In this document: in pieces, positions 1 to 64,000 of the stretch
Position numbering within the stretch: position 1 is the first letter of the stretch
How the letters are laid out: the number at the start of each line of letters is the position of its first letter
Source of the DNA: an uncultured Actinomycetota bacterium
Lineage (GTDB): Bacteria; Actinomycetota; Actinomycetes; Actinomycetales; CAWJMD01
NCBI GenBank assembly: GCA_963843835.1
Contig: CAWJMD010000008.1
Location: 388,043 to 452,042, forward strand
Reading direction: 5' to 3'
Length of the DNA: 64,000 nucleotides
The notes under the pieces: generated by a model
Told to the model about the DNA's origin: nothing
The model's database searches: none
The model's input: the letters and a program-made list of their open reading frames with translations, nothing else
Position numbers and translations under genes: made by a program

Positions 1-501
1 GGACCACCTGGCCCTGGCGGACCTGTCGGGCCCCGAGGTGAGACGGGTCCTCCAGGGCGACGCGGAGAGCCGGGGCCTTCTGGTCCTCGTGGTCCGTCGG
101 GCGCGCAGGGTCCTCCGGGGTCGGTTGCCGGACTCCCCGTGGTGCATGAGCTCGTGCGTGACCACCCGCCGACCTGGGTGACGACGGGGACGTGGATCAC
201 GCTCGCTGAGATCGATGTCACTGAAGGTTCGTATGTCGTCACGGTCTCCTTCTCAGCGACGGCTCACGGTGACACGGCAGAGGTGCGGATGACCGCGAAC
301 AGCGACGTGCTCCTGCACGTTGTGGTGGGCTCGGCCGGGGGCGAGGAGCACCGGGTGGAGAGGGCCACAACCATGCGGAGCGATGGCTGGATCCGCTTGC
401 AGGGTAGAGGCTTTCACGGAGAATCCGCCACGCGGGGTGGGGTAGGGGTGGGTGGGATGCGGATGCTCGTGGCTCCGGTTGGGGCAGTGCGTACATTGTG
501 A
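1..501 (+). CDS. collagen-like (Gly-X-Y)n repeat protein, 5'-truncated by window edge, with ~120-aa non-collagenous C-terminal domain
   Basis: Frame 1 is open from nt 1. Nt 1-126 give 14 uninterrupted G-X-Y triplets ([42 protein letters not shown]), in frame with track ORF 139..501. Third codon positions are A/T-rich, unlike the rest of the window. Confidence 0.75.
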
Positions 502-626
502 ATCGGGTGCATGCCTGAGCCAGGAGGCCACCGGCGGTCCGCCTCGGCGCCGTCGACATGTCGAGATCGGTGTCGACGAACAGCCTTGCAGGCCCGACCC
601 GGCCCGACGCGACGTATGCTCGGGGG

Positions 627-944
627 ATGGGCACGATCGACCGCGTCCTGGGTCGCTCACCGACCACGCACGCCGCAGCGCAGGCACAGGCGGCGGACGG
701 CGTCGTGATCTACTTCCGCGAGGGCTGTCCCTACTGCCTGACGCTGTCGGTAAGCGTGCGTCGGTACGCATCTCGCGCCGCCTGGGTGAACATCTGGGCC
801 GATCCGGAGGCCGCGGCGTTCGTGCGGAGCGTCAACGACGGCGACGAGACCGTGCCCACCGTGGTGATCGGCGGCGTCGCGCACACGAATCCTCGTCCCG
901 GCCTGGTCGCCGACGCCTTGCGGCGTCTCCAGCGCGTCGGGTGA
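627..944 (+). CDS. glutaredoxin-like protein / mycoredoxin (CPYC active site)
   Basis: Track ORF 558..944. VVIYFREGCPYC plus TVPTVVIGG is the thioredoxin-fold NrdH/mycoredoxin pattern. ATG 627 preferred by length; ATG 558 is also possible. Confidence 0.75.
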   Translation: MGTIDRVLGRSPTTHAAAQAQAADGVVIYFREGCPYCLTLSVSVRRYASRAAWVNIWADPEAAAFVRSVNDGDETVPTVVIGGVAHTNPRPGLVADALRRLQRVG

Positions 945-985
945 CCCCGTGTCGCGGGGAGACCTCCTCCCTGCGACACGCACTC

Positions 986-1414
986 CTACACGGGCCAGCT
1001 CGGATTGCTGCTGACGTAGGCGGAGTAGGGGCCGGAGATGTAGTTGTAGTCGTTCGTCTGGGCGTCGTAGGTGTAGTGGCGCCAGGTCACGCGGTTGGGA
1101 GTCCCGTTCGCGTTGGACTCGTGCATGTCGAAGGTGCACTCGTGCCAGGTGCCGTAACCGTGGCTGTTCCTGCACGAGCCCGAGCCCCCGCGCGACGTGG
1201 TGAAGGAGATGTACGCCGAACGACCGTCCTTCTCTGCGTCGTACACCCAGAAGTCGTCGCCGTTCTGCTCGAAGCACGACTTCACGTAGTTGTCCGTGGC
1301 ACACACCAGGGGTTCGCCGCCGGGCGGACCGCCGGAGTGCGCGGAGGCGGCGGGCGCCGCAACGAGGGGGAGGAGGAGGACACAGGCTCCAGCGGCGAGG
1401 AGTGGTGTGCGCAT
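986..1414 (-). CDS. secreted hypothetical protein (signal peptide, 4 Cys)
   Basis: Track ORF, 142 aa. N-terminus MRTPLLAAGACVLLLPLVAAPAASA looks like a Sec signal peptide with an ASA cleavage site. The mature part is Tyr/Asn/Ser-rich with 4 Cys. No family recognised. Confidence 0.6.
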   Translation of the reverse strand: MRTPLLAAGACVLLLPLVAAPAASAHSGGPPGGEPLVCATDNYVKSCFEQNGDDFWVYDAEKDGRSAYISFTTSRGGSGSCRNSHGYGTWHECTFDMHESNANGTPNRVTWRHYTYDAQTNDYNYISGPYSAYVSSNPSWPV

Positions 1415-1547
1415 CGACGGACCGTCCGTTCCGGATGAGGGTGCCCGAACGCTAGTGCGAGATGCGGGACATGTCCATCATTCCGGAAATACTGGATTCG
1501 TTCGGCCGGCCGACGGGTGCCCCGGCCGCCTTCGGCTTCCTGGCGGC

Positions 1548-2117
1548 CTACGCGCCGCCCGTCCTCGACCCGGCCTCGGCCGGCGCGGACGTCGCGAGGT
1601 CGAGCAGGGTCTCGCCCTCGAACGTGCCGAGGTCCTCGCGGTACAGCTCGATGCCGGACGCCGTTGGGGTCGCGGAAGTACATGCTCTCCTCGATCGCCG
1701 GCGTCGGGACCCGAGTACGCCATGCCCTGCTCGTCCAGGCGTGCGCGCAGCATGTCGTACTGCTCGCGCGGCACGCGAGATCGCGAGGTGCTGGATGCTG
1801 CCGACCGTCTCGGTGAACTCGGGATGGTCGTGCCCGGGAAAGTCGAAGAACCCCAACAGGTTGCCGTTGCCGAGGTCGAAGAAGAAGTGGCTGGAGCCGG
1901 CATAGTCGCGGTTCTCGACCAGCTCGACGAGGGGGAAGCCGAGCACCTCGGTGTAGAAGCGGATCGTCTCCTCGACGTCCTTGGCGATGAACGCGGCGTG
2001 GTGGATCCCGGCGGCGGTGGTGGTCGGGCGGTCCTCGCGTGGCCGCAGGTACCGCTCACGGATCTCGTCACGGCGGGTCCTGACGGCGTCCAGGTCGGCT
2101 CCAGTGGGCTGGGGCAT
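1548..2117 (-). pseudogene. VOC (glyoxalase/bleomycin-resistance/dioxygenase) family gene with three compensating frame shifts
   Basis: The 189-aa ORF has a VOC N-terminus (GIHHAAFIAKDVEETIRFYTEVLGFPLV, HFFFDLGNG) and C-terminus (GIELYREDLGTFEGE). The ~40 residues between them are Arg/Ala-rich nonsense. The expected motifs VPREQYDMLRARLDEQGMAYSGP and MYFRDPNG lie in the other two minus frames (ORFs 1478..2323 and 1282..1683). Shifts are near 1775, 1698 and 1655. Confidence 0.65.
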
Positions 2118-2118
2118 G

Positions 2119-3697
2119 TCAGGTGCTCCTCGCGGGGCTCGGCGGACGGCCGGCGCGGCCGGGGTCCCAGTCTGGCAGGGGCCCGTCGCGCCGCGACCTC
2201 AGGCGACGTGCGCCGGCGGCGGCCACGACGACGAGAGCAGCCACCGCCCAGCCCTGCCGGGCGGTGGTCAGGTCGTCGTGCAGCACGTACGCCCACCCCG
2301 CGGCGACGGGCACGGCGAGCCACTCAGGACGGCGTGCGAGGACCAGCAGCCCGACGAGGGGCAGCGAGTACCAGGGGTAGGCCGGGGTGGCCACGAGCAG
2401 TGCGGTCCCGAGCAGCCAGGTGGCGGTGTCCCACGGCCGCCGGGCGTCTGCCGTGCGCAGCGCGAGCGCCACAGCGACGGCTGCGACGACGAGCGCGATC
2501 GGCCACCGCGCAGCCAGCGGCACCGGCAGCAGCGCGATCACCCCGAACCGCGACCGGCCGTCGTCGAAGCCTTCCTCCACGACGTACGACGGCAGGTAGC
2601 CGAGCACAAGGGACCCGGCGACCAGCACGTGGGGCAGGTACGTGGCCGCCGCCGCCCCGACCGTGCCCAGCGGCACGAACAGCTGGCGCCGCGCGCCACC
2701 CGGAGCAGCGCGTCGCAGCACCGCGAGCGCCGGCAGCAGCAGCAGCGGCACCACCTTCGTCGCGACGGCCAGCCCGAGCAGGACGCCACCCACCACGCGG
2801 CCGCGCACCCGCTGGTCGAGCGCGAGCACGGCGCAGGCGCCGACGACCAGCGCGGTGGTCAGCACGTCGACGTGGGCGTTGTTGCCCGCCTCCACCGCGA
2901 CGACCGGCGACCAGCCCCACAGGGCGGCCCACCGCAGGTCCCGTCCGGTCCGCAGCAGCACACGACCGAGCAGGCCGGTCACTGCCACCGCGAGCGCCGC
3001 GGCTCCCAGCTGCAGCCCTGCCGTTCCGGCGCTCCACGGCGTCACCAGAGCGACCGCCGCGAACCAGGCCTGCGCGACCGGCGGGTAGATCGTGGGCACC
3101 TGCGGGCGGTTGACCGCGATCCGGTCGTCGTTGCGCGTCACCTGGCGCAGGGCCTTCGGGTCGGTGGGCAGGGGCCGGACGGTCCCGAGACCGCTGCTCT
3201 CGTCGGGACCCAGCCCGGGGAAGAGCAGCCGGGTCGCGGAGGGCGGCCAGCCGGTCGTCCGCCGGGGCGTAGCGGTACGGGGAGGTGCCGGAGAGCTGGA
3301 CCCTCCCGTCCCACACGTACCGGTAGGCGTCGGTGGACGTGAGGGGCGGCTGGGTGAGCCCGGGCACCTGGCAGGCGGCGGCGCCGAGCACCAGCACGGC
3401 CACGGCCAGCCCGCGGTGGCCGGCCGAGGGCCGCCTGCCCGACAGGCCCAGCGCCGCGGCGGCGGCGAACACCGCCCACGCGACGAGCCACCCGTAGGCC
3501 CACCCGCGAGGGTCGTCGGCCGCACTCCCCAGACGTGAGAGTCCGACCGACACCGTGACGCAGACCAGTCCGGCCGCGCCCCACCGCACGAGGGCACCCG
3601 TGTCTCGGCGGGTCGGGTCGCGGTCCGGCACGGCACCACCCTGCCTGCTCGCGGCAGCGGCGACGAGCGGGGGAGGCTCCGGACGGCGAGGCGTCAC
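2119..3697 (-). pseudogene. GT87/DUF2029-type polytopic membrane glycosyl(mannosyl)transferase, one apparent frameshift near 3229
   Basis: The N-terminal half is in ORF 2324..3871 (TDAYRYVWDGRVQLSGTSPYRYAPADDRLAALRDP). The C-terminal half is in ORF 2119..3639 (LLFPGLGP...NRPQVPTIYPPVAQAWF plus many TM segments). The join is cgc gac ccg [g] ctg ctc ttc. GTG 3697 is the proposed start. Confidence 0.65.
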
Positions 3698-3750
3698 GGT
3701 TTCGTCACCGCGGGCCCGGCCGGGAACCGCCTCGGTCTGCCTACGGTCGG

Positions 3751-5016
3751 GTGGTGTCGTCGATCCCGAAGCCCCTGGCGACCCTCGACCGCGAGGTCGG
3801 GCGTCGTGTCGACCGCCTGCGGAGCAGCCAGGCGCTGTCGTCACCGGTCCACGACGAGCGGGTGGCCGCACGCATCGGGGCGGTGCTGGGCCTGTGCTTC
3901 GTCATCTGCTTCGTCACCGGTGTCGTCAGCCACCTCCACCAGCACCCTGTCGCGTGGCTGCCGCTCGGCCCGAACCCGTCCTGGGGCTACCGGCTGAACC
4001 AGGGCCTGCACGTGGCCACAGGCCTTGCCTGCGTGCCGCTGCTGCTCGCGAAGCTCTTCGCCGTGTACCCGAACCTGCTCGCGTGGCCCCCGGTCCGGGG
4101 AGCGCTGCACGCCCTCGAGCGCACCTCGGTCGGGCTGCTGGTGGGCGCCGCGTTGTTCCAGGTGAGCACCGGCGTGATGAACATCTTCCAGTGGTACCCC
4201 TGGGGTTTCGGGTTCACCACCGTCCACTGGATCGTGGCGTGGGTGGCCATCGGGTCCGTGGTCCTGCACGTCGCGGTGCACCTGCCCGCGATCCGGCGGG
4301 GGCTCGCCACGCGCACGGACGCCGGACCGGTACGCCGGTCGTCGGCGGTCACCGAGTCCACCGAGTCCACCGAGACCGCCGGTCCGCGGTCGCCTGCTGC
4401 GATCGCCGACGCGGGGCGCACCCGTCGCGGCTTCCTCGTCGGCACCGGGCTGACGGTCGTCGCGGTCACGGTCGGCACGATCGGGCAGACCGTCGCGCCC
4501 TTGGGCTCCCTGGCCGTGCTGGCTCCCCGGCGCCCGGACATCGGCCCGCAAGGGCTTCCCGTCAACCGCTCCTCGGCCCAGGCAGGGGTCGGCACGTCGG
4601 CACTCGACCCCACCTGGTCGCTGGAGCTGGTCGGCCCCGACGGCAGCACGAGGCGCCTGGCCCGCGCCGCGCTGCTCGCGCTGCCGCAGCACCAGGCCGT
4701 GCTGCCCGTCGCGTGCGTCGAGGGCTGGAGCGCCAGCGCACGCTGGGGCGGGGTGCGCATCGCCGACCTGGTGGCGCTGTCGGGTGGTGGCACCGGCACC
4801 GCCGTCTCGGTCACGTCACTGGAGCAGCGGGGTGCCTACCGCCGGACGGAGCTGCCGGCCGCGTATGCCGCCCACCCCGACAGCCTGCTGGCGCTGCGCC
4901 TCGGCGACGAGGACCTCGACCTCGAGCACGGCTTCCCTGCGCGGATCATCGCGCCGAACCGTCCAGGGGTGCTGCAGACGAAGTGGGTCGCACGGCTCGA
5001 GGTAAGCCGTGGCTGA
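3751..5016 (+). CDS. molybdopterin-dependent oxidoreductase (sulfite-oxidase-like catalytic domain fused to N-terminal membrane domain)
   Basis: Intact 421-aa ORF. Has N-terminal TM helices with conserved His residues. The C-terminal part (VACVEGWSASARWGGVRIADL ... GFPARIIAPNRPGVLQTKWV) matches the oxidoreductase molybdopterin-binding fold. Confidence 0.8.
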   Translation: MVSSIPKPLATLDREVGRRVDRLRSSQALSSPVHDERVAARIGAVLGLCFVICFVTGVVSHLHQHPVAWLPLGPNPSWGYRLNQGLHVATGLACVPLLLAKLFAVYPNLLAWPPVRGALHALERTSVGLLVGAALFQVSTGVMNIFQWYPWGFGFTTVHWIVAWVAIGSVVLHVAVHLPAIRRGLATRTDAGPVRRSSAVTESTESTETAGPRSPAAIADAGRTRRGFLVGTGLTVVAVTVGTIGQTVAPLGSLAVLAPRRPDIGPQGLPVNRSSAQAGVGTSALDPTWSLELVGPDGSTRRLARAALLALPQHQAVLPVACVEGWSASARWGGVRIADLVALSGGGTGTAVSVTSLEQRGAYRRTELPAAYAAHPDSLLALRLGDEDLDLEHGFPARIIAPNRPGVLQTKWVARLEVSRG

Positions 5017-5482
5017 CGCACCGGTGGAGGGGGCCGCGCGGGCCGGCCGCGGAGCACGCCTGGCACGGCTGACGATCGGGGCGATCGGGCTGGCTGCGAT
5101 CACGGTGGGCCTGGTCCTGGCCGTGGTCGAGGTGCCGTCCGGCAGCAGGTTCGCGGTCGCGACGTGGCTCGTCGGCGGTCTCGTGGTGCACGATGCCGTG
5201 CTCGCTCCGGCGGCGCTGGTGCTGGGCGTCGTCGTTCTCGACCGCGTGCCTGCCGGCTGGCGTCCCGCCCTGCGGGCCGGGCTGCTGGGCGTCGGGTCGC
5301 TGGGGTTCCTGCTGGTCTGCCTCGTCGTGGCGACGGGGCTGAGGCGCAACCCCACGGTCCTGCCGCTCGACCCCGTCGTCGGGATGCTGGGTGCGCTCGC
5401 GCTGCTGTCCACGCTCGTGCTGCTGACGGCGGTGTGGACGGTTGACCGACGCCGGCACCGCGGCTCAGGCCGACTGGAGTGA
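5009..5482 (+). CDS. hypothetical integral membrane protein
   Basis: 157-aa ORF overlapping the upstream gene by 8 nt (coupled). Four or more hydrophobic segments. No family recognised. Confidence 0.6.
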   Translation: MADAPVEGAARAGRGARLARLTIGAIGLAAITVGLVLAVVEVPSGSRFAVATWLVGGLVVHDAVLAPAALVLGVVVLDRVPAGWRPALRAGLLGVGSLGFLLVCLVVATGLRRNPTVLPLDPVVGMLGALALLSTLVLLTAVWTVDRRRHRGSGRLE

Positions 5483-6716
5483 CCGCGCCGCGAGCAGCAC
5501 ACGCTGCGCGGCCCGCCACTCCTCGACGACGCTGAAGTCGTGGCGGACCAGCAGGTCCGTGAGGGCGCGGGCGCCCAGCCGCGCCCACGGGATCGGGGTG
5601 CTGGTCCGGCCGTCCTCGGCGCGCAGGACGACCCGGTCCCTGCTGTCGGCGTCGTCGTCGGGGTCGGCCTCGACGAGCAGCAGGCCACCGGGCCGCAGCA
5701 GGTCACGGCAGCGGTCCAGGATCGCATGGGGATCGCCGCCGATGCCGATGTTCCCGTCGGCGAGAAGTACCGTTCCCCAACGGCCTTCACCGGGCAGCCG
5801 GTCCTGGACGCGGCGCCTCAGCACGCAGGCACCGCGACGCGTCGTCAGCTCGACCGCGACCGACGACACGTCCACGCCGAGGGCGGCCAGGCCTCGTTCC
5901 GATGCCGCGGACACCAGACGCCCTGGGCCGCAACCGATGTCGATGACCGGTGTTTCGCAGCGACTGATCATCAGGTCGTCCACGTCGTCGGTGGGACCGG
6001 CCCACCGTGCCGCGTCGAGGGGCGTGTGGCGGCCCTGGTCGTCGACGAGCACCTGCTGTCCGGCGAGTGCCTCGTCGAACAGCACGAGCGGGTGCACGCG
6101 GCGAGCCGTCGTCTGCACCAGCCGTCGGTGGGTCGCCGCGAACCGGGTGCCGGGGTTGGCCCGCGCGACCTCGTCGGCGTCCTCCGGGGTGTCGACGTCG
6201 AGCAGCTCGGGCAGCAGCCGTACCCGCAGTCCGAGCCGCCGCAGTCGGTCGAGCTGGTCGGCTCCCGTGTGCGCGGTCGACATCGGCACGCCAACCATGG
6301 CGTCGGCCACCGGCCGGCGGAAGCCGATCGCCCAGTACCCCCCGTCGGCGCTGAGACCGAGCACCGCGTCGGCGCCCTCCCAGTCGACGTCCAGCAACGC
6401 CGGGGTGAGCTGGGGGGTGTCCATGCCGACGAGCAGCATCGGGCCGTGGCCCTCGACCGCGGCCGCGTCCTCGAACGCGGCCGCGAGCCGCTCGTCGAGC
6501 CCGTCCCCGCGCTGGGTCAGCACCTCGAAGCCCGCCGGCACCCAAGGGCCCGCGGACCCGTCCAGCACCAGGACCCGGCGGACGACGGGGAGCGATGCGA
6601 CGACGTCGAGGGTGTCGCCCAGGGCGGCAGCCGCGAGCTCACCGGCCTGGTCCGGGGTGAACCGTGCTCTGCAGCCGCGTCTTGACACGTCCGGGCAGCG
6701 GCTCCTTGGCGATCAC
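5465..6716 (-). pseudogene. DUF2064 (TIGR04282-like) domain fused to class I SAM-dependent methyltransferase; apparent frameshift near 6665
   Basis: ORF 5465..6688 has the DUF2064 core (LLVGMDTPQLTP, GLSADGGYWAIGF) followed by a methyltransferase (VIDIGCGPGRL, LLRPGGLLLV). The family N-terminus LLVIAKEPLPGRVKTRLQ sits in another frame, at the end of ORF 6639..7550. GTG 6716 is the tentative start. Confidence 0.6.
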
Positions 6717-6784
6717 CAGCAGCGTGCCCGTCCGTTCGGGCGGGCGACCGGCCGAGCGGTGGGCCGGCCGCCAGAGACGTCGCC

Positions 6785-7509
6785 TCACGACGCCAGCACC
6801 CGGCTCATGTCGCGCACGGCCCGGGCCGCGCCGAGCAGGGGTGCCGGTGACCTTCGACCGTCCCGAACGGGGCAGGTAGGCGACGTCGACCTCGCCGCAC
6901 GCGCCAGCCCGCGTCGGCGGCGGCGACGAGCATCTCCAGCGGGTAGCCCGACCGCCGGTCGGACAGGCCGCAGTCCGACCAGGGCATCGCGCCGGGCCGC
7001 GCGCATCGGGCCGAGGTCGTGCACCCGCACGCCCGGTGCGGCGGTGGATCCGACGGCACAGCTCGCGGTTCGCCAGCCGCAGGTGCCACGGCCACGCGCT
7101 GCGGCGTCGTCGGACGACGACGGCCCAGCACCAGGTCGGCCGTCCCTGTCGACCACGGGGTCGACGACCGCGCCCGAGGTGGCGGCGGGTCGAGTGAGCC
7201 GTCCGCGTCCATGAAGGCCACCACGTCGGCCGTCGCGGCCTCGAGACCGCGCGCGCACGCGGAGCCGAACCCCCGGACGGGAGCGACCACCACGGTGGCA
7301 CCCAGCCCGGCGGCGACGTCCGCCGAGCCGTCGACCGACCCGTTGTCCACGACGATCGCCCGATAGCCCTCGGGTATCCGTCCGAGCACCCACGGCAGGG
7401 CCTCGGCCTCGTCGAGGCACGGCAGCACCACGTCGACCGGCGCCTGCCGCTCCCCGTCCGGTCCGCCTGGCACGGGCCAGACGCTAGGCCCGGTCGGGGC
7501 ACCGGGCAC
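6785..7509 (-). pseudogene. family 2 glycosyltransferase (TIGR04283-like), about 8 frame shifts in its 3' half
   Basis: The N-terminal part is intact in ORF 6805..7824 (VDVVLPCLDEAEALP...AIVVDNGSVDGS...VAFMDADGSLDP). After that, recognisable segments hop between the three minus frames in this order: RHLG, AVVDPVV, TGTADLVLGRRRPTTPQR, SAWPWHLRLANRELCRRIHRRTG, VRVHDLGPMRAARRDALVGL, GLSDRRSGYPLEMLVAAADAGWRV, GEVDVAYLPRSGRSKVTGT, LLGAARAVRDMSRVLAS. The start (GTG 7509 or 7473) is uncertain. Confidence 0.65.
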
Positions 7510-7594
7510 CTCGAAGCGACGATGACGGTTCGTTGACGTGACCGGTCCACCGCCGGCAGAGCGGGCCGGCGGGGCCACCGGCGTCCGTAGGGTG

Positions 7595-8317
7595 ATGAGC
7601 GTGAGCGCCCGCGTGCTGATCGTCGAGGACGACCGCACGGTGTCCGACGTCGTGCAGGCGTACCTCAGCCACGCCGGCCTCGAACCGCGGGTGGTCGACG
7701 ACGGGATGGACGGTCTCGACGCCTGGCGCACGTGGAAGCCCGACCTCGTGGTCCTCGACCTCATGCTCCCGACCCTGGACGGGCTGGAGGTGCTGCGCCG
7801 CGTCCGGGCGGACGGTGACCGCACGCCCGTCGTGGTGCTGTCAGCGCGCGGCGACAGCGAGGACCGTGTGATCGGGCTCGAGGTCGGCGCGGACGACTAC
7901 CTGGCCAAGCCCTTCAGCCCGCGTGAGCTGCTGCTGCGCGTGCAAGGGCTGCTGCGCCGCGACGAGCGGCTGCGGCGCGCCGACCTGCTGCCCCGCCAGC
8001 TCGCGCGGGGCCCGCTCGCGATCGACACGGTCGCGCGGGCCGTGACGCTGCGCGGCGAGCCGCTGTCGCTGACGCAGCGCGAGTTCGACCTGCTCGTGTT
8101 CCTGGTGGACCACCCGGGTGAGGCCTTCGGCAAGCGCGACCTGCTGCGCCGTGTGTGGGGATGGGACTTCGGGGACACCTCGACCGTCGCCGTGCACGTG
8201 CGGCGGGTCAGGGAGAAGGTGGAACGGGACGCCTCGGACCCGCGCCTCGTGGTGACGGTCCGCGGCACGGGGTACAGGTTCGCCACCGACGCCGAGCTCG
8301 AGGGAGGGAGCACATGA
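7595..8317 (+). CDS. OmpR/PhoB-family response regulator
   Basis: Receiver domain (RVLIVEDD, DLVVLDLMLP, KPF) plus winged-helix DNA-binding domain (LTQREFDLLVFL, TVRGTGYRF). ATG 7595 preferred over the ORF start at 7538. Confidence 0.9.
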   Translation: MSVSARVLIVEDDRTVSDVVQAYLSHAGLEPRVVDDGMDGLDAWRTWKPDLVVLDLMLPTLDGLEVLRRVRADGDRTPVVVLSARGDSEDRVIGLEVGADDYLAKPFSPRELLLRVQGLLRRDERLRRADLLPRQLARGPLAIDTVARAVTLRGEPLSLTQREFDLLVFLVDHPGEAFGKRDLLRRVWGWDFGDTSTVAVHVRRVREKVERDASDPRLVVTVRGTGYRFATDAELEGGST

Positions 8318-9487
8318 CCGGGGCTCTGCTGACGGTGCTGGTGCTGACCATCGCCTCGTGCCTGGCCACGGGGCTGGTCGGCGTCGTGGTCCTCCGGGCG
8401 ATGCGCCGCCGCCCGATCACGGTCGTCCTCGTGATGGCCGTGCTCGTGCCGGTCGTCGCCGTCGCCGTGTCGGTCGTCGTCAACGTGCAGGCGATGTTCA
8501 TCTCGGTGCACGACTCGCAGGTCATGCTCGCCGCACTCGGTGCGGCACTCGTGACCGCGGTCGTGCTCGCCGTCGTCGTCGGTCGCTGGCTGGTCGCCGG
8601 GTCCCGGGCGGTAGGACGGGGACTGCAGGTGCTGGGCGCCGAGGAGGGAGCCGTCGTCGTCGAGGGCGGACCGTGACGACCTCTCGCCGAACCTGGCCCT
8701 CCCCGCCGAGCTGGCCGCCCTGGACCACGAGCTGAGGGCCACGAGGCAGCGGCTGGACGCGGCTCGGGCGCGGGAACGAGGTCTGGAGGCGAGCCGGCGC
8801 GAGCTGGTCGCGTTCCTCTCGCACGACCTGCGGACCCCGCTCGCCGGTCTGCGGGCGCTGGCCGAGGGGCTCGAGGACGGGGTCGTCGACGACGTGCCCG
8901 CGGCGCTCGCCCAGGTGCGCTCGTCCGTCGACCGGATGAACGGTCTGGTCGACGACCTCTTCGAGCTCTCCCGGCTGAGGGCCGACGGCGGACCGAGCGT
9001 GCGCTCGCTGGTCAGCCTGCGCGAGGTGGCCGAGGACATGGCCCGGGAGTGCGAGGAGCAGGCGCGCGCCTCGGGAGTGAGCCTGTGCGTCGAGGCGGAC
9101 GACAGGCTAGCGGTGCACGGCGTGCCCGAGGATCTGGCGCGGGCCCTCTCGAACCTCATCTCGAACGCGCTCCGCCACACCCGCTCCGGTGGTGAGGTGC
9201 TCGTGCGAGGTGCCCGGGACGCCGACGGCCGCGTCGTGCTGGCCGTGGTCGACGGCTGCGGGGGCATTCCCGCGCAGGACCTCGACCGCGTCTTCGACAC
9301 GGGCTGGCGCGGGGACCCGGAGCGGACACCCGGCGACGGGCGGGCGGGCCTCGGGCTGGCGATCGCCCGCGGTGTCGCGGAGTCGCACGCGGGCTCGCTC
9401 GAGGTGGCCAACACCAGTGAGGGGTGCCGCTTCGAGCTGGTGCTGCCCGCCGCGCCGGCCACGGACCGGCGCCTGGTCACCGGCTGA
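8314..9487 (+). pseudogene. sensor histidine kinase, reading frame broken at 8674
   Basis: ATG 8314 overlaps the regulator's stop (ATGA). The TM/sensor part ends at TGA 8674-8676. The next frame continues directly with DDLSPNLALPAELAALDHEL...LVAFLSHDLRTPL (H-box) and the HATPase domain of ORF 8894..9487 (NLISNALRHT, DGCGGIP, GLGLAIA). Removing T8674 restores one ORF. Confidence 0.7.
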
Positions 9488-10553
9488 CCGGGCGCCCTAC
9501 GAGGTCGGCGAGCCCGTCGGGGAGCGCCACGCGCGCCTGCCACCCGAGCTCGTCGGCGATGCGTCGCGAGGACGCGGTGACGTGCCTGACGTCGCCGAGC
9601 CGGTACTCACCGGTCCTGACGGGCGTCGGGCCGCCGATCACGTCGGCCAGCGCGGAGGCCACCTCCCCGATGGTGGTCACGCGACCGGACCCCACGTTGT
9701 AGGCGCGCAGCGCCCCCTCGTCCGGCCCCGAGGCGGTCAGCGCGGTGACCACCGCGCGCGCCACGTCGTCGACGTGCACGAAATCGCGGCGCTGCCGCCC
9801 GTCCTCGAAGACCCTGGGTGCCCGTCGCGCCTCGAGCGCGGCACGGAACACCGCGGCCACGCCTGCGTAGGGCGTGTCCCGGGGCATGCCCGGGCCGTAG
9901 ACGTTGTGGAACCGCAGGGCCACCGCGCCGCCGCCGGTCTCGCGGGCCCAGGTCGCGCACAGGTGCTCGCCGTGCACCTTCGTCGCGGCGTACACGTTGC
10001 GAGGGTCGAAGGGTGCGGTCTCGTCGACCAGCGCCGGGGTCAGCGTCCGCCCGCAGTCGGGGCACCCGGGGTCGAACCGGCCCTGCTCGAGGTCGGCCCG
10101 CCGCCGCGGTGCGGGCGCCACCCGGCCGTGCTCGGTGCAGTCGTACGCGCCCTCGCCGTAGACGACCATCGACGACGCCAGGACCAGCCGCCCGACCCCG
10201 GCCCGCCGCATCTGGCGAAGCAGCACCGCGGTGCCCAGGTCGTTGCTCGACACGTAGTCGTCCACGTCGTCGAGATCGACACCGAGCCCGACCTTGGCGG
10301 CCAGGTGGGCGACCGCGTCGACCCCGTCGAGGGCCCGGTCGACCGTCGGACGGTCGCGCACGTCCCCGTGCACGAGGTCTGCGTGCACCGTGGGGTGCGG
10401 GCCCGGCACGTGGACGTCAGGACGCAGGCTGTCGAGGACGACGACGTCGTGGCCCGCGTCGTTCAGCCGGCTGACGACCTGGGACCCGATGAAACCGGCT
10501 CCGCCGGTGACGAGGACGCGCACGGCCTCACTGTGCCACCGCCGGACCGTCAC
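9477..10553 (-). CDS. NAD-dependent epimerase/dehydratase (extended SDR)
   Basis: VLVTGGAGFIGS Rossmann motif and YAATK catalytic motif. Contains an inserted CxxC...CPDC segment. The real start may be GTG 10523. Confidence 0.85.
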   Translation of the reverse strand: MTVRRWHSEAVRVLVTGGAGFIGSQVVSRLNDAGHDVVVLDSLRPDVHVPGPHPTVHADLVHGDVRDRPTVDRALDGVDAVAHLAAKVGLGVDLDDVDDYVSSNDLGTAVLLRQMRRAGVGRLVLASSMVVYGEGAYDCTEHGRVAPAPRRRADLEQGRFDPGCPDCGRTLTPALVDETAPFDPRNVYAATKVHGEHLCATWARETGGGAVALRFHNVYGPGMPRDTPYAGVAAVFRAALEARRAPRVFEDGRQRRDFVHVDDVARAVVTALTASGPDEGALRAYNVGSGRVTTIGEVASALADVIGGPTPVRTGEYRLGDVRHVTASSRRIADELGWQARVALPDGLADLVGRPVSR

Positions 10554-10562
10554 GGCGTGACA

Positions 10563-10593
10563 AGGCCCCTCGAGCTCATACCTCGAGGGGCCT
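10563..10593. other. perfect 12-bp stem / 7-nt loop hairpin (AGGCCCCTCGAG ctcatac CTCGAGGGGCCT)
   Basis: Read directly from the sequence. It lies at the end of a 300-nt gene-free interval, just upstream of the epimerase start on the minus strand. Confidence 0.5.
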
Positions 10594-10859
10594 GGGACCT
10601 GTCTACGCCAGGGACGCGGCTCGGCGGGGGAGGCGCGCCGGGGACCATGCGCGCGTCGGGTCGGGTGCCGGGGAGAGGAGTTGTGCGTCGGGCCGGGAGC
10701 GCCTCTCGGCGCGGGGCCGCTCGAAGCGGCTTCAGGTGGAGCCCGGGGCTACCGCGGCCCGACGCACGTCGAGCCTAACGTGACCTGCCGCGCCGGTGTT
10801 CCCTTTCGCCGAGCCTCCCGGGCGTGTCCCGCGACGGGCTGTGACGGCACTCACGCGCC

Positions 10860-11519
10860 TCAGTGCAGCTCGTCCGAGCGCCAGTGCCGCGCCGCCGTCT
10901 CGAGCTGTTCCGCGGTGCGGACCAGGCGCGCGGCGGAGTGCACGCCCGCGTGCTCGTCCTCGGCCGGGCCGTCCTCGGTCTGGCGCGTGAACGCGTCCTC
11001 CGGCTCGTGGGCCCGGCCGACGGCCACGATGCGGGCGAAGGCGGCCGCGCGCTCCAGCGCCACGGCGAAGTCGCCCTGGTAGACGCCGGTCAGCACCGCG
11101 TCCACGAGGTCCTTGACCTGCCCGGGACCCGGCGGGTCGGCCACGCCGGCAACGACCTCGAGGACCGGGGTCAGCCGGCGTCCGAGGTCGAACTCGCGGG
11201 AGGCCGAGGTGGGGTCACGGTGCACCCAGGCGCGCAGGGCGTAGAGGCGCCACAGGGCACCGGCGAGCGACTCTGCGGGCGCGTCGGACCACAGATGGGC
11301 CAGCAGCTCGATGCCGTGCTCGTCGGTCAGCTCGACGAGGCGGCGGACGGTCTGCGGGTTGTCCTGCTCCCGTGCGCCCTGGACGAGCAGGCGGGCGGTG
11401 GCGTGGGCGGCCTGCTCGCGCTCGGCGGGGTCCATCCCACCGGGGCGCGTGTCCATCGCCGCCGGCCCCAACAGCGTGGGGCGGCGTGGGCGGGGTGCCT
11501 CAGGACCAGGGGCCACCAC
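10860..11519 (-). CDS. conserved hypothetical protein
   Basis: 219-aa ORF with protein-like composition (HLWSDAPAESLAGALWRLYALRAWVHRD...). No family recognised. Internal ATG starts are possible. Confidence 0.6.
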   Translation of the reverse strand: MVAPGPEAPRPRRPTLLGPAAMDTRPGGMDPAEREQAAHATARLLVQGAREQDNPQTVRRLVELTDEHGIELLAHLWSDAPAESLAGALWRLYALRAWVHRDPTSASREFDLGRRLTPVLEVVAGVADPPGPGQVKDLVDAVLTGVYQGDFAVALERAAAFARIVAVGRAHEPEDAFTRQTEDGPAEDEHAGVHSAARLVRTAEQLETAARHWRSDELH

Positions 11520-11546
11520 ACCATGGTGCCAGGCGCTGGGCGGCGG

Positions 11547-11951
11547 TCAGATCCTGACGACGGGCGGGGGTGTCGTGAGCTTGGCCCGGGGGCACTGGTC
11601 CAGCGAGAGGCGGCCGAAGGACAGGGCCTCGTCGCACAGGGTCGCGACCGACCAGCCGTGCTCGGAGCCGAACTTGGTGACCGTGACGCGGTAAAGGGTG
11701 ATCTCGTAGCGGCTGGGGGTGCCGTACGCGAGCTGGATGCTGCCGATCAGCTCGGCCCCGGTCGCGTTCGTGCTGCCGCTCCAGGGACGGTCGTAGCGGC
11801 TCCACAGGCTGGGCTTGGACTCCCAGAGCCCGCTGTTGCGCACGTCGCGCATCGCGAGCTCGACCAGGATCGCGCGCGCGGCGTCCTCGGGCACGATCGC
11901 CGCCGGACGGATGACCTCGGTGACGGTGCCCTCGCTGTACGCCTCGGACAT
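11547..11951 (-). CDS. conserved hypothetical protein (134 aa)
   Basis: This is the C-terminal part of track ORF 11547..12776, starting at ATG 11951 (MSEAYSEGTVTEVIRPAAIV...). The upstream part of that ORF is low-complexity and antisense to the DUF3145 gene. Confidence 0.6.
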   Translation of the reverse strand: MSEAYSEGTVTEVIRPAAIVPEDAARAILVELAMRDVRNSGLWESKPSLWSRYDRPWSGSTNATGAELIGSIQLAYGTPSRYEITLYRVTVTKFGSEHGWSVATLCDEALSFGRLSLDQCPRAKLTTPPPVVRI

Positions 11952-12203
11952 GAGCAGTTCGGCGTCGTCCACGGTTCCCTCGCCTGCCGTCGGGTGCGGG
12001 GCGGCATGCCCCGTGCGGGTGCATCGGCAGGGTCTCGCGTGCCCTTGAGCGTGCTGGAGGGCCTGTACTGGCGTGGTGGGTGGTGCGCAGGAGGCTGGTG
12101 AGGCAGACTGTGCCTCGCGAGCACGCCGCCGCACCGGGCGACGCCCGTGGTGAGCACCGAGGTCCGTGGGGAAGACGTACCTCAAGCCACCAGGGAGGTC
12201 GGT

Positions 12204-12707
12204 ATGTCTGGTTCCATCACGCGGGGCGTGGTGTTCGTGCACTCCGCGCCGCGCGCACTGTGCCCTCACGTCGAGTGGGCCGCGGGCGGAGTCCTCGACG
12301 TCCGCGTCTCCATGGACTGGACGGCGCAGCCCGTAGCCCCCGGCATGTTCCGCGCCGAGCTGTCGTGGCAGGCGCCGGCCGGTACCGGTGCGCGCCTCAC
12401 GTCGGCCCTGCGCGGCTGGGCGCACCTGCGCTACGAGGTCACCGAGGAGCCCAGCGCGGGCGTCGACGGCGGCCGCTGGAGCCACACCCCGGAGCTCGGC
12501 ATCTTCCACGCCGTCACCGACGTCCACGGCAACGTCGTCGTCCCCGAGGACCGGATCCGGTCCGCCCTGGCCGTCGGAGCCGGCGACCCGTCCCGGCTGC
12601 AGCGCGAGATGGACCTGGCGCTGGGCCAGGCGTGGGACGACGAGCTGGAGCCGTTCCGGTACGCCGGCGACGGCGCCCCCGTCCGGTGGCTGCACCGCGT
12701 GGGGTGA
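12204..12707 (+). CDS. DUF3145 domain-containing protein
   Basis: MSGSITRGVVFVHSAPRALCPHVEWA...SWQAPAGTGARL matches my memory of the DUF3145 family. GGGAGG lies upstream of ATG 12204. Confidence 0.7.
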   Translation: MSGSITRGVVFVHSAPRALCPHVEWAAGGVLDVRVSMDWTAQPVAPGMFRAELSWQAPAGTGARLTSALRGWAHLRYEVTEEPSAGVDGGRWSHTPELGIFHAVTDVHGNVVVPEDRIRSALAVGAGDPSRLQREMDLALGQAWDDELEPFRYAGDGAPVRWLHRVG

Positions 12708-12721
12708 GCCGCGCTCCCCCT

Positions 12722-12787
12722 GCGTCCTCTGAGTGCAGATGGCTGCTATCCAGGGTCGCGTAGGGACGTTCTGCACTCAGAGGACGC
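12722..12787. repeat. 18-bp perfect inverted repeat with 30-nt spacer (GCGTCCTCTGAGTGCAGA ... TCTGCACTCAGAGGACGC)
   Basis: Read directly. It sits between convergent genes, and the right arm covers the stop codon (12777-12779) of the minus-strand gene. Locally AT-richer than its surroundings. Confidence 0.8.
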
Positions 12788-13412
12788 GGGCCGAGGGGTG
12801 CAGCAGGGGGACGAACCCGTGTCGCAGGGCCAACACCGAGGTCGGCGGCGTCAGCACGTGCACGGCTCCGACCGGGCGGGGCGTGGGGGAGTGCCAGCCG
12901 GCGAAGCCGAACCTGAGCGCGCGGTCGGCCAGGAGCAGGAGGGCGTCATCGCCGACGCCGACGACGGTGCCGGACGGCAGGTCCGCGGCGGGTGCGGGCC
13001 AGACGAGCCGGTCCGCCGCCCGCACCATCCCGCGACCGGGGCGCAGCCGCTCGCCGGCGAGCCGGCGGTCGAGCTCGGCGGCGCTCACCGGTGAGGAGGA
13101 GCCGCTCCCCGACGTCACGGCGCGCTGGTAGCCCAGGTGGTCGTCACGGCGACAGAAGCCGCACGGACGGTGTCCGGCGGCCAGGACGACGGCGTCGTCG
13201 AGGAAGAACACCGGGGTCCACCGCCCCGAACGTGCGAGCCCGACGCGCCGACCCCGGAGGTCGAGCACGCAGGCGATCCACAGGCGGCCTGCGTGGTGAC
13301 GCACCATGTGCTCGTCGTCGTCCACGAGGCAGCCGCGGTTGCCGGTGAGCAGCCCTCGGTCGGGCACGGCGTGCAGGTCGCCCCACGGGTCGACGCGGTT
13401 GCGTCGCGCCAC
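12777..13412 (-). CDS. conserved hypothetical protein with Cys cluster (HRPCGFCRR)
   Basis: GTG 13412 within track ORF 12777..13562. The sequence VARRNRVDPWGDLHAVPDRGLLTGNRGCLVDD...FFLDDAVVLAAGHRPCGFCRRDD looks protein-like. Function unknown. Confidence 0.6.
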   Translation of the reverse strand: MARRNRVDPWGDLHAVPDRGLLTGNRGCLVDDDEHMVRHHAGRLWIACVLDLRGRRVGLARSGRWTPVFFLDDAVVLAAGHRPCGFCRRDDHLGYQRAVTSGSGSSSPVSAAELDRRLAGERLRPGRGMVRAADRLVWPAPAADLPSGTVVGVGDDALLLLADRALRFGFAGWHSPTPRPVGAVHVLTPPTSVLALRHGFVPLLHPSARVL

Positions 13413-13428
13413 CGCGGGGCTCCGGCGA

Positions 13429-14886
13429 CTACAGCGGGATGTTGCCGTGGGCGCCCCGCCGCGCGGGAGCGTCGGCGATGGCACGTGCGAGGGCCGTGCG
13501 GGTCTCCTGGGGTGTGACCACCTCGTCGACCACGCCGATCTGGACGGCGCGGTCCAGCCCACCGGCCATGCGCTCGTGCTCGACGGCCAGCTCGGACTCG
13601 ACCTGCGCCCTGGCGTCGTCGGGCACCTCGGCCAGCTTGCGGCGGTGCAGGATCCGCACGGCGGCGACCGCGCCCATCACCGCGACCTCGGCGCCCGGCC
13701 ACGCGAAGACACGGGTCGCCCCGAGCGAGCGCGAGTTCATCGCGATGTACGCGCCGCCGTAGGTCTTGCGCGTCACCAGGGTCACCCGCGGCACGGTCGC
13801 CTCGGCGAAGGCGTGCAGGAGCTTGGCGCCGCGGCGCACGACGCCGTCCCACTCCTGGCCGACGCCGGGCAGGTAGCCGGGGACGTCGACGAGGACGACA
13901 AGCGGCACGCCGAACGCGTCGCACATGCGCACGAAGCGCGCGGCCTTCTCGGCCGACGACGAGTCCAGGCACCCGCCCAGTCGCAGCGGGTTGTTGGCGA
14001 CGACGCCCACGGTGCGCCCACCCAGGCGCCCCAGGGCGGTGACGATGTTCGGCGCCCACTTGGGGTGCAGCTCGATGGCGCCACCCGCCTCGGTCGAGCC
14101 GAGGGGGGCGTCGAGCAGCTCGTCGATGATCGGGTGGACGTCGTACGCCCGCTTGAACGACTCCGGCATGTGGGCCGCGAGGTCGCGGTCCGGCAGGCCG
14201 GGGTCGATCTCGCCCTGGCCGCCGAGCAGCACCGTGATCGCGCGGGCGCGGTCGTAGGCGGCGTCGGTGGACTCGGTCACCACGTGCACGACGCCCGAGC
14301 GGCGGCCGTGCGGCTCGGGACCGCCGAGACGCAGGGCGTCGACGGCCTCGCCGGTGACCGACCGGACCACGTCCGGGCCCGTGACGAAGATGCGGCCGTC
14401 GGGACCGAGGATGACGATGTCGGTGAGCGCCGGCCCGTAGGCGGCGCCACCGGCGGCGGGGCCGATCACGACCGAGATCTGCGGGATCTTGCCGGAGGCC
14501 CGGGTCATGATCGCGAAGACCTCGCCGACGGCGTGCAGCGACACGACGCCCTCACGCAGCCGGGCGCCGCCGGAGTGCCAGAGGCCGACCACGGGGACGC
14601 CGTCGGCCAGCGCACGCTCGTAGGCGACGAGGATGACCTTGCACCCGTCCACGCCCATCGCGCCGCCCTGGATGGTGGCGTCGGAGGCGAAGGCGACGGC
14701 GGCCACCCCGTCGACCGTGCCGGCCGCGGCGAGCATGCCCGAGTCGTCCTGCTCGGTGAGGAGCTCGACGGTGCCGTCGTCGAAGAAGTGCTCGAGGCGC
14801 AGCAGGGGGTTGCGCGGGTCGGTCGCGGGGTCCACCGGCGTACGGCCGGCGGACACGGCCGCCGCACCCTGCCCGGCGGGACTCAT
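13429..14886 (-). CDS. acyl-CoA carboxylase carboxyltransferase (beta) subunit, AccD6-like by context
   Basis: 485-aa ORF with carboxyltransferase motifs (GGAMGVDGCKVI, VVGLWHSGGARLREG, SVVIGPAAGGAAYGPALTD, GGAYIAMNS). It is the last gene of the fab operon. Confidence 0.9.
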   Translation of the reverse strand: MSPAGQGAAAVSAGRTPVDPATDPRNPLLRLEHFFDDGTVELLTEQDDSGMLAAAGTVDGVAAVAFASDATIQGGAMGVDGCKVILVAYERALADGVPVVGLWHSGGARLREGVVSLHAVGEVFAIMTRASGKIPQISVVIGPAAGGAAYGPALTDIVILGPDGRIFVTGPDVVRSVTGEAVDALRLGGPEPHGRRSGVVHVVTESTDAAYDRARAITVLLGGQGEIDPGLPDRDLAAHMPESFKRAYDVHPIIDELLDAPLGSTEAGGAIELHPKWAPNIVTALGRLGGRTVGVVANNPLRLGGCLDSSSAEKAARFVRMCDAFGVPLVVLVDVPGYLPGVGQEWDGVVRRGAKLLHAFAEATVPRVTLVTRKTYGGAYIAMNSRSLGATRVFAWPGAEVAVMGAVAAVRILHRRKLAEVPDDARAQVESELAVEHERMAGGLDRAVQIGVVDEVVTPQETRTALARAIADAPARRGAHGNIPL

Positions 14887-16133
14887 CGGACGCTCCGGAA
14901 CGCGACGGCCACGTTGTGCCCGCCGAAGCCGAACGAGTTGTTCAGCGCGACACCCGGCCCGATGTCGCGCGGCTTGTCGGAGACGACGTCGAGGGTGATG
15001 GCGGGGTCCTTGTCGGTGATGTTGGTGGTGGGCGGCGCCTGGCCGTGGTGCAGCGCGAGGATCGACAGGATCCCCTCGACGGCGCCGGCGGCACCGAGCA
15101 GGTGGCCGGTCATCGACTTCGTCGCGGAGACGGCGACCCGGTCGACGTGCTCGCCGAGCACAGCCGAGATCGCTGCGGACTCCGCGATGTCGCCGGCCGG
15201 AGTGGACGTGGCGTGGGCATTGATGTGCACGAGCTCATCGAGGCCGATGCCGCCCTTCTCGAGCGCCGAGCGCATCGCCCGGGTCGCCCCCAGGCCCTCC
15301 GGGTCGGGGGCGGCGATGTGGTGGGCGTCCGAGGTCAGGCCGGCGGACACCAGCTCCGCGTAGATCCGGGCGCCGCGAGCCTCCGCGTGCTCGGCCGACT
15401 CCAGCACGACCACGCCGGCGCCCTCGCCGAGCACGAAGCCGTCGCGGCTCGTGTCGTACGGGCGCGAGGCCGTCTCGGGGCTGTCGTTGCGGGTCGACAG
15501 GGCGCGCATCGAGGCGAACCCGGCGATCGGCAGCGGGTGGATGGCCGCCTCGGTCCCGCCGGCCATCACGACGTCGGCGCGGCCGGTGCGGATCATGTCG
15601 AGCGCGTACGCCATGGCCTCGGCGCCGGACGCGCACGCCGACACGGGGGAGTGGGCGCCGGCACGGGCACCGAACTCGATGGCCAGGGCACCGGCGGCAC
15701 CGTTGGGCATGAGCATCGGCACGGTCATCGGCAGGACGCGGCGCGGGCCCGACTCCTTGAGCACGTCGTAGGCGTCGAGGAGCGTCCACACGCCGCCGAT
15801 GCCGGTGGCGATGACCATGCCGAGCCGCAGCGGGTCGACGTCCGGGCTGCCGGCGTCGGCCCAGGCCTCGCGGCCGGCGACCATCGCGTACTGGCCCGAG
15901 GGGTCGAGCTTCTTGGCCTCGTGGCGTGGCATCACGTCGGCCGTGGGCACCTCGAGCCGGCACGCGAAGTGCACGGACAGGTCGTAGCGCTCGAGCCACT
16001 CCGCAGGGAGCGCCTTCGCGCCCGACCGGCCGGCCAGGGCCGCCTCCCAGGTGCTGGGCACGTCCCCGCCCAGAGGGGTGGTCGCCCCCATTCCGGTGAC
16101 GACGACGCGACGGTCGGTGGACGGGCTGCTCAT
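14883..16133 (-). CDS. fabF: beta-ketoacyl-ACP synthase II (KasA/FabF type)
   Basis: 416 aa. Active-site context SACASGAEAM, HATSTPAGD and GHLLGAAG. A 4-nt overlap couples it to the carboxyltransferase gene. Confidence 0.9.
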   Translation of the reverse strand: MSSPSTDRRVVVTGMGATTPLGGDVPSTWEAALAGRSGAKALPAEWLERYDLSVHFACRLEVPTADVMPRHEAKKLDPSGQYAMVAGREAWADAGSPDVDPLRLGMVIATGIGGVWTLLDAYDVLKESGPRRVLPMTVPMLMPNGAAGALAIEFGARAGAHSPVSACASGAEAMAYALDMIRTGRADVVMAGGTEAAIHPLPIAGFASMRALSTRNDSPETASRPYDTSRDGFVLGEGAGVVVLESAEHAEARGARIYAELVSAGLTSDAHHIAAPDPEGLGATRAMRSALEKGGIGLDELVHINAHATSTPAGDIAESAAISAVLGEHVDRVAVSATKSMTGHLLGAAGAVEGILSILALHHGQAPPTTNITDKDPAITLDVVSDKPRDIGPGVALNNSFGFGGHNVAVAFRSVR

Positions 16134-16163
16134 CGCGGTGGCCTCCAGGTGCCGGGGTGGTGC

Positions 16164-16200
16164 GGGTGACCCGACCGGCCGGTGGGCCGGCGGGTCACCC
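16164..16200 (-). other. intercistronic stem-loop between ACP and KAS genes (GGGTGACCC ... GGGTCACCC with nested CCGGCC/GGCCGG)
   Basis: Inverted repeat read directly from the sequence, within the 127-nt acp-kas spacer. Confidence 0.55.
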
Positions 16201-16217
16201 GGTTGGTGCTGGGTACA

Positions 16218-16244
16218 GCGGGTGGTGCGGGTGGTGCGGGTGGT
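16218..16244. repeat. 3 tandem copies of the 9-nt unit GCGGGTGGT
   Basis: Read directly: gcgggtggt gcgggtggt gcgggtggt gca. It lies in the non-coding spacer downstream of the ACP gene. Confidence 0.8.
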
Positions 16245-16260
16245 GCAAGAGCCTGTGTGG

Positions 16261-16509
16261 TCAGCCCTGCGCCTGCTGGACGTAGGCGACGACGTCGCGG
16301 ACGGTCGAGAGGTTCTTGATGTCCTCGTCCGGGATCTTCACGCCGAACTTGTCCTCGGCCTGCACGACGATCGAGGTCATCGACAGCGAGTCGATGTCGA
16401 GGTCCTCGGTGAAGGACTTGTCGAGCTCGACGGACTCGGTCGGCAGACCGGTCTCCTCGTTGACCAGCTCGGCGATGCCCTGGAGGATCTCCTGCTCGCT
16501 CTGCGCCAT
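16261..16509 (-). CDS. acpP: acyl carrier protein
   Basis: 82 aa with the phosphopantetheine attachment motif LDIDSLSM. Confidence 0.95.
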   Translation of the reverse strand: MAQSEQEILQGIAELVNEETGLPTESVELDKSFTEDLDIDSLSMTSIVVQAEDKFGVKIPDEDIKNLSTVRDVVAYVQQAQG

Positions 16510-16628
16510 GGTTGGAACTCCTTCTGCTGTCGGTGTCCTCGGTGAGAACCCTGCGTGGTGACTACTCGGTGGACGATCGGACGGTGGTGCGTCCCGCCGG
16601 GGCGGGAGTCAGTGGGGCGGTCGCGACC

Positions 16629-17630
16629 CTAGGGCAGCTCGACCACCTGGGCGGCGTACGCGAGGCCGGCGCCGAACCCGATCAGCAGGGCGAGGCCTCC
16701 GTGCGGCGCGCTGCCGTCGGCGAGCATGCGGTGCATCGCGAGCGGGATCGACGCCGCCGAGGTGTTGCCGGTCTCGGCGATGTCGCGGGCGACCGGCACG
16801 TGCTCGGGCAGACCGAGCTGCTTGACCATCGCGTCGATGATGCGGACGTTGGCCTGGTGGGGGATGAACGCCGCCAGGTCGTCCGGCGTGATGCCCGCCG
16901 CCTCGATGGCCTTGCGGGCCACCGGCGCCATCTGCCAGACCGCCCAGCGGAAGACGCTCTGTCCCGCCATGCGCAGGGTGGGCCACTCGAGCTCAGGGTC
17001 GTCGCGCAGCTGGTCCCACGACTGGTTCTGGGTGATGACGTCCCACATGTTGCCGTCGCTGCCCCAGAGCGTGGGGCCGATGCCCGGGGTGTCGGACGCG
17101 CTGACGACGACGGCGCCCGCGCCGTCGCCGAAGATGAACGCGCTGGAGCGGTCGCGGGGGTCGGTGATCTCCGAGAGCTTCTCCACGCCGATGACGAGCA
17201 CGTGGCGGGCCGAGCCACCGCGGACCATGTCGCTGGCCAGGCCGACGCCGTGGCAGAAGCCCGCGCAGGCCGCTGAGATGTCGAACGCGGCGGCCGGGGT
17301 GGCGCCGAGCCGGTGGGCGACCAGTGGTGCGGCAGCGGGGGTCTGGTACAGGTGCGTCACGGTCGCGACGAGGACGACGTCGATGTCGGCCCCGGTCAGC
17401 CCGGCGTTCGCGATCGCCTCGGCACCGGCGGCCTCGCCCATGTCGACGACGGTCTGGCCGGGCGCGGCCCAGCGACGCGTCACGATACCGGAGCGCTCGC
17501 GGATCCACTCGTCGGAGGAGTCGATGTACTGGCAGATCTCCTCGTTGGTGACGACGCGCTCGGGGCGGTAGGCGCCGACGCCGGTCAGCCGGGCGTGAGC
17601 AGCGCCCGTGGGCGTGACGAGGCCGGTCAT
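16629..17630 (-). CDS. fabH: beta-ketoacyl-ACP synthase III
   Basis: ATG 17630 within track ORF 16629..18065. Motifs DISAACAGF (Cys), IPHQANVRI (His) and GNTSAASIP (Asn). The ATGA overlaps the fabD stop. Confidence 0.9.
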   Translation of the reverse strand: MTGLVTPTGAAHARLTGVGAYRPERVVTNEEICQYIDSSDEWIRERSGIVTRRWAAPGQTVVDMGEAAGAEAIANAGLTGADIDVVLVATVTHLYQTPAAAPLVAHRLGATPAAAFDISAACAGFCHGVGLASDMVRGGSARHVLVIGVEKLSEITDPRDRSSAFIFGDGAGAVVVSASDTPGIGPTLWGSDGNMWDVITQNQSWDQLRDDPELEWPTLRMAGQSVFRWAVWQMAPVARKAIEAAGITPDDLAAFIPHQANVRIIDAMVKQLGLPEHVPVARDIAETGNTSAASIPLAMHRMLADGSAPHGGLALLIGFGAGLAYAAQVVELP

Positions 17631-18814
17631 GACGAGCTCCCGGCGGGGTGGAGCCGCAGCAGGGGCTGGCCGGGGGAGACGGGGTCGCCCTCCTCCACCA
17701 GCCACTCCACGACCGTGCCGCCGTGCTGGGCGCGCACGTCGTGCCCGTCGCGCAGGCCCTCGACGCGGGCTACCACGCTGCCTGCCACGACGTCGTCGCC
17801 GGCGCCGGCGGCGGTCAGGAGCCGGACGGCACCCTTGGCGGGCGCCACGACCAGACGCCACGTCGGCGAGCTCTGCAGAGGACTGCCGACGCCGTGGCGC
17901 TCGACCATGTCGCGCGCCGTGTCGAGGTCGGCCGGCGTCTTGAGCGCGAGCGTCTCGACCCCGGGCAGCGCCCGCTTGGCGAGGTTGGTCAGCGTTCCGG
18001 CCGGCGGGATCTCGATCAGGCCGGTCACGCCGAGCTCGGCGAAGGTCTGCATGCAGAGGTCCCAACGCACCGGGTTGCTCACCTGGGTGACGAGGCGCTT
18101 GAGGACGTCGCGACCGTCGTGGACGACGGTGCCGTCGGCGTTGGACAGCAGCAGGGCCCGCGGGTCGTGGGTCGACATCGCCCGCGCGTGGCGGCCGAGC
18201 ACGTCGACGGCCGGCGACATGTGCCGGGTGTGGAAGGCGCCGGCGACCTGGAGCGGGATGACGCGGGCCTTGGCCGGCGGCTCGTCCGCCAGCGCGGCCA
18301 GCTCGTCCATGGTGCCGGCGGCGACGACCTGGCCGGCCCCGTTGACGTTGGCCGGGGTGAGTCCGTGCTTGTCGAGGGCCGCGAGCACCTCGTCCGGGTC
18401 GCCGCCCACGACGGCGCTCATGCCGGTCGGCGTGACCGCGCTGGCCCCGGCCATCGCCCGTCCGCGCTCGCGCACGAAGACCATGGCCTGCTCGGCGCTG
18501 ATCACGCCGGCCGCCGACGCGGCCGTGATCTCACCGACGCTGTGACCGGCTCCGCCCGCGATCACCGCGAAGGCGTCGGCGGGGTGGGGGAACAGGGCGA
18601 GGAGCGACACGAGGCCGGCGCCCACGATGAGGGGCTGCGCCACGGCGGTGTCGCGGATGGTGTCGGCGTCGGAGGTGGTGCCGTGCGCGACGAGGTCGAG
18701 ACCGGCGACGGTCCCGAGCCAGTCGAGACGCTCACGGAAGCCCGGTACCTCCAGCCACGGGGAGAGGAAGCCGGGGCTCTGGGACCCCTGGCCGGGGCAG
18801 ACGATGACGAGCAC
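17627..18814 (-). CDS. fabD: malonyl-CoA:ACP transacylase with ~85-aa C-terminal biotinyl/lipoyl-like domain
   Basis: GTG 18814 preceded by GGAAGGTGGAG. FabD motifs CPGQGSQ, GHSVGE and the AGAFHT region. An extra C-terminus follows: WRLVVAPAKGAVRLL...VVARVEGLRDGHDVRAQHGGTVVEWLVEEGDPVSPGQPLLRLHP. Confidence 0.85.
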   Translation of the reverse strand: MLVIVCPGQGSQSPGFLSPWLEVPGFRERLDWLGTVAGLDLVAHGTTSDADTIRDTAVAQPLIVGAGLVSLLALFPHPADAFAVIAGGAGHSVGEITAASAAGVISAEQAMVFVRERGRAMAGASAVTPTGMSAVVGGDPDEVLAALDKHGLTPANVNGAGQVVAAGTMDELAALADEPPAKARVIPLQVAGAFHTRHMSPAVDVLGRHARAMSTHDPRALLLSNADGTVVHDGRDVLKRLVTQVSNPVRWDLCMQTFAELGVTGLIEIPPAGTLTNLAKRALPGVETLALKTPADLDTARDMVERHGVGSPLQSSPTWRLVVAPAKGAVRLLTAAGAGDDVVAGSVVARVEGLRDGHDVRAQHGGTVVEWLVEEGDPVSPGQPLLRLHPAGSSS

Positions 18815-18891
18815 GTCTCCACCTTCCCCTGCGAGGTGGGCGCGATCGGGCTCCGAACCGGACAAGGATCTCTCGGAAACTTGGAGGGTTC

Positions 18892-20115
18892 CTACAAGAC
18901 GGTGCGTGGGCCGGCCAGCAACCCGATGGCCAGGGCGACCTGGAGGACGTAGCCGTCGCGCGGGCGGGTCGCGTCCCACCCGGTGACCTCGGCGACCCGG
19001 CGCAGCCGGTAGCGGACCGTGTTCGGGTGCACGAAGAGCGTGCGCGCGGTGCCCTCGAGCGAGCGGCCCCCTTCGAGGTAGGCCGCCACGGTCTCCGCCA
19101 GCACCGGGCCGGCGGCCTGCAGCGGGTGGTACACGCGGTCCAGCAGGGCGCGCCGGGCCGACACGTCGCCGGAGAGCACGCGCTCGGGCAGCAGGTCGTC
19201 CGCGTCGACCGGGCGGGGTGCGGACGGCCAGGCCCGGGCCGCGACGAGCCCGGCGAGCGCCACCCGCGCCGAGTGGCCGGCACCGGGAAGGTCGGTGACC
19301 GTCGGCCCGACCACGACGGGACCCGGCCCGAAGCGGGGGGCGAGGTTGGTGGCTGCGGCCGCCGGGTCCGAGCTGGTCCCGAGCACGACCACGACGCGGT
19401 CGCCCTGCACGCCGACGAGCGCGTCGTCCGCCGCCGTCCGTGCCGCGCGGCGCAGGTCGTCGACCACCTGCTCGGGCGGTCCTGGACGGTTGGCGCCCAC
19501 CACGACGGTGACCGCTGCGTGCTCGTGCCACCCGAGCGCGGCGACGCGCGACTGCAGCGCGTCGTCCGTGTCGCCCCTCAGCAGGGCGTCCACGACGAGG
19601 GCCTCGAGCCGGGCGTCCCAGGCGCCGCGCGTCTCGGCCGCCTGCGCGTAGACCTCGGCCGCCGCGAACGCGACCTCCCGCGAGTACCGCAGCACCGCCT
19701 CCTTCACGGCGGCGAGCTGGCGGGGGTCGTCCGGGTCGTCGGTGAGCGCTTCGACATGGTCCTCGACGACGTCGACGACGGCCCGCACCAGCTCGAGGGT
19801 CTGACGCAGGCTGATCGACCGGGTGAGCTCGCGGGGCGCCGTCCCGAACACGTCGGCCGTGATCGTCAGCGGCCCGGAAGGCTCGGCGAACCACGTGGTG
19901 AAGGCGCGGATGCCCGCCTGCGCGACGAGCCCGACCCACGACCTGTCCTCGGGCTCCATCGCCCGGTACCAGGGCAGCGTCTCGTCGAGCCGGCGCAGCG
20001 CGGCCGTCGACAGTCCGGCGACGGCGCGGCGCTGGCGCGTCGACGTGCCGGACGGCCTGACGGCCCTCGACGCGCGGACGCGCCCCGTCCGCGTCCCCGC
20101 GTCCGCCCTCGACAT
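18892..20115 (-). CDS. PucR-family transcriptional regulator (fab-operon-associated type)
   Basis: 407 aa. C-terminal PucR HTH (LFVHPNTVRYRLRRVAEVTGWD). Located between aceE and fabD, as in other actinobacteria. Confidence 0.8.
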   Translation of the reverse strand: MSRADAGTRTGRVRASRAVRPSGTSTRQRRAVAGLSTAALRRLDETLPWYRAMEPEDRSWVGLVAQAGIRAFTTWFAEPSGPLTITADVFGTAPRELTRSISLRQTLELVRAVVDVVEDHVEALTDDPDDPRQLAAVKEAVLRYSREVAFAAAEVYAQAAETRGAWDARLEALVVDALLRGDTDDALQSRVAALGWHEHAAVTVVVGANRPGPPEQVVDDLRRAARTAADDALVGVQGDRVVVVLGTSSDPAAAATNLAPRFGPGPVVVGPTVTDLPGAGHSARVALAGLVAARAWPSAPRPVDADDLLPERVLSGDVSARRALLDRVYHPLQAAGPVLAETVAAYLEGGRSLEGTARTLFVHPNTVRYRLRRVAEVTGWDATRPRDGYVLQVALAIGLLAGPRTVL

Positions 20116-20198
20116 GGGCTCAGGATAGGGCGCCGTGTTGCGGAATCACACAATCGGCACGACGGCCCCCGATACTCAGGGGGGCGGGGGGTGGTGGG

Positions 20199-23000
20199 TC
20201 AGGCATCCCCGCCGGCGGTGCCGGAGGAGCCCGCGGTGATGTCGTTCAGCTTGTACAGCTCGTAGGCCATCGACGGGGCCAGCCGGTCGACCTGGCCGCG
20301 CAGTGCGAGCATGCGCAGCGCCTGGTAGGCCACCGACGGGCCGTCGATGTGGAAGTAGCGGCGCACGGCCGCGCGGGTGTCGGACAGCCCGAACCCGTCG
20401 GCGCCCAGGGACCGGAACTCGTTCGGCACGAACTGGCGCACCTGGTCCGGTACGGCCCGCATGTAGTCGCTGACCGCCACCACCGGGCCCTCGCGACCCT
20501 CGAGCTGGCGGGCCAGGAACGGCACCGGCGTCTCCTCGCCGGGCCGGTCGAACGCCCACGCGTCGCAGGACATGCCGTCGCGGCGCAGCTCGCTCCACGA
20601 CGTCACGCTCCACACGTCCGCCGCCACGCCGAAGTCCTTGGCGAGCAGCTCCTGCGCCTCGAGCGCCCACGCCACCCCGACGCCCGACGCCATCAGCTGA
20701 GCACGTCGCCCGACCGCGTTGTGCTCGCCGTTGGCGGCGACCTCGTCGTCCGCGGCGCGCAGCAGGTAGGCGCCACGCAGCAGCCCCTCGACGTCGAGCC
20801 CCTCGGGCTCGGCCGGCTGCACGGCCGGCTCGTTGTAGACCGTGAGGTAGTACATGACGTCGCGGTCCCGCTGTCCGTGCTGACCGTCGGCGAGGGGGTC
20901 GGGCCCCTCACCGAACATGCGCTGCAGCCCGTCGCGGACGATGTGACCCAGCTCGTACCCGAAGGCGGGGTCGTACGAGACGACCGCCGGGTTCGTGGAC
21001 GCGAGCAGCGGCGAGTGGCCGTCCGCGTGCTGCAGACCCTCACCGGTCAGGGTCGTGCGGCCGGCCGTGGCGCCGATCATGAACCCGCGGGTCATCTGGT
21101 CGCCGGCCGCCCAGATGCCGTCGCCGGTGCGCTGGAACCCGAACATCGAGTAGAAGACGTAGACCGGGATCATCGGCTCGCCGTGCGTGGCGTACGACGT
21201 GCCCGCCGCGGTCATCGCCGCGATCGCGCCCGCCTCGTTGATGCCGACGTGCAGGATCTGGCCCTGGGCCGACTCCTTGTACGCGAGCATCAGCTCGCGG
21301 TCCACGGACGTGTAGTTCTGGCCGTGCGGGTTGTAGATCTTGATCGTCGGGAAGAACGAGTCCATCCCGAACGTGCGCGCCTCGTCAGGGATGATCGGCA
21401 CGACGCGCGGCCCGAACTCCTTGTCGCGCATCAGGTCCTTGAGCAGCCGGACGAACGCCATCGTGGTGGCGATCTGCTGCTTGCCCGAGCCCTTCTTCGA
21501 GCCGGCGTAGGCCTCGTCACCCGGCAGCTTCACGGCCGTGGTCGGTACGCGGCGCTGCGGCAGGTGCCCCCCGAGCGCGCGGCGGCGCTCCTGCAGGTAC
21601 TGGATCTCGGGGCTGTCCGGGCCGGGGGTGTAGTACGGCGGCAGGTACGGGTCGGCCTCGAGCTGCTCGTCGGTGACCGGGATGCGCAGGCCGTCGCGGA
21701 ACGTCTTGAGGTCGTCCAGCGTCAGCTTCTTCATCTGGTGGGTCGCGTTGCGCCCGGCGAAGTTGGCACCCAGGCCGTAGCCCTTGATGGTCTTGGCGAG
21801 GATGACCGTCGGCTGCCCGGTGTGCTCCGTCGCGGCCGCGTAGGCGGCGAACACCTTGCGGTAGTCGTGCCCGCCGCGCTTGAGGGACCAGATCTGGTCG
21901 TCCGTCATGTCCTGGACCATCGAGCGCGTCCGAGGGTCGCGCCCGAAGAAGTGCTCGCGGATGAACGCGCCGTTCTCGGCGCGGTAGGTCTGGTAGTCGC
22001 CGTCCGGGGTCGAGTTCATCAGGTGGACGAGCGCCCCGTGCGAGTCCTTGGCCAGCAACGTGTCCCACTCGCGGCCCCACACGACCTTGATGACGTTCCA
22101 GCCGGCGCCACGGAAGTAGGACTCGAGCTCCTGGATGATCTTGCCGTTGCCGCGCACCGGGCCGTCGAGGCGCTGGAGGTTGCAGTTGATGACGAACGTC
22201 AGGTTGTCGAGCTCCTCGTTCGCCGCGACCTGGAGGAGGCCACGGCTCTCCGGCTCGTCCATCTCGCCGTCGCCGAGGAACGCCCACACCCGCTGGCCGG
22301 ACGTGTCCTTGATCCCGCGGTTCTGCAGGTACTTGTTGAACTGCGCCTGGTAGATGGCGTTCATCGGGCCGAGGCCCATCGACACGGTGGGGAACTGCCA
22401 GAAGTCGGGGGCCAGCCGAGGGTGCGGGTAGGACGGCAGGCCGCCGCCCGGGTGCGACAGCTCCTGCCGGAACCCGTCGAGCTGCTGCTCGGACAGCCGC
22501 CCCTCGAGGTAGGCCCGCGCGTACACGCCGGGGGATGCGTGCCCCTGGATGTAGACCTGGTCGCCGCCGCCCGGGTCGTCCGGACCGCGGAAGAAGTGGT
22601 TGAAGCCCACTTCGTAGAGCGTGGACGACGAGGCGTACGAGGAGATGTGGCCACCGACGGAGATCCCGGGCCGCTGTGCCCGGTGCACGACCATCGCCGA
22701 GTTCCAGCGCAGCAGCGCACGGTAGCGACGCTCCACGTCCTCGTCACCGGGGAACCAGGGCTCGCGCTCGGGCGGGATCGTGTTGACGTAGTCGGTGGCC
22801 GTGAGTGAGGGGACGCCGACACCCAGCTGGCGCGACCGCTGCAGCAGCTCGAGCATCAGGTACCGGGCGCGGCGGCGCCCGGCGGTCTCGGCGACACCGT
22901 CGAGCGACTCGATCCACTCCGAGGTCTCTTCCGGGTCGATGTCCGGCATGTTCGTCGGCAGCCCGTTGAGGATGGGTCCGGCTTCGTCGCGTCCAGCCAC
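20199..23000 (-). CDS. aceE: pyruvate dehydrogenase E1 component (homodimeric type)
   Basis: Intact 933-aa ORF. N-terminus [16 protein letters not shown] and the ThDP-binding region [10 protein letters not shown] are typical of AceE. Confidence 0.95.
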
Positions 23001-23125
23001 GTCAGGTGTTCCTTCCCTCAGCGCCCTTCACCGACCCGGCCGGGCGAGGGCTAGAGACCATCCTGTCCCTCACCCGGGCCGGCGTCACATCCGGGTGGGC
23101 GCTACCCGGGCGTAGGGTCCGTGCC

Positions 23126-23593
23126 GTGCTGGAGCCGATCGCCCGTGAGGCCGCTCGCGTCGTCCTCGTCGACCCCTCCGACAAAGTGCTGCTGTTCGAG
23201 GCCCACGTCCCCGAGGCACCCGTCGTGCGCCGGTGGTGGTTCACGCCGGGAGGTGGTCTCGACCCCGGCGAGGACGCCCGGTCGGGCGGCTGCCGCGAGG
23301 TGCTCGAGGAGACCGGTCTGCTGCTGGAGCCCGCACGGCTGGGCGAGGCCCGCTACGAGCAGACGATCGACTTCCCCTTCGAGGGACGCACGTACCGCCA
23401 GCACGAGGTCTTCTTCGTCGTGCGCGTGGACGCGTTCGAGGTGGACGTCTCGCGCTGGACCGCGGTCGAGCGTCGCGACATCGTCGGCCACCGGTGGTGG
23501 CCCCTGGACGAGCTTCCGCACGCCGAGGTGCCGGTCTACCCGGAGACGCTCACCTCGCTGGTGGAGAAGGCGATCCGCTCGGGGTGGGCGTAG
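23126..23593 (+). CDS. NUDIX hydrolase
   Basis: Nudix box GGGLDPGEDARSGGCREVLEETGL. The start is uncertain: the ORF opens at 23006, and GTG 23126 was chosen. Confidence 0.75.
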   Translation: MLEPIAREAARVVLVDPSDKVLLFEAHVPEAPVVRRWWFTPGGGLDPGEDARSGGCREVLEETGLLLEPARLGEARYEQTIDFPFEGRTYRQHEVFFVVRVDAFEVDVSRWTAVERRDIVGHRWWPLDELPHAEVPVYPETLTSLVEKAIRSGWA

Positions 23594-24408
23594 CCGTTCA
23601 TCGTCCGCCCTCGCACGAACCCGACGAGGGTCATCCCCGCCTCGGTCGCCAGCTCGACCGCCAGAGAGGAGGGGGCAGAGACGGCCGCGAGCACCGGGAC
23701 ACCTGCAGCCCAGGCCTTCTGGGCCAGCTCGAAGGACGCGCGACCGCTCACGACGAGGACGGTGCCCCTCAGCGGCCAACCCTGCTCGCGGGCGGCCCAC
23801 CCCAGCACCTTGTCGACCGCGTTGTGGCGGCCCACGTCCTCGCGCACGACCAGCAGCTCCGCCTCGCGGCCGCTGTCGACCACACGGAACAGTCCGGCCG
23901 CGTGCAGGCCTCCGGTGCGGTCGAAGACACGCTGCGCGTCACGCAGCCGCCCGGGCAACGACGCCAGCAGGGACGCGTCGACCGCGACCGGGTCCTGCGT
24001 CAGGTCGGCGCCGCCGCGTGCACGGACCGCGTCGATGCTGGCCGACCCGCACACCCCGCACGCCGAGGTCATGCCGAAGGTGCGACGTCCCTCGAGGTCG
24101 GGCGCCGTGACGCCGGGCGCGAGGGAGACCTCCATGACGTTGAAGGTGGGCCGGCCGTCCTCGCCGACGTCGGTGCAGTGCACGGCGGCGCGGACGTCGC
24201 CCACGGCGCCCAGCAGCCCCTCGGTCAGCAGGAAGCCCATCGCGAGGTCGAGGTCGTCGCCCGGCGTGCGCATCGTCACGACGACGGGATCGCCCCCGAC
24301 GCGGATCTCGAACGGCTCCTCGACCGCCAGCGCGTCGGGTCGGCGGAGGACACGACCGGTGTGCAGGTCCCAACGTGTGGTCGGCGCTCTCGTGCTCGCG
24401 GTGCCCAT
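23536..24408 (-). CDS. fdhD: formate dehydrogenase accessory sulfurtransferase FdhD
   Basis: Motifs SACGVCG and GRHNAVDKVLG; the C-terminus has SGRASFELAQKA. ATG 24408 chosen within ORF 23536..24507. Confidence 0.85.
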   Translation of the reverse strand: MGTASTRAPTTRWDLHTGRVLRRPDALAVEEPFEIRVGGDPVVVTMRTPGDDLDLAMGFLLTEGLLGAVGDVRAAVHCTDVGEDGRPTFNVMEVSLAPGVTAPDLEGRRTFGMTSACGVCGSASIDAVRARGGADLTQDPVAVDASLLASLPGRLRDAQRVFDRTGGLHAAGLFRVVDSGREAELLVVREDVGRHNAVDKVLGWAAREQGWPLRGTVLVVSGRASFELAQKAWAAGVPVLAAVSAPSSLAVELATEAGMTLVGFVRGRTMNGYAHPERIAFSTSEVSVSG

Positions 24409-24524
24409 CGCTCGATCGTACGTAGCCCGCGTCGCCGCGCGTGGTCTACCGTCGTGCCCACGCCCGGTCAGCCGGGTGACGGCGGGACGCAACAGGCGGC
24501 TGCCCATGGCGAAGGAGATCAGCA

Positions 24525-24956
24525 GTGGGGACGACCGCGGACGCCGCGGAGGAGTCGGGCCTGGGGGCTCGGCTGGGATTCCAGTCGGGGCAAGTCGTGC
24601 AGGAGTTCGGGTACGACGACGACGTCGACCACGAGCTGAGGGATGCCGTCGAGCTGGTCACCGGCAACGAGCTGGCCGACGAGGACGCCGACGAGGTCGT
24701 CGACGCGGTGCTGCTGTGGTGGCGCGAGGACGACGGCGACCTGGTTGACGCCCTGGTCGACGTGCTCGGTGCCCTCGTCGAGGGTGGGCCGATCTGGCTG
24801 CTCACGCCGAAGAGCGGGCGAGACGGCCACGTGGAGCCCTCCGACATCGAGGAGGCCGCGCCGACCGCCGGCCTGCACAACACCCGCACGACCAGCGTCG
24901 GGACCGACTGGAGTGGGACGCGGCTCGTCACCCCTCGTCCCGGCCGCAAGGGCTGA
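24525..24956 (+). CDS. DUF3052 domain-containing protein
   Basis: GFQSGQVVQEFGYDDDVD...VLLWWREDDGDL matches my memory of the DUF3052 family. GAAGGAG lies 7 nt upstream of GTG 24525. Confidence 0.75.
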   Translation: MGTTADAAEESGLGARLGFQSGQVVQEFGYDDDVDHELRDAVELVTGNELADEDADEVVDAVLLWWREDDGDLVDALVDVLGALVEGGPIWLLTPKSGRDGHVEPSDIEEAAPTAGLHNTRTTSVGTDWSGTRLVTPRPGRKG

Positions 24957-24961
24957 GCACG

Positions 24962-25450
24962 GTGGGGGACACGATGACCGATGCCGCCACGCGCCTGCCG
25001 GCGCTGGGCAGCGAGGCGCCGGACTTCACGCTCACGGACCAGTTCGGCGAGGACCTGTCCCTGTCCGACCTGCGCGGTGACCGCGCCACGCTCCTCGTCT
25101 TCTACCCCTTCGCCTTCTCGGGCCTGTGCACGAACGAGCTGTGCACCCTGCGCGACGACCTGTCGGTCTTCGCCGAGGCGGGCGTGCAGGTGGTCGCCGT
25201 CTCGTGCGACCCGATGTACACGCTGCGCGCCTTCGGTGAGCAGGAGGGCTACGACTTCCCGCTCCTGTCGGACTTCTGGCCGCACGGCGAGGTCGCGCGC
25301 CGCTACGGGGCGTTCGACGAGCGCGAGGGCAAGGCGATGCGCGCCTCGTTCCTGGTCGATCCGGCCGGCGTGCTGAGGTGGTCCGTCGTGAACCACCCGG
25401 GCGAGGCCCGCGAGATGGCGGCCTACCGCGAGGCCCTGGCCACCCTCTGA
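24962..25450 (+). CDS. peroxiredoxin (AhpE-like 1-Cys Prx)
   Basis: FYPFAFSGLCTNELC peroxidatic-Cys motif. An alternative start is ATG 24974. Confidence 0.85.
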   Translation: MGDTMTDAATRLPALGSEAPDFTLTDQFGEDLSLSDLRGDRATLLVFYPFAFSGLCTNELCTLRDDLSVFAEAGVQVVAVSCDPMYTLRAFGEQEGYDFPLLSDFWPHGEVARRYGAFDEREGKAMRASFLVDPAGVLRWSVVNHPGEAREMAAYREALATL

Positions 25451-25595
25451 CACCCCGGACGGGGGAACGGCGGAGCCGAACCGGAGGGCCCCTTCCCGTC
25501 CGAGCGGTCGTTGCGGTTTCATTGACCCCGGCTGCGGCCGTCGTCGACCCGAGACCTCGGCGGCCGCAGTCCTTCACCGGCTACCCTCGCGCCCG

Positions 25596-25668
25596 GGGCC
25601 TGTAGCTCAGTTGGTAGAGCACCGCGTTTACACCGCGGGCGTCGTCGGTTCGAGCCCGGCCGGGCCCA
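25596..25668 (+). tRNA. tRNA-Val (anticodon TAC)
   Basis: Folded by hand as a cloverleaf: acceptor GGGCCTG/CGGGCCC, D arm GCTC-AGTTGGTA-GAGC, anticodon stem CCGCG/CGCGG with loop TTTACAC, T arm GTCGG-TTCGAGC-CCGGC. CCA is not encoded. Confidence 0.9.
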
Positions 25669-25699
25669 CTCACCCCCTGCGCGTCGATAGGGTCGTCCG

Positions 25700-26872
25700 G
25701 TGGCAGCCGAGGATGTTCCGACGGTCGGCGAGGTCCTGACGCTCCTCGACTCCGCGTACCCCGAGCGCACCGCCCTCGGCTGGGACGCGGTCGGCCTGGT
25801 CTGCGGCCGCCGGGACGCCCCGGCCCGCCGCGTGCTGCTGGCCGTCGATCCCGTGTCCGCGGTCGTCGACGAGGCCGTCGAGACCGGTGCGGACCTCCTC
25901 GTCGTGCACCACCCGCTGCTGCTGCGCGGGGTGCACTCCCTCTCCGCGGACACCCCCAAGGGAGCGCTGCTGCACCGGCTGATCGAGGCCGGGTGCGCCC
26001 TGTACGTCGCCCACACGAACGCCGACGCCGCCCGTGACGGGGTCAACGAGGCGTTGGCGTCCGCGCTCGGGCTGGTCGACCTGAGACCGCTCGAGCCCGC
26101 GCCCTCCGCGGCCGGGGCCACGATGGTGACCTTCGTGCCCGCGGACGCCGTCGACGCCGTCGTCGACGCGGCCGCCGCCGCCGGCGCCGGGCGCCACGGG
26201 GAGTACGACCGCTGCGCTTTCACCTCCACCGGCTCGGGCACGTTCACCGGCTCGAACTCCGCCAGGCCAGCGGTCGGGTCCCCCGGGCGACGCGAGGTCG
26301 TCGACGAGGTGCGCGTCGAGATGGCCGTCCCGGCCGGCGCCGGTCCCCACGTCGTGCGGGCCGTCCGTGCGGCCCACCCGTACGAGGAGCCCGTCGTGCA
26401 CCTGCTGGTGACAACCGGCGGGCCAGCCGACGTGGGCATCGGCCGCGTGGGCCGACTGGCGTCGCCGATGACCCTGGAGGCCTTCGCCGGCCGCGTCGCC
26501 GAGGTCCTGCCCGCGACGGCCCAGGGCGTACGCGTCGCAGGCGACCTGCGAGCCGAGGTCTCCACCGTGGCGCTCTGCGGTGGCAGCGGTGACAGCCTGT
26601 TCGACGCGGTCCGCGCCAGCCGGGCCGACGTCTTCCTCACGGCCGACCTGCGTCACCACCCGGCGTCCGAGGCGCGCGAGGAGGCCGAGGTGGCGGGCCA
26701 GGGGCGCCCCTTCCTCATCGACGTGGCGCACTGGGCCAGCGAGTGGCCGTGGCTGAAGTCCTGCGCCCGCCTCGTCCGGACACTGGACGGGGTTACCGTG
26801 ACCGTCAGCGAGCGGTCCACCGACCCGTGGAACGTGAGCATCCCCAGCACCCCCAGCGTCCCCGCACCCTAG
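25700..26872 (+). CDS. Nif3-like dinuclear metal centre protein (with inserted PII-like domain)
   Basis: GWDAVGLVCG, LLVVHHPLL and AHTNADA motifs, plus a C-terminal DLRHH. Confidence 0.85.
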   Translation: MAAEDVPTVGEVLTLLDSAYPERTALGWDAVGLVCGRRDAPARRVLLAVDPVSAVVDEAVETGADLLVVHHPLLLRGVHSLSADTPKGALLHRLIEAGCALYVAHTNADAARDGVNEALASALGLVDLRPLEPAPSAAGATMVTFVPADAVDAVVDAAAAAGAGRHGEYDRCAFTSTGSGTFTGSNSARPAVGSPGRREVVDEVRVEMAVPAGAGPHVVRAVRAAHPYEEPVVHLLVTTGGPADVGIGRVGRLASPMTLEAFAGRVAEVLPATAQGVRVAGDLRAEVSTVALCGGSGDSLFDAVRASRADVFLTADLRHHPASEAREEAEVAGQGRPFLIDVAHWASEWPWLKSCARLVRTLDGVTVTVSERSTDPWNVSIPSTPSVPAP

Positions 26873-26900
26873 GCACCCCCAGCACCGGAGGCCCCCGCAC

Positions 26901-27644
26901 GTGACCACCGCGAACCCGCTCGACCAGGTCCGTCTGCTCGACGTGCAGGCGCTCGACACGCGCCTGCGCCAGCTCTCGCACAAGGGCACGTCCCTGCCTG
27001 AGCACGCGCGCCTCACCGCGCTGGAGGCCGAGGTGGCCGCCCTGCGGGACCGGGTCGTGGTGGCCCGGACGACTGTCAGCGACATCCAGCGCGAGCTGCG
27101 AAAGTCCGAGACCGACGTCGAGCAGGTGCGTTCGCGGGCCCAGCGCGACCAGTCCCGCCTCGACGCCGGCCAGGGCTCGGCGAAGGACCTGCAGGCGATC
27201 CAGCACGAGCTGGGTTCGCTGGCACGACGCCAGGCCGAGCTGGAGGACGTCGAGCTCGAGGTGATGGAACGGCTGGAGACGGCCCAGAACGAGGCGGAGG
27301 CGCTCGCCGAGCAGCTCGAGCGGCGCCAGGCCGAGGTCGCCGAGGTGACGGCCTCCCGCGACGCCACCCTGGCGGAGATCGGCGACGAGGCGGCCAAGGT
27401 CACGGCCGAACGTGACGGCGTCGCCGCAGGACTCGACCCTGCGCTGGTGGCCCTCTACGAGAAGATCCGCGCCGGTTCGGGCGGCGTCGCCGCCGCCGCG
27501 CTCAAGGCGAAGCGCTGCGAGGGCTGCCGGATGGAGCTCACGGCCAGCGACCTCGGGCGCATCCGGTCCGCCCCCGACGACGAGGTGCTGCGGTGTGACG
27601 AGTGCCGCTGCATCCTCGTGCGCACGTCGGAGTCGGGGCTGTGA
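26901..27644 (+). CDS. zinc-ribbon/coiled-coil protein (DUF164-type, C4 zinc ribbon)
   Basis: Long coiled-coil, then CEGCRMEL...LRCDECRCIL. It follows Nif3, as in many bacteria. Confidence 0.8.
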   Translation: MTTANPLDQVRLLDVQALDTRLRQLSHKGTSLPEHARLTALEAEVAALRDRVVVARTTVSDIQRELRKSETDVEQVRSRAQRDQSRLDAGQGSAKDLQAIQHELGSLARRQAELEDVELEVMERLETAQNEAEALAEQLERRQAEVAEVTASRDATLAEIGDEAAKVTAERDGVAAGLDPALVALYEKIRAGSGGVAAAALKAKRCEGCRMELTASDLGRIRSAPDDEVLRCDECRCILVRTSESGL

Positions 27645-28102
27645 GCGAGGTGGCGCGGCCCGCCGAGGGGTATGCGGGCGACCTGACCCCCGAGCAGGCG
27701 TGGACCGTCGTCTCGGGCGAGGACGAGGGCGTCCTCGTCGACGTCCGGACGGCCGCGGAGTGGACGTACGTCGGCGTACCCGACACCTCGTCGACCGGGC
27801 GACCGCTCGTGACCGTCCAGTGGCAGCGGTTCCCCGACGGTGCGCGGAACCCCGACTTCGTCGACGAGCTGCGCGTGGCGCTGGAGGCGATCGAGCCGGG
27901 TTCGGAGTCGATGCCCAGCCGGCCGCTCGTGTTCATCTGCCGGTCGGGTGGACGGTCGATCGCGGCGGCCAAGGAAGCGACCGCCGCCGGTCTCGGCCCG
28001 TCGTTCAACGTCCTCGCAGGCTTCGAGGGGGATCTCGACCCCGACGACCACCGCGGCGGGAGCGGGTGGCGGGCGGCGGGGCTGCCCTGGCGGCAGTCGT
28101 GA
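27641..28102 (+). CDS. rhodanese-like domain protein
   Basis: Active-site loop FICRSGGRS. GTG 27641 overlaps the upstream stop (GTGA). Confidence 0.8.
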   Translation: MSEVARPAEGYAGDLTPEQAWTVVSGEDEGVLVDVRTAAEWTYVGVPDTSSTGRPLVTVQWQRFPDGARNPDFVDELRVALEAIEPGSESMPSRPLVFICRSGGRSIAAAKEATAAGLGPSFNVLAGFEGDLDPDDHRGGSGWRAAGLPWRQS

Positions 28103-29301
28103 CGGGCGAGCGCGCAGATCCCGGCGGTGGGTCGCCCTGGCGCCCCGACACCGTTGCCGTGCGCGGTGGTCTCAGCCGCTCCGGGTTCGACGAGACCGCG
28201 GAGGCCCTGTACCTGACCTCGGGGTACGTCTACCCGTCCGCGGCCGACGCGGAGGCGGCGTTCGCCGGCGACGTCGACCGCTTCATCTACTCGCGCTACG
28301 GCAACCCGACCGTCGAGATGTTCGCCGAGCGGCTGCGGCTGCTGGAGGGGGCGGAGGCGTGCTTCCCGACGGCCTCCGGCATGGCGGCGGTGTTCACCGG
28401 CCTCGGTGCGCTGCTGGCGGCGGGGGACCGGGTGGTGGCGGCACGGAGCCTGTTCGGTTCGTGCTTCGTCATCCTCGACGAGATCCTGCCGCGCTGGGGC
28501 GTCACCACGGAGTTCGTCGACGGAGCCGACACGGCGCAGTGGGAGAAGGCCCTGTCGACGCCCGCGGCCGCGGTGTTCTTCGAGTCACCGTCCAACCCCA
28601 TGCAGGAGATCGTGGACGTGCGTGCCGTCTGCGACATGGCCCACGCGGCCGGTGCCCAGGTGGTCGTCGACAACGTGTTCGCGACGCCGGTGCTCCAGCG
28701 TCCGCTGGAGCTGGGCGCCGACATCGTCATCTACTCGGCGACCAAGCACATCGACGGGCAGGGGCGCACGCTCGGCGGCGCGATCCTCGGCCCGAAGGAG
28801 TTCGTGCGCGGCCCCGTCGAGAACCTCATGCGGCACACCGGGCCGTCGATGAGCCCGTTCAACGCGTGGGTGCTGGTGAAGGGCCTGGAGACGCTCGCCA
28901 TGCGCGTGCGCCACGCCCAGGCGTCGGCGCTGCGGATCGGGGAGTTCCTGGAGCGGCACCAGCGGGTCGAGTGGGTCCGCTACCCGTTCCTGCCGTCGCA
29001 CCCGCAGTACGACCTGGCCCGGTCCCAGATGGACGGGGGCGGCACGGTGCTGACGTTCGAGGTCTCGGGCGGCAAGGACGCGGCGTTCGCCGTGCTCGAC
29101 GCACTCCGGATCGTCGACATCTCCAACAACCTCGGTGACTCCAAGTCCCTGGTGACCCACCCCGCGACCACCACGCACCGTCGGCTGGGCGTCGAGGGGC
29201 GGCGCGCCGTCGGCATCACCGACGGCGTCGTCCGGGTCTCCGTGGGCCTGGAGGACGTGGACGACCTGCTCGACGACCTCGACCAGGCTCTGGCCCGGTG
29301 A
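28099..29301 (+). CDS. metZ: O-succinylhomoserine sulfhydrylase / Cys-Met-metabolism PLP enzyme
   Basis: PLP-lysine context YSATKHIDGQGR, plus SRYGNPTV and FESPSNP. GTG 28099 overlaps the rhodanese stop (GTGA). Confidence 0.85.
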   Translation: MTGERADPGGGSPWRPDTVAVRGGLSRSGFDETAEALYLTSGYVYPSAADAEAAFAGDVDRFIYSRYGNPTVEMFAERLRLLEGAEACFPTASGMAAVFTGLGALLAAGDRVVAARSLFGSCFVILDEILPRWGVTTEFVDGADTAQWEKALSTPAAAVFFESPSNPMQEIVDVRAVCDMAHAAGAQVVVDNVFATPVLQRPLELGADIVIYSATKHIDGQGRTLGGAILGPKEFVRGPVENLMRHTGPSMSPFNAWVLVKGLETLAMRVRHAQASALRIGEFLERHQRVEWVRYPFLPSHPQYDLARSQMDGGGTVLTFEVSGGKDAAFAVLDALRIVDISNNLGDSKSLVTHPATTTHRRLGVEGRRAVGITDGVVRVSVGLEDVDDLLDDLDQALAR

Positions 29302-29458
29302 CCGCCGGTCCCGCCTCGTCCAGCCGCTGCCGCAGGCGGTCGCGGACGTCGTCGGGGCTGAGCGCGCGCCGACGCCGCTCGTCCCGGGCGATCACGGCTC
29401 CGGTCGCGGCCACCCCGGCCAGGCCCGCGAGCCCGAGGAGCTTCCACCTGTTCATCAT
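29216..29458 (-). CDS. possible small membrane protein (80 aa)
   Basis: ATGATG start; MMNRWKLLGLAGLAGVAATGAVIA forms one TM helix. However, the Arg/Pro-rich tail overlaps the 3' end of metZ by 85 nt. Weak call. Confidence 0.3.
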   Translation of the reverse strand: MMNRWKLLGLAGLAGVAATGAVIARDERRRRALSPDDVRDRLRQRLDEAGPAVTGPEPGRGRRAGRPRPPGPRRPGRRRR

Positions 29459-29476
29459 CGCCCTCCCCTCGCCGTC

Positions 29477-30115
29477 ATGTCGCTGACCCTCGACGAGGCC
29501 GTCGACCTGACGCGGACCGGCGACCTCTGGCTGTTCCGGGGACGCAGCCCCGCCGACCACGCTATCCGCACGCTGACCAACGCCCCGGTCAACCACGTCG
29601 GGATGGCCGTGGTGCTCGAGGACCTCCCACCGCTGATGTGGCACGCCGAGCTCGGCCGGTCGCTGCCCGACGTCTGGAGCGGGTCGCACCACCGCGGCGT
29701 GCAGCTGCACGACCTGCGTGACGCGGTGCTCGTGTGGTCGGACCGGTACGGGCAGAAGGCCTGGGTGCGGCAGCTGCTCACACCCGTGACACCGGCGATG
29801 GAGGACGACGTGCTGCGCGTGGTCGCGAGGATGGACGGCACGCCGTTCCCCAGCACCCTCTCGCTGGCGGGCCGGTGGGCGAGGGGCCGCGTCCGGCGGC
29901 CCGCCCCGGTGGAGACGACGTACTGCGCCGAGGTCGTCGCTGCCACCTACCAGGCGATGGGCCTGCTGCCGCCCGACCGTCCGACCAACTCCTACGACCC
30001 CGGCAGCTTCTGGAGCGGGGACGGCCTCGAGCTCGCCGGCGGCGGCCGGCTCGGAGACGAGATCGCCGTGGACGTCCGCGCCGCCGGGCCTGCCCCGGAT
30101 GACCGCCTCACCTGA
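29477..30115 (+). CDS. permuted papain-like (NlpC/P60 superfamily, YiiX/C92-like) protein
   Basis: His precedes Cys: GDLWLFRGRS...NHVGMAVV ... TTYCAEVVAATYQ. This order matches the permuted C92 arrangement. Confidence 0.6.
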   Translation: MSLTLDEAVDLTRTGDLWLFRGRSPADHAIRTLTNAPVNHVGMAVVLEDLPPLMWHAELGRSLPDVWSGSHHRGVQLHDLRDAVLVWSDRYGQKAWVRQLLTPVTPAMEDDVLRVVARMDGTPFPSTLSLAGRWARGRVRRPAPVETTYCAEVVAATYQAMGLLPPDRPTNSYDPGSFWSGDGLELAGGGRLGDEIAVDVRAAGPAPDDRLT

Positions 30116-30881
30116 CGACCACGTCCAGCCGGTGGCTCCCGTCCCGACCGGGGCGCGAGAGCTCGACCTCGAACGCCTCGCCCACCGCCGACGCGAGCGC
30201 GGACGCGGTGCGCGGGTCGCGACCGGCACGGGAGACGAGGTGCCGGGCGACGAGCCCGCGCGTGTGCTTGGCCATGTGGGAGACCACGGTGCGTCGGCCG
30301 CCCTCGTCGCGCAGCACCCTGACGGTGACGGTGCGCTCGGCCACCGGACCCTCGGGCTTCCACGCGGCCGCGTAGGTGGACGACCGGCAGTCGACCACCA
30401 GGCCGGTCGCCAGCGGCGGAAGTGCCGCGGCCAGCCGGGGCCGCCAGAAGGCCGCGAGGGCACCCAGCCCCGGCAGTGAGGTCCCCATCGACAGCCGGTA
30501 CGGCGGCACGCGGTCGTCCGGCCGCAGGGCGCCCCAGGCTGCCGAGACGACCAGCAGTCGTGCCGTCGCGCGACGCCGGGCTCCTGCCGGGAGGGCGGCC
30601 AGGCCGAGGGCGTCGTAGAGGACGCCGCTGTAGAGGGCCGCGACCGGGACGGCGGGCTCGGTGGCCCAGCGGGTGTTGCGCACCAGCTCGGGGGCGAGCG
30701 CGTCGCTCACGCCGAGGACCCGGTGCCCGTCCGCGGTCGCGGAGACCCTCGCCAGCACCTCGAGCACGCGGGAGCGGGCTGTGGTCAGCTCGGGGAGGTG
30801 CAGCGCGCCGAGGTCGACGGGCCGACCCCGGACGCGACCGGACTTGCCCTCCGAGGGCGGCAGCAGCACGAGCACGCGCAC
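30108..30881 (-). CDS. yaaA: YaaA-family peroxide stress protein (DUF328)
   Basis: N-terminus LLPPSEGK, YSGVLYDAL, and the C-terminal VSHMAKHTRG motif. Confidence 0.85.
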   Translation of the reverse strand: MRVLVLLPPSEGKSGRVRGRPVDLGALHLPELTTARSRVLEVLARVSATADGHRVLGVSDALAPELVRNTRWATEPAVPVAALYSGVLYDALGLAALPAGARRRATARLLVVSAAWGALRPDDRVPPYRLSMGTSLPGLGALAAFWRPRLAAALPPLATGLVVDCRSSTYAAAWKPEGPVAERTVTVRVLRDEGGRRTVVSHMAKHTRGLVARHLVSRAGRDPRTASALASAVGEAFEVELSRPGRDGSHRLDVVVR

Positions 30882-30943
30882 AGCGTAGGCACGCCGTCAC
30901 GGACCTCCTGCCGCGGACCGCCGCCGTGCGTAGGGTGTCGCGC

Positions 30944-32383
30944 ATGACACACCCCCAGACGATCCTTCCGGCGAGGCTCGAGGCGCCGCTGGAGGCTCTG
31001 ATGACCGAGCTGGGGACGCCGGGGGAGTTCGCACCCGACGTCGTCGCCGACGCCGAGCGGTCGGTGGCCGAGCCCGACCTGCCCGACACGGACTGGACCG
31101 ACGTCCCCTTCGTGACGATCGACCCTCCGGAGTCGATGGACCTCGACCAGGCCCTGCACCTGGAGCGCCGGGAGAACGGCTTCAGGGTCAGGTACGCGAT
31201 CGCCGACGTCGCCGCGTTCGTCCGGCCCGGCTCGCCGGTCGACGAGGAGGCACGCCGCCGCGGGCAGACCCTCTACGCGCCGCACCGGCGGATCCCGCTG
31301 CACCCACCGGTGCTGAGCGAGGGGTCCGCCAGCCTGCTGCCCGGCGAGGTGCGTCCCGCCTACGTGTGGGTGATCGACCTCGACGCCGACGCGGAGACGG
31401 TGGCCGTCGACGTGCGGCGCGCGATGGTGCGCAGCCGCGAGCGCTACTCGTACCAGATGGTGCAGGCGGACCACGACGCCGGAGAGATGCCCGAGCCCTT
31501 CGCCCTGCTCCCGGAGGTCGGCCGCGCACTGGTCGCCCAGGAGCAGTCGCGCGGCGGCGCGGCCCTCGAGATCCCCGACCAGGAGGTGCGAGAGCTCGAC
31601 GGTGGCTTCGAGCTGCGGTACCGCCCGAAGTCCGACGTCGAGGACTGGAACGCGCACCTCTCCCTGCTGACCGGGATGGCTGCGGCGGACCTGATGCTGG
31701 CCGGCGGCGTCGGCATCCTGCGGACGATGCCCGCGCCCGACGAGCGGACCACTGCCAGGTTCCGACGCCAGGCCAAGGCCCTCGGCGCTCCGTGGGTCGC
31801 GGAGCAGTCCCTGGGTGACTTCCTCCGGTCCCTCGACCCCGGGGACCCGCAGCAGCTGGCGGTGCTGCACGAGTCGGCGGCACTGTTCCGCGGCGCCGGC
31901 TACACCCCGTTCGAGGGGGCGGTGCCCGAGCAGGTGGTGCAGTCGGCCGTCGCGGCCGAGTACGCGCACGTCACCGCGCCGTTGCGTCGGCTCGTGGACC
32001 GCTTCGGCCTGGTGGTCTGCGACGCCATGTGCCGCGACACCGAGGTGCCCGACTGGGTGCGCCAGGCGCTGCCCCAGCTGCCGGAGATCATGGCCGCCTC
32101 GGACCGGCTCGCCGGGACGCTGGAGCGCCAGACCGTGGGCATGGTCGAGGCGGCCGTGCTGGAGACCAGGGTCGGCGAGGTCTTCGACGCGGTCGTCGTC
32201 GACCTGGACGAGAAGCGTCAGGGCGACGGCCCGAACGGGAACGGCGGCGGGGAGGTGCAGCTGCAGGACCCGGCGGTGACGGCCCCGTGCTCGGGCGACC
32301 TGCGCCTGGGTGCGCAGGTGCGCGTGCGCCTGGAGGAGGCCGACGTCGCGAGCCGCCGGGTGCGCTTCACCGTGGTCGGCTGA
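30944..32383 (+). CDS. RNB domain-containing ribonuclease (RNase II/R family)
   Basis: ATG 30944 within ORF 30422..32383. Motifs IDPPESMDLDQAL, YAIADVAAFV and HVTAPLRRLVD. Confidence 0.8.
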   Translation: MTHPQTILPARLEAPLEALMTELGTPGEFAPDVVADAERSVAEPDLPDTDWTDVPFVTIDPPESMDLDQALHLERRENGFRVRYAIADVAAFVRPGSPVDEEARRRGQTLYAPHRRIPLHPPVLSEGSASLLPGEVRPAYVWVIDLDADAETVAVDVRRAMVRSRERYSYQMVQADHDAGEMPEPFALLPEVGRALVAQEQSRGGAALEIPDQEVRELDGGFELRYRPKSDVEDWNAHLSLLTGMAAADLMLAGGVGILRTMPAPDERTTARFRRQAKALGAPWVAEQSLGDFLRSLDPGDPQQLAVLHESAALFRGAGYTPFEGAVPEQVVQSAVAAEYAHVTAPLRRLVDRFGLVVCDAMCRDTEVPDWVRQALPQLPEIMAASDRLAGTLERQTVGMVEAAVLETRVGEVFDAVVVDLDEKRQGDGPNGNGGGEVQLQDPAVTAPCSGDLRLGAQVRVRLEEADVASRRVRFTVVG

Positions 32384-32411
32384 CGGGCCGGGTCGGGAGT
32401 ACGCTGAGCGC

Positions 32412-32817
32412 GCGGACGAGCCAACCGGGCGGCCGCGTCGAGATCCTGGAGACAGGGGCTCGCCGAGGAACGTCCGGGCTCCGCAGGGCAGGGTGGTGGG
32501 TAACACCCACCCGGGGTGACCCGCGGGACAGTGCCACAGAGAACAGACCGCCACGGCGGGGCCGTCGAGAGGCGGCGCCGGCGCGGCAAGGGTGAAACGG
32601 TGGTGTAAGAGACCACCAGCACCTCCGGTGACGGAGGTGGCTCGGTAAACCCCACCCGGAGCAAGGTCAGACAGGAAGCGTCCGAGGGCTGCCCGCCCGA
32701 GCTTCCGGGTAGACCGCTGGAGGCGTGCGGCAACGTACGTCCTAGATGGATGGTCGCCACCCGCCACCGGGTGACCGGTGCGGGGACAGAACCCGGCGTA
32801 CAGGTTGGCTCGTCCGC
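32412..32817 (+). ncRNA. rnpB: RNase P RNA, bacterial type A
   Basis: P1 pairing GCGGACGAGCCAACC / GGTTGGCTCGTCCGC. Conserved blocks GAGGAACGTCCGGGCTCC, ACAGTGCCACAGAGAAC, GGTGAAACGG, GGTAAACCCCACC and ACAGAACCCGGCGTACAG. Confidence 0.9.
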
Positions 32818-32991
32818 ACCCCCGGGTCGCCGCTCACGAGGCAGGCGCCGGGACCGCCGAGCAGGCGGTTCGGAATCTCCCGAAGAAACTTCGCCGAGAC
32901 CCCTCAAGGTTTCCGCGAAGCGTGCCGACAACAGCCTCACGGCGCCGATCCAGGGGTGGACTGGCCAGTTGAACCGGGATGGACGGATCTG

Positions 32992-33780
32992 ATGCGACAG
33001 CGAGTGGTGCTGGCCCCGCGCAATGCGGGTGAGGCGGTGGCAGTGGCGGTCTCCGCCGTGCTGATCGCCGGCAGCGTCGTCGCCGTCATCCAGCGCGACA
33101 CCCCGCAGCCCCAGCCCGTGCCCGCGTCGGTCGTCGCCACCCGTGACGTCCGCACCGTCTCCACGCCCGGGCAGATGGATCGGGTCGAGATCGGCGTGGA
33201 CGGATCCCGCCTGCCTCGCGTCCCCGTCTTCGTCGAGGAGGCCCCCAAGGTCCTCGCGAACCCCATCACCCGGCAGGTCGGCCCGCGCACGCAGCAGCGG
33301 TCCACGAACCCCTCGGCGAGCGCGCCCCTGCTGGAGGGCCTCGGGCCGTCCCAGCCGGTACCGACCCCGAGCGGCGTGAGCATCGTGCAGGACTTCCCGG
33401 TGCCGCTCCCGCCCGCGTCGACCGCGACCCCCTCGGAAACGCCCTCGAGCAGCCCGACGACGACCACGCCGACGACCGCGCCGACGTCGCCCGCGTCGAC
33501 CACATCGGCCTCCCCCGCGGCGACCACGCCGCCACCGGCCCCGTCTCCCAGCGGGACTCCTGCGTCCTCGCCGACGACCAACGCCTCGCCGGCGCCGGAG
33601 GGGACTCCGGCGACGGGTTCGTCCTCGGTGCTGCAGACCCCGCCGGCGACGGCGGTGCCGCCGCCGAGCGCGTCGCCCACGCCGGCGCCGCCGCCGGGAA
33701 CGGCTCCGACTCCCCAGGGCGGGGCGCCGTCCGGTGGAGGGATGGGCGAGCCGACGCCCCAGTCGTCGTCCGGCAACTGA
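32992..33780 (+). CDS. membrane-anchored Pro/Thr/Ser-rich protein
   Basis: ATG 32992. One N-terminal TM segment (AVAVAVSAVLIAGSVVAVI) and a long low-complexity PTS-rich C-terminus. Confidence 0.6.
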   Translation: MRQRVVLAPRNAGEAVAVAVSAVLIAGSVVAVIQRDTPQPQPVPASVVATRDVRTVSTPGQMDRVEIGVDGSRLPRVPVFVEEAPKVLANPITRQVGPRTQQRSTNPSASAPLLEGLGPSQPVPTPSGVSIVQDFPVPLPPASTATPSETPSSSPTTTTPTTAPTSPASTTSASPAATTPPPAPSPSGTPASSPTTNASPAPEGTPATGSSSVLQTPPATAVPPPSASPTPAPPPGTAPTPQGGAPSGGGMGEPTPQSSSGN

Positions 33781-33810
33781 GGCCGTCGGGACCGCAGGCT
33801 GCCGCGTAGG

Positions 33811-34725
33811 TCAGGGCAGGGTCAGGATCTCCGGGCCGGACTCGGTCACCAGGATCGTGTGCTCGAACTGCGCCGTGCGCAGGCGGTCCTTCGTCACCAC
33901 CGTCCAGCCGTCGTCCCACATGTCCCACTCGCGGGTCCCGAGGGTGAGCATCGGCTCGACGGTGAACGTCATGCCCACCTCGATCACGTCGGAGTGCCGG
34001 GGTGCGGCGTCGAAGTGGGGGATGATCAGGCCGGAGTGGAACGCCGTGCCGATGCCGTGTCCGGTGAAGTCGTGGACGGTGTCGAGCCCGTTCCTGCGCG
34101 CGTAGGACTCGATCACCTTGCCGATGACGTTGACCTGGCGCCCCGGCAGGGCAGCACGGATGCCGCGCATCGTCGCCGCCTCCGCGTGCTCGACCAGCGC
34201 CCGGGTCTGGGGGTCGGGCTCGCCCGCGAAGAAGGTCGCGTTCGTGTCCCCGTGCACCCCGCCGATGTAGGCCGTGATGTCGATGTTGCAGAGGTCGCCG
34301 TCCACGAGGACGGTCGAGTCCGGGATGCCGTGGCAGACGACCTCGTTCACCGAGGAGCACAGGGACTTCGGGAAGCCCTTGTAGCCCAGGGTGGACGGGT
34401 AGGCGCCGTGGTCGAGCAGGAACTCGTGACCGATGCGGTCGAGCTCGTCGGTGGTCACGCCCGGGACGATGTGGCGACCGACCTCAGCGAGGGCCTGCGC
34501 CGCGATGCGACCCGCGATCCGCATCCGCTCGATGGTCTCGTCGTCCTTGACGTCCGGCCCCGGGTCGGCCGACGGTGCGGGCCGGTCGACGTACTCGGGC
34601 CGGGGGATCGAGGCGGGCACCGGACGTCGGGGGCTCACCCGTCCGGGCGTCAGGGTGCCGACGGGTGCGGTCTCGGAGAAGGAACCGACGTGCGGGGGCG
34701 TGCCGGTGCTGGTGCTGGACGACAT
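33811..34725 (-). CDS. map: type I methionyl aminopeptidase (with N-terminal extension)
   Basis: [26 protein letters not shown] and FTVEP metal-ligand motifs. Confidence 0.95.
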
Positions 34726-34816
34726 GCCCCGAGTCTAGGTGTGCGTCGGCAGGGCGGATGGGGCAGCATCGGGTCCGTCCGGGGGTTCCCCGGGGCGGAC
34801 CACCACGGAGGCTGAC

Positions 34817-35014
34817 GTGACCGAGTACTGGTTCAACACGCGCACGCGGCAGGTCGAGGAGGGCCACCAGAGCGACTGGGCGAACCTGATGGGTCCGTAC
34901 CCGACGCGTGCCGACGCGGAGCGCGCGCTCGACAAGGCCCGGGAGAATACCGAGCGCTGGGACCGCGAGGACAAGGAGTGGCAGGACCGCACCTGGGACG
35001 ACTCGGAGGACTGA
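34817..35014 (+). CDS. small conserved hypothetical protein (65 aa)
   Basis: GTG 34817 follows GGAGG. VTEYWFNTRTRQVEEGHQSDWANLMGPYPTRADAERAL... Confidence 0.55.
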   Translation: MTEYWFNTRTRQVEEGHQSDWANLMGPYPTRADAERALDKARENTERWDREDKEWQDRTWDDSED

Positions 35015-35015
35015 C

Positions 35016-36614
35016 TCAGCGACCGAGGACCGCCATCGCCGCGTTGCGGCCCGGAACGGCACTCACGCCGCCACCCCGGCGGGCGCCGGCTCCGCACAGG
35101 AGCACGCGGGCGTGGTCGGTGGCGACCCCCCACCGCGCCGCGGGACCGGCGGAGCGCCCGATCTCGGCGGGGTCGTCGACGAAAGGCCACTGCAGAGGAC
35201 GCTGGAAGATGTTGCCGCCGGGCAGCCCGACGTCGGCCTGCACGTCGAGGGGGGTGCGGACCTCGAGGCAGGGCCTACCGTCGGGGTCGGTGAGCAGCAC
35301 GTCGGTGAGCGGCTCGGCCAGCACGCTGTCGAGCGACGCGAGGGTCGCCTTGAGGGCACGCTCGCGCGCCCCGTCGTTGTCGGCCTCGAAGAGCCGGGAC
35401 GGCATGTGCAGGCCGAACAGCGTGAGCGTGGCCGCGCCGCTGGCGCGCAGGTCGGGGCCGAGGATCGTGTCGTCCGAGAGCGAGTGGCAGTAGATCTCGC
35501 ACGGGGGGACGTCGGGGATCTGACCCGCCTCGGCCTGCTCGTAGGCGCGCTGCAGCTGGGTCGCGGTCTCGTTGATGTGGAAGGTGCCCGAGAACGCCGC
35601 CACGGGGTCGACGTTCTCGCGCAGGCGGGGGAGCCGGCGCAGCAGCATGTTGATCTTGAGCTGGGCGCCCTCGACCGGGTCGCCGGGCGGGTCGCCCAGC
35701 AGCCGGGCGAGGGTGGACGGGGCGCAGCCGGCCAGCACCCGCTCGGCGCCCACGCGGTGCTCGGCGCCGTCGGCGCCGCTCCACGTCACCTCGGCAGGGC
35801 TCGACGCCGAGCCGGGGTCGACGGCGGTCACGCGGGCGTCGGTGAGCAGGGTCGCCCCGGCGTCGCGGGCAGCCCGCTCCAGCGCGCCGCTGACGGCGCC
35901 CATGCCCCCGACGGGGACGTCCCAGTCGCCTGTGCCGCCGCCGATCACGTGGTAGAGGAAGCAGATGTTCTGCTGCAGGGAGGCGTCGTCACCGGCCGCG
36001 AAGGTGCCGATGAGCGCGTCGGTCAGCACGACGCCGCGCACGGTGTCGTTGCCGAACCGCTCGGTGACGACCTCGCCCAGCGGACGGGTGAACAGGTCGC
36101 GCCAGGCCGTCTCGTCGTCGACCACGGCCTTCAGCTGGTCGGCGGTGCGGAGCGGCTCGGTCATCGTGGGGAAGACGCGCTTCGCGACGCGTCCGGTCAT
36201 CTCGTAGAAGTCGTTCCAGGCGTGGTGGTCGGTGTCGGAGCCGGTGATCGAACGGAACGAGGCTGCCGTGGCGGCGTCGTCGCCGTTGTCCACCAGCAGT
36301 CCGAGGCCCTCCGGGTGCCCGGGGACGGGCGTGTACGAGGAGTACCGGCGCCGCTTCAGCCGCACCGTCAGTCCGAGCTCCTCGACGATCGTGCGGGGGA
36401 GCAGCGACACCAGGTACGAGTAGCGCGACAGGCGGGCGTCGACGCCGTCGAAGACCTGGGCCGACACCGCCGCGCCGCCGACGTGGTCGAGCGCCTCGAG
36501 CAGCAGGACGCTCTTGCCTGCGCGCGCCAGGTACGCGGACGCGGCCAGGCCGTTGTGGCCGCCCCCGACGACGACGGCGTCGTAGCTCGGCGGCAGATCC
36601 TGTGCGGCACTCAT
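35016..36614 (-). CDS. NAD(P)/FAD-dependent oxidoreductase (phytoene-desaturase family)
   Basis: N-terminal dinucleotide fold YDAVVVGGGHNGLAASAYLARAG. 532 aa. Confidence 0.8.
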   Translation of the reverse strand: MSAAQDLPPSYDAVVVGGGHNGLAASAYLARAGKSVLLLEALDHVGGAAVSAQVFDGVDARLSRYSYLVSLLPRTIVEELGLTVRLKRRRYSSYTPVPGHPEGLGLLVDNGDDAATAASFRSITGSDTDHHAWNDFYEMTGRVAKRVFPTMTEPLRTADQLKAVVDDETAWRDLFTRPLGEVVTERFGNDTVRGVVLTDALIGTFAAGDDASLQQNICFLYHVIGGGTGDWDVPVGGMGAVSGALERAARDAGATLLTDARVTAVDPGSASSPAEVTWSGADGAEHRVGAERVLAGCAPSTLARLLGDPPGDPVEGAQLKINMLLRRLPRLRENVDPVAAFSGTFHINETATQLQRAYEQAEAGQIPDVPPCEIYCHSLSDDTILGPDLRASGAATLTLFGLHMPSRLFEADNDGARERALKATLASLDSVLAEPLTDVLLTDPDGRPCLEVRTPLDVQADVGLPGGNIFQRPLQWPFVDDPAEIGRSAGPAARWGVATDHARVLLCGAGARRGGGVSAVPGRNAAMAVLGR

Positions 36615-37612
36615 CGGGTCACCTTCGGCAGCACGTCACGTCCGAAGACCTCGATCCACTCGGCCTGGTTGCGGCCGACGTTGTGGAGGTAGATCCGGTC
36701 GAACCCGAGGTCGGCGAACTTCTGGATCGCGGAACGGTGCACGTCGGGGTCGGAGGAGATCACCATGCGTCCCTCGAAGTCCTCCGGCCGCACGAGAGCC
36801 GCCATCGCCGCGAAGTCGTGAGGACTGCGGATGTCGGCCTTGCCGAACTTCATCCCGCCATTGGGCCACTGGTCCAGCGCGTTCGCAAGGGCCTGTTCGT
36901 CCGTCTCCGCCCACGACATGTGCAGCTGCAGGACCTTCGGCATGGCGTCCGGGTCCTTGCCGGCCTTGCGGGCTCCCTCGGCGAACCTGCCGAAGAGCAT
37001 GTCGATCTTCTCCAGCGGAGCCCCGACGGTGATCATCCCGTCGGCGAACTGGCCGGTCTTGCGTGCGTTGACGGGGCCGGCGGTGGCGACCAGGATCGGC
37101 GGCGCCTTCTCCGGCATCGTCCAGAGCCGTGCCGTCTCGTGCTTGAAGAAGTCGCCCGAGAACTTCGTGTCCTTGCCCTCCAGCGAGGCGTCGAACAGCT
37201 GCCGGATGAGCCGGATCGCCTCCCACATCCGCGACGACCGCTCGCCGGCCTCGGGCCAGTAGCCGGGCACGACGTGCTCGTTGAGAGCCTCGCCGGTGCC
37301 GAGACCGAGCCAGCTGCGGCCGGGGTACATCGCCTCCAGCGTCGCGGCGGCCTGGGCCACGATCACGGGGTGGAAGCGGAAGCTCGGGCAGGTGACGCCC
37401 GGACCGAGGTCACCCTTGGTGCGCTCGCCGACCGCCGTGAGGACGTTCCAGACGAACGACGCCTGCCCTTGGGCCGGTACCCAGGGCTGGAAGTGGTCGG
37501 CCGCCATGCACCCCGAGAACCCGTGCTGCTCGGCCAGAGCCGTCAGCTGCACGCACTCGGTGGGGTGGAACTGCTCCAGCATCGCCGCGTACCCGAAGGC
37601 CTGGGAACCCAT
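36611..37612 (-). CDS. LLM-class F420-dependent oxidoreductase (G6PDH-family type)
   Basis: 333 aa. FGYAAMLEQFHP...DHFQPW...LGLGTGEALNE matches the luciferase-like F420 G6PDH-family pattern. A 4-nt overlap links it to the downstream gene. Confidence 0.8.
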   Translation of the reverse strand: MGSQAFGYAAMLEQFHPTECVQLTALAEQHGFSGCMAADHFQPWVPAQGQASFVWNVLTAVGERTKGDLGPGVTCPSFRFHPVIVAQAAATLEAMYPGRSWLGLGTGEALNEHVVPGYWPEAGERSSRMWEAIRLIRQLFDASLEGKDTKFSGDFFKHETARLWTMPEKAPPILVATAGPVNARKTGQFADGMITVGAPLEKIDMLFGRFAEGARKAGKDPDAMPKVLQLHMSWAETDEQALANALDQWPNGGMKFGKADIRSPHDFAAMAALVRPEDFEGRMVISSDPDVHRSAIQKFADLGFDRIYLHNVGRNQAEWIEVFGRDVLPKVTR

Positions 37613-37825
37613 GGGGCGACCCTAGTGCGGGCGGGAGTGGCGGCGGCTGACAGGTCCTCCCGCGTGCTCCCCTCGTCGCCGTGAGTCAGCCGGGGTGGGA
37701 CCTGGGTGGGCTTGCCGATCCCGGTGCCACCGCTGGCGAACCGACGAACGTTCGGCTCTTCCGCGATGAACCACGGACGGGCACCATGATCGGGAGGGCC
37801 TGAGGTCCTCTCATCGAGGTGTCGC

Positions 37826-38644
37826 GTGAGCAGTCAGGACGATCGGGTCGAGGCCTTCCGGCGGTTGCACTCCTCCGGCTGCTTCGTCATGCCGAACCCG
37901 TGGGACGTCGGGAGCGCGCGTGCCTTGGAGCAGCTCGGCTTCTCGGCGCTCGCCACCACGAGTGCCGGCTTCGCCTGGACGCTGGGTCGTCCAGACCAGC
38001 ACGTCACGCTCGAGGAGATGCTCGAGCACCTCCGTGCCGTCGTCGACGCGGTGGGCTTGCCGGTCAACGCAGACTTCGAAGGCGGCTTCGCGGTCGATCC
38101 GCAGCAGGTTCACGCGAACGTGGAGCTCGCCGCGCACACGGGGGTCGCCGGGCTGTCGATCGAGGACTCGACAGGGGACGAGGCGCATCCGCTCCACGAC
38201 CTTGACCAGGCGGTCGAGCGGATTCGGGCCGCACGCGACGCGATCGATGGCAGCGGTACGGGCGTCGTCCTGACCGGTCGGTCCGAGGGGTTCGTCGTCG
38301 GACGACCCGACATCGACGAGACGATCCGCAGGCTGCGCGCCTACGCGGAGGCCGGCGCCGACTGCCTGTACGCGCCGCGGATCGGAACCGTCGAGCAGGT
38401 CGCGGCGATCGTCGACGCCGTGTCACCCAAGCCGGTGAACCTGCTGATCAACGCGCCGTTCATCACGGTCGCGCAGGCGGCCGCACTCGGAGTACGGCGG
38501 ATCAGCGTGGGCGGAACGCTCGCGCGCACCGCGTGGGCCGGCTTCCTCCAGGCGGCGCAGGAGATCGCCGGCGCCGGGACGTTCTCCCGGTTCGAGAACC
38601 TGCCGGACGTCGACGGACTCCTCAGCCCGGACGCGGAGGCATAG
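37826..38644 (+). CDS. isocitrate lyase / PEP mutase family protein
   Basis: PNPWDVGSARALE...NADFEGGF...GLSIEDS. Confidence 0.8.
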   Translation: MSSQDDRVEAFRRLHSSGCFVMPNPWDVGSARALEQLGFSALATTSAGFAWTLGRPDQHVTLEEMLEHLRAVVDAVGLPVNADFEGGFAVDPQQVHANVELAAHTGVAGLSIEDSTGDEAHPLHDLDQAVERIRAARDAIDGSGTGVVLTGRSEGFVVGRPDIDETIRRLRAYAEAGADCLYAPRIGTVEQVAAIVDAVSPKPVNLLINAPFITVAQAAALGVRRISVGGTLARTAWAGFLQAAQEIAGAGTFSRFENLPDVDGLLSPDAEA

Positions 38645-38739
38645 GAGGGGGCGTTCGAGCGACCGGGAGGGCCGGTCCGAGGTGCGATCCCCGGGAACCC
38701 TGCCCGGGCGACCTTCTCGACCCCAGTCCTTCGTCGCCT

Positions 38740-38803
38740 CAACGAGATGCGACCAGTCGGGCCGGGACGACGCCCCTGCTGCCATACTTCTCGCATCTCG
38801 TTG
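38740..38803. repeat. 13-bp perfect inverted repeat (CAACGAGATGCGA ... TCGCATCTCGTTG), 38-nt spacer
   Basis: Read directly. It lies in the 300-nt spacer between convergent genes. Confidence 0.75.
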
Positions 38804-38868
38804 CCCCGTGTGATCAGCCGTCCTGACCAACGGGGTCGATGGCCCCGACTCAGGGCCTGCGCTCGACC

Positions 38869-38943
38869 CCGATTCTCCCGAGATCGGGGGTCGGGAGGGC
38901 ACGCGGCGGACCGATTCTCCCGAGAATGGGGCTGGGACGACGG
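38869..38943. repeat. two direct copies (period 42 nt) of CCGATTCTCCCGAGA(A)T(C)GGGG, each an imperfect palindrome
   Basis: The 15-nt identical cores are at 38869-38883 and 38911-38925. The flanks are similar (tcgggggtcggga / atggggctggga). Arms are CCGATTCTC / GAGAATgGG. Confidence 0.75.
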
Positions 38944-39165
38944 TCAGCCGCCCCCGCCGGACTTGCGGCGGAACGTCTTCTGCGGCTTCGCCGGCGCCGA
39001 GTGCGGGTGCTGGGCCGCCGGGTTGTGGGCGATGCCCTCGCCGCGGTGGCCGTACTTCTTGCGGTCGAGCGCCTCGCGGAACTTGCGGCGAGCCGCGTCC
39101 TGCGGCGTCTCGGTGCCCTCCGGGACGTCCGGCGGCGTGCTCTCGTCGTTCGTCGGCTCGCTCAT
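38944..39165 (-). CDS. DUF5302-like small basic protein (73 aa)
   Basis: ATG 39165 within ORF 38944..39546. ...AARRKFREALDRKKYGHRGEG...KTFRRKSGGGG. Confidence 0.6.
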   Translation of the reverse strand: MSEPTNDESTPPDVPEGTETPQDAARRKFREALDRKKYGHRGEGIAHNPAAQHPHSAPAKPQKTFRRKSGGGG

Positions 39166-39214
39166 GCGTCCATCCTGTCGGTGCGAGGGGCTGCTGACCA
39201 ATGCGTTTGCCGGC

Positions 39215-40090
39215 TCAGTCCTCGAACGAGTGCTCCGGGGCGGGGAACTGGCCCGACCTGACGTCCTCGGCGTAGGCGCGGGCGGCCTGCGACAACGTGC
39301 CACGCAGGTCCGCGTACTTGCGCACGAACCGGGGTGCCTTGCCCCCACGCAGGCCCGCCATGTCCTGCCAGACGAGAACCTGTGCGTCACAGGCGGACCC
39401 GGCGCCGATCCCGATCGTCGGGATGGCCAGCACCTCGGTGGTCCGGGCGGCGACGGGTGCCGGCACCATCTCCAGCACCAGCGAGAAGGCACCCGCCGCC
39501 TGCAGGTCGCAGGCGTCCTGGACGAGCTGGTCCGCCGCGTCCCCACGTCCCTGCACGCGGTACCCGCCGAGGGCGTGCTCGCTCTGCGGGGTGAACCCGA
39601 GGTGGGCCATCACCGGGATGCCGGCCTCGACCAGCGCCGCCACGGTCGGCACGACGCGGGCGCCGCCCTCGAGCTTCACCGCGTGGCAGCGTCCCTCCTT
39701 CATGAAGCGGGTCGCCGTCGCCAGGGCCTGCTGCGGCCCCTCCTGGTACGAGCCGAACGGCAGGTCGGCCACGACGAGGGCGCGGCGCACGCTGCGGGTC
39801 ACCGCCCGCACCAGCGCCAGCATCTCCTCGACCGTGACCGGCAGGGACGTGTCGTAGCCGTAGACGTTGTTGGCGGCGGAGTCGCCGACCAGCAGCACGG
39901 GGATGCCTGCCTCGTCGAAGATCTCGGCCGCGTACTGCTCGTACGCCGTGAGCATCGCCCAGCGCTCGCCCCGCTCCTTCATCTGCTGAAGGTGGTGGAT
40001 GCGGACCTTCGAGGTTCCGGACGCGGTCGGCGACGCGCCCGGTGCCGACGCCGCCGGCCCGTTGCCGTACGGCGCGCTCTGCTCACTCAT
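39215..40090 (-). CDS. panB: 3-methyl-2-oxobutanoate hydroxymethyltransferase
   Basis: [33 protein letters not shown] and VKLEGG motifs. Confidence 0.95.
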
Positions 40091-40127
40091 GGGGGACCTT
40101 CCTGTGGGACGTCGGCGGCGGCGGGAG

Positions 40128-41907
40128 TCAGCTGTCCTGCTCGCGCCAGCGGCTGGTGACGGGGAGCCGGCGGTCGCGTCCGAACGCGATGCGGCTGATC
40201 TTCGGGCCCGGGGCGAACTGCCGCCGCTTCCACTCGGCGCGGTCGACCAGGCCGACGACGCGGTCGACCACGTCGGCGTCGAAACCGGCCTCGAGCAGCT
40301 CCGACCGGCCCTCGGCGCCGACGACGTACCGCTCGAGCACGGCGTCGAGCAGCTCGTAGGGCGGGAGCGAGTCCTGGTCGACCTGGCCCGGGGCCAGCTC
40401 GGCTGACGGGGGTTTGGTGATGGAGCTCTCCGGGATCGGCGGCTTCTCGCCGGACTTCTCGGCCCGGGCGTTGCGCCACCGCGCCAGCTCCCAGACCAGC
40501 GTCTTCGGCACGTCCTTCAGCGGTGCGAAGCCGCCGACGGAGTCGCCGTAGATCGTCGAGTACCCGACCGCCAGCTCGCTCTTGTTGCCCGTCGCCAGGA
40601 CGAGGTGGCTCTCCTGGTTCGAGATGCCCATCAGGATCGCGCCGCGCACGCGGGCCTGGAGGTTCTCCTCCGCGACCCCGGTCAGCTTCAGCTCGTCGAG
40701 GTAGGTCGCCACCACGGCGCCGATCGGCTGCACCCGGTAGTCGACGTCCAGCCCGCTCCGCCAGGTCGGCGGCGTCGTCCCTGGAGTGCTCGGACGAGTA
40801 CTTGCTCGGCATCGACACCCCGACGACGTTCGGGCCGCCGACCGCGTCGGCGGCGACCGCCGCGACCAGCGCCGAGTCGATGCCGCCGGAGAGCCCGAGG
40901 ATCACCGACGAGAAGCCGTTCTTGCGCACGTACTAGCGCAGACCGACGACGAGCGCCTGGTAGACCTCCTCGACGGGGTCCAGGCGCGGTGCGCACGGTG
41001 CGGGCATGCGGGTCGTAGGCGGCCACCGGCTCGTCGGAGACCACGGTCAGCTCGACCGACCCCGTCGCCGCGTCGGTGTCCAGGCGCGACTCCGGCAGGT
41101 CGAGGTCGACCACGATCAGCTCCTCGGCGAACTGCGCGCCGCGCGCCAGCACCTCGCCGTCCGGCGACGACGACGACCGAGTCGCCGTCGAAGACGAGGT
41201 CGTCCTGCCCGCCCACGAGGTTGAGATACGCCAGCGTGGCCTCCGCCTCGGCCGCGCGGCGGCGCACCAGCGCGAGCCGGGCGTCGTCCTTGTCCTGCTC
41301 GTAGGGGGAGCCGTTGAGCACCAGCAGCAGCTCCGCGCCGGCCTCGCGGGTCATCGCCACCGGGCCGCCGTCCTGCCAGAGGTCCTCGCAGATCCCGAGG
41401 GCGACGTCGACCCCGGCGACGCGCACCACGTGCAGCCGCTGCCCGGGCACGAAGATGCGGAACTCGTCGAAGACGCCGTAGTTGGGCAGGTGGTGCTTCG
41501 CGTAGCGCGTCGCCATCTCGCCCCGGTGCAGCACCGCGGCGCAGTTCTGCGGCATGCCCTTCGGGATGCCGGTCTCCCCGTCCTCGCTCACGCCGTCGCC
41601 GTCGAGGTCCGCGTCGGTCCCCTCCGCGCGGTCGAGGTAGCCGACCACGACGGGGGTCCCGCCGAAGCCCGTCCGCCGCCAGGTCGCGCGCCAGCTCGGC
41701 GATCGCGGCCCGTGAGGCGTCGACGAAGGAACGGCGCAGGGCGAGGTCCTCGACCGGGTAGCCGGTCAGCACCATCTCGGGGAAGGCGACCAGGTGCGCA
41801 CCGGCCTCGACGGCCTTGGCCGTCCAGGTCCTGACCAGTGCTGCGTTGGCCGCCAGGTCACCCACCGTGGGGTCGACCTGGGCCAGGGCGAGTCGCAGCT
41901 GCGGCAT
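40128..41907 (-). pseudogene. nadE: glutamine-dependent NAD+ synthetase, 4 frame shifts plus in-frame TAG
   Basis: Recognisable segments are spread over track ORFs 41116..41907 (CN-hydrolase N-terminus), 40902..41648, 40688..41152, 40087..40929 (SGGIDS PP-loop) and 40128..40733. Shifts are near 41669, 41163, 41008 and 40753. TAG at 40933-40935 interrupts EEVYQALVVGLR*YVRKNGF. Confidence 0.75.
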
Positions 41908-41983
41908 GCCCGGAGCCTAGTGCCGCCCTCCTGCTGGCAGACTTCGGGCAGGACGGGACGACCACCAGGACCGAAGGGGTGCC

Positions 41984-43330
41984 ATGGACCGCCAGGAGGA
42001 GTTCGTGCTCCGCTCGATCGAGGAGCGCGACATCCGGTTCGTCAGGCTCTGGTTCACGGACGTGCTCGGCTTCCTCAAGTCCGTGGCGGTGGCGCCCGCC
42101 GAGCTGGAGGGCGCCTTCAGCGAGGGCATCGGCTTCGACGGCAGCGCGATCGAGGGTCTCGCCCGCGTGTCGGAGGCCGACATGCTGCTTCGTCCCGACC
42201 CGTCGACGTTCCAGGTCCTCCCGTGGCGGTCCGAGGAGAGCGGCAGCCAGGGCACCGCCCGCATGTTCTGCGACGTGCTCAACCCCGACGGCGAGCCGGC
42301 GTCGGCCGACCCACGCAACGTCCTCAAGCGCGCCCTCGCGAAGGCCGGCGAGCAGGGCTTCACCTTCTACACGCACCCCGAGATCGAGTTCTACCTGCTG
42401 CACCCCGGGTCCGAACCGGGCGCCGAGCCGGTGCCGGTCGACGACGGCGGGTTCTTCGACCACGTACCCGGCGGGCCAGCCCACGACTTCCGCCGTGCCG
42501 CGATCACCGTGCTCGAGAACATGGGCATCTCGGTGGAGTTCAGCCACCACGAGGGCGGCCCGGGCCAGAACGAGATCGACCTGCGCTACGCCGACGCCCT
42601 GGCAACCGCCGACAACATCATGACGTTCCGGACGGTGATCAAGGAGGTCGCCATGGAACAGGGCGTCTACGCCACCTTCATGCCCAAGCCGCTGTCGGGA
42701 CAGCCCGGTTCGGGCATGCACACCCACATGTCGCTGTTCGAGGGCGACCGCAACGCCTTCCACGAGGCCGGGGCCCAGTACCAGCTCAGCCGCACCGCCC
42801 GGCAGTTCATCGCCGGTCTGCTCAAGCACGGCGCCGAGATCAGCCTCATCACGAACCAGTTCGTCAACTCGTACAAGCGGCTGTGGGGCGGGGGAGAGGC
42901 GCCCTCGCACCTGTGCTGGGGACACAACAACAGGTCCGCGCTCGTGCGGGTGCCGATGTACAAGCCGGGCAAGGAGCAGTCGGTGCGCGTCGAGCACCGC
43001 GCGCTCGACGCCGCCTGCAACCCCTACCTCGCCTACGCCGTGATGCTCGCGGCGGGGCTGAAGGGCATCGAGGAGGGCTACGAGCTGCCCGAGGGCGCCG
43101 AGGACGACGTCTGGACGCTGACCGACGGGGAGCGGCGCGCGCTGGGCATCGAGCCGATGCCGGCGAGCCTGGACCACGCGATCGCCGCGATGGAGGGCTC
43201 CGAGCTGGTGGCGGAGACCCTCGGCGAGCGCGTGTTCGACTTCGTCCTGCGCAACAAGCGCCAGGAGTGGAACGACTACCGCCTCCAGGTCACCCCCTTC
43301 GAGCTACGCCGCTTCCTGCCCATCCTGTGA
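41984..43330 (+). CDS. glnA2: type I glutamine synthetase paralogue (GlnA2-like)
   Basis: 448 aa. IRFVRLWFTDVLG, FDGSAIEG, and the MPKPL..GSGMH.H.SLF pattern. Confidence 0.85.
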   Translation: MDRQEEFVLRSIEERDIRFVRLWFTDVLGFLKSVAVAPAELEGAFSEGIGFDGSAIEGLARVSEADMLLRPDPSTFQVLPWRSEESGSQGTARMFCDVLNPDGEPASADPRNVLKRALAKAGEQGFTFYTHPEIEFYLLHPGSEPGAEPVPVDDGGFFDHVPGGPAHDFRRAAITVLENMGISVEFSHHEGGPGQNEIDLRYADALATADNIMTFRTVIKEVAMEQGVYATFMPKPLSGQPGSGMHTHMSLFEGDRNAFHEAGAQYQLSRTARQFIAGLLKHGAEISLITNQFVNSYKRLWGGGEAPSHLCWGHNNRSALVRVPMYKPGKEQSVRVEHRALDAACNPYLAYAVMLAAGLKGIEEGYELPEGAEDDVWTLTDGERRALGIEPMPASLDHAIAAMEGSELVAETLGERVFDFVLRNKRQEWNDYRLQVTPFELRRFLPIL

Positions 43331-44088
43331 CCGAGACCGTGGAACCACTGTCGGCGCCCCGCGTCCTCGTCATCGAGCACCACCGCGAGTGCGGCCTCGG
43401 CCGGCTCACGCCCCTCCCGGGGTGCGAGGTGGTCCTGGTGCGGGCCGGGGAGGGCGAGGAGCTCCCCGCCGACCTCGACGGGTGGGACGGACTGCTGGTC
43501 CTGGGCGGCCCGACCGCGGCCTGGGAGGACGACGTCGCCCCGTGGCTGCCCGCCACCCGGGCACTCCTCGCGGACGCGGTCGAGCGCAGGGTGCCGACCC
43601 TGGGCGTGTGCCTCGGCGCCCAGCTGCTGGCCATGGCCACCGGCGGCACGGTGGAGCGCGGCCCCGACGGTCCCGAGCTGGGCGTGCTCGGGGTGCTGCT
43701 GGCGCCAGAGGCGGGCTCGGACGAGTTCACCGCTGCCCTGGCCGCATCGCTCGGGGCGGGCATCCCGGCGCCGCAGGGGCACCACGACGCGGTGACGGCC
43801 CTGCCGCCGGGCGCCGTCCTGCTGGCCTCGTCGCCGAGGTACCCGCACCAGATCTTCCGGGTCGGCGAGCGGGCCTGGGGCGTGCAGTACCACCCGGAGG
43901 TCCTGCCGGAGGACTTCGAGAGCTGGCTGGTCGAGGACGCGGAGCACCTCGCGGCTGCCGGCACCAGCGTCGAGCAGCAGATGGAGGTCTTCGCTGCCGC
44001 GCGCGACTCCTTGCAGCACAGCGCAGGCGCGCATGCCGAGGCGTTCGCCGGCGTCGTCCTCCGGCACGCGGCCGCGCCGGTCGCATGA
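43327..44088 (+). CDS. class I glutamine amidotransferase-like protein
   Basis: GVCLGAQLLA nucleophile elbow and YHPE near the C-terminus. GTG 43327 overlaps the glnA2 stop, and its own stop overlaps the glnE ATG. Confidence 0.75.
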   Translation: MTETVEPLSAPRVLVIEHHRECGLGRLTPLPGCEVVLVRAGEGEELPADLDGWDGLLVLGGPTAAWEDDVAPWLPATRALLADAVERRVPTLGVCLGAQLLAMATGGTVERGPDGPELGVLGVLLAPEAGSDEFTAALAASLGAGIPAPQGHHDAVTALPPGAVLLASSPRYPHQIFRVGERAWGVQYHPEVLPEDFESWLVEDAEHLAAAGTSVEQQMEVFAAARDSLQHSAGAHAEAFAGVVLRHAAAPVA

Positions 44089-47000
44089 CGCGGTCGGGGA
44101 CCGGTGGCGCCAGCAACCGGCAGGCCAGCCCCACCGGCACGCTCGCCCGTCTCGGCTTCGCCGAGCCCGACCGCGCGCTGACCCTGCTGCAGGACGAGGC
44201 GCTCGCCGGGCTCGTGGACCCGTTCGACGACGTCTTCGACGACGGCCTGATGCGAGCCCTGTCGGACACGGCCGACCCCGACCAGGCGCTGCTCGCGCTG
44301 GTGCGCGTGCTCACCGAGGCACACCGGCAGCAGGCCGGCAGCGCCCGACGCGGTGACGACGACGACGGCCTGGCCCCGGGCAGGCTGCACGCCCTCGTGC
44401 GGACGCCGGGGGAGGGACGCGACCGGCTGCTGGCCGTCCTCGGCGCCTCCGCCGCCCTCGGCGACCACCTCGTGCGCCACCCCGGCCACTGGCAGGCGCT
44501 GACCGCCCCCGAGCCCGAGCTGCCGGAGGAGCTGCGGCGCGACCTGCTCTCGGCCGTCGGGGCCGACCCCGACGCGGCGGTGCCGGTGGCGACGCTGCCC
44601 GTCCCCGACGCGCTCGGCACGCTGAGGGTCGCCTACCGGCGGCGGCTGCTCGCGCTGGCGGGGCGCGACCTCGCGTCGCCGGAGCCGGCTCTCGTCGTCG
44701 ACCGCGTCACCCTCGAGCTGGCCGACCTCGCCGCCGCCGCCCTGGAGGCCGCCCTCGCCGTGGCCCGCAGCGAGCTCGACGACCACGGGAAGGGCTGCCG
44801 GCTGGCGGTCATCGCCATGGGGAAGACGGGCGGCCGCGAGCTGAACTACGTGAGCGACGTCGACGTGGTCTACGTGGCCGAGCCCGCCGACGGCACCGAC
44901 GAGGAGGCGGCGCTCGCGACCGGCGCGCGCCTCGCCTCGTCCCTCGCGCGGGTCTGCTCCGCCAGCACGTCCGAGGGCACCCTCTGGCCCGTCGACGCCG
45001 CGCTGCGGCCTGAGGGAAAGGACGGGCCGCTGGTCCGCACCGTGGCCAGCCACCGCGCGTACTACGAGCGCTGGGCCGCCACCTGGGAGTTCCAGGCGCT
45101 GCTGAAGGCGCGACCGGTGGCGGGCGACGCCCAGGTCGGGCGGCAGTACGTCGAGGCGATCACGCCCCTGGTGTGGGAGGCGGCCGGACGCGAGAACTTC
45201 GTGCGCGACGTGCAGGCGATGCGCCGCAGGGTCGAGGCGCACGTGCCCAGCCGTGAGAGCGAGCGCCAGCTCAAGCTCGGCCCCGGCGGGCTCCGCGACG
45301 TGGAGTTCAGCGTGCAGCTCCTGCAGATGGTGCACGGGCGCGCAGAGGATCGGCTGCGCACCCCGAACACGCTCGAGGCGCTCGAGCTGCTGTCCACCTA
45401 CGGCTACGTCGGTCGCGACGACGCGGGGGCCCTCGACACCGCGTACCGGGACCTGCGCGTGCTCGAGCACCGCCTCCAGCTGGCCAGGTTGCGGCGCACC
45501 CACGTGATGCCCGAGAACGACGAGGACCGGCGGCGGCTCGCCCGTGCCGCCCGGCTGGGCGGTCTCGAGGGGCTGGACAAGATGTGGAGGTCGACGCGCG
45601 CTGTCGTCCGTCCACTGCACGAAAGGCTCTTCTACCGACCGATTCTCGCCGCAGCGGCCCGCCTCACCGCTGACGAGGCACGCCTCACTCCCGACGCGGC
45701 CAGGGCCCGCCTCCAGGCGCTCGGGTACACCGACCCGGCCGGAGCGATGCGCCACCTCGAGGCGCTGACCGAGGGGGTGAGCCGGCGGGCCGCGATCCAG
45801 CGTCAGCTGCTGCCCGTGCTGCTCGGCTGGTTCGCCGAGGGCGCCGACCCCGACGCCGGCCTGCTCGCCTTCCGGAAGGTCAGCGATGCCCTCGGTACGA
45901 CCCACTGGTACCTGAAGATGCTGCGCGACTCCGGTGCCGGTGCGGAGCGGATCGCCAGCGTGCTCTCGGGCGGCCAGTACGCCTCCTCCCTGCTGGCCCG
46001 TCTGCCCGAGGCGACCCGGTGGCTCGGTTCGGACGAGGACCTGGCGCCGCGGGCTCCGTCCGCGCTGTCGGCGGAGGTGGCCACGGCCGTGGCACGCCAC
46101 CGCGACCCGGCCGACGCCGTCGCCGCCGCGAGGTCGGTGCGGGCGCGCGAGATGCTGCGCACGGCGCTCGGTGACCTGGCCGGCGTGGTCGACCTGACCC
46201 AAGTGGGTGCGGCCCTCTCCGCAGCCACGGTCGCTGCTCTCGAGGGCGCTCTCACGGTCGCGTGCCGGACGGTCGCGCTGGAGCGGTCGGTCGACGAGCT
46301 GCCCACCCGCGTCGCGGTGATCGGGATGGGGCGGCTCGGTGGGCTGGAGCTGGGGTACGGCAGCGACGCCGACGTGGTGTTCGTCCACGATCCGCGGGAC
46401 GGGGCCGACGAGCAGGAGGCCCAGTCCGTCGCGATCGCCGTGGTCACCGAGCTGCAGAAGCTGCTGCGCACCCAGGGGTCGAGTCCGACGGTCGACATCG
46501 ACACCAGCCTGCGCCCGGAGGGCCGGGACGGGCCGCCGGTGCGGTCGCTCGACTCCTACGCGGAGTACTACCGACGCTGGTCCTCGGGGTGGGAGGCGCA
46601 GGCGCTGCTGCGCGCCGAGCCGATGGCCGGTGACGACGAGCTGGGTCAGGCCTTCCGTGAGCTGGTCGACCCGCTGAGGTACCCCCGGTCCGGCCTCGGC
46701 GCGGGGGACGTGCGAGAGCTGCGCCGCATCAAGGCGCGCGTCGAGTCCGAACGCCTTCCCCGCGGCGTGAGCCCCGGTCGCCACCTCAAGCTCGGCCCGG
46801 GCGGCCTGGCCGACGTCGAGTGGACCGTGCAGCTCCTCCAGCTGCAGCACGGGGCCGAGCACGCCGAGCTGCGGACGACGTCGACCCTCGGCGCGCTCAG
46901 GGCGGCGATGCACCTCGGGCTGGTCGCCACGGCCGACGCGGAGACGCTGGAGCACGCGTGGGCGACGGCGTCACGGCTGCGGAACGCGTTGGTGCTGTGG

Positions 47001-47162
47001 CGAGGACGAGGAACGGACGTGATGCCGACGATCCGGCGCGACCTCGACGGTGCCGCGCGGCTGCTCGGCTACGCCCCGGCGCACGTGGGCGCGCTGGAGG
47101 ACGACGTCCTGCGCGCGATGCGGCACGCCCGCTCGGTCGTGGAGCGGCTCTTCTACGGCTGA
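44085..47162 (+). CDS. glnE: bifunctional glutamine synthetase adenylyltransferase / adenylyl-removing enzyme
   Basis: About 1025 aa starting at ATG 44085. Duplicated nucleotidyltransferase modules (MGKTGGRELNYVSDVDVV and MGRLGGLELGYGSDADVV). Confidence 0.9.
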   Translation: MTRSGTGGASNRQASPTGTLARLGFAEPDRALTLLQDEALAGLVDPFDDVFDDGLMRALSDTADPDQALLALVRVLTEAHRQQAGSARRGDDDDGLAPGRLHALVRTPGEGRDRLLAVLGASAALGDHLVRHPGHWQALTAPEPELPEELRRDLLSAVGADPDAAVPVATLPVPDALGTLRVAYRRRLLALAGRDLASPEPALVVDRVTLELADLAAAALEAALAVARSELDDHGKGCRLAVIAMGKTGGRELNYVSDVDVVYVAEPADGTDEEAALATGARLASSLARVCSASTSEGTLWPVDAALRPEGKDGPLVRTVASHRAYYERWAATWEFQALLKARPVAGDAQVGRQYVEAITPLVWEAAGRENFVRDVQAMRRRVEAHVPSRESERQLKLGPGGLRDVEFSVQLLQMVHGRAEDRLRTPNTLEALELLSTYGYVGRDDAGALDTAYRDLRVLEHRLQLARLRRTHVMPENDEDRRRLARAARLGGLEGLDKMWRSTRAVVRPLHERLFYRPILAAAARLTADEARLTPDAARARLQALGYTDPAGAMRHLEALTEGVSRRAAIQRQLLPVLLGWFAEGADPDAGLLAFRKVSDALGTTHWYLKMLRDSGAGAERIASVLSGGQYASSLLARLPEATRWLGSDEDLAPRAPSALSAEVATAVARHRDPADAVAAARSVRAREMLRTALGDLAGVVDLTQVGAALSAATVAALEGALTVACRTVALERSVDELPTRVAVIGMGRLGGLELGYGSDADVVFVHDPRDGADEQEAQSVAIAVVTELQKLLRTQGSSPTVDIDTSLRPEGRDGPPVRSLDSYAEYYRRWSSGWEAQALLRAEPMAGDDELGQAFRELVDPLRYPRSGLGAGDVRELRRIKARVESERLPRGVSPGRHLKLGPGGLADVEWTVQLLQLQHGAEHAELRTTSTLGALRAAMHLGLVATADAETLEHAWATASRLRNALVLWRGRGTDVMPTIRRDLDGAARLLGYAPAHVGALEDDVLRAMRHARSVVERLFYG

Positions 47163-47182
47163 AGCGGGCCGTTGCGGGGGGA

Positions 47183-48484
47183 CTACTGGCCCACGATGAC
47201 GTTCACGTTGCGGGGCCAGTTCAGGTACCGCACAGCGAGGTTGGTGATCACCGCGAAGCGGTTGCGGTTGCTCAGGAGGACCATGACGTGCAGCGCCAGC
47301 CACGCGAGCCACGCGAGCGTGCCCTTGAACGTGATGCCGACCGGCAGCTCGGCCACAGCCGCACGGCGGCCGATCGTCGCCATGATCCCCTTGTCCTTGT
47401 ACGAGAAGGGGGTCGACGGCAGGCCGGCGATCGTGCGACGGATCTGCTCGGCGACGTGCGAGCCCTGCTGGAGTGCAGGCTGGGCGAGCTGCGGCTGCGG
47501 GTCGTCGACGTCCGCGCTCACGTCGCCGATCGCGAAGACGTTGGCCAGGCCGACCACGCGCTGGTCCGGGCCGACCTGGATCCGTCCGCCGCGACCCTGG
47601 GGCAGTCCCCACTCGGAGACGACGGGGTGGGCGGTGACGCCGGTCGCCCAGATCACGGTGCGCGTCGGGATGACCTCGCCGTCGCTGAGCCGCACCTCGG
47701 TGTCGGTCACCTCGGCCACCGTGGCGCCGAGCCGCAGGTCGACGCCGCGCTTGCGCAGCATCTTGGCCGCGTAGGTGCGCAGGCCCTTCTTGAAGGGCGC
47801 GAGGACGTCGTCGCCCATCTCGACGAGGATCACCTTCATCGCGCCCGCGTCGAGCTCGGGGTAGGCGTAGGGGAGCGCTCCGCGCACCATCTCGGCCAGC
47901 GTCCCGGCCATCTCGACGCCGGTCGCGCCACCGCCGACCACGACGATCGTGCCGCGGCCACGGGTGTCCTGCTTGCGGGAGAGCTGGTCGAGCTGGGCGA
48001 ACAGGTGGTCGCGGGTCTCGATGGCCTCGGACCGCGTGTAGATCGTGAGCGAGTGCTCCTCGGCGCCGGGGATGCCGAAGAAGTTGGCCCGCACGCCGGT
48101 GCCGATCACGAGGTAGTCGTAGTCGACGTGCTCACCCTCGGCGAGCCGGACCTGCTGCGCGGCGGTGTCGATGCCGACGACGGTGCCGCGCAGGTACCGG
48201 GCGTTGGGGTGCTTCACCGCGAACGCCCGCAGCGCGTACGTGACGTCCCCGGGGTTCAGGCCGCCGGTGGCCACCTGGTAGAGCAGCGGCTGGAAGGTGT
48301 TGAAGCCGTTCCGGTCGATGAGCGTCACGTCGACGTCGGCCCAGCGCAGCGACTGCACGGCGGCCATGCCCCCGAAGCCCGCCCCCACGACCACCACGCG
48401 CGGTCGCTGGCGGCGGCTCACCTTCTTGTGGCGCACGGACGTCGTCGCCTGGGTTCCTTCGTGGTCGACCGTCGTCTCGGCCAT
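47183..48484 (-). CDS. ndh: type II NADH dehydrogenase (NAD(P)/FAD-dependent oxidoreductase)
   Basis: VVVVGAGFGGMAAV and IVVVGGGATGVE dinucleotide folds. ATG 48484 chosen within ORF 47183..48595. Confidence 0.85.
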   Translation of the reverse strand: MAETTVDHEGTQATTSVRHKKVSRRQRPRVVVVGAGFGGMAAVQSLRWADVDVTLIDRNGFNTFQPLLYQVATGGLNPGDVTYALRAFAVKHPNARYLRGTVVGIDTAAQQVRLAEGEHVDYDYLVIGTGVRANFFGIPGAEEHSLTIYTRSEAIETRDHLFAQLDQLSRKQDTRGRGTIVVVGGGATGVEMAGTLAEMVRGALPYAYPELDAGAMKVILVEMGDDVLAPFKKGLRTYAAKMLRKRGVDLRLGATVAEVTDTEVRLSDGEVIPTRTVIWATGVTAHPVVSEWGLPQGRGGRIQVGPDQRVVGLANVFAIGDVSADVDDPQPQLAQPALQQGSHVAEQIRRTIAGLPSTPFSYKDKGIMATIGRRAAVAELPVGITFKGTLAWLAWLALHVMVLLSNRNRFAVITNLAVRYLNWPRNVNVIVGQ

Positions 48485-48650
48485 CGCGCTCGGTCTCCTG
48501 GGGGGTCGGGGTCGGGTCCGGCTCTCACTCCATGGAACACCCGCCGTCAGCGTGGCATGTCCCCAGATGGTCCCGACAGGGGTGAGGTCGCTCACTCTCG
48601 GAACCCACCGGCCCCGGTCTCGCCGATCCGCGGATCGGGGGCCGACGTAC

Positions 48651-48685
48651 CGACGGCGGCCGACCCGTAGGGGCGGCCGCCGTCG
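48651..48685 (-). terminator. stem-loop downstream of glnA (12-bp perfect stem CGACGGCGGCCG / CGGCCGCCGTCG, 11-nt loop)
   Basis: Read directly. It starts 16 nt after the glnA stop on the minus strand. No U-tract, as is common in actinobacteria. Confidence 0.6.
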
Positions 48686-48700
48686 GGCGTCGGGGCGTGC

Positions 48701-50125
48701 TCAGCAGTCGTAGTACATCTCGAACTCGTGCGGGTGCGGCCGGAAGCGCACGGGGTCGATCTCCTTGGTGCGCTTGTACTCGATCCACGTCTCGATCAGG
48801 TCGGGGGCGAACACGTCGCCCTCGGTGAGGTAGTCGTGGTCCTCCTCGAGCGCGTCGAGCACGGCTCCGAGCGAGCCGGGGACCTGCGCGATGGAGGCGT
48901 GCTCCTCGGGAGGCAGCTCGTAGAGGTCCTTGTCGACGGGGTCGGCCGGCTCGATGCGGTTCTTGATGCCGTCGAGGCCGGCCATCAGCATCGCCGAGAA
49001 CGCGAGGTACGGGTTCGACGACGGGTCGGGCACGCGGAACTCGATGCGCTTGGCCTTCGGGTTCGACCCCGTGATCGGGATGCGGACGCAGGCCGAGCGG
49101 TTGCGGGCCGAGTACACCAGGTTGACGGGGGCCTCGTAGCCGGGCACGAGCCGGTGGTACGAGTTCAGCGTCGGGTTGGTGAACGCGAGCAGCGACGGGG
49201 CGTGCTTGAGCAGGCCACCGATGTACCAGCGGGCCATGTCGGACAGGCCGCCGTAGCCGCGCTCGTCGTAGAAGAGCGGCGAGCCGTCCTTCCACAGCGA
49301 CTGGTGGACGTGCATGCCGGACCCGTTGTCACCGAACAGCGGCTTGGGCATGAACGTCGCGGTCTTGCCGTGCGCGTGCGCGACGTTCTTCACCACGTAC
49401 TTGAACAGCATCACCTTGTCGGCCGACTTGGCGAGGCTGTCGAAGCGGTAGTTGATCTCGGCCTGGCCCGCGGTGCCGACCTCGTGGTGGCTGCGCTCGA
49501 CCTCCAGGCCCAGCTTGTCGAGCTCGAGGCAGATCGCGTCACGCAGGTCGGCGAAGTGGTCGACCGGCGGCACGGGGAAGTACCCGCCCTTGTAGGGGGT
49601 CTTGTGCCCGAGGTTTCCGCCTTCCTCCTTGCGACCGGTGTTCCAGGCGCCCTCGATCGAGTCGATGTAGTAGTACCCGGCGTTCGACTTCGTCTCGAAC
49701 CGGACGTCGTCGAAGATGTAGAACTCGGCCTCCGGGGCGAAGAACGCCGTGTCGGCGATGCCGGTCGACTGCAGGTACGCCTCCGCCTTCGCGGCGACCT
49801 GACGGGGGTCGCGGCTGTAGGGCTCGTCGGTGAGGGGGTCGACGATGCGGAAGTTGAGGTTGAGGGTCTTCTCCGTGCGGAACGGGTCGATGTACGCCGT
49901 CGTCACGTCCGGGATCAGCTTCATGTCCGACTCGTGGATGGCCTGGAAGCCGCGGATCGACGACCCGTCGAACATCTGTCCCTCGGTGAAGAAGTCCTCG
50001 CCGACCGAGGCGGCGGGCACGTTGAAGTGCTGCATCACGCCGGGCAGGTCGCAGAACCGCACATCGACGAACTTGACGTCTTCGTCCCTGAGGTACGAGA
50101 CGACCTCTTCGGAGTCCTTGAACAT
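48701..50125 (-). CDS. glnA: type I glutamine synthetase
   Basis: 474 aa. [42 protein letters not shown], and the adenylylation-loop context NLYELPPEE. Confidence 0.95.
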
Positions 50126-50179
50126 CCATCCTCCTCATGCCGGACCGGGTGTCCGCTGCGTCGACCCTAGTGAGGGGCA

Positions 50180-50217
50180 GTTACTCGGCCGTGTCCCGGA
50201 TGTTTCCGTGGAGTTAC
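50180..50217 (-). promoter_or_regulatory. GlnR-type operator: four 5-nt half-sites with exact 11-nt periodicity
   Basis: The minus strand reads GTAAC-n6-GAAAC-n6-GACAC-n6-GTAAC, 55-92 nt upstream of the glnA start. This matches the actinobacterial GlnR box consensus gTnAc-n6-GaAAc. Confidence 0.7.
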
Positions 50218-50279
50218 GCAGCCGGCCGCCCCGAACCCGCGGCTGAGCGACCCCGACGGTCGCGGGCTAGCCTGGCACG

Positions 50280-50723
50280 GTGGTGGAGCGAAGAGACGTC
50301 GGCGCGTGGCTGGAGGGTCCTCCGTCCGCGCGCGAGAGGGGTCTTGGTCACCCCGGCGAGCGGCTGGGCCTGCCCGACACCGGGCCGCGGTCCGTCGCCC
50401 GCGTCGGCCGCCGGCTGGTCGCGGTCAGCATCGACTGGCTCGCCTGCCTCCTGATCTCCACGGCCTTCTTCGGTGGCGACCCCTGGGCGACGCTCGGCGT
50501 GTTCGCCGCGCTCCAGGTGCTGACGGTGGGAACCGTCGGATCCAGCCCCGGGCACGCCCTGCTGGGCCTGCGGCTGCAGCGCGTCACCGGTGGGTGGGCC
50601 GGCCCGGCGCCGGCGGCGGTGCGCACCGTGCTTCTCTGCCTCGTGCTGCCGGCCGTGGTGTTCGACCGCGACCAGCGGGGTCTGCACGACCGGGCGGCGG
50701 GAACGGTGCTGGTGCGACGTTGA
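50280..50723 (+). CDS. RDD family membrane protein
   Basis: 147 aa. RRLVAVSIDWL, TM segments, and a C-terminal RGLHDRAAGTVLV motif. Confidence 0.8.
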   Translation: MVERRDVGAWLEGPPSARERGLGHPGERLGLPDTGPRSVARVGRRLVAVSIDWLACLLISTAFFGGDPWATLGVFAALQVLTVGTVGSSPGHALLGLRLQRVTGGWAGPAPAAVRTVLLCLVLPAVVFDRDQRGLHDRAAGTVLVRR

Positions 50724-50729
50724 GACGTG

Positions 50730-50754
50730 GCGGCCCCGGGACCGCCGGGGCCGC
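50730..50754 (+). terminator. stem-loop after RDD gene (GCGGCCCCGG gaccg CCGGGGCCGC)
   Basis: 10-bp perfect stem and 5-nt loop, 7 nt after the stop codon. Confidence 0.55.
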
Positions 50755-50776
50755 ATGGACGGACGACGAACCGGCG

Positions 50777-51166
50777 GTGGCGCCGGAGAACTGGGGTGCG
50801 TGGACGGTGGCCGCAACGTGGCGTAGGTGTGAGACCTGCCGGAAGGTCCTCTCGGTGAACGACTTCGACGGCGACGCGGGCACCTGTGACGGTTGCCTGA
50901 CCAAGCCTGAGAAGCCCGCCCCGCGCAGCGCGGGGGCCGCCAAGGTGACGACCCGCCGCGTGGCCCCGGCCGCGGGTGCCGCGACGGCCCAGGCAGTCGG
51001 CACGGACGAACGCCGGCGCGCGGCGCCCGTGGGCGTCGTCGGCCGCGGTGACCGGGAGGTCCGGGCCCGTCGTGCGCGGTCCACGGCGCTCGAACGGCTC
51101 GTGGAGATGCACGAGGAGGACTACGAGCGGCTCCTCGCCGAGGCGCGCCGGGCCGAAGGCGTCTAG
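50777..51166 (+). CDS. hypothetical zinc-ribbon protein (CxxC-n16-CxxC)
   Basis: C-terminal part of ORF 50306..51166 starting at GTG 50777. CETCRKVLSVNDFDGDAGTCDGC, then a basic region and an acidic helix (LERLVEMHEEDYERLLAEARRAEG). Confidence 0.45.
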   Translation: MAPENWGAWTVAATWRRCETCRKVLSVNDFDGDAGTCDGCLTKPEKPAPRSAGAAKVTTRRVAPAAGAATAQAVGTDERRRAAPVGVVGRGDREVRARRARSTALERLVEMHEEDYERLLAEARRAEGV

Positions 51167-52632
51167 GTCTTCGGGACGGCCTCCGCCAGCGCCGCCATCG
51201 CGGCGGTGAAGCAGTCCTCGGGCGGCGTCACCAGGCCGGCACCGACCTGGCCCACCCCGGCCTGCTTGCCGGCCATGCCGGTGTTGATCTGCGGAAGGAT
51301 CCGCGTCCGCGCGACGGCCGTCACGTCGATGCCCACCGGGCTGCCCCGGAAGCCCATCGCCGCGATCTGGAACGCGGGGTGCTCGGCCAGGGTGATCTCG
51401 TACATCCGCAGCGTGGTCGAGACCGCGGTGGTCGAGTCGCCGCCCACGAACGCCACGATCGCCGGCGCCGCTGCCATCGAGAAGCCGCCGATGCCGGCCG
51501 TCTCGGTGATCGACGAGTCGCCGATGTCGGGGTTGGCGTCGTCCGGACCGTAGTCGCCGAGGAACAGCCCGTCGGCGAGCTGCGCCGGACCGGTGAACCA
51601 CCGGTCCCCGGTGCCCGAGACCTGGATGCCGAACTCGGTTCCGTTCCGTGCCATCGCGACCACGAGGGTCGAACCGGGCACGTCACGGCCGGCGTCGAGG
51701 GCGACCTTGCAGGCGGGCATCACCAGGTTGAGGAAGAAGTGGTCGTTGCCGTTGCAGAACCGCACGACCTCGGCCACCTGCGCGGGCTCGGGGGCGTCGG
51801 CGCCCGTCAGGTCCAGCAGCTCCGGGACCAGCTCGCGGACGAGCATCATCGTGCCGGCGCGGTTACGGTTGTGCCCCTCGTCACCCATCTGCAGCATCTG
51901 GGCGATGATCGAGCGGATGTCGATCGGCCCGGCGGCCGACTCCACCCGTCGGCGGACGGCGGTCTGCAGCAGCGGGCCGAGCACGTCCGACATCCACTGG
52001 AGCCTCTCGACGACGTCGGACGAGTAGGCGCCGTACCGCAGCACCTTGCCGAGGCCCTCGTTGAGGGAGCAGAAGGCGCTGCGTCCCGAGCCGGGGTCAC
52101 GCACCTCGAAGACCCACATGCTGGGGCTGACCACGCCGGCCATCGGACCGACCGCGCGGTGGTGGTGGCAGGGCGACAGCGTGATCGGTGAGCCGTCGCG
52201 CAGACGCCCCTCGGTCAGCAGGCGCTCGGCCTCGCCGGCGTCGTCGGCCAGGTTCTCGTACAGCATCGCGCCCACCAGTGCCCCACGCATCGGCCCGGAC
52301 GCGTCGGCGAAGTCGAGCGGGGGACCTGCGTGCAGGAAGGTGCCCGGTTCCAGGTCGAGGGCGTCGGAGGCAGGCCGCACGTCGACCAGCTCGGCGCCTG
52401 CCGCCAGCACGCGCCGCACGGCCTCCTCGTTCGCCGCCTGCCGTCGCGGGTCGGCCAGCACTCGACGCAACGCAGCCTCCGTGCCGGTCAGGGGCGGCCG
52501 CCAGTCGACGCGGTGCGCGGTGACCGCCTGGGCCTCCAGCGCGTCCGCGAACAGGTCGACGCCGACCGTGGTCACGTCCGTCGGGCCGGCGAGGAGGCGG
52601 GCGGCGGGGCTGTTCTCGTCCGTCGTGGTCAT
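51163..52632 (-). CDS. allG: DUF1116 protein, YlbE/AllG-like (oxamate carbamoyltransferase subunit family)
   Basis: 489 aa. PCHHHRAVGPMAG, FCNGNDHFFLN and ITETAGIGGF match my memory of the DUF1116/YlbE family. A 4-nt overlap links it to the fdrA-like gene. Confidence 0.7.
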   Translation of the reverse strand: MTTTDENSPAARLLAGPTDVTTVGVDLFADALEAQAVTAHRVDWRPPLTGTEAALRRVLADPRRQAANEEAVRRVLAAGAELVDVRPASDALDLEPGTFLHAGPPLDFADASGPMRGALVGAMLYENLADDAGEAERLLTEGRLRDGSPITLSPCHHHRAVGPMAGVVSPSMWVFEVRDPGSGRSAFCSLNEGLGKVLRYGAYSSDVVERLQWMSDVLGPLLQTAVRRRVESAAGPIDIRSIIAQMLQMGDEGHNRNRAGTMMLVRELVPELLDLTGADAPEPAQVAEVVRFCNGNDHFFLNLVMPACKVALDAGRDVPGSTLVVAMARNGTEFGIQVSGTGDRWFTGPAQLADGLFLGDYGPDDANPDIGDSSITETAGIGGFSMAAAPAIVAFVGGDSTTAVSTTLRMYEITLAEHPAFQIAAMGFRGSPVGIDVTAVARTRILPQINTGMAGKQAGVGQVGAGLVTPPEDCFTAAMAALAEAVPKT

Positions 52633-54185
52633 CGGGTGGCTCCTGCGGGGACGTGGGGGAGGAGGTCGGTGGCCGCGGCCGTGGCCTGGGCGTTGGAGAG
52701 GTAGACGTGGGCCCCCGAGGCCGCGAGGGCCTCGGCCTGGACGTCACGACCCTGCGGGTCGTCCGCTGTGGCCACCAGGGTGACCAGGACGTCCAGCTCG
52801 CGGCCCTGGTCGCGCGCCGTCGCCAGTGCCTGCTCGATCGCCGGCGCGTGCGCCCCTGCCGGGTCGGCGTGGGCGCCGTGGCCGAGGACGACGTCGAGCA
52901 GGAGCACGCGGACGCGGGGGTCGGCGGCGGCGTCGGCGATGGCCTCGAGACGCAGCGTCGGGTCGATCATGGGGTGCGCCCGGCCCACCGTGAGCGTGTC
53001 GTCGCCGAGGTCGACGACGGCGTGACCCGCCTGGCTGAGCGACGCCGTGAGAGCGCCGGGCCCGGACGCATCCAGGGCCGGCGCCCCCTCGAGGGGGACG
53101 TTCGAGGCGATCGCGCCCAGGGTGCGGGAGGCGAGGACCATCGCTTCGTCGCAGAGCGTCCCTCCGGCGAAAAGACCTCGCAGCAGGCTGTTCTCGGGGG
53201 AGGCCGGCTGGTCGAACGTCACCGGCTGGTCCACGGGGACCGGCCGGCCCCAGGCGGGCCAGAGGGGGAACTCGTTGCCAAGCCGTGCGCAGACCTGTTC
53301 GGCGGCCACGGTGAGGCCCTCGGACTCGGGACCGAGCACCGCCCAGACGAGGTCGAGGCCGAGCTCCTCGGCCAGGTGCTCGAGCCTGGTCACGACGTCG
53401 GCGTCGGCAGGCTTCGAGACCAGAACCACCAGCTCAGTCGCCTCATCCACCGCGAGCATGCGCAGTGCCTGCTCGGCTGCAAGGCCTCCGACCCGCGCCC
53501 CGAGATCACGGCCACCGAGGCCGAGGCAGTGCCTGACCCCGATCCCTTGCGCGTCAAGCAGCGACATCAGGTGCTGCGCACCGGTTCCCGACGCGGCCAC
53601 GATCGACACCAGTCCGGGTCGCACGGCGTTGGCGAAGCCGAGGCCGACGCCACCGACAACGGCCGTGCCGCAGTCGGGGCCCATCACGAGGAGACCGCGC
53701 TCTGCGGCGGCCCGCTTGAGCGCGACCTCGTCGTCGAGGTCGACGTTGTCGCTGAACAGCATCACGTGGGCTCCGGCGTCGAGCGCGTCCCAGGCCTCGA
53801 CGGCAGCCGAGGCTCCGGGAACGGAGATGAGCACCAACGGCGTGGGATCGGCCTTGAGCGCGGTGGCCGTGGTCGCCGGCGGCACCTGGGCGGCCTCGCC
53901 GGACTGCCGGCGGGGTGCCAGCGCCTGCAGCAGCGCCTCGAGCGCCGCCTCGCGGGTGGCGTCCGCGTCGTCCGCGTCCAGGCGCAGGGCGACCACCAGG
54001 TCGTCCGGGCTGGTGGGTGGCAGGTCGAAGCCCATCTGCGCCAGCACGTCGAGGTTGAGGGGGGTGGCCATCGCCACCTGGGCCGCGGCCACTCCGGGAA
54101 CCTGTGCGACCGTGCGGCTCACCCCCAGCAGGGTCACCGAGTCGTGGTACTGGCCGTGCCGTACCTCGACGTGCATGTGGCTCAC
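52629..54185 (-). CDS. fdrA: FdrA/AllF-like acyl-CoA-synthetase (succinyl-CoA synthetase alpha-like) protein
   Basis: HVEVRHGQYHDSVTLLGVSR N-terminus and CoA-ligase-like Gly-rich regions. GTG 54185 follows AGGAGGA and overlaps the upstream stop. Confidence 0.75.
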   Translation of the reverse strand: MSHMHVEVRHGQYHDSVTLLGVSRTVAQVPGVAAAQVAMATPLNLDVLAQMGFDLPPTSPDDLVVALRLDADDADATREAALEALLQALAPRRQSGEAAQVPPATTATALKADPTPLVLISVPGASAAVEAWDALDAGAHVMLFSDNVDLDDEVALKRAAAERGLLVMGPDCGTAVVGGVGLGFANAVRPGLVSIVAASGTGAQHLMSLLDAQGIGVRHCLGLGGRDLGARVGGLAAEQALRMLAVDEATELVVLVSKPADADVVTRLEHLAEELGLDLVWAVLGPESEGLTVAAEQVCARLGNEFPLWPAWGRPVPVDQPVTFDQPASPENSLLRGLFAGGTLCDEAMVLASRTLGAIASNVPLEGAPALDASGPGALTASLSQAGHAVVDLGDDTLTVGRAHPMIDPTLRLEAIADAAADPRVRVLLLDVVLGHGAHADPAGAHAPAIEQALATARDQGRELDVLVTLVATADDPQGRDVQAEALAASGAHVYLSNAQATAAATDLLPHVPAGATR

Positions 54186-55141
54186 GCGATCCTCCTGGTG
54201 GTGGTGTGAGAACGGGGCGATGGGACGTGCTGCGGGGTGGCCCCGTCGAGGGCCGTCGTCAGCACGGCGAGCAACCCGGTCGCCAGGTCGGCGCCGGAGT
54301 GGTGCCCGAGGTCGAGGAGGCCGTCGAGGCGTCGCGCCACGTCGCCGGGGTCGGTCGACGGCGGGCCCGCTGCGGGGGCGAGGACGGCGAGTGCGAGGGC
54401 GACGGGCCGGGGGCACCGGCCCTCCGCCACGTCGGCGAGCAGCGCGGTCGAGACGGCCGTCGTGCAGCCGGCCGCGCCGTCGGCCACCGCCCTCGCGACG
54501 GCCTCGACGCGCGTCCGCGCCGGTTCGCCGGGCGCGAGGGCGAGGGCGGCGAGCAGCACGCCCGCGGCCACGTCGTCGCCGCTCGGGGTGGCACCGGGGC
54601 CGAGTCCCAGACGGGACACGAGCAGGTGCGTGGCCTCGGCGTCGCGTCCTTCGGCGAGTGCCCTGGCCGCGTCCACGGCCCCGGAGCGCGCCGACTCCAC
54701 CTCAGGGGGCGGCGAGGGGCGTGCCGTCACGCGAGCCGCCAGCAACCGCGTGGCGTTCGGGTCGGGCCGCCCGTGCGGGATGCTGTCGGCGTCGAACCAC
54801 CGCGCGACCCGCAGCACGTGGTCCCCGAGGTCCGAGGTGAGACGGCCCCCGCCGAGGACCAGACGGCTCCCGTCCGGCAGCACGACGTCGGGACGGGCGC
54901 CGCGCGGGAGCACGAGCGAGCCGGCGGGCACCACGGCACCGGGCGCCACGACGGCCACGACGCGGGGTTCGGCCGCGTCGACCGCGAGGTAGGCCGCCAG
55001 GCGTCCGCTGGTGAGCACGCGCACGGGCCTCGACGGGCCCAGCAGCAGCCCACGGAGGTGGCCTGCCGCCGCGACGGGGAGGGCACCGGACACCAGGCGT
55101 GCGTCCACGGTTCCTCCTCGGGCCACGGGGCGGGTGGTCAC
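54182..55141 (-). CDS. allH: DUF2877 protein, YlbF/AllH-like
   Basis: GLGPGATPSGDDVAAGVLLA and GHHSGADL motifs, typical of DUF2877. It is the first gene of the trio. Confidence 0.65.
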   Translation of the reverse strand: MTTRPVARGGTVDARLVSGALPVAAAGHLRGLLLGPSRPVRVLTSGRLAAYLAVDAAEPRVVAVVAPGAVVPAGSLVLPRGARPDVVLPDGSRLVLGGGRLTSDLGDHVLRVARWFDADSIPHGRPDPNATRLLAARVTARPSPPPEVESARSGAVDAARALAEGRDAEATHLLVSRLGLGPGATPSGDDVAAGVLLAALALAPGEPARTRVEAVARAVADGAAGCTTAVSTALLADVAEGRCPRPVALALAVLAPAAGPPSTDPGDVARRLDGLLDLGHHSGADLATGLLAVLTTALDGATPQHVPSPRSHTTTRRIA

Positions 55142-55289
55142 GGCGCTCGACCGGGGTGCGCCGAGTGGGTGTTGTCGACGCTAGGTGCACGCACTACCGT
55201 CGCCACATGGGAAATGTTGCCAACGATCCTCTGCTCCGGCACCACATGGTGACGACGCGGGGCGTGGGCCGCGTGAGGGCGACGACCAC

Positions 55290-57017
55290 ATGAGCGAGCC
55301 GAGGTCGGCCGACGTCGCCGAGCCCGGGGCCGGTGCCGGTTTCGAGGAGACCGGCGGCGTGCCGCTCGACCAGGTGCTGCGCACTCCGGTGCTGAGCGGA
55401 TCCCGCGTGCTGGCCGGAGCCCAGGGTCTCTCCCGCCCGGTCACGCGGCTCAACGTGATGGAGGTCCCCGACATCCAGCCCTGGGTTCGCCCGGGCGAGC
55501 TGCTGCTCACCGTGGGCTACCCGGTGCGGGACGACCCGGACTCGCTCGGAGAGCTCGTCGAGGGGTTGCACGCGCGGGGTGTCACCGCGCTGGCGATCAA
55601 GCTGGGGCGCTACCTCGACGCCGTCCCCGACAGCGTGCTCGCCATCGCGGACCGGCTCGGCTTCCCCGTCGTCTCCCTGCCCGCCCACGTGTCCTTCGAC
55701 GACGTCCTGACCGACGTGCTCGGCGAGCTTGTGAACCGCCAGGCCAAGGCGCTGGCACGGGCCGAGCGCGTCCACCGTCGCCTGGTCGACGTGGTCCTCA
55801 CCGGCGGGAGCATGGTCGACGTCGCCGAGTCGCTGTCGGACGTGCTGCCCGCCGTCGTCGTGGTGACGACGCCGGACGGCCGTGAGATCGCCTCTGCCGG
55901 ACCGGACGACCTGCAGCGGGTCGTCCGTGGGCAGCCCTGCTTCGACACCACCGGGCGCCTGCGCACCGAGGACCAGTGCGCAGCCCTCGGTCTGCACGCC
56001 GCGGAGCCCGGAGCGGGCACGAGCCCGCTCGTGTCGACCGCGGTGGCGACGGTCTCGGCCGGCGCCCTCGAGCACGGACGGATCGCCGCCTTCGGCGTCG
56101 GGCGTGAGCTGGGCCCGGACGACCTGCACGCCCTGCAGCGGGCTGCCACCGTCTGCGCCCTCGTCGTCACCCGTGACCTCGCCGTCGCCGCGGTCGAGGA
56201 CAAGTACCGCACCGACTACCTGCGGGACCTGCTGCTCGGACGCGCCGGCCGCCCGGAGGACGCCGTCGCCCACGCCCGTGCCTTCGGCTGGGACGTCAGC
56301 CGCCCGCTCGTCGTCGTCGTGCTCGAACCCGACCCCGCGCCACTCGAACCCGATGCCGCCGAGGTCGACGCGGCCCGCCGCCCGACCGTCGACCGGCAGG
56401 CGGCCGCCCTGGCCGGCGCCCTTCGTGCGCGGGAGGGCCAGGCCGCGGTCGCCGGCCTGCGGACCGAGACCGTCGCCCTCGTCGGCGTGCCCTCGGACGG
56501 CGACGTGCGCCGTACCGTGCGCGAGCTCGTCGCCATCGTCCGCGGCGAGGGCGGGGGAGGGCGCCGCGCCTTCGGCGTCGGCGTCAGCCGGGTGTGCGAG
56601 GGCGTCGACCAGATCCCGTTCGGCTACGAGCAGGCGCGGACCGCGGTGCGGGTCGGGCGACAGGTGCACGGGGAGTCGTCCCTGACCCACTTCGACGAGC
56701 TGGGTGTGTACCGGCTCCTCAGCCTGGTCAGCGACGAGGGGGAGCTGCGGTCGTTCGCGGCGGAGACGCTGGGCGAGCTCGCCGGGACCGATCCCGAGGC
56801 CGAGGACCTGCGACGCACCCTCGAGGTGCTGCTGGAGACCAACATCAACGTGGCCGAGACGGCTCGGCGGCTCCACTTCCACTACAACACCCTGCGCTAC
56901 CGCATCGGCAAGCTCGAACGGCTCCTCGGTCCCTTCACCTCCGAGTCGACGCTGCGTCTCGACCTGTCGCTCGCCCTCAAGGTGGTCGCGATGCGTGGTT
57001 TGTCCAACAGCGCGTGA
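55290..57017 (+). CDS. PucR-family transcriptional regulator (purine catabolism regulator-like)
   Basis: N-terminal PucR domain (RLNVMEVPDIQPWVRPGELLLT) and C-terminal HTH (NINVAETARRLHFHYNTLRYRIGKLERL). Transcribed divergently from the allH-like operon. Confidence 0.85.
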   Translation: MSEPRSADVAEPGAGAGFEETGGVPLDQVLRTPVLSGSRVLAGAQGLSRPVTRLNVMEVPDIQPWVRPGELLLTVGYPVRDDPDSLGELVEGLHARGVTALAIKLGRYLDAVPDSVLAIADRLGFPVVSLPAHVSFDDVLTDVLGELVNRQAKALARAERVHRRLVDVVLTGGSMVDVAESLSDVLPAVVVVTTPDGREIASAGPDDLQRVVRGQPCFDTTGRLRTEDQCAALGLHAAEPGAGTSPLVSTAVATVSAGALEHGRIAAFGVGRELGPDDLHALQRAATVCALVVTRDLAVAAVEDKYRTDYLRDLLLGRAGRPEDAVAHARAFGWDVSRPLVVVVLEPDPAPLEPDAAEVDAARRPTVDRQAAALAGALRAREGQAAVAGLRTETVALVGVPSDGDVRRTVRELVAIVRGEGGGGRRAFGVGVSRVCEGVDQIPFGYEQARTAVRVGRQVHGESSLTHFDELGVYRLLSLVSDEGELRSFAAETLGELAGTDPEAEDLRRTLEVLLETNINVAETARRLHFHYNTLRYRIGKLERLLGPFTSESTLRLDLSLALKVVAMRGLSNSA

Positions 57018-57191
57018 CGGCGCTGGAACTCGTTGCCGTCGAGCGGCCTTGAGGGCTGGCAAGACTCGCCCATCCCGCCTGCCTGACACGGACGTAACGT
57101 TCCGTCATCCTGACCGCACGTGCGCTGCGTCACACCTGTCGTGGCGCCAGGGCTCGGTCACCAGCGGGTCCCCTCAGCGAGAGGAACGGGC

Positions 57192-58652
57192 ATGGCCATC
57201 GGATGGAAGCTGCACGGAGACGGGAAGACTCTCGCACCGGGCGAGGTCGTCGCTCCTGACGAGCGACTCACCTGGGGACGGACGGCGGGGCTCGGGGCCC
57301 AGCACGTGGTCGCGATGTTCGGCGCCACCTTCGTCTTCCCCCTGATCATGGGTCTGAACCCCCAGCTCGCGATCATGATGAGCGGCATCGCGACGATCGC
57401 GTTCCTGCTGATCGTGCAGGGCAAGGTGCCCAGCTACCTCGGCACGTCGGCGTCCTTCGTCGGTGGCGTGGCCGCGATCTACGCCCAGGAGGGGACGCCG
57501 CAGCAGGTCACCGGCGCGATCCTCGTGGCCGGCGTGATCCTCGCCCTGGTCGGCGTCCTCATCCACTTCGTCGGTGCCCGGCTGATCTACAGCGTCCTCC
57601 CGCCGGTCGTGACCGGGGCCGTCGTGATGCTGATCGGCTTCAACCTGGCCCCCGTCGTCGCGAACATCTACTGGCCCCAGGACCAGTGGGTCGCCCTGCT
57701 GGTGATGCTCGCCGTCATCCTGATGAGCGTCGGGCTGCGCGGCTTCATCGGCCGCATCTCGATCTTCCTCGGTCTCGTCTTCGGCTACGCGCTCTCGTGG
57801 GTGTTCGACCGGGTCTTCGGGCAGATCACGAGCTACGACGCGGCCGCCGACGACATCACCACCCACTTCCGGGTGAACTGGGCCAACGTCGAGTCGGCGC
57901 CGTGGTTCGGCTTCCCGCCGGCCACCGACACGGCGGCAGGGATCGTCGGCTACCACCTGCCCGAGTTCAAGTGGGTGTTCGTGCTGCTGGTGATCCCCGC
58001 CGTGATCGCCCTGATCGCCGAGAACACCGGGCACGTCAAGGCGGTCGCCGAGATGACCGGCGCCGACCTCGACCCGGTGATGGGCCGTGCGATCGCCGCC
58101 GACGGCGTCGGCACCGTCCTCGCCTCCGCCGTGGGCGGTTCGCCCACCACCACCTACGCCGAGAACATCGGCGTCATGGCCGCCACCCGGGTGTACTCGA
58201 CCGCGGCCTACTTCGTCGCTGCCGGCGTAGCGATCGCCTTCGGCTTCTCGCCGAAGTTCGGCGCGATCATCTCCGCCACCCCGGGCGGCGTCCTCGGCGG
58301 CATCACCGTGGTGCTCTACGGGATGATCGGCCTGCTGGGCGCGAAGATCTGGAAGGAGAACAACGTCGACTTCGGCAACCCGATCAACCTGGTTCCGGTC
58401 GCCGCGGGCATCATCATCGCCATCGGCAACACGTCGCTGGTGTTCACCGACACCTTCTCGCTGGCGGGCATCGCGCTCGGCACGATCGTCACCGTGGGCG
58501 CCTACCACCTGGCCCGGGCGGTGGCACCGCCGCACCTTCGCGCCGCCGCCGACTCCCCGAGCCTCGTGCTCGGCGAACCGGGGATGTACACCCAGGAGGA
58601 GACGGACGGCACGCACACCAGGCTGACCAAGCGGGTGGACCGGCCCGAGTAG
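57192..58652 (+). CDS. NCS2-family nucleobase (uracil/xanthine-type) permease
   Basis: ATG 57192 after GAGAGGA. GAQHVVAMFGATFVFPLIMG and TTTYAENIGVMAATRVYS motifs, with about 12-13 TM segments. Confidence 0.85.
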   Translation: MAIGWKLHGDGKTLAPGEVVAPDERLTWGRTAGLGAQHVVAMFGATFVFPLIMGLNPQLAIMMSGIATIAFLLIVQGKVPSYLGTSASFVGGVAAIYAQEGTPQQVTGAILVAGVILALVGVLIHFVGARLIYSVLPPVVTGAVVMLIGFNLAPVVANIYWPQDQWVALLVMLAVILMSVGLRGFIGRISIFLGLVFGYALSWVFDRVFGQITSYDAAADDITTHFRVNWANVESAPWFGFPPATDTAAGIVGYHLPEFKWVFVLLVIPAVIALIAENTGHVKAVAEMTGADLDPVMGRAIAADGVGTVLASAVGGSPTTTYAENIGVMAATRVYSTAAYFVAAGVAIAFGFSPKFGAIISATPGGVLGGITVVLYGMIGLLGAKIWKENNVDFGNPINLVPVAAGIIIAIGNTSLVFTDTFSLAGIALGTIVTVGAYHLARAVAPPHLRAAADSPSLVLGEPGMYTQEETDGTHTRLTKRVDRPE

Positions 58653-58678
58653 GGCTCGCCCACGAGCTCGACGGCCAC

Positions 58679-58715
58679 GTCGGGCCGGGGCTGCTCCCGC
58701 GTACCCCGGCCCGAC
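58679..58715 (+). terminator. stem-loop after permease gene (GTCGGGCCGGGG ... CCCCGGCCCGAC, 13-nt loop)
   Basis: 12-bp perfect inverted repeat, 27 nt after the stop codon. Confidence 0.55.
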
Positions 58716-58830
58716 GCCTGCCGCCCGGTGACCCGGCCGTCCGCACGGCACCGCGACCCGCGGCGGTGTTGACTGGGCAGGAGCCGACCCGACCATGCCA
58801 CGACGACCGAAGGGCAGGCGCGATCCGTCG

Positions 58831-59724
58831 ATGAAGCCGTCCCCGCTGCGCTTCCACCGCCCCGCCACGCTGGACGAGGCGCTGGCGCTCCTGGCCGACC
58901 TCGGCGCGGACGCCAAGGTCCTGGCCGGCGGGCAGAGCCTCGTGCCGATGCTCTCGATGAGGCTGGCCGCCCCGGCGAACATCGTCGACATCACCGCGAT
59001 CCCCGGGATCGACGAGGTGACGGCCGGACCGGACGGCGTGACCTTCGGGGCCCTGGTGACCCACACGGCCCTGCTGTCGCACGACGGGGCCGCCGGTCAC
59101 CAGCCGCTGCTGCGCCGGGCGCTCCGCAATGTCGCGCACCCCACCATCCGCAACCGCGGCACGACGCTGGGCTCGATCGTCCACGCGGACCCCTCGGCCG
59201 AGATGCCCGCCGTGATGGTCCTTCTCGGGGGGACCGTGACGGTCGCCTCCGCCGCCGGCGGCGAGCGGCTGATCGCCGCGTCCGACCTCTTCCTCGGCCC
59301 GCTGGAGTCGTCTCTGGAGCCGACCGAGATCGCCCTGCAGGGCTCCGTGCCGGCTCGCCGGGGCGGTGTGGGCACCGCCGTCGAGGAGCTCGCCCGCAGG
59401 CACGGCGACTACGCGATGGCCGGCGTGGTCGCCCTGGTCGAGGCGACGGAGGGGGTCGTGCGCGCCGCACGGGCCACGTTCGTCTCCGCCGGTGAGCTGG
59501 GGGAGGTGGTCGACCTCGACGCCGCCACCGGGCTGCCGGTCGACGCCCCGCCGGACGCGTGGGCGGTCGTCGCCGACCAGGCGCGCGACCTCGTCCTCAC
59601 CGACGACGACGTCCACGCGACCGCCGCCTACCGCAGCCACCTGGTCGGTGTGCTGACCGCACGGGCCGTGGCCCGTGCCGCGGTCGACGCCACCGACCCC
59701 ACGACCCAGGAGCGTGCAGCGTGA
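58831..59724 (+). CDS. xanthine dehydrogenase family FAD-binding (medium, CoxM/CutM-like) subunit
   Basis: AGGQSLVPMLSMRL, RNRGTTLGSI and the CO-dehydrogenase flavoprotein C-terminal region (ATAAYRSHL). Confidence 0.85.
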   Translation: MKPSPLRFHRPATLDEALALLADLGADAKVLAGGQSLVPMLSMRLAAPANIVDITAIPGIDEVTAGPDGVTFGALVTHTALLSHDGAAGHQPLLRRALRNVAHPTIRNRGTTLGSIVHADPSAEMPAVMVLLGGTVTVASAAGGERLIAASDLFLGPLESSLEPTEIALQGSVPARRGGVGTAVEELARRHGDYAMAGVVALVEATEGVVRAARATFVSAGELGEVVDLDAATGLPVDAPPDAWAVVADQARDLVLTDDDVHATAAYRSHLVGVLTARAVARAAVDATDPTTQERAA

Positions 59725-60254
59725 GCGACGACGACGTGGACGTGCGCGTCAAGGTCAACGGGGTGTGGCGCGAGGTCACCGTCCCCGGGCGTCGCCTGCT
59801 CTCCGACGTGCTGCGGCACGACCTGCGCCTCACCGGTACGCACGTCGGCTGCGAGCACGGTGTCTGTGGTGCCTGCACGGTCCTCGTCGACGGGCAACCC
59901 GCCCGGTCGTGCCTGATGCTGGCGGGCTCCGCCGACGGGCGCGAGGTGACGACCGTCGAGGGGCTCAGTCCCGAGGGCGGCGGCCTGCACCCCGTCCAGC
60001 AGGCGTTCGTCGACTGCCACGGACTCCAGTGCGGCTTCTGCACACCGGGTTTCGTGACGACGATCGCCGCCTACCTGGAAGAGAACCCCGACCCGACGCC
60101 GGAGGAGGCGACCGAGGCCATCGGCGGCAACCTGTGCCGGTGCACGGGCTACCAGAACATCAAGGCAGCCGTGCTGCGGGCGGCCGAGCTCCAGCGCGAC
60201 GCCGCGGCGGCGTCCGGCCCCGCCGGCACCGTGCAGGGCGGTGAGAACGCTTGA
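59721..60254 (+). CDS. (2Fe-2S)-binding small subunit (CoxS/CutS-like)
   Basis: CEHGVCGACTV and CGFCTPG...CRCTGY cluster motifs. GTG 59721 overlaps the upstream stop. Confidence 0.9.
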   Translation: MSDDDVDVRVKVNGVWREVTVPGRRLLSDVLRHDLRLTGTHVGCEHGVCGACTVLVDGQPARSCLMLAGSADGREVTTVEGLSPEGGGLHPVQQAFVDCHGLQCGFCTPGFVTTIAAYLEENPDPTPEEATEAIGGNLCRCTGYQNIKAAVLRAAELQRDAAAASGPAGTVQGGENA

Positions 60255-62701
60255 CCACCAAGATGTTCGGCGCGCCGATCCGTCGCAAGGAGGACCCGCG
60301 CCTGTTGCGTGGAGAGGGGCGCTTCCTCGACGACCTCGGCCACGACGCCCTCGCGGCCGCCTTCGTGCGCAGCCCGCACGCGCACGCGCGCATCCTGGAC
60401 ATCGACGTGTCGGGGGCTCTCGACGTCGAAGGTGTCGTCGCGGTCTACACGTACGACGACCTGGCCGAGGACCCCGACGCCCCGGTGGCGCAGCCCCTGC
60501 CGCTGCTGATCCCCCATCCCGCCCTGACCTCCCCGCGCACGGGCTACGTGCTGGCGAAGCACGAGGTGAACCACGTCGGGGAGCCGATCGTCCTGGTCGT
60601 GGCGACCGACCGGTACATCGCGGAGGACGCCTGCGAGCGGATCAGGATCTCCTACGACTACCTCCCCGTCGTCGTCGGCGTCGAGGCCGCACGTGCGGCG
60701 GAGCACGCCGTGCACGAGGACGTGCCCGACAACGTGGCCGCGCACCTGGTCCAGGAGGTGGGCGACGTCGAGGCGGTCCTGGCCTCGTCGCCCCACACGC
60801 TGACGCTGGACCTGGAGATCGAGCGCTCCGCCTGCATGCCGATGGAGGGCAAGGGCGTCTACGCCATCTGGAACTCCGACGAGGACTCGATCCGCGTCTA
60901 CACCTCGACGCAGGCGGCGACGTCCGTGCGCATGGCGGTGGCGGCGAAGCTCGGGATGGCCCAGAACAAGGTGGAGTGCATCGCGCCCGACGTGGGGGGC
61001 GGCTTCGGGGTCAAGATCATGCACCCCTGGCCGGAGGAGGTCGTGGTCCCATGGGCGGCCCGCAACCTGGCCCGCGCCGGGATCGCCCGTGAGGTGAAGT
61101 GGACCGAGGACCGCCGCGAGCACTTCACGTCCTCGGCCCATGAGCGGGGCCAGCTGCAGACGGTCACCGTGGGGTTCGACGACGACGGGCGGCTGCTCGC
61201 GCTCGACTTCACCTTCTGGCACGACAACGGTGCCTACACCCCGTACGGGATCATCGTTCCGATCATCACGTCGACCCAGGTGCTCGGCCCGTACAAGCCG
61301 AAGGCCTATCGCTGCAACGCCTTCTCGCTCTACACCAACACCGTCATCGTCACCCCGTACCGGGGAGCCGGACGGCCCCAGGGCGTGTTCGCGATGGAAC
61401 GTGCGATGGACGCCATCGCCAGGTCCCTGGGCAAGGACCGTGCCGACGTGCGGGCCCTCAACCTGATCACTCCGGACGAGATGCCCTACGACCACCAGCT
61501 GCTCTTCCAGGACGGGCGGCCGCTCGTCTACGACTCCGGCGACTACCCGGCGGGACTGGACAAGATCAAGAAGCTCGTGGGCTGGGACGAGTTCGAGGAG
61601 TACCGCGACGCCGCTCGGGCCGAGGGGCGCCGTGTGGGCATCGGCCTCGCCGCCTACGTGGAGGGCACCGGCCCCGGACCGTACGAGGGCGCGCACGTCG
61701 TCGTCGAGTCGTCCGGGAAGGTCAAGGTCGCCACGGGCCTGACCACCCAGGGCCAGGGGCACCAGACCTCGTTCGCGCAGATCGTCGCCGACCAGCTGGG
61801 CGTACCGGTCGACGACGTCGAGGTCGTCACCGGTGACACCCGCCGGTTCCGGTACGCGGTGGGTACGTTCGCCTCCCGTGCAGCGGTGATGAGCGGCTCG
61901 GCGATGCACGTCGCGGCGGGCAAGGTGCGCGACAAGGCCCTGAGGATCGCCGCGGAGGCGCTCGAGGTGGACGCCGCCGACCTCGAGCTGGTGGACGGGG
62001 TGGCTCGGGTCAAGGGGACGCCGGTCGGCACCTCGGGGGCCGAGCTGCCGCTCTCGACCATCGCGGTGCTCTCGAACCCGTTGCGCTACGCGTTCGACGA
62101 GGCGTCGAAGGCGGCCACCCAGTTCAGCGTCGGCGACACCTCCAAGCCCCCGGTGGCCGAGGGGGACGAGCCCGGCCTCGAGGCGACCGGGTACTACTCG
62201 CCCGAGCGCTCCACCTTCGCCTCCGGGATGCACGCAGCCGTCGTCGAGACCGATCCCGACACGGCCGAGGTGAGGATCCTGAGGTACTGCGTCGTCCACG
62301 ACTGCGGGACGCTGATCAACCCGATGATCGTCGAGGGGCAGATCCACGGCGGGGTGGCACAGGGTGTGGGCGGTGCCCTCTACGAGCGGATCGTCTACGA
62401 CGAGCACGGCCAGGTGCTCAACGCCTCGTACATGGACTTCCTCATGCCCTACGCGTCCGAGGTCCCGAAGAGCATCGAGATCGACCACCTCGAGACCCGG
62501 TCCCCGCTCAACCCGCTGGGCATCAAGGGTGCAGGCGAGGCGGGCGTCATCCCGGCCGCGGCGCTGTTCGCGTCCGCGATCGAGGACGCCGAGGGCATCC
62601 CGATCCGTTCCATGCCGATCTCGCCGAGCGAGCTGTTCCACCTGCGCCTCGCCCACGCGGCCGAGTCGCTTGCCACGTCGTCAACGCAGGAGGACCGATG
62701 A
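60251..62701 (+). CDS. xanthine dehydrogenase family molybdopterin-binding large subunit
   Basis: 816 aa. N-terminus RKEDPRLLRGEGRFLDD, active-site loop PYRGAGRPQG, and C-terminal GIKGAGEAG. Confidence 0.9.
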   Translation: MTTKMFGAPIRRKEDPRLLRGEGRFLDDLGHDALAAAFVRSPHAHARILDIDVSGALDVEGVVAVYTYDDLAEDPDAPVAQPLPLLIPHPALTSPRTGYVLAKHEVNHVGEPIVLVVATDRYIAEDACERIRISYDYLPVVVGVEAARAAEHAVHEDVPDNVAAHLVQEVGDVEAVLASSPHTLTLDLEIERSACMPMEGKGVYAIWNSDEDSIRVYTSTQAATSVRMAVAAKLGMAQNKVECIAPDVGGGFGVKIMHPWPEEVVVPWAARNLARAGIAREVKWTEDRREHFTSSAHERGQLQTVTVGFDDDGRLLALDFTFWHDNGAYTPYGIIVPIITSTQVLGPYKPKAYRCNAFSLYTNTVIVTPYRGAGRPQGVFAMERAMDAIARSLGKDRADVRALNLITPDEMPYDHQLLFQDGRPLVYDSGDYPAGLDKIKKLVGWDEFEEYRDAARAEGRRVGIGLAAYVEGTGPGPYEGAHVVVESSGKVKVATGLTTQGQGHQTSFAQIVADQLGVPVDDVEVVTGDTRRFRYAVGTFASRAAVMSGSAMHVAAGKVRDKALRIAAEALEVDAADLELVDGVARVKGTPVGTSGAELPLSTIAVLSNPLRYAFDEASKAATQFSVGDTSKPPVAEGDEPGLEATGYYSPERSTFASGMHAAVVETDPDTAEVRILRYCVVHDCGTLINPMIVEGQIHGGVAQGVGGALYERIVYDEHGQVLNASYMDFLMPYASEVPKSIEIDHLETRSPLNPLGIKGAGEAGVIPAAALFASAIEDAEGIPIRSMPISPSELFHLRLAHAAESLATSSTQEDR

Positions 62702-63348
62702 AGATCAGCGGCACCGCAGACCTGGCCGCACCGCCCGACAAGGTGTTCTCGGCGCTCAACGACCCGGCCGTCCTCGCGGCGACCATCCCGGGGGTCCAGG
62801 CGCTCGACCAGGTGGGCCCGGACAGGTACACGATGACCGTGACGGCCGGGGTCGCGTCGATCAAGGGCTCGTACGACGGTGAGGTGCGCCTGGCCGACCA
62901 GCAGCCACCGGACTCGTTCACCCTCCGCGCCAGCGGTTCCGGCGCACCCGGCACGGTGGACGCCACGGTGCGTGTCCGGCTCGAGGCCGCCGGCTCCGGG
63001 ACCCACCTCGCCTACGACGCGGACGCGGTCGTCGGCGGCATGATCGGCGGTGTCGGGCAGCGGATGCTGACCGGCGTGTCCCGCAAGATGGCCGGGCAGT
63101 TCTTCGGCGCGGTCGACACCGTCATCGCGCAGGGCATCCCCGTGGCACCGGCCGCGGGCGAGGCAGTGGCACCGGTGGCGGGCGAGGAGCTCGTCCCGGC
63201 GGCGGGCATCCGCGTCCCGGCCGCCGCGGTCGCCGGCGACAACCGCGTACCGTTCTGGGTGGTGCTCGCCGGTGTCGGGGCGGGCGCGTTCTGGGCACTC
63301 GCCGGCGTCGTCGTCGGCTATGCCGTGTCACGACGGAGGAGGGACTGA
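62698..63348 (+). CDS. CoxG-like SRPBCC protein with Ala/Pro/Val-rich linker and C-terminal TM anchor
   Basis: The N-terminal ~140 aa match the CoxG family (ISGTADLAAPPDKVFSALNDPAVL...). Then PVAPAAGEAVAPVAGEELVPAAG, then FWVVLAGVGAGAFWALAGVVVGYAV-SRRRRD. Confidence 0.8.
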   Translation: MKISGTADLAAPPDKVFSALNDPAVLAATIPGVQALDQVGPDRYTMTVTAGVASIKGSYDGEVRLADQQPPDSFTLRASGSGAPGTVDATVRVRLEAAGSGTHLAYDADAVVGGMIGGVGQRMLTGVSRKMAGQFFGAVDTVIAQGIPVAPAAGEAVAPVAGEELVPAAGIRVPAAAVAGDNRVPFWVVLAGVGAGAFWALAGVVVGYAVSRRRRD

Positions 63349-64000
63349 TGCGCGCGTTCACCGCAGCCGCGCTGCAGCTGGCGCCCCTGGCCGAACCGCT
63401 CTCGCAGAGCACCATCGAGCGCAACTGCGCCACGGCGGCCGACTGGGTGCGGCGGTGCGTCGACGCGACCGGCGCGGAGCTGGTGGTGCTGCCGGAGACC
63501 GCCTCCACCGGGTTCACGCCCGGCTGCCCGCCCGAGGAGCTCTGGGACCTGGTGAGCTCGCTCCCCGGGCCGGTCACCGAGACCCTGCAGGAGGCCGCCC
63601 GCGCCACCGGGGCGCACCTCGTGTGGGGCACGTACGAGCGCGGACCCGAGCGCGGCGTCGTCTACAACACCAGCGTGCTGATCGCCCCCGACGGCGAGAT
63701 CGTGTCCACGTACCGCAAGACCCACCCGTTCTGCACCGAGATCGTCACGCGCGGCGGCTGGGTCACTCCCGGTGACGAGGTCTCCGTCGTGGACACCGAC
63801 CTCGGACGGATCGGGATGGCGATCTGCTTCGACGGCGACTACCCGGAGCTCTGGCGGATCCAGGCCGTGCAGGGCGCCGAGGTGATCGCCCGTCCGTCCG
63901 CGCTGCTGCGCTCGGCCGACATCGCGGAGCTGACCAGCCGGGCCCGCGCGTACGACAACCACGTCTACGTGGTGGCGTCGAACTCCACCGGGACCGACCC
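63348..64000 (+). CDS. carbon-nitrogen hydrolase (nitrilase superfamily), 3'-truncated by window edge
   Basis: Not in the ORF track because it has no stop codon. My translation from ATG 63348 gives MRAFTAAALQLAP...VVLPETASTGF...YRKTHPF...GMAICFDGDYPE, i.e. the Glu-Lys-Cys triad contexts. The ATG overlaps the coxG-like stop (TGATG). Confidence 0.8.
   Translation, partial: MRAFTAAALQLAPLAEPLSQSTIERNCATAADWVRRCVDATGAELVVLPETASTGFTPGCPPEELWDLVSSLPGPVTETLQEAARATGAHLVWGTYERGPERGVVYNTSVLIAPDGEIVSTYRKTHPFCTEIVTRGGWVTPGDEVSVVDTDLGRIGMAICFDGDYPELWRIQAVQGAEVIARPSALLRSADIAELTSRARAYDNHVYVVASNSTGTD

Follow-up and report, generated by a model that had tools for sequence, protein, structure and literature searches.

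Localized, insertion-only frame changes in six genes of an actinobacterial metagenome-assembled genome probably reflect long-read consensus errors

Six genes in the window, the whole 64,000-nucleotide stretch of DNA analyzed here, are interrupted by changes of reading frame that all run in the same direction. The question raised by this locus is whether the extra bases belong to the organism or to its assembled sequence. Event positions were obtained by frameshift-aware protein-to-DNA alignment (custom) against intact orthologues, and the status of each event as one extra nucleotide was established by base-level MAFFT alignment to two loci of a sister genome, L081 and L084. By these alignments the window contains 18 frame changes, each equivalent to a single additional nucleotide, with three in a VOC gene, one in a GT87 gene, one in a DUF2064-methyltransferase gene, eight in a GT2 gene, one in a sensor histidine kinase gene and four in nadE. 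The affected genes are as follows.

1548..2117, minus strand: VOC/glyoxalase-family gene, with three single-nucleotide insertions at about 1775, 1695 and 1653
2119..3589, minus strand: GT87-family glycosyltransferase, with a single-nucleotide insertion at about 3230 and perhaps another at 2164
5465..6788, minus strand: DUF2064 + methyltransferase fusion gene, with one extra A (sense strand) at 6665
6785..7473, minus strand: GT2 glycosyltransferase (226 aa in relatives), with eight single-nucleotide insertions from 7185 to 6837
8314..9487, plus strand: sensor histidine kinase (HisKA + HATPase_c by Pfam), with one extra G at about 8666
40128..41907, minus strand: nadE, glutamine-dependent NAD+ synthetase (591 aa in the sister), with insertions at 41665, 41162, 41007 and 40757

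An earlier note, made from the letters of the window, had counted about 18 frame changes with the same division among six genes, and had described all of them as +1 equivalents; both claims were borne out by the two kinds of alignment. No −1 event was detected in the window by the same protein-to-DNA and base-level alignments to the sister, and the lesion tally in the window stands at 18 insertions, 0 deletions and 1 substitution (nonsense). At 73% GC, plain lists of open reading frames and a GC3 argmax frame plot carried too much noise to be useful, so a codon-usage Viterbi frame track was used alongside frameshift-aware alignment. Over the whole window, this track placed frame changes in the same six genes and in no others. 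The remaining ∼54 genes are intact, as judged by full Pfam domain coverage and collinear alignment to sister orthologues, which accords with the earlier count of about 50 uninterrupted genes. Neither a mixture of +1 and −1 events nor an even spread of lesions across genes was seen, the lesions being confined to six genes.

Several apparent frame changes were dismissed. That at 33004-33708 lies in a Pro/Thr-rich low-complexity protein that is intact relative to the sister, and that at 12018-12112 precedes the point at which a hypothetical gene probably begins. An apparent “+2” at 6786 corresponds to the natural 4-nucleotide overlap of the GT2 and DUF2064 genes, and another at 9462 arises from misalignment in the unconserved tail of the kinase. 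The choice of reference also required care. A contig scan with the Mo-oxidoreductase yielded only relatives of ≤55% identity, usable for synteny and a coarse frame plot rather than at base level. The 462-aa and 129-aa neighbors in L082 are not orthologues of the window GT87 and VOC genes, and alignments to them are meaningless; references for these two genes were instead taken from other loci and from the sister.

Comparison with another assembly, as the earlier note had proposed, was made with the sister genome, which shares 85-87% nucleotide identity with the window and in which all six genes are intact. Relative to the sister VOC protein (P0241, 173 aa), the window gene shows three +1 events, with one extra base per site in the nucleotide alignment; a single frame matches no more than part of the Pfam Glyoxalase profile, positions 1-78 of 121, and P0244, the 189-aa call deposited for this gene, continues across the lesions in the wrong frame. 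In GT87, six distant references and the 485-aa sister protein placed the +1 event at 3226-3235, and nucleotide alignment identified the extra base at 3230. A possible 19th event was seen in the nucleotide alignment of this gene, where a C4 run in the non-conserved C-terminal tail holds one additional C at 2164; it is ambiguous because its removal loses the GT87 stop codon. The DUF2064-methyltransferase gene aligned gaplessly with both L082 (440 aa) and the sister (438 aa) apart from one +1 event at 6665 (TRLQS!RFTPDQ), where the window reads CAGAGC[A]CGG and the sister CACAGC-CGA. The deposited call for this gene (P0121, 407 aa) takes a GTG start at 6688, just upstream of the lesion, and runs on in the downstream frame. 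P0122 is a relative at 83%. Both deposited calls, P0121 and P0244, match the frameshifted open reading frames (1,339,117-bp contig), and the lesions are thus already in the public record.

In GT2, nucleotide alignment gave sites at 7185, 7169, 7141, 7105, 7031, 6971, 6896 and 6837, and protein alignment with L082 and eight other references gave 7185, 7169, 7141-7150, 7104, 7034, 6970, 6894 and 6836. Here, the first two sites appear as one 2-nucleotide gap in MAFFT and are five in-frame codons apart in the protein alignment. The kinase event was placed at 8665-8689 by protein alignment, and the nucleotide alignment reads GAGGGCGG in the window and GAGG-CGG in the sister, such that a GGG run on the plus strand stands where the sister has GG. 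The earlier statement that some events fall in short G runs and others do not is correct, but its example, T8674, is only the first base of the TGA (8674-8676) that closes the old frame. In nadE, the Pfam CN_hydrolase and NAD_synthase domains are split across four frames, and alignment with the protein P0001 gave four +1 events at 92% identity. Absent from the earlier note was a nonsense codon in this gene, an in-frame TAG at 40933-40935 in place of the TCG of the sister.

The direction and the distribution of these events both depart from chance. A sign test for 18 of 18 events in one direction gave 7.6e-6. When 18 events were placed uniformly over 60 genes, six or fewer genes were hit in 0 of 200,000 simulations (P < 5e-6), and the probability of at least eight events in the 671 nucleotides of GT2 was 1.5e-11. 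The argument previously made against uniform random error thus gains firm support, the clustering being far beyond chance. Events are concentrated in stretches at 1653-1775, about 3230, 6665-7185, about 8666 and 40757-41665, with densities of 9 events in 530 nucleotides, 3 in 125 nucleotides and, in GT2, 8 in 350 nucleotides. Three intact genes of the window serve as controls.

3739..5007, plus strand: cytochrome-b-like + molybdopterin oxidoreductase (Pfam) inside the affected region, full-length relative to L082, with no frameshift
7601..8314, plus strand: OmpR-type response regulator (Pfam) between GT2 and the kinase, with no events relative to L082 or the sister
44085..47162, plus strand: glnE (Pfam), 1025 aa, intact; the sister orthologue has four single-nucleotide insertions

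An identical neighboring base is extended in only 4-5 of the 18 events, and none (0/18) falls in a run of four or more. Such a preponderance of non-homopolymer sites differs from the classical Nanopore profile, lowers the case for homopolymer error of that kind and leaves that for consensus error in general unaffected. Comparison of the 18 site contexts revealed no apparent shared motif, whether of a methylation type or slippery. Local GC content was considered as the cause of the hotspots and set aside, with enrichment at the sites being weak and the VOC hotspot lying below average. A foreign or chimeric segment in nadE was likewise rejected, there being no local anomaly in divergence from the sister.

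The site contexts bear directly on programmed recoding, in which ribosomal +1 frameshifting or transcriptional slippage would yield full-length proteins. Every shift is indeed +1, and one nadE site reads CTT-C, which resembles the CUU-U slip of prfB. Against this, no motif is common to the 18 sites, the shifts coincide with neither stop nor rare codons, the sister and all other orthologues lack every one of the sites, eight shifts within 350 nucleotides of one gene would give negligible yield, and transcriptional slippage is inapplicable at non-homopolymer sites. The probability of recoding is vanishingly small, and the lack of conservation of the shifts in orthologous sequences effectively refutes it.

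If the affected genes were natural pseudogenes, loss of conserved residues and of third-position bias would be expected in them, together with deletions at least as frequent as insertions. Uninterrupted kinase, GT2 and DUF2064-methyltransferase genes were found in L082/L083, short-read assemblies of a more distant relative; this comparison covers those three genes, with no usable counterpart of GT87, VOC or nadE. No second assembly of the window's own species was found by exact-sequence look-up of the window proteins. After correction of the frame, NadE showed two deviations at highly conserved columns (120 homologues), both common to the sister, and of the 72 conserved columns in GT2 four were deviant, each of them deviating in L082 too, which leaves no private changes. 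The nucleotide identity of nadE to the sister is ordinary, and 75% of its nucleotide differences from the sister fall at codon position 3, compared with 60-84% in intact neighbors. No sign of relaxed selection was therefore seen at the conserved columns of NadE and GT2 or in the codon-position bias of nadE. The absence of private changes at conserved columns, taken with the normal third-position share, rules out old pseudogene decay. The earlier argument against natural decay accordingly holds, there being neither deletions nor loss of conserved residues.

A younger origin, in which very recent inactivating +1 insertions arose through an insertion-specific and locally clustered mutational process and left young pseudogenes, has some points in its favor. 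The lesions stand in the deposited sequence, a nonsense codon is also present in nadE, and, apart from VOC, the genes affected in the first region (four of five: GT87, DUF2064-methyltransferase, GT2 and the kinase) belong to one conserved gene cluster and could decay jointly. Nevertheless, the decay of bacterial pseudogenes is deletion-biased, and no deletion is present. In a real pseudogene with four to eight indels, many substitutions would be expected, compared with the observed 18:0:1; private substitutions at conserved sites are lacking despite up to eight indels in 350 nucleotides, and the third-position bias of nucleotide differences is normal. Furthermore, five disabling lesions in nadE are implausible, given that most bacteria cannot live without this gene, and both nadE and glnE are normally indispensable. 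The pattern also appears to track the method of sequencing and assembly rather than lineage, as judged from other genes of the sister and from unrelated Nanopore assemblies (see below). Real, recent inactivation is consequently very unlikely. More improbable still is a variant in which real extra bases would result from localized, insertion-only mutation in an uncultured Kineosporiales/Angustibacter-like lineage comprising the window and the sister, hitting even nadE and glnE and being tolerated via genome-copy heterogeneity or a frame-restoring mechanism.

Lesions of the same type were found in other assemblies. Alignment of window GlnE with L081 DNA revealed +1 events at L081 7285, 7266, 6950 and 5233 in the sister glnE, with 90% identity once these were corrected. 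A further +1 event lies in a hypothetical gene at L084:797, and the sequence at the 5′ end of the sister VOC gene (L084:9988) probably contains one more. In total, the sister carries 5-6 +1 events, in genes other than those affected in the window, and no −1 event in about 42 kb. Beyond the sister, 80 unrelated loci were considered, and a screen for frameshifts between HSP pairs was applied to 45 subjects (the window, both loci of the sister and 42 others). One mid-gene +1 event each was found at L031:4003, L036:4243 and L076:12503, loci of Microflora Danica Nanopore MAGs from unrelated Actinomycetota, and 29 short-read MAG loci gave 0 such events besides natural gene junctions. Given that this insensitive screen missed the window's own events, which served as a positive control, the comparison of 3 with 0 is only indicative. 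The Microflora Danica MAGs were assembled with metaFlye --nano-hq and one Medaka round (PMC12313526).

Two technical explanations remain to be weighed. An accurate assembly may have been bridged or gap-filled with one or a few uncorrected long reads, or contigs may have been merged. The hotspot densities (9/530 nucleotides and 3/125 nucleotides) near raw-read indel rates, the genes flanking the hotspots are clean, and raw PacBio CLR errors are mostly insertions (about 8% insertions, 3% deletions and 2% substitutions). A raw read would, however, add deletions and substitutions to the 18:0:1 tally, the isolated single events at 3230 and 8666 stand among clean genes rather than in a contiguous patch, and the same signature is seen as scattered single events in unpatched Nanopore-only MAGs. 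A patch or merge is thus distinctly unlikely.

The 18 frame changes are instead very probably localized, insertion-biased consensus errors of a long-read MAG and not mutations of the organism, and the organism itself almost certainly carries unbroken, functional copies of the six genes. The window would be the product of a long-read assembly of the Nanopore/metaFlye/Medaka type, in which the consensus step may have retained spurious extra bases at a few short stretches. Effective read support could have dropped locally, through low coverage or through strain microdiversity confusing the polisher, and a consensus procedure that settles ambiguity toward the longer path would let insertions survive and fill deletions. 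Insertion errors have been reported to be numerous in Flye assemblies of nanopore data, where indels outnumbered mismatches 47:1 (PMC11232133). Polishing is needed for Nanopore bins with coverage under about 40x, MAG quality suffers from microdiversity, and such errors are commoner in bins that are microdiverse or of low coverage (PMC9262707). Localized heterogeneity within a population can leave regions unpolishable (proovframe preprint). Three candidates had been put forward in the earlier note. The technical ones (insertion-prone data, or a patch) are favored because insertions of this kind also sit in the sister assembly, at other genes, and in Nanopore MAG loci, and nothing was found in favor of an unusual mutational process.

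Since it is best to regard all six genes as intact, the pattern is without importance as biology, and its biological interest is low; the case is useful as a warning about quality. In the deposited record, an NAD+ synthetase, a two-component kinase and a glycosylation cluster are wrongly annotated as truncated or chimeric proteins; protein databases already contain the 407-aa and 189-aa gene calls, for example. A metabolic reconstruction based on this MAG would count NAD biosynthesis as absent, in error. The errors are exclusively insertions, lie for the most part away from homopolymers and are tightly clustered, and this signature recurs in the sister and in Nanopore MAG loci. It differs from the textbook homopolymer-deletion pattern, and quality control focused on homopolymers would therefore miss it. 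Such genomes should be re-polished, or corrected in a frameshift-aware manner, before they are used to infer pseudogenes or gene loss.

Among known systems, programmed frameshifting of the prfB type resembles the window in the direction of the shift; a prfB-type site, by contrast, occurs singly, is conserved in orthologues and has a defining motif, and none of these properties applies here. Pseudogene decay, as in Mycobacterium leprae and recent host-restricted lineages, likewise places several lesions in a gene and hits several genes of a cluster, but it involves mixed deletions, insertions and larger indels, many substitutions and raised dN/dS, whereas the lesions here are +1 only and constraint is normal. 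Classical long-read errors are tied to homopolymers, unlike the present events, 4-5 of 18 of which extend a neighbor and none of which lies in a run of ≥4; the window is also set apart by the uniformity of its insertions (18 of 18, with 5-6 of 5-6 in the sister) and by extreme clustering (8/350 nucleotides). In other respects, the residual indel errors of long-read MAGs (Nanopore metaFlye + Medaka, or PacBio CLR) offer a close parallel, in that single-base indels break open reading frames that are intact in relatives and indels far outnumber substitutions.

The window has a GC content of 73% and carries ~60 genes typical of an actinobacterium, including the fab operon, aceE, glnA/glnE, panB, nadE and a molybdenum enzyme of the xanthine dehydrogenase type. 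Lists of open reading frames were uninformative for frame tracking because of the high GC content. Here, frame was followed with a codon model trained on long confident genes and a seven-state Viterbi path computed over the window. Same-strand changes of frame without a gene boundary were obtained in exactly six genes. Intact orthologues were then aligned to the window DNA with a purpose-written, frameshift-aware protein-to-DNA method, which gave the following +1 events, each being a single extra nucleotide relative to the orthologue:

VOC gene, minus strand, three +1 events
GT87 gene, minus strand, one +1 event at 3226-3235, six references agreeing
DUF2064-methyltransferase gene, minus strand, one +1 event
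GT2 gene, minus strand, eight +1 events
Sensor histidine kinase gene, 8314-9487, plus strand, one +1 event
nadE, minus strand, four +1 events

The codon-model track also switched frame falsely in the gene for a Pro/Thr/Ser-rich low-complexity protein (32992-33771, plus strand); a frameshift there was dismissed, as the gene is intact relative to a 255-aa orthologue in the sister genome.

This sister, on the 2.07-Mb contig ena:ERZ25039476:contig_12652, was the nearest sequence overall to the window. Two pieces of its contig were compared: L081, syntenic with window 29.9-51.1 kb at ~87% nucleotide identity, and L084, syntenic with 0.6-13.9 kb at ~85%. The closest named relatives of the window NadE were Angustibacter and Thalassiella (75-77%), and a scan of genome contigs found no same-species relative, the best match being 55% identical. 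Between its ndh and glnA genes, the sister has a gene for a 239-aa UbiE-type methyltransferase (L081 2497-3216) that is absent at window 48487-48705, and a PEP-mutase-family gene of the window (37883-38638) stands at the position of the sister's Glyoxalase_6 gene. Elsewhere in the window, a FabD-like malonyl-CoA:ACP transacylase of 393 aa (17639-18817, minus strand), directly upstream of fabH, has a C-terminal extension of ~80 aa, in frame and without a stop, which weakly matches a biotin/lipoyl-like Pfam profile (E ~1e-6).

Nearly all frameshift junctions aligned without gaps, and thus one base was gained rather than two lost. Base-level MAFFT alignment with the sister upheld a single extra base at every site, at positions 1775, 1695, 1653, 3230, 6665, 6837, 6896, 6971, 7031, 7105, 7141, 7169, 7185, ~8666, 40757, 41007, 41162 and 41665. 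The claim of the earlier note that frame changes run in one direction and are confined to six named genes was therefore borne out, as was its view that the pattern is non-random: the sign test for a single direction gave 7.6e-6, the simulated probability of at most six genes being hit was <5e-6, and that of at least eight hits in GT2 was 1.5e-11. Mixed +1 and -1 events, which that note had named as refuting, were not seen, there being no event of opposite sign in any comparable coding region of the window. The one event in what had been called simply the kinase was confirmed and the gene specified as a sensor histidine kinase, but T8674, proposed as the frameshift site, is just the first base of the stop that closes the abandoned frame. 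Programmed recoding, the rival in which +1 frameshifting or transcriptional slippage would still yield full-length proteins, can be all but excluded, as no orthologue conserves any of the sites.

The adjoining base was duplicated in only 4-5 of the 18 insertions, none lay within a run of four or more, and no motif common to the 18 sites was found. Roughly tallied from the displayed strand of the alignments, the inserted bases (7 G, 5 C, 4 A and 2 T) are near genome composition. GC content around the sites barely differs from the rest of the window, the VOC hotspot being below average. The nucleotide identity of nadE to the sister is unremarkable. A raw-read patch in the assembly is one rival, though unlikely, explanation. 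All four genes lying between broken genes (the Mo-oxidoreductase, the 164-aa membrane protein, the response regulator and the epimerase) are intact.

The count of ~18 frame changes in the earlier note stood, with two small additions. In nadE, an in-frame TAG at 40933-40935 (minus strand) replaces a TCG (Ser) codon of the sister by one sense-strand C-to-A substitution, the sole substitution-type disabling lesion found across the six genes. In addition, an extra C relative to the sister lies in a C4 run at 2164, 15 codons ahead of the GT87 stop. Its deletion restores likeness to the sister's C-terminal tail but loses the stop (CGA instead of TGA), which leaves the base ambiguous between a 19th insertion and natural divergence of the tail.

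Real recent mutations, as a further and unlikely rival, would place these lesions in the genome itself. Once corrected for its four extra bases, NadE shares 92% identity with the sister protein and departs from consensus at only two highly conserved columns among 120 homologues, both common to the sister. Corrected GT2 is off consensus at 4 of 72 conserved columns, each of which also deviates in L082, the locus of a more distant relative from a short-read assembly. Nucleotide differences between nadE and its sister fall at third codon positions in 75% of cases, with 60-84% for intact neighbours. Judged by these substitution patterns, the affected genes are not decaying: a long-dead gene with 4-8 indels should have gathered unconstrained substitutions by the dozen, along with some deletions. 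Bacterial pseudogene decay is characterised by deletion bias, and bacteria cannot normally do without nadE.

The sister assembly bears the same signature in other genes. The genes broken in the window are intact in the sister, and some that are intact in the window are broken there. Sister glnE (L081 4720-7792) contains four single-base insertions (L081 7285, 7266, 6950 and 5233) and is called as fragments of 250 and 780 aa; it is 90% identical to the window protein, with 75% of differences at third positions. An extra C at L084:797 splits a 213-aa hypothetical reading frame into calls of 133 and 83 aa, and an extra A at L084:9988, just past the start codon of sister VOC, has probably cost that gene its first 17 codons. 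The sister events are all +1, with no -1 event or deletion in the compared loci L081 and L084. A type of lesion that sits in different genes of two assemblies, keeps a constant sign, leaves conserved residues untouched and hits essential genes behaves, on this comparative evidence, like a property of sequence production. The 18 insertions are very probably artefacts of sequence production and not a biological feature. Though of low biological interest, they are of practical use as a caution, since mis-called proteins have already entered public databases: P0121 (407 aa) and P0244 (189 aa), the window's own deposited calls for the frameshifted DUF2064-methyltransferase and VOC genes, are listed in the protein collection under a 1,339,117-bp contig (NCBI, ENA).

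Several affected genes belong to a cluster conserved across Actinomycetota, comprising an NAD-dependent epimerase, a histidine kinase, an OmpR-type regulator, GT2, a DUF2064-methyltransferase fusion and GT87. The cluster lies at:

Window 2119-10553
L084 3278-9954, sister
L082 6258-12962, more distant relative
Many of L001-L080, fetched loci of other Actinomycetota

Carriers include Kitasatospora, Streptomyces, Frankia, Actinoplanes and many MAGs, and the function is presumably envelope glycan modification. GT2 and DUF2064 align within one stop-to-stop frame in many loci, where the two may be fused. A cytochrome-b-like/Mo-oxidoreductase and the 164-aa membrane protein are located inside the cluster in the window and L082, and are missing from the sister.

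The 80 fetched loci include 12 from Microflora Danica Nanopore MAGs, 29 from short-read MAGs and 38 from isolates. A crude HSP-pair screen with isolate proteins as queries covered 45 subject sequences (42 of the fetched loci, the two sister loci and the window), and candidates were rechecked by frameshift-aware alignment. In this insensitive screen, three of the Nanopore MAG loci showed a single clean mid-gene +1 event (L031:4003, L036:4243 and L076:12503), which fell in the epimerase twice and in DUF2064 once; the L031 MAG is deposited as a complete chromosome. None was seen in the 29 short-read MAG loci, although the screen missed the window's own events because the queries were only 45-55% identical, and the comparison is therefore only indicative. 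Recurrent -1/+2 signals reflected the natural overlap of the GT2 and DUF2064 genes. The sister record name, contig_12652, fits the ‘contig_N’ pattern of Microflora Danica MAG record titles, which is the default naming of Flye.

We infer that the window comes from a Nanopore pipeline of the metaFlye/Medaka type. Most likely, the frame changes are consensus insertion errors at a few short stretches with poor effective read support, which could stem from low depth or from a polisher unable to reconcile reads of co-occurring strains. We further infer two parts of this mechanism: the reason for these particular hotspots, and a resolution of ambiguity towards base retention, whereby spurious insertions would persist and spurious deletions would be mended. 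Microflora Danica MAGs were assembled by metaFlye --nano-hq followed by one Medaka round (PMC12313526), and benchmarks of Flye nanopore assemblies have described ‘many insertion errors’, indels outnumbering mismatches 47:1 (PMC11232133). Further polishing is needed for Nanopore bins below ~40x coverage and MAG quality is lowered by microdiversity (PMC9262707), and unpolishable regions can result from localized population heterogeneity (proovframe preprint).

Follow-up and report, generated by a model that had tools for sequence, protein, structure and literature searches.

Serial +1 frame hops in a GT2 glycosyltransferase gene of an uncultured actinobacterium are very probably spurious consensus insertions

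Introduction

Genes whose reading frame changes along their length are known from several quite different settings. Programmed +1 frameshifting, as in prfB and in Euplotes, takes place at a defined site that is conserved in orthologues, and there is usually one such site per gene. Real gene decay of the Mycobacterium leprae type is marked by many substitutions, stop codons, an elevated dN/dS and an excess of deletions; in bacteria generally, indels are about tenfold rarer than substitutions and are usually deletion-biased. Many pseudogenes recorded in databases are assembly errors, depending on platform, assembler and coverage (Cooley & Wright 2024, PMC11017572). Nanopore bins of low coverage, below about 40-fold, still need polishing (Sereika et al. 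2022, PMC9262707), and frameshift errors and truncations are commoner in soil nanopore than in HiFi assemblies (Benoit et al. 2026, PMC13087279). Here we analyze a gene for a GT2 glycosyltransferase that changes frame eight times, in a stretch of 64,000 nucleotides of actinobacterial DNA (73% G+C) that we refer to as the window.

Results

Eight single-base insertions account for the frame hops of the GT2 gene

In a three-frame translation of positions 7560..6600, the GT2-like N-terminus (VDVVLPCLDEAEALPWVLGR...AFMDADGSLDP) stays in one frame. After DADGSLDP, recognizable peptide blocks rotate through the three frames, in the order GAVVDPVVD, ADLVLGRRRPTT, SAWPWHLRLANRELCRRIHRRTG, VRVHDLGPMRAARRDALVGL, SDRRSGYPLEMLVAAADAGWRV, EVDVAYLPRSGRSKVTGT and LGAARAVRDMSRVLAS, the last followed by the stop. 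The same block order and frames were recovered by tblastn of the orthologues P0001, P0002 and P0003 against the window. P0001 is encoded by contig L001 (contig_12652 of the ENA metagenome ERZ25039476, 2.07 Mb), and a global DNA alignment of the window (7480..6785, minus strand) with L001:10001-10681 revealed exactly eight 1-nt insertions in the window, with neither deletions nor further frame-changing differences in this alignment (Table 1). Minus these eight bases, the gene comprises 681 nt, equal to 226 codons and a TGA that coincides with the stop of the orthologue; the encoded protein finishes with AVRDMSRVLAS. The repaired gene has no internal stop codons, and its product aligns with the 226-aa P0001 gap-free over the whole length at 88% identity. 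The start codon is likely GTG 7473; an in-frame alternative, GTG 7509, equals the upper coordinate given in a preliminary description of the locus.

That description had reported a clean 5' half followed by eight recognizable blocks in a strict sequence, with a move to the next frame at each block, which when joined give a plausible complete C-terminus ending in AVRDMSRVLAS. The absence of any frame change in 7473..7186, the three-frame translation and the tblastn searches with intact orthologues bear this out, as does the gap-free alignment of the repaired protein. Alignment to the orthologues, including the DNA alignment with L001, reproduced the block order that it had deduced, the eight successive frame changes all being +1, and the shift positions that it had estimated (7188, 7178, 7150, 7098, 7032, 6970, 6897 and 6839) all fall within 9 nt of the aligned ones. 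It had also called this the densest disruption in the window, which agrees with our count of 8 of about 18 events within 349 nt of the 64 kb (Poisson P ~2e-13).

Table 1. Coordinates of the GT2 gene, its inserted bases and other genes of the window (contexts of inserted bases on the gene strand, inserted base in brackets)
Feature	Position	Strand	Remarks
GT2 glycosyltransferase gene	6785..7473	-	689 nt as assembled; 681 nt, 226 aa minus 8 inserted bases
GT2 stop codon TGA	6787..6785	-	
GT2 block 0, residues 1-96 (VPGGPDG...AFMDADGSLDP)	7186..7473	-	holds DAD (DxD) motif; no frame change
Inserted base 1, C	7185	-	GACCCG[C]CGCCAC; position good to a few nt
Inserted base 2, G	7175	-	CACCTC[G]GGCGCG; block RHL between sites 1 and 2
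Inserted base 3, G	7141	-	AGGGAC[G]GCCGAC; after block GAVVDPVVDRD
Inserted base 4, G	7105	-	GACGAC[G]CCGCAG; after block ADLVLGRRRPTT; not a homopolymer extension
Inserted base 5, C	7031	-	ACCGGG[C]GTGCGG; after block RSAWPWHLRLANRELCRRIHRRTG; not a homopolymer extension
Inserted base 6, G	6971	-	CGGACT[G]CGGCCT; after block VRVHDLGPMRAARRDALVGL
Inserted base 7, G	6896	-	GCGTGC[G]GCGAGG; after block GLSDRRSGYPLEMLVAAADAGWRV
Inserted base 8, T	6837	-	CACCCC[T]GCTCGG; after block REVDVAYLPRSGRSKVTGTP; then last block LGAARAVRDMSRVLAS and stop
DUF2064 (TIGR04282-like, sub-threshold) + methyltransferase fusion	5465..6788	-	start overlaps GT2 stop codon
GT87-type (GT-C) membrane glycosyltransferase, same cluster	2134..3589	-	one +1 insertion ~3230
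Response regulator of divergent two-component system	7601-8317	+	intact
Histidine kinase of divergent two-component system (7601..9487)	8314-9487	+	net +1 shift ~8666-8686
Glyoxalase-family gene	1596..2100	-	+1 insertions 1775, 1695, 1653, together restoring frame
NAD+ synthetase (NadE)	40131..41919	-	four +1 hops near 41670, 41161, 40983, 40750

Four of the eight inserted bases do not extend a homopolymer, and no motif is common to the eight insertion contexts. Neither tandem repeats nor homopolymer tracts were found in 6600-7600, and there is no compositional anomaly, the GC content being 75-78% across the GT2 region, like that of the flanks. Phase variation and repeat slippage were therefore rejected for want of tandem repeats, and since there is no shared motif either, a programmed shift site is disfavored together with them.

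The repaired protein is a GT2 glycosyltransferase

In a protein search, the joined blocks matched thousands of intact GT2 proteins, 210-232 aa in length. P0001 (226 aa, 88% identity) ranked first, at an E-value of 1e-113 that excludes chance, followed by proteins of Kribbella and other actinobacteria with ~70-80% identity. All of the more than 300 orthologues listed are single ORFs of 210-232 aa. Among the genome-contig matches listed for the repaired protein, no relative exceeded 77% identity, and a degenerate pattern spanning the site at 7031, with 0 or 1 extra base, retrieved no independent copy of the locus from metagenome contigs.

The repaired protein matched Pfam PF00535 with 71.9 bits (cut-off 23.3) over profile positions 2-164 of 168, compared with 48.5 bits over positions 2-93 only for the uncorrected ORF. 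The DxD motif is present as AFM-DAD-GS in the clean 5' block (DAD, residues 89-91) and is conserved in P0001-P0006. These matches confirm the assignment to GT2 in the preliminary description; its "TIGR04283-type" label, which denotes an arsenosugar-type GT paired with TIGR04282, did not stand, as the repaired protein scored 34.3 bits against a cut-off of 182, with residues 15-102 alone matching. The best NCBIfam matches were AglJ (75.2 against a cut-off of 325), dolichyl-phosphate hexose transferase (68 against 375) and PpgS (47.6 against 370), all of them far below the equivalog cut-offs; judged by these scores, the resemblance to polyprenyl-phosphate sugar synthases does not go beyond the superfamily. 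Among solved structures, ArnC (9hwj, E = 4.5e-7) and DPMS (5mlz, E = 3.4e-6) come closest. Enzymes of the GT87 (GT-C) class use polyprenyl-phosphate sugars. Together, the nearest structures and the GT87 neighbor suggest that the repaired GT2 is a putative polyprenyl-phosphate sugar synthase that may feed this membrane glycosyltransferase.

The broken half of the gene bears no mark of relaxed selection

We compared the broken 3' half of the GT2 gene with its clean 5' half. Relative to L001, pN was 0.066 in the broken and 0.058 in the clean half, dN/dS was 0.17 and 0.12, and nucleotide identity was 86.4% and 85.9%, respectively; GC3 was 0.94 and 0.92. There was thus no sign of relaxed selection in the broken half, with dN/dS and GC3 little changed, and the excess of non-synonymous substitutions amounted to only ~2. 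Given that bacterial indels are about tenfold rarer than substitutions, a stretch of 390 nt that had gathered eight neutral indels would be expected to have tens of extra substitutions as well. Furthermore, there is no deletion among the eight events, each of them being a +1 insertion (P = 0.004 even in the absence of any bias), and the first 288 nt, the 5' 42% of the gene, are free of events (P ~0.012 under an even spread).

Similar insertions occur in other genes of the window

Frame hops were sought across the window with a codon-usage frame HMM and by homology, and only hops confirmed by homology were counted. With a high switching penalty the HMM labelled the broken GT2 half "non-coding", and with a lower penalty it recovered seven of the eight GT2 switches but made many false calls at gene ends. 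One HMM switch, at ~33408 in a low-complexity ORF rich in Pro, Thr, Ser and Ala (33029-33708, plus strand), may be either an error site or a compositional effect.

In total, the window counts ~18 insertions and no deletions. The downstream DUF2064 gene (TIGR04282 score 96.1 against a cut-off of 134) has a ninth +1 insertion at ~6665 (CAGAGC[A]CGGTTC), 120 nt past the GT2 stop, so the error patch crosses the gene border; the lesion pattern is that of a positional patch of ~520 nt (6665-7185), not of a dead gene. In NadE, the five blocks when joined align end to end with PDB 3n05 (590 aa; query 3-591, chain 4-583, E = 2.5e-210). The gene for this essential, glutamine-dependent enzyme serves as a control: frame hops are not confined to GT2. 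For the glyoxalase gene we used a three-way alignment with L001 and a third relative, L082 (contig_2990 of ERZ25039516, 4.65 Mb), in which L001 and L082 agree against the window, both being without the three insertions.

Most other genes of the window are intact, for example those for AceE, FabD, FabH, KasA, AccD, GlnA, GlnE and Map; these proteins were named from their translations, FabH alone being confirmed by Pfam. The window also encodes a full-length bacterial class A RNase P RNA (32417-32816, plus strand, 282.9 bits) and a tRNA-Val (25596-25669). A 96-nt tRNA-Ser call (27417-27512), made by ARAGORN alone and lying inside a coding region, is probably a false positive.

The GT2 gene lies in a block that is missing from one relative

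L001 has the same gene order as the window: a divergent response regulator and histidine kinase, GT2, a DUF2064-methyltransferase gene overlapping the GT2 stop, and GT87. Between the DUF2064 gene and GT87, the window contains two further genes (3737-5432, plus strand) that are absent from L001; one has an Oxidored_molyb domain and an N-terminal cytochrome-b-like membrane part, and the other encodes a small membrane protein. At the syntenic site of L082, a block of ~8.5 kb (window 2.1-10.7 kb) is absent, and we therefore regard it as an accessory island. This variable envelope-glycosylation island comprises GT87, the molybdopterin oxidoreductase with the membrane protein, the DUF2064-methyltransferase, GT2, the response regulator, the histidine kinase and an epimerase, and four of its genes carry frameshifts (GT87, DUF2064-methyltransferase, GT2 and histidine kinase).

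L001 carries its own set of frameshifts in indispensable genes

Actinobacteria cannot make fatty acids without FabH, KasA and AccD. Three-way alignments showed that all three genes are disrupted in L001 and intact in both the window and L082: FabH of L001 has three single-base insertions, KasA has eight insertions and two deletions over ~1 kb, and AccD has four insertions, which over the three genes (L001 1-4130) makes 15 insertions and two deletions, all single-base. What had appeared to be three deletions in the window within FabH and AccD was rejected on this basis, as these are insertions in L001. The FabH product of L001 reads as nonsense at residues 165-229 and has lost half of its ACP_syn_III_C domain, which is complete in FabH of the window. 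KasA is not called as a gene in L001, where a spurious antisense ORF (L001 1831-2475) is called instead.

Because these genes are indispensable, their lesions in L001 must be errors. In character they match the GT2 cluster, being single-base, insertion-dominated and clustered. Moreover, the lesions are private to one assembly, L001 showing a private set of its own that is absent from the window and L082. The accession numbers ERZ25039476 and ERZ25039516 are 40 apart, and both assemblies have contig_N names and Mb-scale contigs. The proteins of the window all lie on a single contig of 1,339,117 bp; the window appears to be the same kind of long-read metagenome product as L001 and L082.

A separate observation concerns the identity between window 13430-17640 and L001, which is ~92-95% at the nucleotide level over FabH, KasA and AccD and 81-89% over their neighbors. 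These three genes may be under stronger constraint, or they may lie in a recombination tract.

Discussion

The eight frame hops of the GT2 gene are, with high confidence, spurious consensus or assembly insertions and not biology. The preliminary description had left the cause open, and the evidence points to the assembly artefact that it had listed as a refuting outcome, because insertion-only hops are also found in NadE of the window and in FabH, KasA and AccD of L001, and because signs of neutral decay are missing from the broken half. The artefact itself, like the sequencing technology behind it and its local cause, be it low coverage or a mixture of strains, is something that we infer rather than observe directly. 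Among the points against it, insertion-only errors without an excess of substitutions differ from the textbook profile of raw long reads. The insertion-only spectrum points instead to a polishing or consensus step.

Could the insertions be real? The gene might be a genuine recent pseudogene in an accessory island that is being lost, with eight actual +1 insertions in GT2. The block is absent from L082 and hence dispensable in the clade, frameshifts affect four of its genes, and a clustering of lesions in one dead gene is what decay produces. Because the block is an accessory island, we retain this explanation, but we consider it unlikely, since the expected tens of extra substitutions contrast with a non-synonymous excess of ~2 and a dN/dS that stays at 0.17, and since eight out of eight events are 1-nt insertions, with no nonsense codons and with the 5' 42% of the gene untouched. 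Furthermore, identical lesions are present in NadE and in the conserved glyoxalase gene, both outside the island, and similar ones in the essential genes FabH, KasA and AccD of L001, where decay is not credible. Loss of the island through real insertions that arise by an unusual, strongly insertion-biased and locally clustered kind of mutation, for example in one error-prone repair-synthesis tract, is more improbable still. If true, a few hundred bases would have received numerous +1 insertions while being spared substitutions, and the insertions would then be evidence of a clustered +1 mutational process that has not been described. Programmed recoding, in which serial +1 ribosomal frameshifts or transcriptional slippage would leave the gene functional as written, fits with all shifts being +1 and with the final frame ending at the orthologous stop codon. 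However, the eight sites have no slippery or shifty-stop motif in common, none is followed by a 0-frame stop, there are no repeats or homopolymer tracts, and the shift occurs in 0 of the more than 300 orthologues listed. In addition, eight serial events of limited efficiency would leave almost no product, and the same hops appear in unrelated genes and at other places in L001. Recoding of GT2 is thus effectively excluded.

A further possibility bears on how the spurious bases came about. The locus may be heterogeneous, such that the consensus merges two co-existing strains and both alleles of neighboring SNPs are written out as extra bases. Half of the inserted bases do resemble an alternative base beside the original one (e.g. 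CC[T]G, GG[C]G), the errors come in patches, and mixed strains are common in soil metagenomes. A merging of strains would, however, be one form of the artefact and no biological rival to it; we hold it to be possible but rather doubtful, and what likelihood it has is a share of that given to the artefact and does not add to it.

If the hops are indeed an artefact, a noisy, most likely long-read, metagenome-derived assembly would have given rise to spurious single-base consensus insertions, and the eight insertions in GT2 would sit in a patch of ~520 nt that was locally poorly polished. In the organism, the GT2 gene would then most probably be one intact ORF of 226 codons. Its product would be a soluble GT2 enzyme, by type a polyprenyl-phosphate sugar transferase, and the gene lies in an accessory envelope-glycosylation cluster (GT2, DUF2064-methyltransferase and GT87) beside a two-component system.

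The insertion-error patches in the window and L001, and probably in other members of the submission series, mimic multi-frameshift pseudogenes, and claims of pseudogenes, gene loss or recoding made from these assemblies need read-level confirmation. Other "disruptions" flagged in the window call for the same caution. There is no new biological feature in this locus; the value of the observation is practical, and its biological value is small.

How the locus relates to described systems depends on which of its properties is considered. As in programmed +1 frameshifting of prfB or in Euplotes, the frame moves by +1 and the conserved protein continues in the frame that follows, but here there are eight unrelated sites and none is conserved in orthologues. 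Pseudogenes of the Mycobacterium leprae type likewise show several frameshifts in one recognizable gene, with neighbors also affected; unlike in that kind of decay, GT2 has no substitution load, raised dN/dS, stop codons or deletion bias. With respect to its predicted function, the repaired GT2 resembles ArnC, dolichol-phosphate mannose synthase, PpgS and AglJ in its full PF00535 domain and DAD motif, and it is clustered with a GT87 (GT-C) enzyme, a class that uses polyprenyl-phosphate sugars. In contrast to ArnC and DPMS, it is only 226 aa long and is without C-terminal membrane helices.

Compared with the classical nanopore case, a homopolymer indel that is often a deletion, the events described here are nearly all insertions (insertions to deletions 18:0 in the window, 15:2 in L001), homopolymers are not involved in about half of them, and the clustering is strong, with 8 in 349 nt. 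In other respects the locus is like the spurious pseudogenes of long-read or low-coverage assemblies (PMC11017572, PMC9262707, PMC13087279): single-base indels split conserved genes, essential ones included, the lesions differ between close assemblies, and repair restores full-length homology.

Follow-up and report, generated by a model that had tools for sequence, protein, structure and literature searches.

We identified an operon for type II fatty acid synthesis (FAS II) on the minus strand of the window, i.e. the whole 64-kb stretch of DNA that was analyzed, in which fabD encodes a malonyl-CoA:ACP transacylase with an additional C-terminal domain, here called the tail. The features of the locus are summarized in Table 1. 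The stop codon of fabF overlaps the start codon of accD (ATGA at 14883..14886), and aceE, encoding the E1 subunit, is located just upstream of the operon; aceE of M. tuberculosis (Rv2241) lies likewise upstream of the fas-II operon. The acyl-CoA carboxylase beta subunit that a preliminary description of this DNA had placed in the operon is real. It scored 655 bits (E 6e-196) against M. tuberculosis AccD6 (4fb8), compared with ~380 bits against PccB-type subunits, and is by these scores an AccD6 orthologue. In a six-frame hmmsearch of the window, no AccA gene and no biotinyl domain besides the FabD tail were detected. The operon has an upstream PucR-type regulator, fabD as the first gene and accD6 as the last in common with the fas-II operon of M. 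tuberculosis (mabR / fabD-acpM-kasA-kasB-accD6, where MabR is Rv2242; PMC11617747), whereas the latter lacks fabH, contains two kas genes and encodes a tail-less FabD of 302 aa.

Table 1. Features of the fabD locus; positions are those of the window.
Feature	Position	Strand	Basis or remark
PucR-type regulator (MabR/FasR-like), upstream of operon	18892..20115	minus	PF13556 HTH_30, PF17853 GGDEF_2
fabD ORF	18814..17627	minus	395 aa; core, linker, then barrel
FabD catalytic core, residues 1-305	17900..18814	minus	GTG start 18814..18812; PF00698
Flexible linker, residues 306-316 (~12)	17867..17899	minus	low pLDDT, low conservation
BCCP-like beta-barrel, residues 317-390 (74 residues)	17645..17866	minus	PF00364, AF2, Foldseek
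Lys327 codon (AAG), beta1-beta2 turn 'APAKG'	17834..17836	minus	specific to tail-bearing FabD family
Arg355 codon (CGC), beta-hairpin E-G-L-R-D	17750..17752	minus	biotinyl/lipoyl lysine position
ATGA overlap, fabD stop TGA 17627..17629 / fabH ATG 17628..17630	17627..17630	minus	read from sequence
fabH (KAS III)	16629..17630	minus	PF08545, PF08541
acpP, acyl carrier protein	16261..16509	minus	PF00550, 60.6 bits
fabF/kasA-type KAS I/II	14883..16133	minus	PF00109, PF02801
accD6-type acyl-CoA carboxylase carboxyltransferase (beta) subunit	13429..14886	minus	PF01039, 382 bits

Pfam model PF00698 (Acyl_transf_1) matched FabD residues 5-284 with 64 bits (cut-off 32.7), and the GHSVGE motif (G90-H91-S92-V93-G94-E95, with the catalytic Ser92), the malonyl-binding Arg117 and the catalytic His195 did not vary among 52 aligned relatives. 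All three residue types are shared with the catalytic sites of the canonical FabD/MCAT enzymes of S. coelicolor (1nm2), M. tuberculosis (2qc3/2qj3; 50% identical to the core described here) and E. coli (1mla). In Foldseek searches, the AF2 model of FabD superimposed on S. coelicolor MCAT with a TM-score of 0.96, an rmsd of 1.4 A and 60% identity. The protein scored below the NCBIfam equivalog cut-off of TIGR00128 (156.2 vs 260.9 bits), as well as below that of MdcH TIGR03131 (174.4 vs 297.9 bits). The assignment as FabD was nevertheless kept because of the fab operon context and the 60% identity to a characterized MCAT, and the ORF encodes an otherwise normal malonyl-CoA:ACP transacylase. Among the Foldseek matches, every stand-alone FabD/MCAT structure has a length of ~290-326 residues and ends without a C-terminal barrel.

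The linker between core and tail is poorly modelled, the block 311-320 averaging a pLDDT of 57 and residues 315-317 falling below 50, and it differs in length among lineages, with a column conservation of 0.54 compared with 0.80 for the FabD core. For the region after it, the preliminary description had proposed a biotinyl/lipoyl-like domain at 17627..17880 (minus strand), corresponding to residues ~312-395 of the ORF, and a fold of this kind is indeed predicted by Pfam, PDB profile, AF2 and Foldseek analyses. PF00364 (Biotin_lipoyl, cut-off 22.1) matched with 30.9 bits on the tail alone (E 2.4e-7) and with 26.9 bits on the whole protein. The tail was modelled as a flattened beta-barrel of eight strands with a pLDDT of about 90 (93-98 over the barrel), and its best PDB matches in Foldseek were BCCP domains, including P. 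horikoshii BCCP (TM 0.82-0.87, rmsd 1.3-1.6 A), E. coli BCCP (1bdo, TM 0.78) and M. smegmatis MCC alpha (37% identity). Gapless alignments were also obtained between the tail profile and the P. shermanii 1.3S biotinyl domain (1dcz, E 9.6e-9) and the lipoyl domains of E. coli PDH-E2 (7b9k, E 2.6e-10), the latter being the best PDB sequence-profile match.

In the profile alignments, Arg355 takes the place of the modified lysine ('EAMKM' in 1dcz, 'EGDKA' in 7b9k), in agreement with the preliminary reading that EGLRDGH stands in place of EAMKM and leaves no modifiable lysine. Arginine occupies this position in 194 of the 198 aligned relatives and lysine in none; the four exceptions comprise three acidic-tail proteins and one sequence with the arginine one position earlier. 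The lysine that functional BCCP and lipoyl domains carry at the tip of the beta4-beta5 hairpin (A-M-K-M / D-K-A) is thus absent, and the tail scored 22 bits against the BCCP equivalog TIGR00531 (cut-off 115.2). Because Arg355 replaces the biotinyl/lipoyl lysine, the tail is predicted to be a BCCP fold that can be neither biotinylated nor lipoylated. The other residue characteristic of the family, Lys327, is likewise found in 194/198 relatives, with proline in the acidic accD-less group and arginine in L089, a Terracoccus locus. By analogy with published lipoyl-domain structures, Lys327 would lie near the hairpin tip; it is outside the hairpin itself, and a ligase would probably not modify it.

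The best structural matches to the tail were BCCP domains of actinobacterial carboxylase alpha subunits (AccA3 or MCC alpha type; 9yx0_A and 9yx2, 26-37% identity), which share its fold and hairpin geometry. They differ in carrying Lys and flanking Met residues where the FabD tail has Arg, Leu, and Asp, and in riding on a biotin carboxylase rather than on a transacylase. A carboxylase alpha BCCP domain is the likely evolutionary source of the tail. HlyD/RND membrane-fusion proteins (MFPs) also contain the barrel-sandwich hybrid superfold, and HlyD_3 gave a weak partial match of 25.8 bits. However, this match covered only 31 of the 106 positions in the profile, the tail lacks a coiled-coil hairpin and other MFP domains, and the cytoplasmic enzyme to which it belongs shows no MFP resemblance elsewhere. 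An assignment to the HlyD/RND family was therefore rejected.

The tail is encoded in at least 466 species-level genomes from the orders Micrococcales, Propionibacteriales, Kineosporiales, Nanopelagicales, and Jiangellales. Among these lineages are the abundant freshwater Nanopelagicales and the soil-living Kribbella, Nocardioides, and Intrasporangiaceae; Kribbella, Nocardioides, Janibacter, and Angustibacter are tail-bearing genera that can be cultured. Core and tail form one ORF of 387-402 aa in every intact relative examined, including 78 of 78 full-length genome relatives (391-400 aa), and likewise in metagenome loci. A frameshift or assembly error fusing fabD with a separate small gene, as the preliminary description had considered, would predict a stop near 17900 in relatives, and they have none. 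In its favor, gene callers list some tail-only 'proteins' of 66-148 aa, but those checked were contig-end pieces or calls from internal starts, for instance the 71-90-aa tails inside intact fused ORFs of 392/393 aa in L002 and L003. L001, a further candidate for a free-standing tail, comes from an assembly riddled with frameshifts. The clean ATGA junction of fabD with fabH indicates translational coupling and speaks against an accidental fusion, and the probability of an artefact is negligible.

When the tail profile was searched against 1.84 billion representative proteins, only 136 matched at E <= 1e-10, mostly fragments, and no informative second architecture was found in this set; the few long proteins were HlyD-like, E2/BCCP-like, or pieces of tail and FabH. 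The C-terminal half of the tail has a conservation of 0.84, against 0.80 for the FabD core, and the surface residues K327, R355, H364, R387, and H389 are near-invariant across orders. Conservation at this level indicates that purifying selection acts on the tail and on the enzyme with equal strength. The tail might instead be the remnant of an ancient fusion, now of use for folding or solubility only and without a specific partner, in line with the functional tail-less FabDs of Streptomyces and Mycobacterium and with the deletion of the tail in some lineages. The near-invariant surface residues and the conservation of the C-terminal half above that of the catalytic core make such a role improbable, as does the fact that loss of the surface residues tracks one specific gene, accD.

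Co-occurrence of the tail with accD was tabulated for FabDs distinct at 98% identity, with canonical tails defined by K327/R355/H364 and the frameshifted loci L001, L006, and L030 excluded from the contingency table. A locus was called accD-less when no accD adjoined fabF, a definition that covers this position in the locus only. The gene order fasR-fabD(tail)-fabH-acpP-fabF-accD was found in every canonical-tail locus long enough to judge, and an AccD6-type gene directly follows fabF for each of the 79 distinct, evaluable FabDs whose tail is canonical. Conversely, in seven of the seven loci where accD does not adjoin fabF, representing ~4 lineages, the tail has been remodelled or deleted or is decaying (Fisher p = 1.7e-8 with kinship ignored). 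What supports this association is ~4 independent losses together with shared ancestry; the 86 FabDs do not count as independent observations. The accD-less lineages are the acidic-tail lineage, L089, L111, and L144. Arg355 is replaced in every one of them that retains a tail. The link to the carboxylase suggested in the preliminary description thereby gains real comparative support.

In the four accD-less 'acidic' genomes, the interval from fabF to the conserved orf210 lacks accD and nothing else, i.e. a clean deletion. Of the tail columns whose conservation elsewhere is 95% or more, 8/24 are replaced in these genomes, whereas the corresponding numbers are 0/126 for the FabD core, 0/98 for FabH, 0/131 for FabF, 1/27 for ACP (I77V) and 1/81 for the regulator. 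The near absence of change in FabD core, FabH, FabF, and ACP argues against any of these as the partner of the tail surface. It also bears on the proposal that the barrel is a scaffold within FAS II that binds ACP, FabH or KAS, or oligomerizes FabD, with the carboxylase uninvolved. Barrel-sandwich domains often serve as protein-protein modules, fabD and fabH are coupled in translation, and some metagenome proteins have tail and FabH in one frame, all of which would suit a scaffold. Nevertheless, the FAS II partners are all retained where the tail decays or was deleted, and we regard a scaffold as rather unlikely. The altered tail of the acidic lineage is still conserved at 85-92% within the group and must therefore have some role without an operon accD. 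Taken over these loci, the pattern indicates that strong selection on the tail holds only while an AccD6-type gene shares the operon.

The vicinity of aceE raises the question of a lipoyl mimic for pyruvate dehydrogenase, in which the tail would dock FabD on E1 in the manner of E2 lipoyl domains, and E. coli E2 is the best sequence-profile match noted above. However, the structural matches are to BCCP and not to lipoyl domains, and aceE is retained in lineages with a remodelled tail. It also lies upstream of the operon of Segeticoccus (L090), where FabD is tail-less, and a role of this kind appears very unlikely. L090 is uninformative on accD because its contig ends before fabF.

We propose that the tail mimics a BCCP but cannot be biotinylated, and that through it FabD docks on the acetyl-CoA carboxylase that contains AccD6, a reading to which we assign a probability of about 0.5. 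The tail probably ties malonyl-CoA production to malonyl-CoA use. FabD would have gained a C-terminal copy of the carboxylase BCCP, here and in a large actinobacterial group. The tip of the barrel, formed by the Arg355 hairpin and Lys327, may mimic the part of BCCP that enters the active-site funnel of the carboxylase. FabD would in this way dock on the AccD6-containing enzyme that is the malonyl-CoA source for FAS II, and would sit at the origin of its substrate, allowing local hand-over (a metabolon) or tuning of the carboxylase. The observations that speak for docking are the PF00364 match, the BCCP-like model, the Arg355 column, the conservation, the accD association, the tail-specific substitutions and the AccD6 orthology. 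The beta subunit is preferred as partner over the alpha subunit (BC-BCCP) because the constraint on the tail vanishes where accD6 is lost, while alpha is expected to persist. On the other hand, an arginine is far shorter than a biotinyl-lysine and cannot reach the carboxyltransferase active site. In M. tuberculosis, accD6 is in the operon and FabD is tail-less, so that AccD6 as such needs no tail.

More specifically, the pseudo-BCCP might plug into the BCCP-binding site of AccD6, with malonyl-CoA made and passed to ACP in one complex, a model that we put forward tentatively. A mimic occupying the BCCP site should compete with the genuine BCCP, which points to inhibition rather than channelling, and both malonyl-CoA channelling and inhibition of this type would fit the data. 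Inhibitory proteins of similar build are known from plants, where BADCs, BCCP-type barrels without the biotinyl lysine, regulate the plastid heteromeric ACCase (PMC12706156, 10.1101/634550). Like them, the FabD tail is a pseudo-BCCP that carries no CO2, in a system feeding malonyl to type II synthesis. The tail could act as plant BADCs do, by competing with the true BCCP of the alpha subunit, and so throttle malonyl-CoA production; it is the same kind of object, its accD-linked residues include the hairpin tip, which in BCCP is the portion inserted into active sites, and the association with the accD gene fits equally well. However, BADCs are free-standing plant proteins on the BC-BCCP subcomplex, whereas the bacterial tail is part of FabD in all intact relatives and its presence follows that of the carboxyltransferase gene. 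The likeness seen so far is one of fold, and the tail has conserved motifs of its own (PTWRL, APAKG, LRD, APHGG, EWLVEDGDPVSPGQPLLRLHP). An inhibitor of supply fused to the enzyme that consumes the substrate would not be an obvious design, and we consider a purely inhibitory tail unlikely.

Matching of malonyl-CoA supply and use in bacteria has mostly been described in terms of acyl-ACP feedback and transcription. Physical coupling of acetyl-CoA carboxylase (ACC) and FAS II has long been suspected, but we know of no dedicated structural element for it in bacteria. The tail offers a concrete handle on this coupling, involving a single domain, two or three residues and a single partner. If docking on AccD6 is correct, the tail would be the first such dedicated link in bacteria and an enzyme-fused bacterial counterpart of BADC, extending the pseudo-BCCP idea from plant regulators to bacteria. 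A practical use would lie in the engineering of malonyl-CoA flux in actinobacteria that produce polyketides and fatty acids. The arrangement had been called undescribed in the preliminary description, and a full-text literature search returned no paper on a FabD fusion with a BCCP-like domain. As the architecture is widespread and databases already assign both PF00364 and PF00698 to tail-bearing FabDs, the tail is unstudied rather than unseen. Its presence explains why these FabDs are named 'acyltransferase domain-containing protein' only, and accounts for the mis-annotation of tail fragments as HlyD or BCCP proteins; the name 'HlyD family' on the mis-called fragment P0138 is one such annotation error.

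Both the reading frame and its extension of ~85 residues beyond the FabD core, as given in the preliminary description, were confirmed in every detail, coordinates included, and the assignment of this tail (residues 317-390) to the biotinyl/lipoyl-like barrels, with no modifiable lysine in its hairpin, was borne out. The last 85 FabD residues alone matched PF00364 (Biotin_lipoyl) with 30.9 bits (gathering score 22.1). A profile of eight tails gave two gapless alignments, one to the P. shermanii transcarboxylase 1.3S biotinyl domain (E 9.6e-9) and one to the E. coli PDH E2 lipoyl domains (E 2.6e-10), and each of them places Arg355 ("...VEGLRDGH...") in the column of the modified lysine. AlphaFold2 modeled the tail alone as an eight-strand barrel (pLDDT 89) and whole FabD with a pLDDT of 91, with 83-93 in the barrel and 57 in the linker block (residues 311-320). 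The top Foldseek matches of the tail in the PDB were BCCP domains, including those of M. smegmatis MCC alpha (37% identity), E. coli BCCP, and Arabidopsis BCCP1, and P. horikoshii BCCP was matched with a TM of 0.82-0.87 and an rmsd of 1.3-1.6 Å. The tail is thus shown to be a BCCP-type barrel on a flexible linker, predicted from its sequence to be unable to accept biotin. Structurally it belongs to the biotinyl/lipoyl superfamily, but it lacks the hairpin lysine that defines the functional carriers.

In its core, FabD is a typical MCAT-family protein. Residues 5-284 matched PF00698 (64 bits), and Foldseek aligned the core to S. coelicolor MCAT (60% identity, TM 0.96) and M. tuberculosis FabD (50% identity); the stand-alone FabD/MCAT structures among the matches all comprise ~290-326 residues and have no barrel. 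Against the NCBIfam FabD equivalog model, the window FabD scored 156 bits (cut-off 260.9), slightly less than against malonate decarboxylase MdcH (174 bits, cut-off 297.9), and the missed FabD cut-off is probably the reason why most relatives carry the generic name "acyltransferase domain-containing protein".

The domain fusion is real, widespread, and strongly conserved. The best 120 protein-database matches to FabD were all 391-424 residues long, with a query coverage of 99-100%, and with the core alone as query only three of the top 120 matches (core identity ≥76%) lacked the extension. At least 466 species encode the tail, as judged by a tail-alignment scan of one genome per species. Carriers include Kribbella, Nocardioides, Actinopolymorpha, Janibacter, Knoellia, Intrasporangium, Phycicoccus, Oryzihumus, and Pseudokineococcus, as well as Kineosporiaceae, Candidatus Nanopelagicales, Haloactinopolyspora, and one Streptosporangiales MAG; the closest genome among the matches listed was MAG OY969553.1 (94% identity). 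A sequencing error fusing fabD to a separate downstream gene had been considered in the preliminary description, but all 78 full-length genome relatives have a single ORF of 391-400 residues. Mean column conservation was 0.80 in the core, 0.54 in the linker, 0.74 in the tail, and 0.84 in its C-terminal half, and the family signature reads PTWRL-(V/I)-APAKG ... LRD ... APHGG-x-V-x-EWLVEDGDPVSPGQPLLRLHP. Position 355 is Arg in 194 of 198 aligned relatives and Lys in none, while Lys327, His364, and His389 are each retained in 190-194 of them.

Free-standing "tail-only" database proteins turned out to be contig-end pieces or internal-start mis-calls in intact ORFs. P0138 (locus L002, 6001..6273) and P0213 (L003, 6001..6216) are internal fragments of FabD tails, the true genes encoding intact FabDs of 392/393 residues; their public names are "HlyD family efflux transporter periplasmic adaptor subunit" or [quoted passage not shown]. 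In three metagenome proteins of the representative library (P0252, P0305, and P0315), the tail is read in a single frame with FabH (ACP_syn_III); these are either FabD-tail-FabH fusions by ATGA loss or assembly/frame errors. Scaffolds 2 and 1 of Kribbella jiaozuonensis (L073 and L074) hold seemingly the same fab operon with identical tblastn coordinates and identities, representing either duplication or assembly redundancy.

Genes and gene overlaps of the fab region in the window
Feature	Position	Strand	Remarks
aceE	20199..23000	-	first of the operon-region genes in minus-strand order
PucR-type regulator (fasR)	18892..20115	-	between aceE and fabD
fabD	17627..18814	-	395-residue ORF; start GTG 18814 (VLVIVCPGQGSQ)
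fabD/fabH overlap	17627..17630	-	ATGA; fabD TGA stop, fabH ATG
fabH	16629..17630	-	after fabD
acpP	16261..16509	-	after fabH
fabF/kasA-type synthase	14883..16133	-	after acpP
fabF/accD overlap	14883..14886	-	ATGA, 4 bases; fabF stop, accD start
Carboxyltransferase (accD)	13429..14886	-	after fabF
208-aa ORF	12789..13412	-	conserved; no Pfam match; beyond accD
DUF3145 gene	12102..12707	+	opposite strand to operon

The carboxylase beta subunit noted earlier in the operon matched M. tuberculosis AccD6 with 655 bits and PccB-type subunits with ~380 bits, and is by sequence similarity an AccD6 orthologue. The layout also matches the M. tuberculosis locus, ordered mabR / fabD-acpM-kasA-kasB-accD6 (PMC11617747). 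The two ATGA overlaps suggest translational coupling at both operon ends. Homologues of the 208-aa ORF (~208-210 residues, 61-64% identity) are found at L084 11926..12558 and L086 11920..12549, and this ORF appears to be a member of the fab neighbourhood together with the opposite-strand DUF3145 gene.

By tblastn with the window operon proteins, all canonical loci (Lys327, Arg355, and His364 retained) of sufficient length show the order fasR-fabD(tail)-fabH-acpP-fabF-accD. Six proteins with cores 82-83% identical to the window (P0055, P0057, P0102, P0374, P0375, and P0385) have a remodelled, acidic tail, with joint replacements of residues otherwise invariant in the family, namely P317N/T, P325S, K327P, R355S/T/G, H364E, D377E, R387Q, and H389D, Pro378 changed to Thr in all six, and a net charge of -11 to -12 (canonical tails -1 to -4). 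In all four genomes of this group with retrievable context (L084, L086, L087, and L088), accD is absent from the fab locus, cleanly excised, and fabF is followed directly by the 208-aa-ORF homologue and then DUF3145. Among columns at least 95% conserved in 78 other genomes, these four had changed 8 of 24 in the tail and 0 of 126 in the FabD core (Fisher p 1.4e-7), 0 of 98 in FabH, 0 of 131 in FabF, 1 of 27 in ACP (I to V), and 1 of 81 in the regulator. Deviations per genome at the 24 tail columns numbered 8-9 in the acidic group, four in Terracoccus L089, and 0-1 in the remaining 77 genomes. The L089 tail carries K327R, R355H, and H364R, and an HNH/DUF222 gene takes the place of accD after fabF. 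Two independent metagenome contigs (L111 and L112) combine T318P/W319A and R355G with DUF3145 directly after fabF, and L144 encodes a 322-residue FabD with the tail deleted, where a glycosyltransferase and DUF3145 come after fabF in that order. Among FabDs distinct at 98% identity, accD is adjacent to fabF for all 79 canonical tails and all three tails with a single conservative variant, and for none of the seven remodelled, decaying, or deleted tails; comparing canonical with all other tails ([[79,0],[3,7]]) gives a Fisher p of 1.7e-8, uncorrected for shared ancestry, the effective sample being ~4 independent losses against one large clade.

The tail is thus shown to be under strong selection, dependent on accD6 in the operon. 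The link thereby gains comparative evidence beyond mere resemblance, and the FabD-carboxylase tether proposed in the preliminary description stands as an association (79/0 vs 0/7), with physical docking as its predicted part. Against the link, the M. tuberculosis operon combines accD6 with a tail-less FabD, and in the acidic lineage the altered tail is still conserved without an operon accD. FabD core, FabH, FabF, and ACP are disfavoured as partners because they show no compensating changes, and the beta subunit is the more likely direct partner since the alpha subunit is expected to persist for other carboxylases after accD6 loss. In carboxylases, the BCCP region equivalent to the tail hairpin surface enters the active-site funnels. 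We infer that the conserved tail surface, centred on Arg355 and the neighbouring Lys327, may contact the AccD6-containing carboxylase; FabD would then be held at the source of malonyl-CoA, allowing its hand-over. The tail might instead compete with the true BCCP in the manner of plant BADC proteins, BCCP-like regulators of plastid ACCase without the biotinyl lysine (PMC12706156; 10.1101/634550). BADCs are the closest concept to the FabD tail, but they are free-standing whereas the tail is fused, and the likeness is one of concept; we lean towards tethering. In full-text literature searches, no account of a FabD-BCCP-like fusion turned up, in keeping with the earlier claim of an undescribed arrangement, but PF00364 and PF00698 are already listed for these proteins in databases, where the architecture can be seen although it is unstudied.

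Upstream of the regulator-fabD unit, aceE is located in the window, L084, L086, L087, L089, and L090, that is, with canonical, remodelled, and absent tails, and in some relatives another gene intervenes before the regulator. The gene order in M. tuberculosis (Rv2241-Rv2243) is the same, and the aceE-regulator-fabD synteny seems to be ancient and not to depend on the tail. In L088 (1..4680), the stretch upstream of the regulator gene, which holds aceE in the window, L084, L086, and L087, is taken up by a gene for a large RHS/YD-repeat protein and, downstream of that, a small ORF. A second PucR-family regulator (PucR, GGDEF_2, HTH_30) lies within window positions 55185..62701 (+) beside a xanthine/uracil permease and a molybdopterin xanthine-dehydrogenase-type subunit; together these genes resemble a purine catabolism cluster, with no relation to the FabD tail.

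Follow-up and report, generated by a model that had tools for sequence, protein, structure and literature searches.

Four single-base insertions and an in-frame TAG in an actinobacterial nadE: probable consensus errors of a long-read metagenome assembly

Has this actinobacterium lost its NAD+ synthase, or is its nadE gene broken only in the consensus sequence of an assembly? In the 64-kb window analysed here (the whole stretch of DNA under study), nadE is spread over several reading frames and carries a stop codon. If these lesions were real, the organism, a free-living actinobacterium, would lack NAD synthetase and would have to obtain its NAD by an unrecognised route. As NadE serves as a drug target in mycobacteria, this would be relevant. 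An earlier note made on this DNA had called nadE normally essential, which is too strong as a universal statement, since nadE is absent from some bacteria, which rely on salvaged NMN or nicotinamide riboside.

The interrupted nadE gene and its neighbours

As given, the sequence contains no uninterrupted nadE ORF. None of the five overlapping ORFs on the minus strand from 41907 to 40128 (263, 248, 154, 280 and 201 aa) spans the gene, but every one of them contains a piece of NAD+ synthase, and the source assembly calls nadE as two fragments of 248 and 201 aa (P0241 and P0242), both recorded from the source contig only. When eight intact orthologues and the closest one, P0001 (591 aa), are aligned by tblastn, the entire orthologue is covered by five colinear blocks lying in frames 1, 2, 3, 1 and 2 in turn, with E-values effectively of 0 (Table 1). 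A Viterbi decoding of codon usage, trained on the window itself and thus free of homology, places its frame switches at 41670/1, 41160/1, 40982/3 and 40750/1. The block assignment and the coordinates proposed earlier are reproduced by the former approach and agree with the latter.

The alignment with orthologues that had been suggested for confirming each lesion was run at the DNA level with five orthologues and with the sister locus L081. It reveals exactly four extra bases of 1 nt each and no other indel in the gene, and a codon comparison confirms the TAG. At the TAG position, L081 has TCG (Ser) and the other orthologues have GAC, GGC or GGG, so that one C>A substitution separates the window codon from its sister. 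Deletion of the extra A of lesion 3 makes the window read YDPLPAPCAPRLDP, as in P0001, and removal of the G of lesion 4 retains the conserved Arg of the DLA-x-R motif. Altogether, deletion of the four bases shortens the gene from 1780 nt to 1776 nt and restores an ORF of 591 codons plus stop, equal in length to P0001 and encoding a protein 91% identical to it, in which the TAG is the sole remaining defect. The identity of nadE, the order of its parts and its five lesions, as first read from the sequence, are thus borne out within a few bases by tblastn, by the codon model and by the DNA alignments.

Table 1. Coordinates of nadE, of its lesions and neighbours, and of the other disrupted sites in the window
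Feature	Position	Strand	Basis
nadE, two-domain NAD+ synthase (CN-hydrolase/glutaminase + NAD synthase)	40128..41907	-	tblastn blocks, profile matches
nadE block 1, aa 1-79 of P0001	41907-41671	-	tblastn
nadE block 2, aa 80-246 of P0001	41669-41169	-	tblastn
nadE block 3, aa 249-299 of P0001	41161-41009	-	tblastn
nadE block 4, aa 300-384 of P0001	41007-40753	-	tblastn
nadE block 5, aa 385-591 of P0001	40751-40131	-	tblastn
Lesion 1, extra T, CT[T]C on the coding strand, frame +1	41665..41666	-	absent from L081 and five orthologues (alignment column 238); block boundary 41671/41669
Lesion 2, extra G, GCC[G]GAC, frame +1	41161..41162	-	alignment column 753; block boundary 41169/41161; Viterbi 41160/1
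Lesion 3, extra A, CGC[A]TGC, non-homopolymer, frame +1	41007	-	L081 alignment; block boundary 41009/41007
Lesion 4, extra G in a GGG run, CG[G]GCT, frame +1	40752..40754	-	alignment column 1173; block boundary 40753/40751
In-frame TAG within the GLR-x-YVRKNGF motif	40933..40935	-	codon comparison with orthologues
panB, intact, downstream neighbour	39215..40090	-	ORF of 291 aa; 95.5% identical to L081 orthologue, dN/dS 0.07; Pfam Pantoate_transf on L081 orthologue
glnA2-type glutamine synthetase, intact, divergent neighbour	41984..43330	+	ORF of 448 aa; 95.8% identical to L081 orthologue; Gln-synt_N and Gln-synt_C on L081 orthologue
Second patch, C-terminal half of GT2 glycosyltransferase and start of adjacent TIGR04282/DUF2064 gene	6665..7186	-	low-penalty Viterbi, frame translations
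Third site, extra G splitting a GT87 mannosyltransferase-like gene	3231..3233	-	Viterbi switch 3232/3; L082 comparison
Fourth patch, three +1 shifts in a VOC/glyoxalase-family ORF (1548-2198)	1655..1775	-	Viterbi micro-runs, three-frame translation

Against the NCBIfam model NF010588 'NAD+ synthase', whose cut-off is 479 bits, the repaired protein scores 649 bits and covers positions 4-545 of the 546 in the profile; this score is reached only once the four bases are removed. It also covers positions 1-250 of 256 of Pfam CN_hydrolase (PF00795) and 2-241 of 242 of Pfam NAD_synthase (PF02540), scores 189.6 bits against TIGR00552 (cut-off 63.65) and aligns over its full length with PDB 3N05 (749.7 bits). 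CN_hydrolase, the SGGIDS PP-loop and NAD_synthase follow one another in this order and none is missing, the PP-loop being that of the C-terminal domain. In the N-terminal one, the catalytic motifs AFPEM, AKHHLPNYGVFDE (listed as AKHH) and ICEDLW can be read, which points to a putative glutaminase with the Glu-Lys-Cys motifs of CN-hydrolases. In length, domain order and full-length match, the repaired protein resembles the class of NadE of about 590 aa (NF010588/PRK13981; PDB 3N05, 4F4H and 5KHA), from which the window gene as given differs by the four 1-nt insertions and the TAG that interrupt it; the 680-aa NadE of Mycobacterium tuberculosis (3DLA) is only distant kin (134 bits). In other genomes, 587 stretches encode a relative of the window nadE. 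By homology, the CN-hydrolase domain of the predicted enzyme would free ammonia from glutamine, and the PP-loop domain would adenylate and amidate nicotinate adenine dinucleotide (NaAD) into NAD.

The neighbours on both sides, panB and glnA2, are single ORFs, as had been noticed from the sequence, and their proteins are recorded from the source contig only. The gene order panB-nadE-glnA2-GATase-glnE-glnA1 is a conserved actinobacterial neighbourhood, also found in L081 and in other relatives, and the window as a whole has an actinobacterial gene content and a G+C content of 68-76%.

As three of the four insertions extend a short run (TT, GG or GGG), one could imagine that the gene is rescued by recoding, through programmed +1 frameshifting or transcriptional slippage combined with stop-codon read-through. 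These runs are however merely 2-3 nt long, four independent sites and a suppression of the TAG would be needed in one and the same gene, and none of the eight orthologues tested is shifted at these sites, which effectively refutes such a rescue. We know of no recoding system that works with four shifts and TAG suppression in one gene, and we regard this explanation as barely credible.

Selection on the repaired NadE

If nadE had been dead for long, its conserved residues should have been substituted; they are untouched. Among 120 orthologues, 270 alignment columns reach a conservation of 97% or more. At these, the repaired NadE has no window-specific replacement: it deviates at three of them, and all three deviations are common to the intact sister P0001. 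The dN/dS of nadE between the window and L081 is 0.12, to be compared with 0.03-0.25 for 13 intact neighbour genes. Neither these 270 columns nor the comparison with the 13 neighbours thus gives any signal of relaxed selection, be it conserved-site replacements or a raised dN/dS. The repaired nadE is under full purifying selection.

There is a mild asymmetry between the two branches. When amino-acid changes are polarised with outgroups, the window branch carries 18 derived changes and that of P0001 carries 9. All of these are conservative, and the majority are found within the lesion span, where a hand count gives 14 and 5, respectively. This excess fits either substitution errors in a poor patch of sequence or a slight relaxation of selection, and does not decide between them.

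These data bear on the possibility that nadE is a genuine but very recent pseudogene, NaAD amidation being bypassed by salvage of nicotinamide or nicotinamide riboside via NMN, or being ensured by another NAD synthetase whose gene lies outside the window. The lesions are indeed unambiguous in the sequence given, the source assembly itself calls fragments, the modest excess of derived changes lies on the window branch, and bacteria living without nadE exist. On the other hand, five disabling lesions are slow to arise neutrally, yet no conserved site has been hit and dN/dS is unremarkable. Moreover, no second nadE is found within the 64 kb, and no broken nadE turns up in the related genomes inspected, the eight orthologues being colinear with the window gene and the protein hits listed being full length. 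Further points against it come from the rest of the window, where +1 lesions also affect unrelated neighbouring genes, run from one gene into the next and come in frame-preserving triplets, and from an independent assembly that lacks one of them, at 3233 (see below). We consider a recent pseudogene improbable. That a free-living, high-G+C soil actinobacterium, related to Angustibacter/Kineosporiaceae, truly lost nadE very recently and survives by an amidation-independent route such as the salvage of NMN or nicotinamide riboside, or thanks to a non-orthologous enzyme encoded elsewhere in the genome, appears distinctly improbable.

Lesions of the same type elsewhere in the window

When the same-strand frame switches of the codon-model path are checked against stop codons, about 16 frame changes, nadE included, are found in five genes forming four patches, and 15 of them are +1 insertions; the remaining genes, about 50, look clean in this check. 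Two further candidates were rejected. A Viterbi switch at 33408 sits in a Pro/Thr/Ser-rich low-complexity protein and is an effect of composition, and an in-frame stop at 11547 marks where one gene gives way to the next, which shares its frame. The low-complexity protein in question (33002-33780, plus strand) is rich in Pro, Thr, Ser and Ala and has a hydrophobic N-terminal segment.

The most heavily affected gene is the GT2 glycosyltransferase gene, with seven frame switches between 7186 and 6838, six of them +1 and one -1. Against the NF041391 profile (213 positions), its translation matches positions 6-208 when the frames are stitched, and 6-80 in a single frame. The adjacent TIGR04282/DUF2064-methyltransferase fusion gene has one switch, an extra A at 6665 (AGC[A]CGG), which leaves the first 19 positions of the TIGR04282 profile in another frame: the match rises from 98.1 bits (positions 20-188) to 126.6 bits (positions 1-188) upon stitching. 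As both genes are hit, by eight switches in about 520 bp, this patch crosses a gene boundary.

The VOC/glyoxalase-family ORF, whose family is assigned from motifs, is affected in a more discreet way. Its translation reads HLAIS, VPREQYDMLRARLDEQGMAYSGPD, IEESMYFRDPNGV and GIELYRE in frames 1, 2, 0 and 1, successively, within about 130 nt, so that the ORF remains open while about 40 internal residues are garbled. An error of this kind would escape any ORF-based annotation. Together with 3233 and 6665-7186, the patch at 1655-1775 makes one error type recur across unrelated genes and ignore gene boundaries, as would be expected of an assembly artefact. The proposal that the nadE lesions mark a locally poor assembly region is thereby favoured as to its nature, but not as to its confinement to 40700-41700.

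Frame disruptions in 5 of about 55 window genes could also be taken as a sign of genome-wide gene decay, in the manner of Mycobacterium leprae, in an obligate symbiont or pathogen in which all the broken genes, including nadE, would be real. The likeness is tangible, since M. leprae-type pseudogenes also combine several frame shifts and a nonsense codon in a housekeeping gene flanked by intact neighbours. Nevertheless, the window nadE differs from them by its normal dN/dS and by the lack of any excess of conserved-site substitutions, and also by indels that are insertions only, with like lesions crossing gene boundaries elsewhere in the window, when natural decay yields a deletion-dominated mix. 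In coding density and operon structure, the window is like a free-living actinobacterium, and it shows neither large deletions, nor insertion sequences, nor degraded intergenic stretches. The lesions, +1 insertions with hardly an exception, are tightly clustered, leave the protein between them unchanged and are neither substitution-rich nor deletion-biased, and the genes disrupted in the sister MAGs are other ones (see below). Genome-wide decay is for these reasons highly improbable.

The spectrum of the lesions is informative in itself. Natural pseudogene decay is dominated by substitutions and, among bacteria, is reportedly biased towards deletions. A nearly pure +1 spectrum runs opposite to this deletion bias and so counts in favour of an artefact. 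More generally, natural decay is hard to invoke for lesions that ignore gene boundaries, are almost purely insertional and leave the intervening protein untouched.

Related genomes, independent assemblies and the origin of the lesions

The source contig is metagenome-derived and 1,339,117 bp long. The sister locus L081 lies on a contig of 2.07 Mb named 'contig_12652' and has an intact nadE, with 86.8% nucleotide identity in the block that contains it. Its glnE (4631-7789), by contrast, occupies three frames and has been annotated as two genes of 780 and 250 aa, while glnE of the window (44085-47162, 1025 aa) is intact. In a Microflora Danica MAG (L011), glnE is also frame-shifted, in frames -2, -3 and -2 over approximately 1-1736. 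Furthermore, two proteins of the sister MAG, on the 2.07-Mb contig of L081, are represented by C-terminal fragments only: one of 286 aa (P0402) for a carboxyltransferase-like protein of 485 aa in the window (13432-14886; 96% identity), and one of 420 aa (P0405) for an AceE-like protein of 933 aa in the window (20202-23000; 90% identity). These two sister genes are probably frame-shifted as well. That the damage hits other genes in the sister MAGs suggests a cause in the method and not in the lineage.

The long-read Microflora Danica catalogue (MFD-LR) was built from Nanopore data only (LSK114 kit, PromethION 114M flow cells), assembled with Flye --meta and polished by one round of Medaka, and its authors inspected it for 'Nanopore-associated sequencing errors' (PMC12313526). 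From the megabase scale of the contig, the naming of its relatives' contigs and the taxonomy, we infer that the window comes from a MAG of the Nanopore/Flye/Medaka type, from MFD-LR or similar. Like such Nanopore-only MAGs, it belongs to a megabase metagenome contig in which clustered single-base indels break genes. The resemblance is nevertheless incomplete: the trouble in MFD-LR was mainly found in low-GC, homopolymer-rich and low-coverage MAGs (PMC12313526), whereas the window lesions are insertions, lie partly outside homopolymers and belong to a genome of 73% G+C.

Independent assemblies provide a direct comparison at one of the lesions. A Logan contig of 3847 bp (L082, run ERR11523665) corresponds to window 1911-5758 with 99.8% identity over 3848 bp; it was reached via a protein (P0121) that is identical to an intact window protein and is recorded both from the source contig and from a Logan assembly. 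This contig does not have the extra G at 3233, and the GT87 gene is in it an intact ORF of 503 aa. Six substitutions, of which three are synonymous, separate it from the window and hint at strain heterogeneity in the sample. Because of them, L082 may stem from another strain living alongside, and 3233 could then be a genuine difference between strains.

Two other Logan contigs, found via the DUF5302 and GATase genes, are 100% identical to the window over 38483-39388 (L083) and 43097-44298 (L084), and end about 740 bp and about 1190 bp short of nadE, respectively. A homology search of independent assemblies with a 180-aa segment of the repaired NadE, looking for nadE fragments of the same strain, returns nothing above 74% identity. 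Exact look-ups in the protein collection retrieve neither the repaired NadE (with Ser at the TAG) nor the repaired DUF2064 protein, and no intact NadE of the same strain is present in that collection.

In view of these results, we estimate at about 0.85 the probability that the frame shifts and the TAG of nadE are consensus errors of a long-read metagenome assembly and not mutations of the organism, a reading that is favoured by the clean four-base repair, the lack of any decay signal, the recurrence of the lesions in other genes and the absence of the G at 3233 from L082. The locus, judged from its sequence, would then most likely be an ordinary, functional nadE. Two features go against such consensus errors, namely the TAG, which is a substitution, and the insertion of an A outside any homopolymer, both unlike the classic error in homopolymer length. 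As a speculation, the patches of insertions could result from locally low coverage, or from co-occurring strains collapsed into one consensus. The alternative put forward in the earlier note, that of a real pseudogene requiring another route for NAD amidation, is at odds with selection that is not relaxed, with like insertions in four other genes and with the sequence of L082 at 3233.

As patches of probable single-base insertion errors split housekeeping genes in this contig, calls of gene content or of a 'missing pathway' made from this MAG and its sisters need frameshift-aware annotation or read-level polishing first.

Some minor observations concern the rest of the window. The codon model makes no coding call over 1-1010, and G+C is lower at this end (68% over 1-2000). 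A tRNA-Ser(CGA) of 96 nt called by ARAGORN at 27417-27512 (minus strand) is probably a false positive, as it has no Rfam support and lies inside a coding run. A tRNA-Val(TAC) is found at 25596-25669 (plus strand), and a full-length bacterial class A RNase P RNA at 32417-32816 (plus strand; 282.9 bits).
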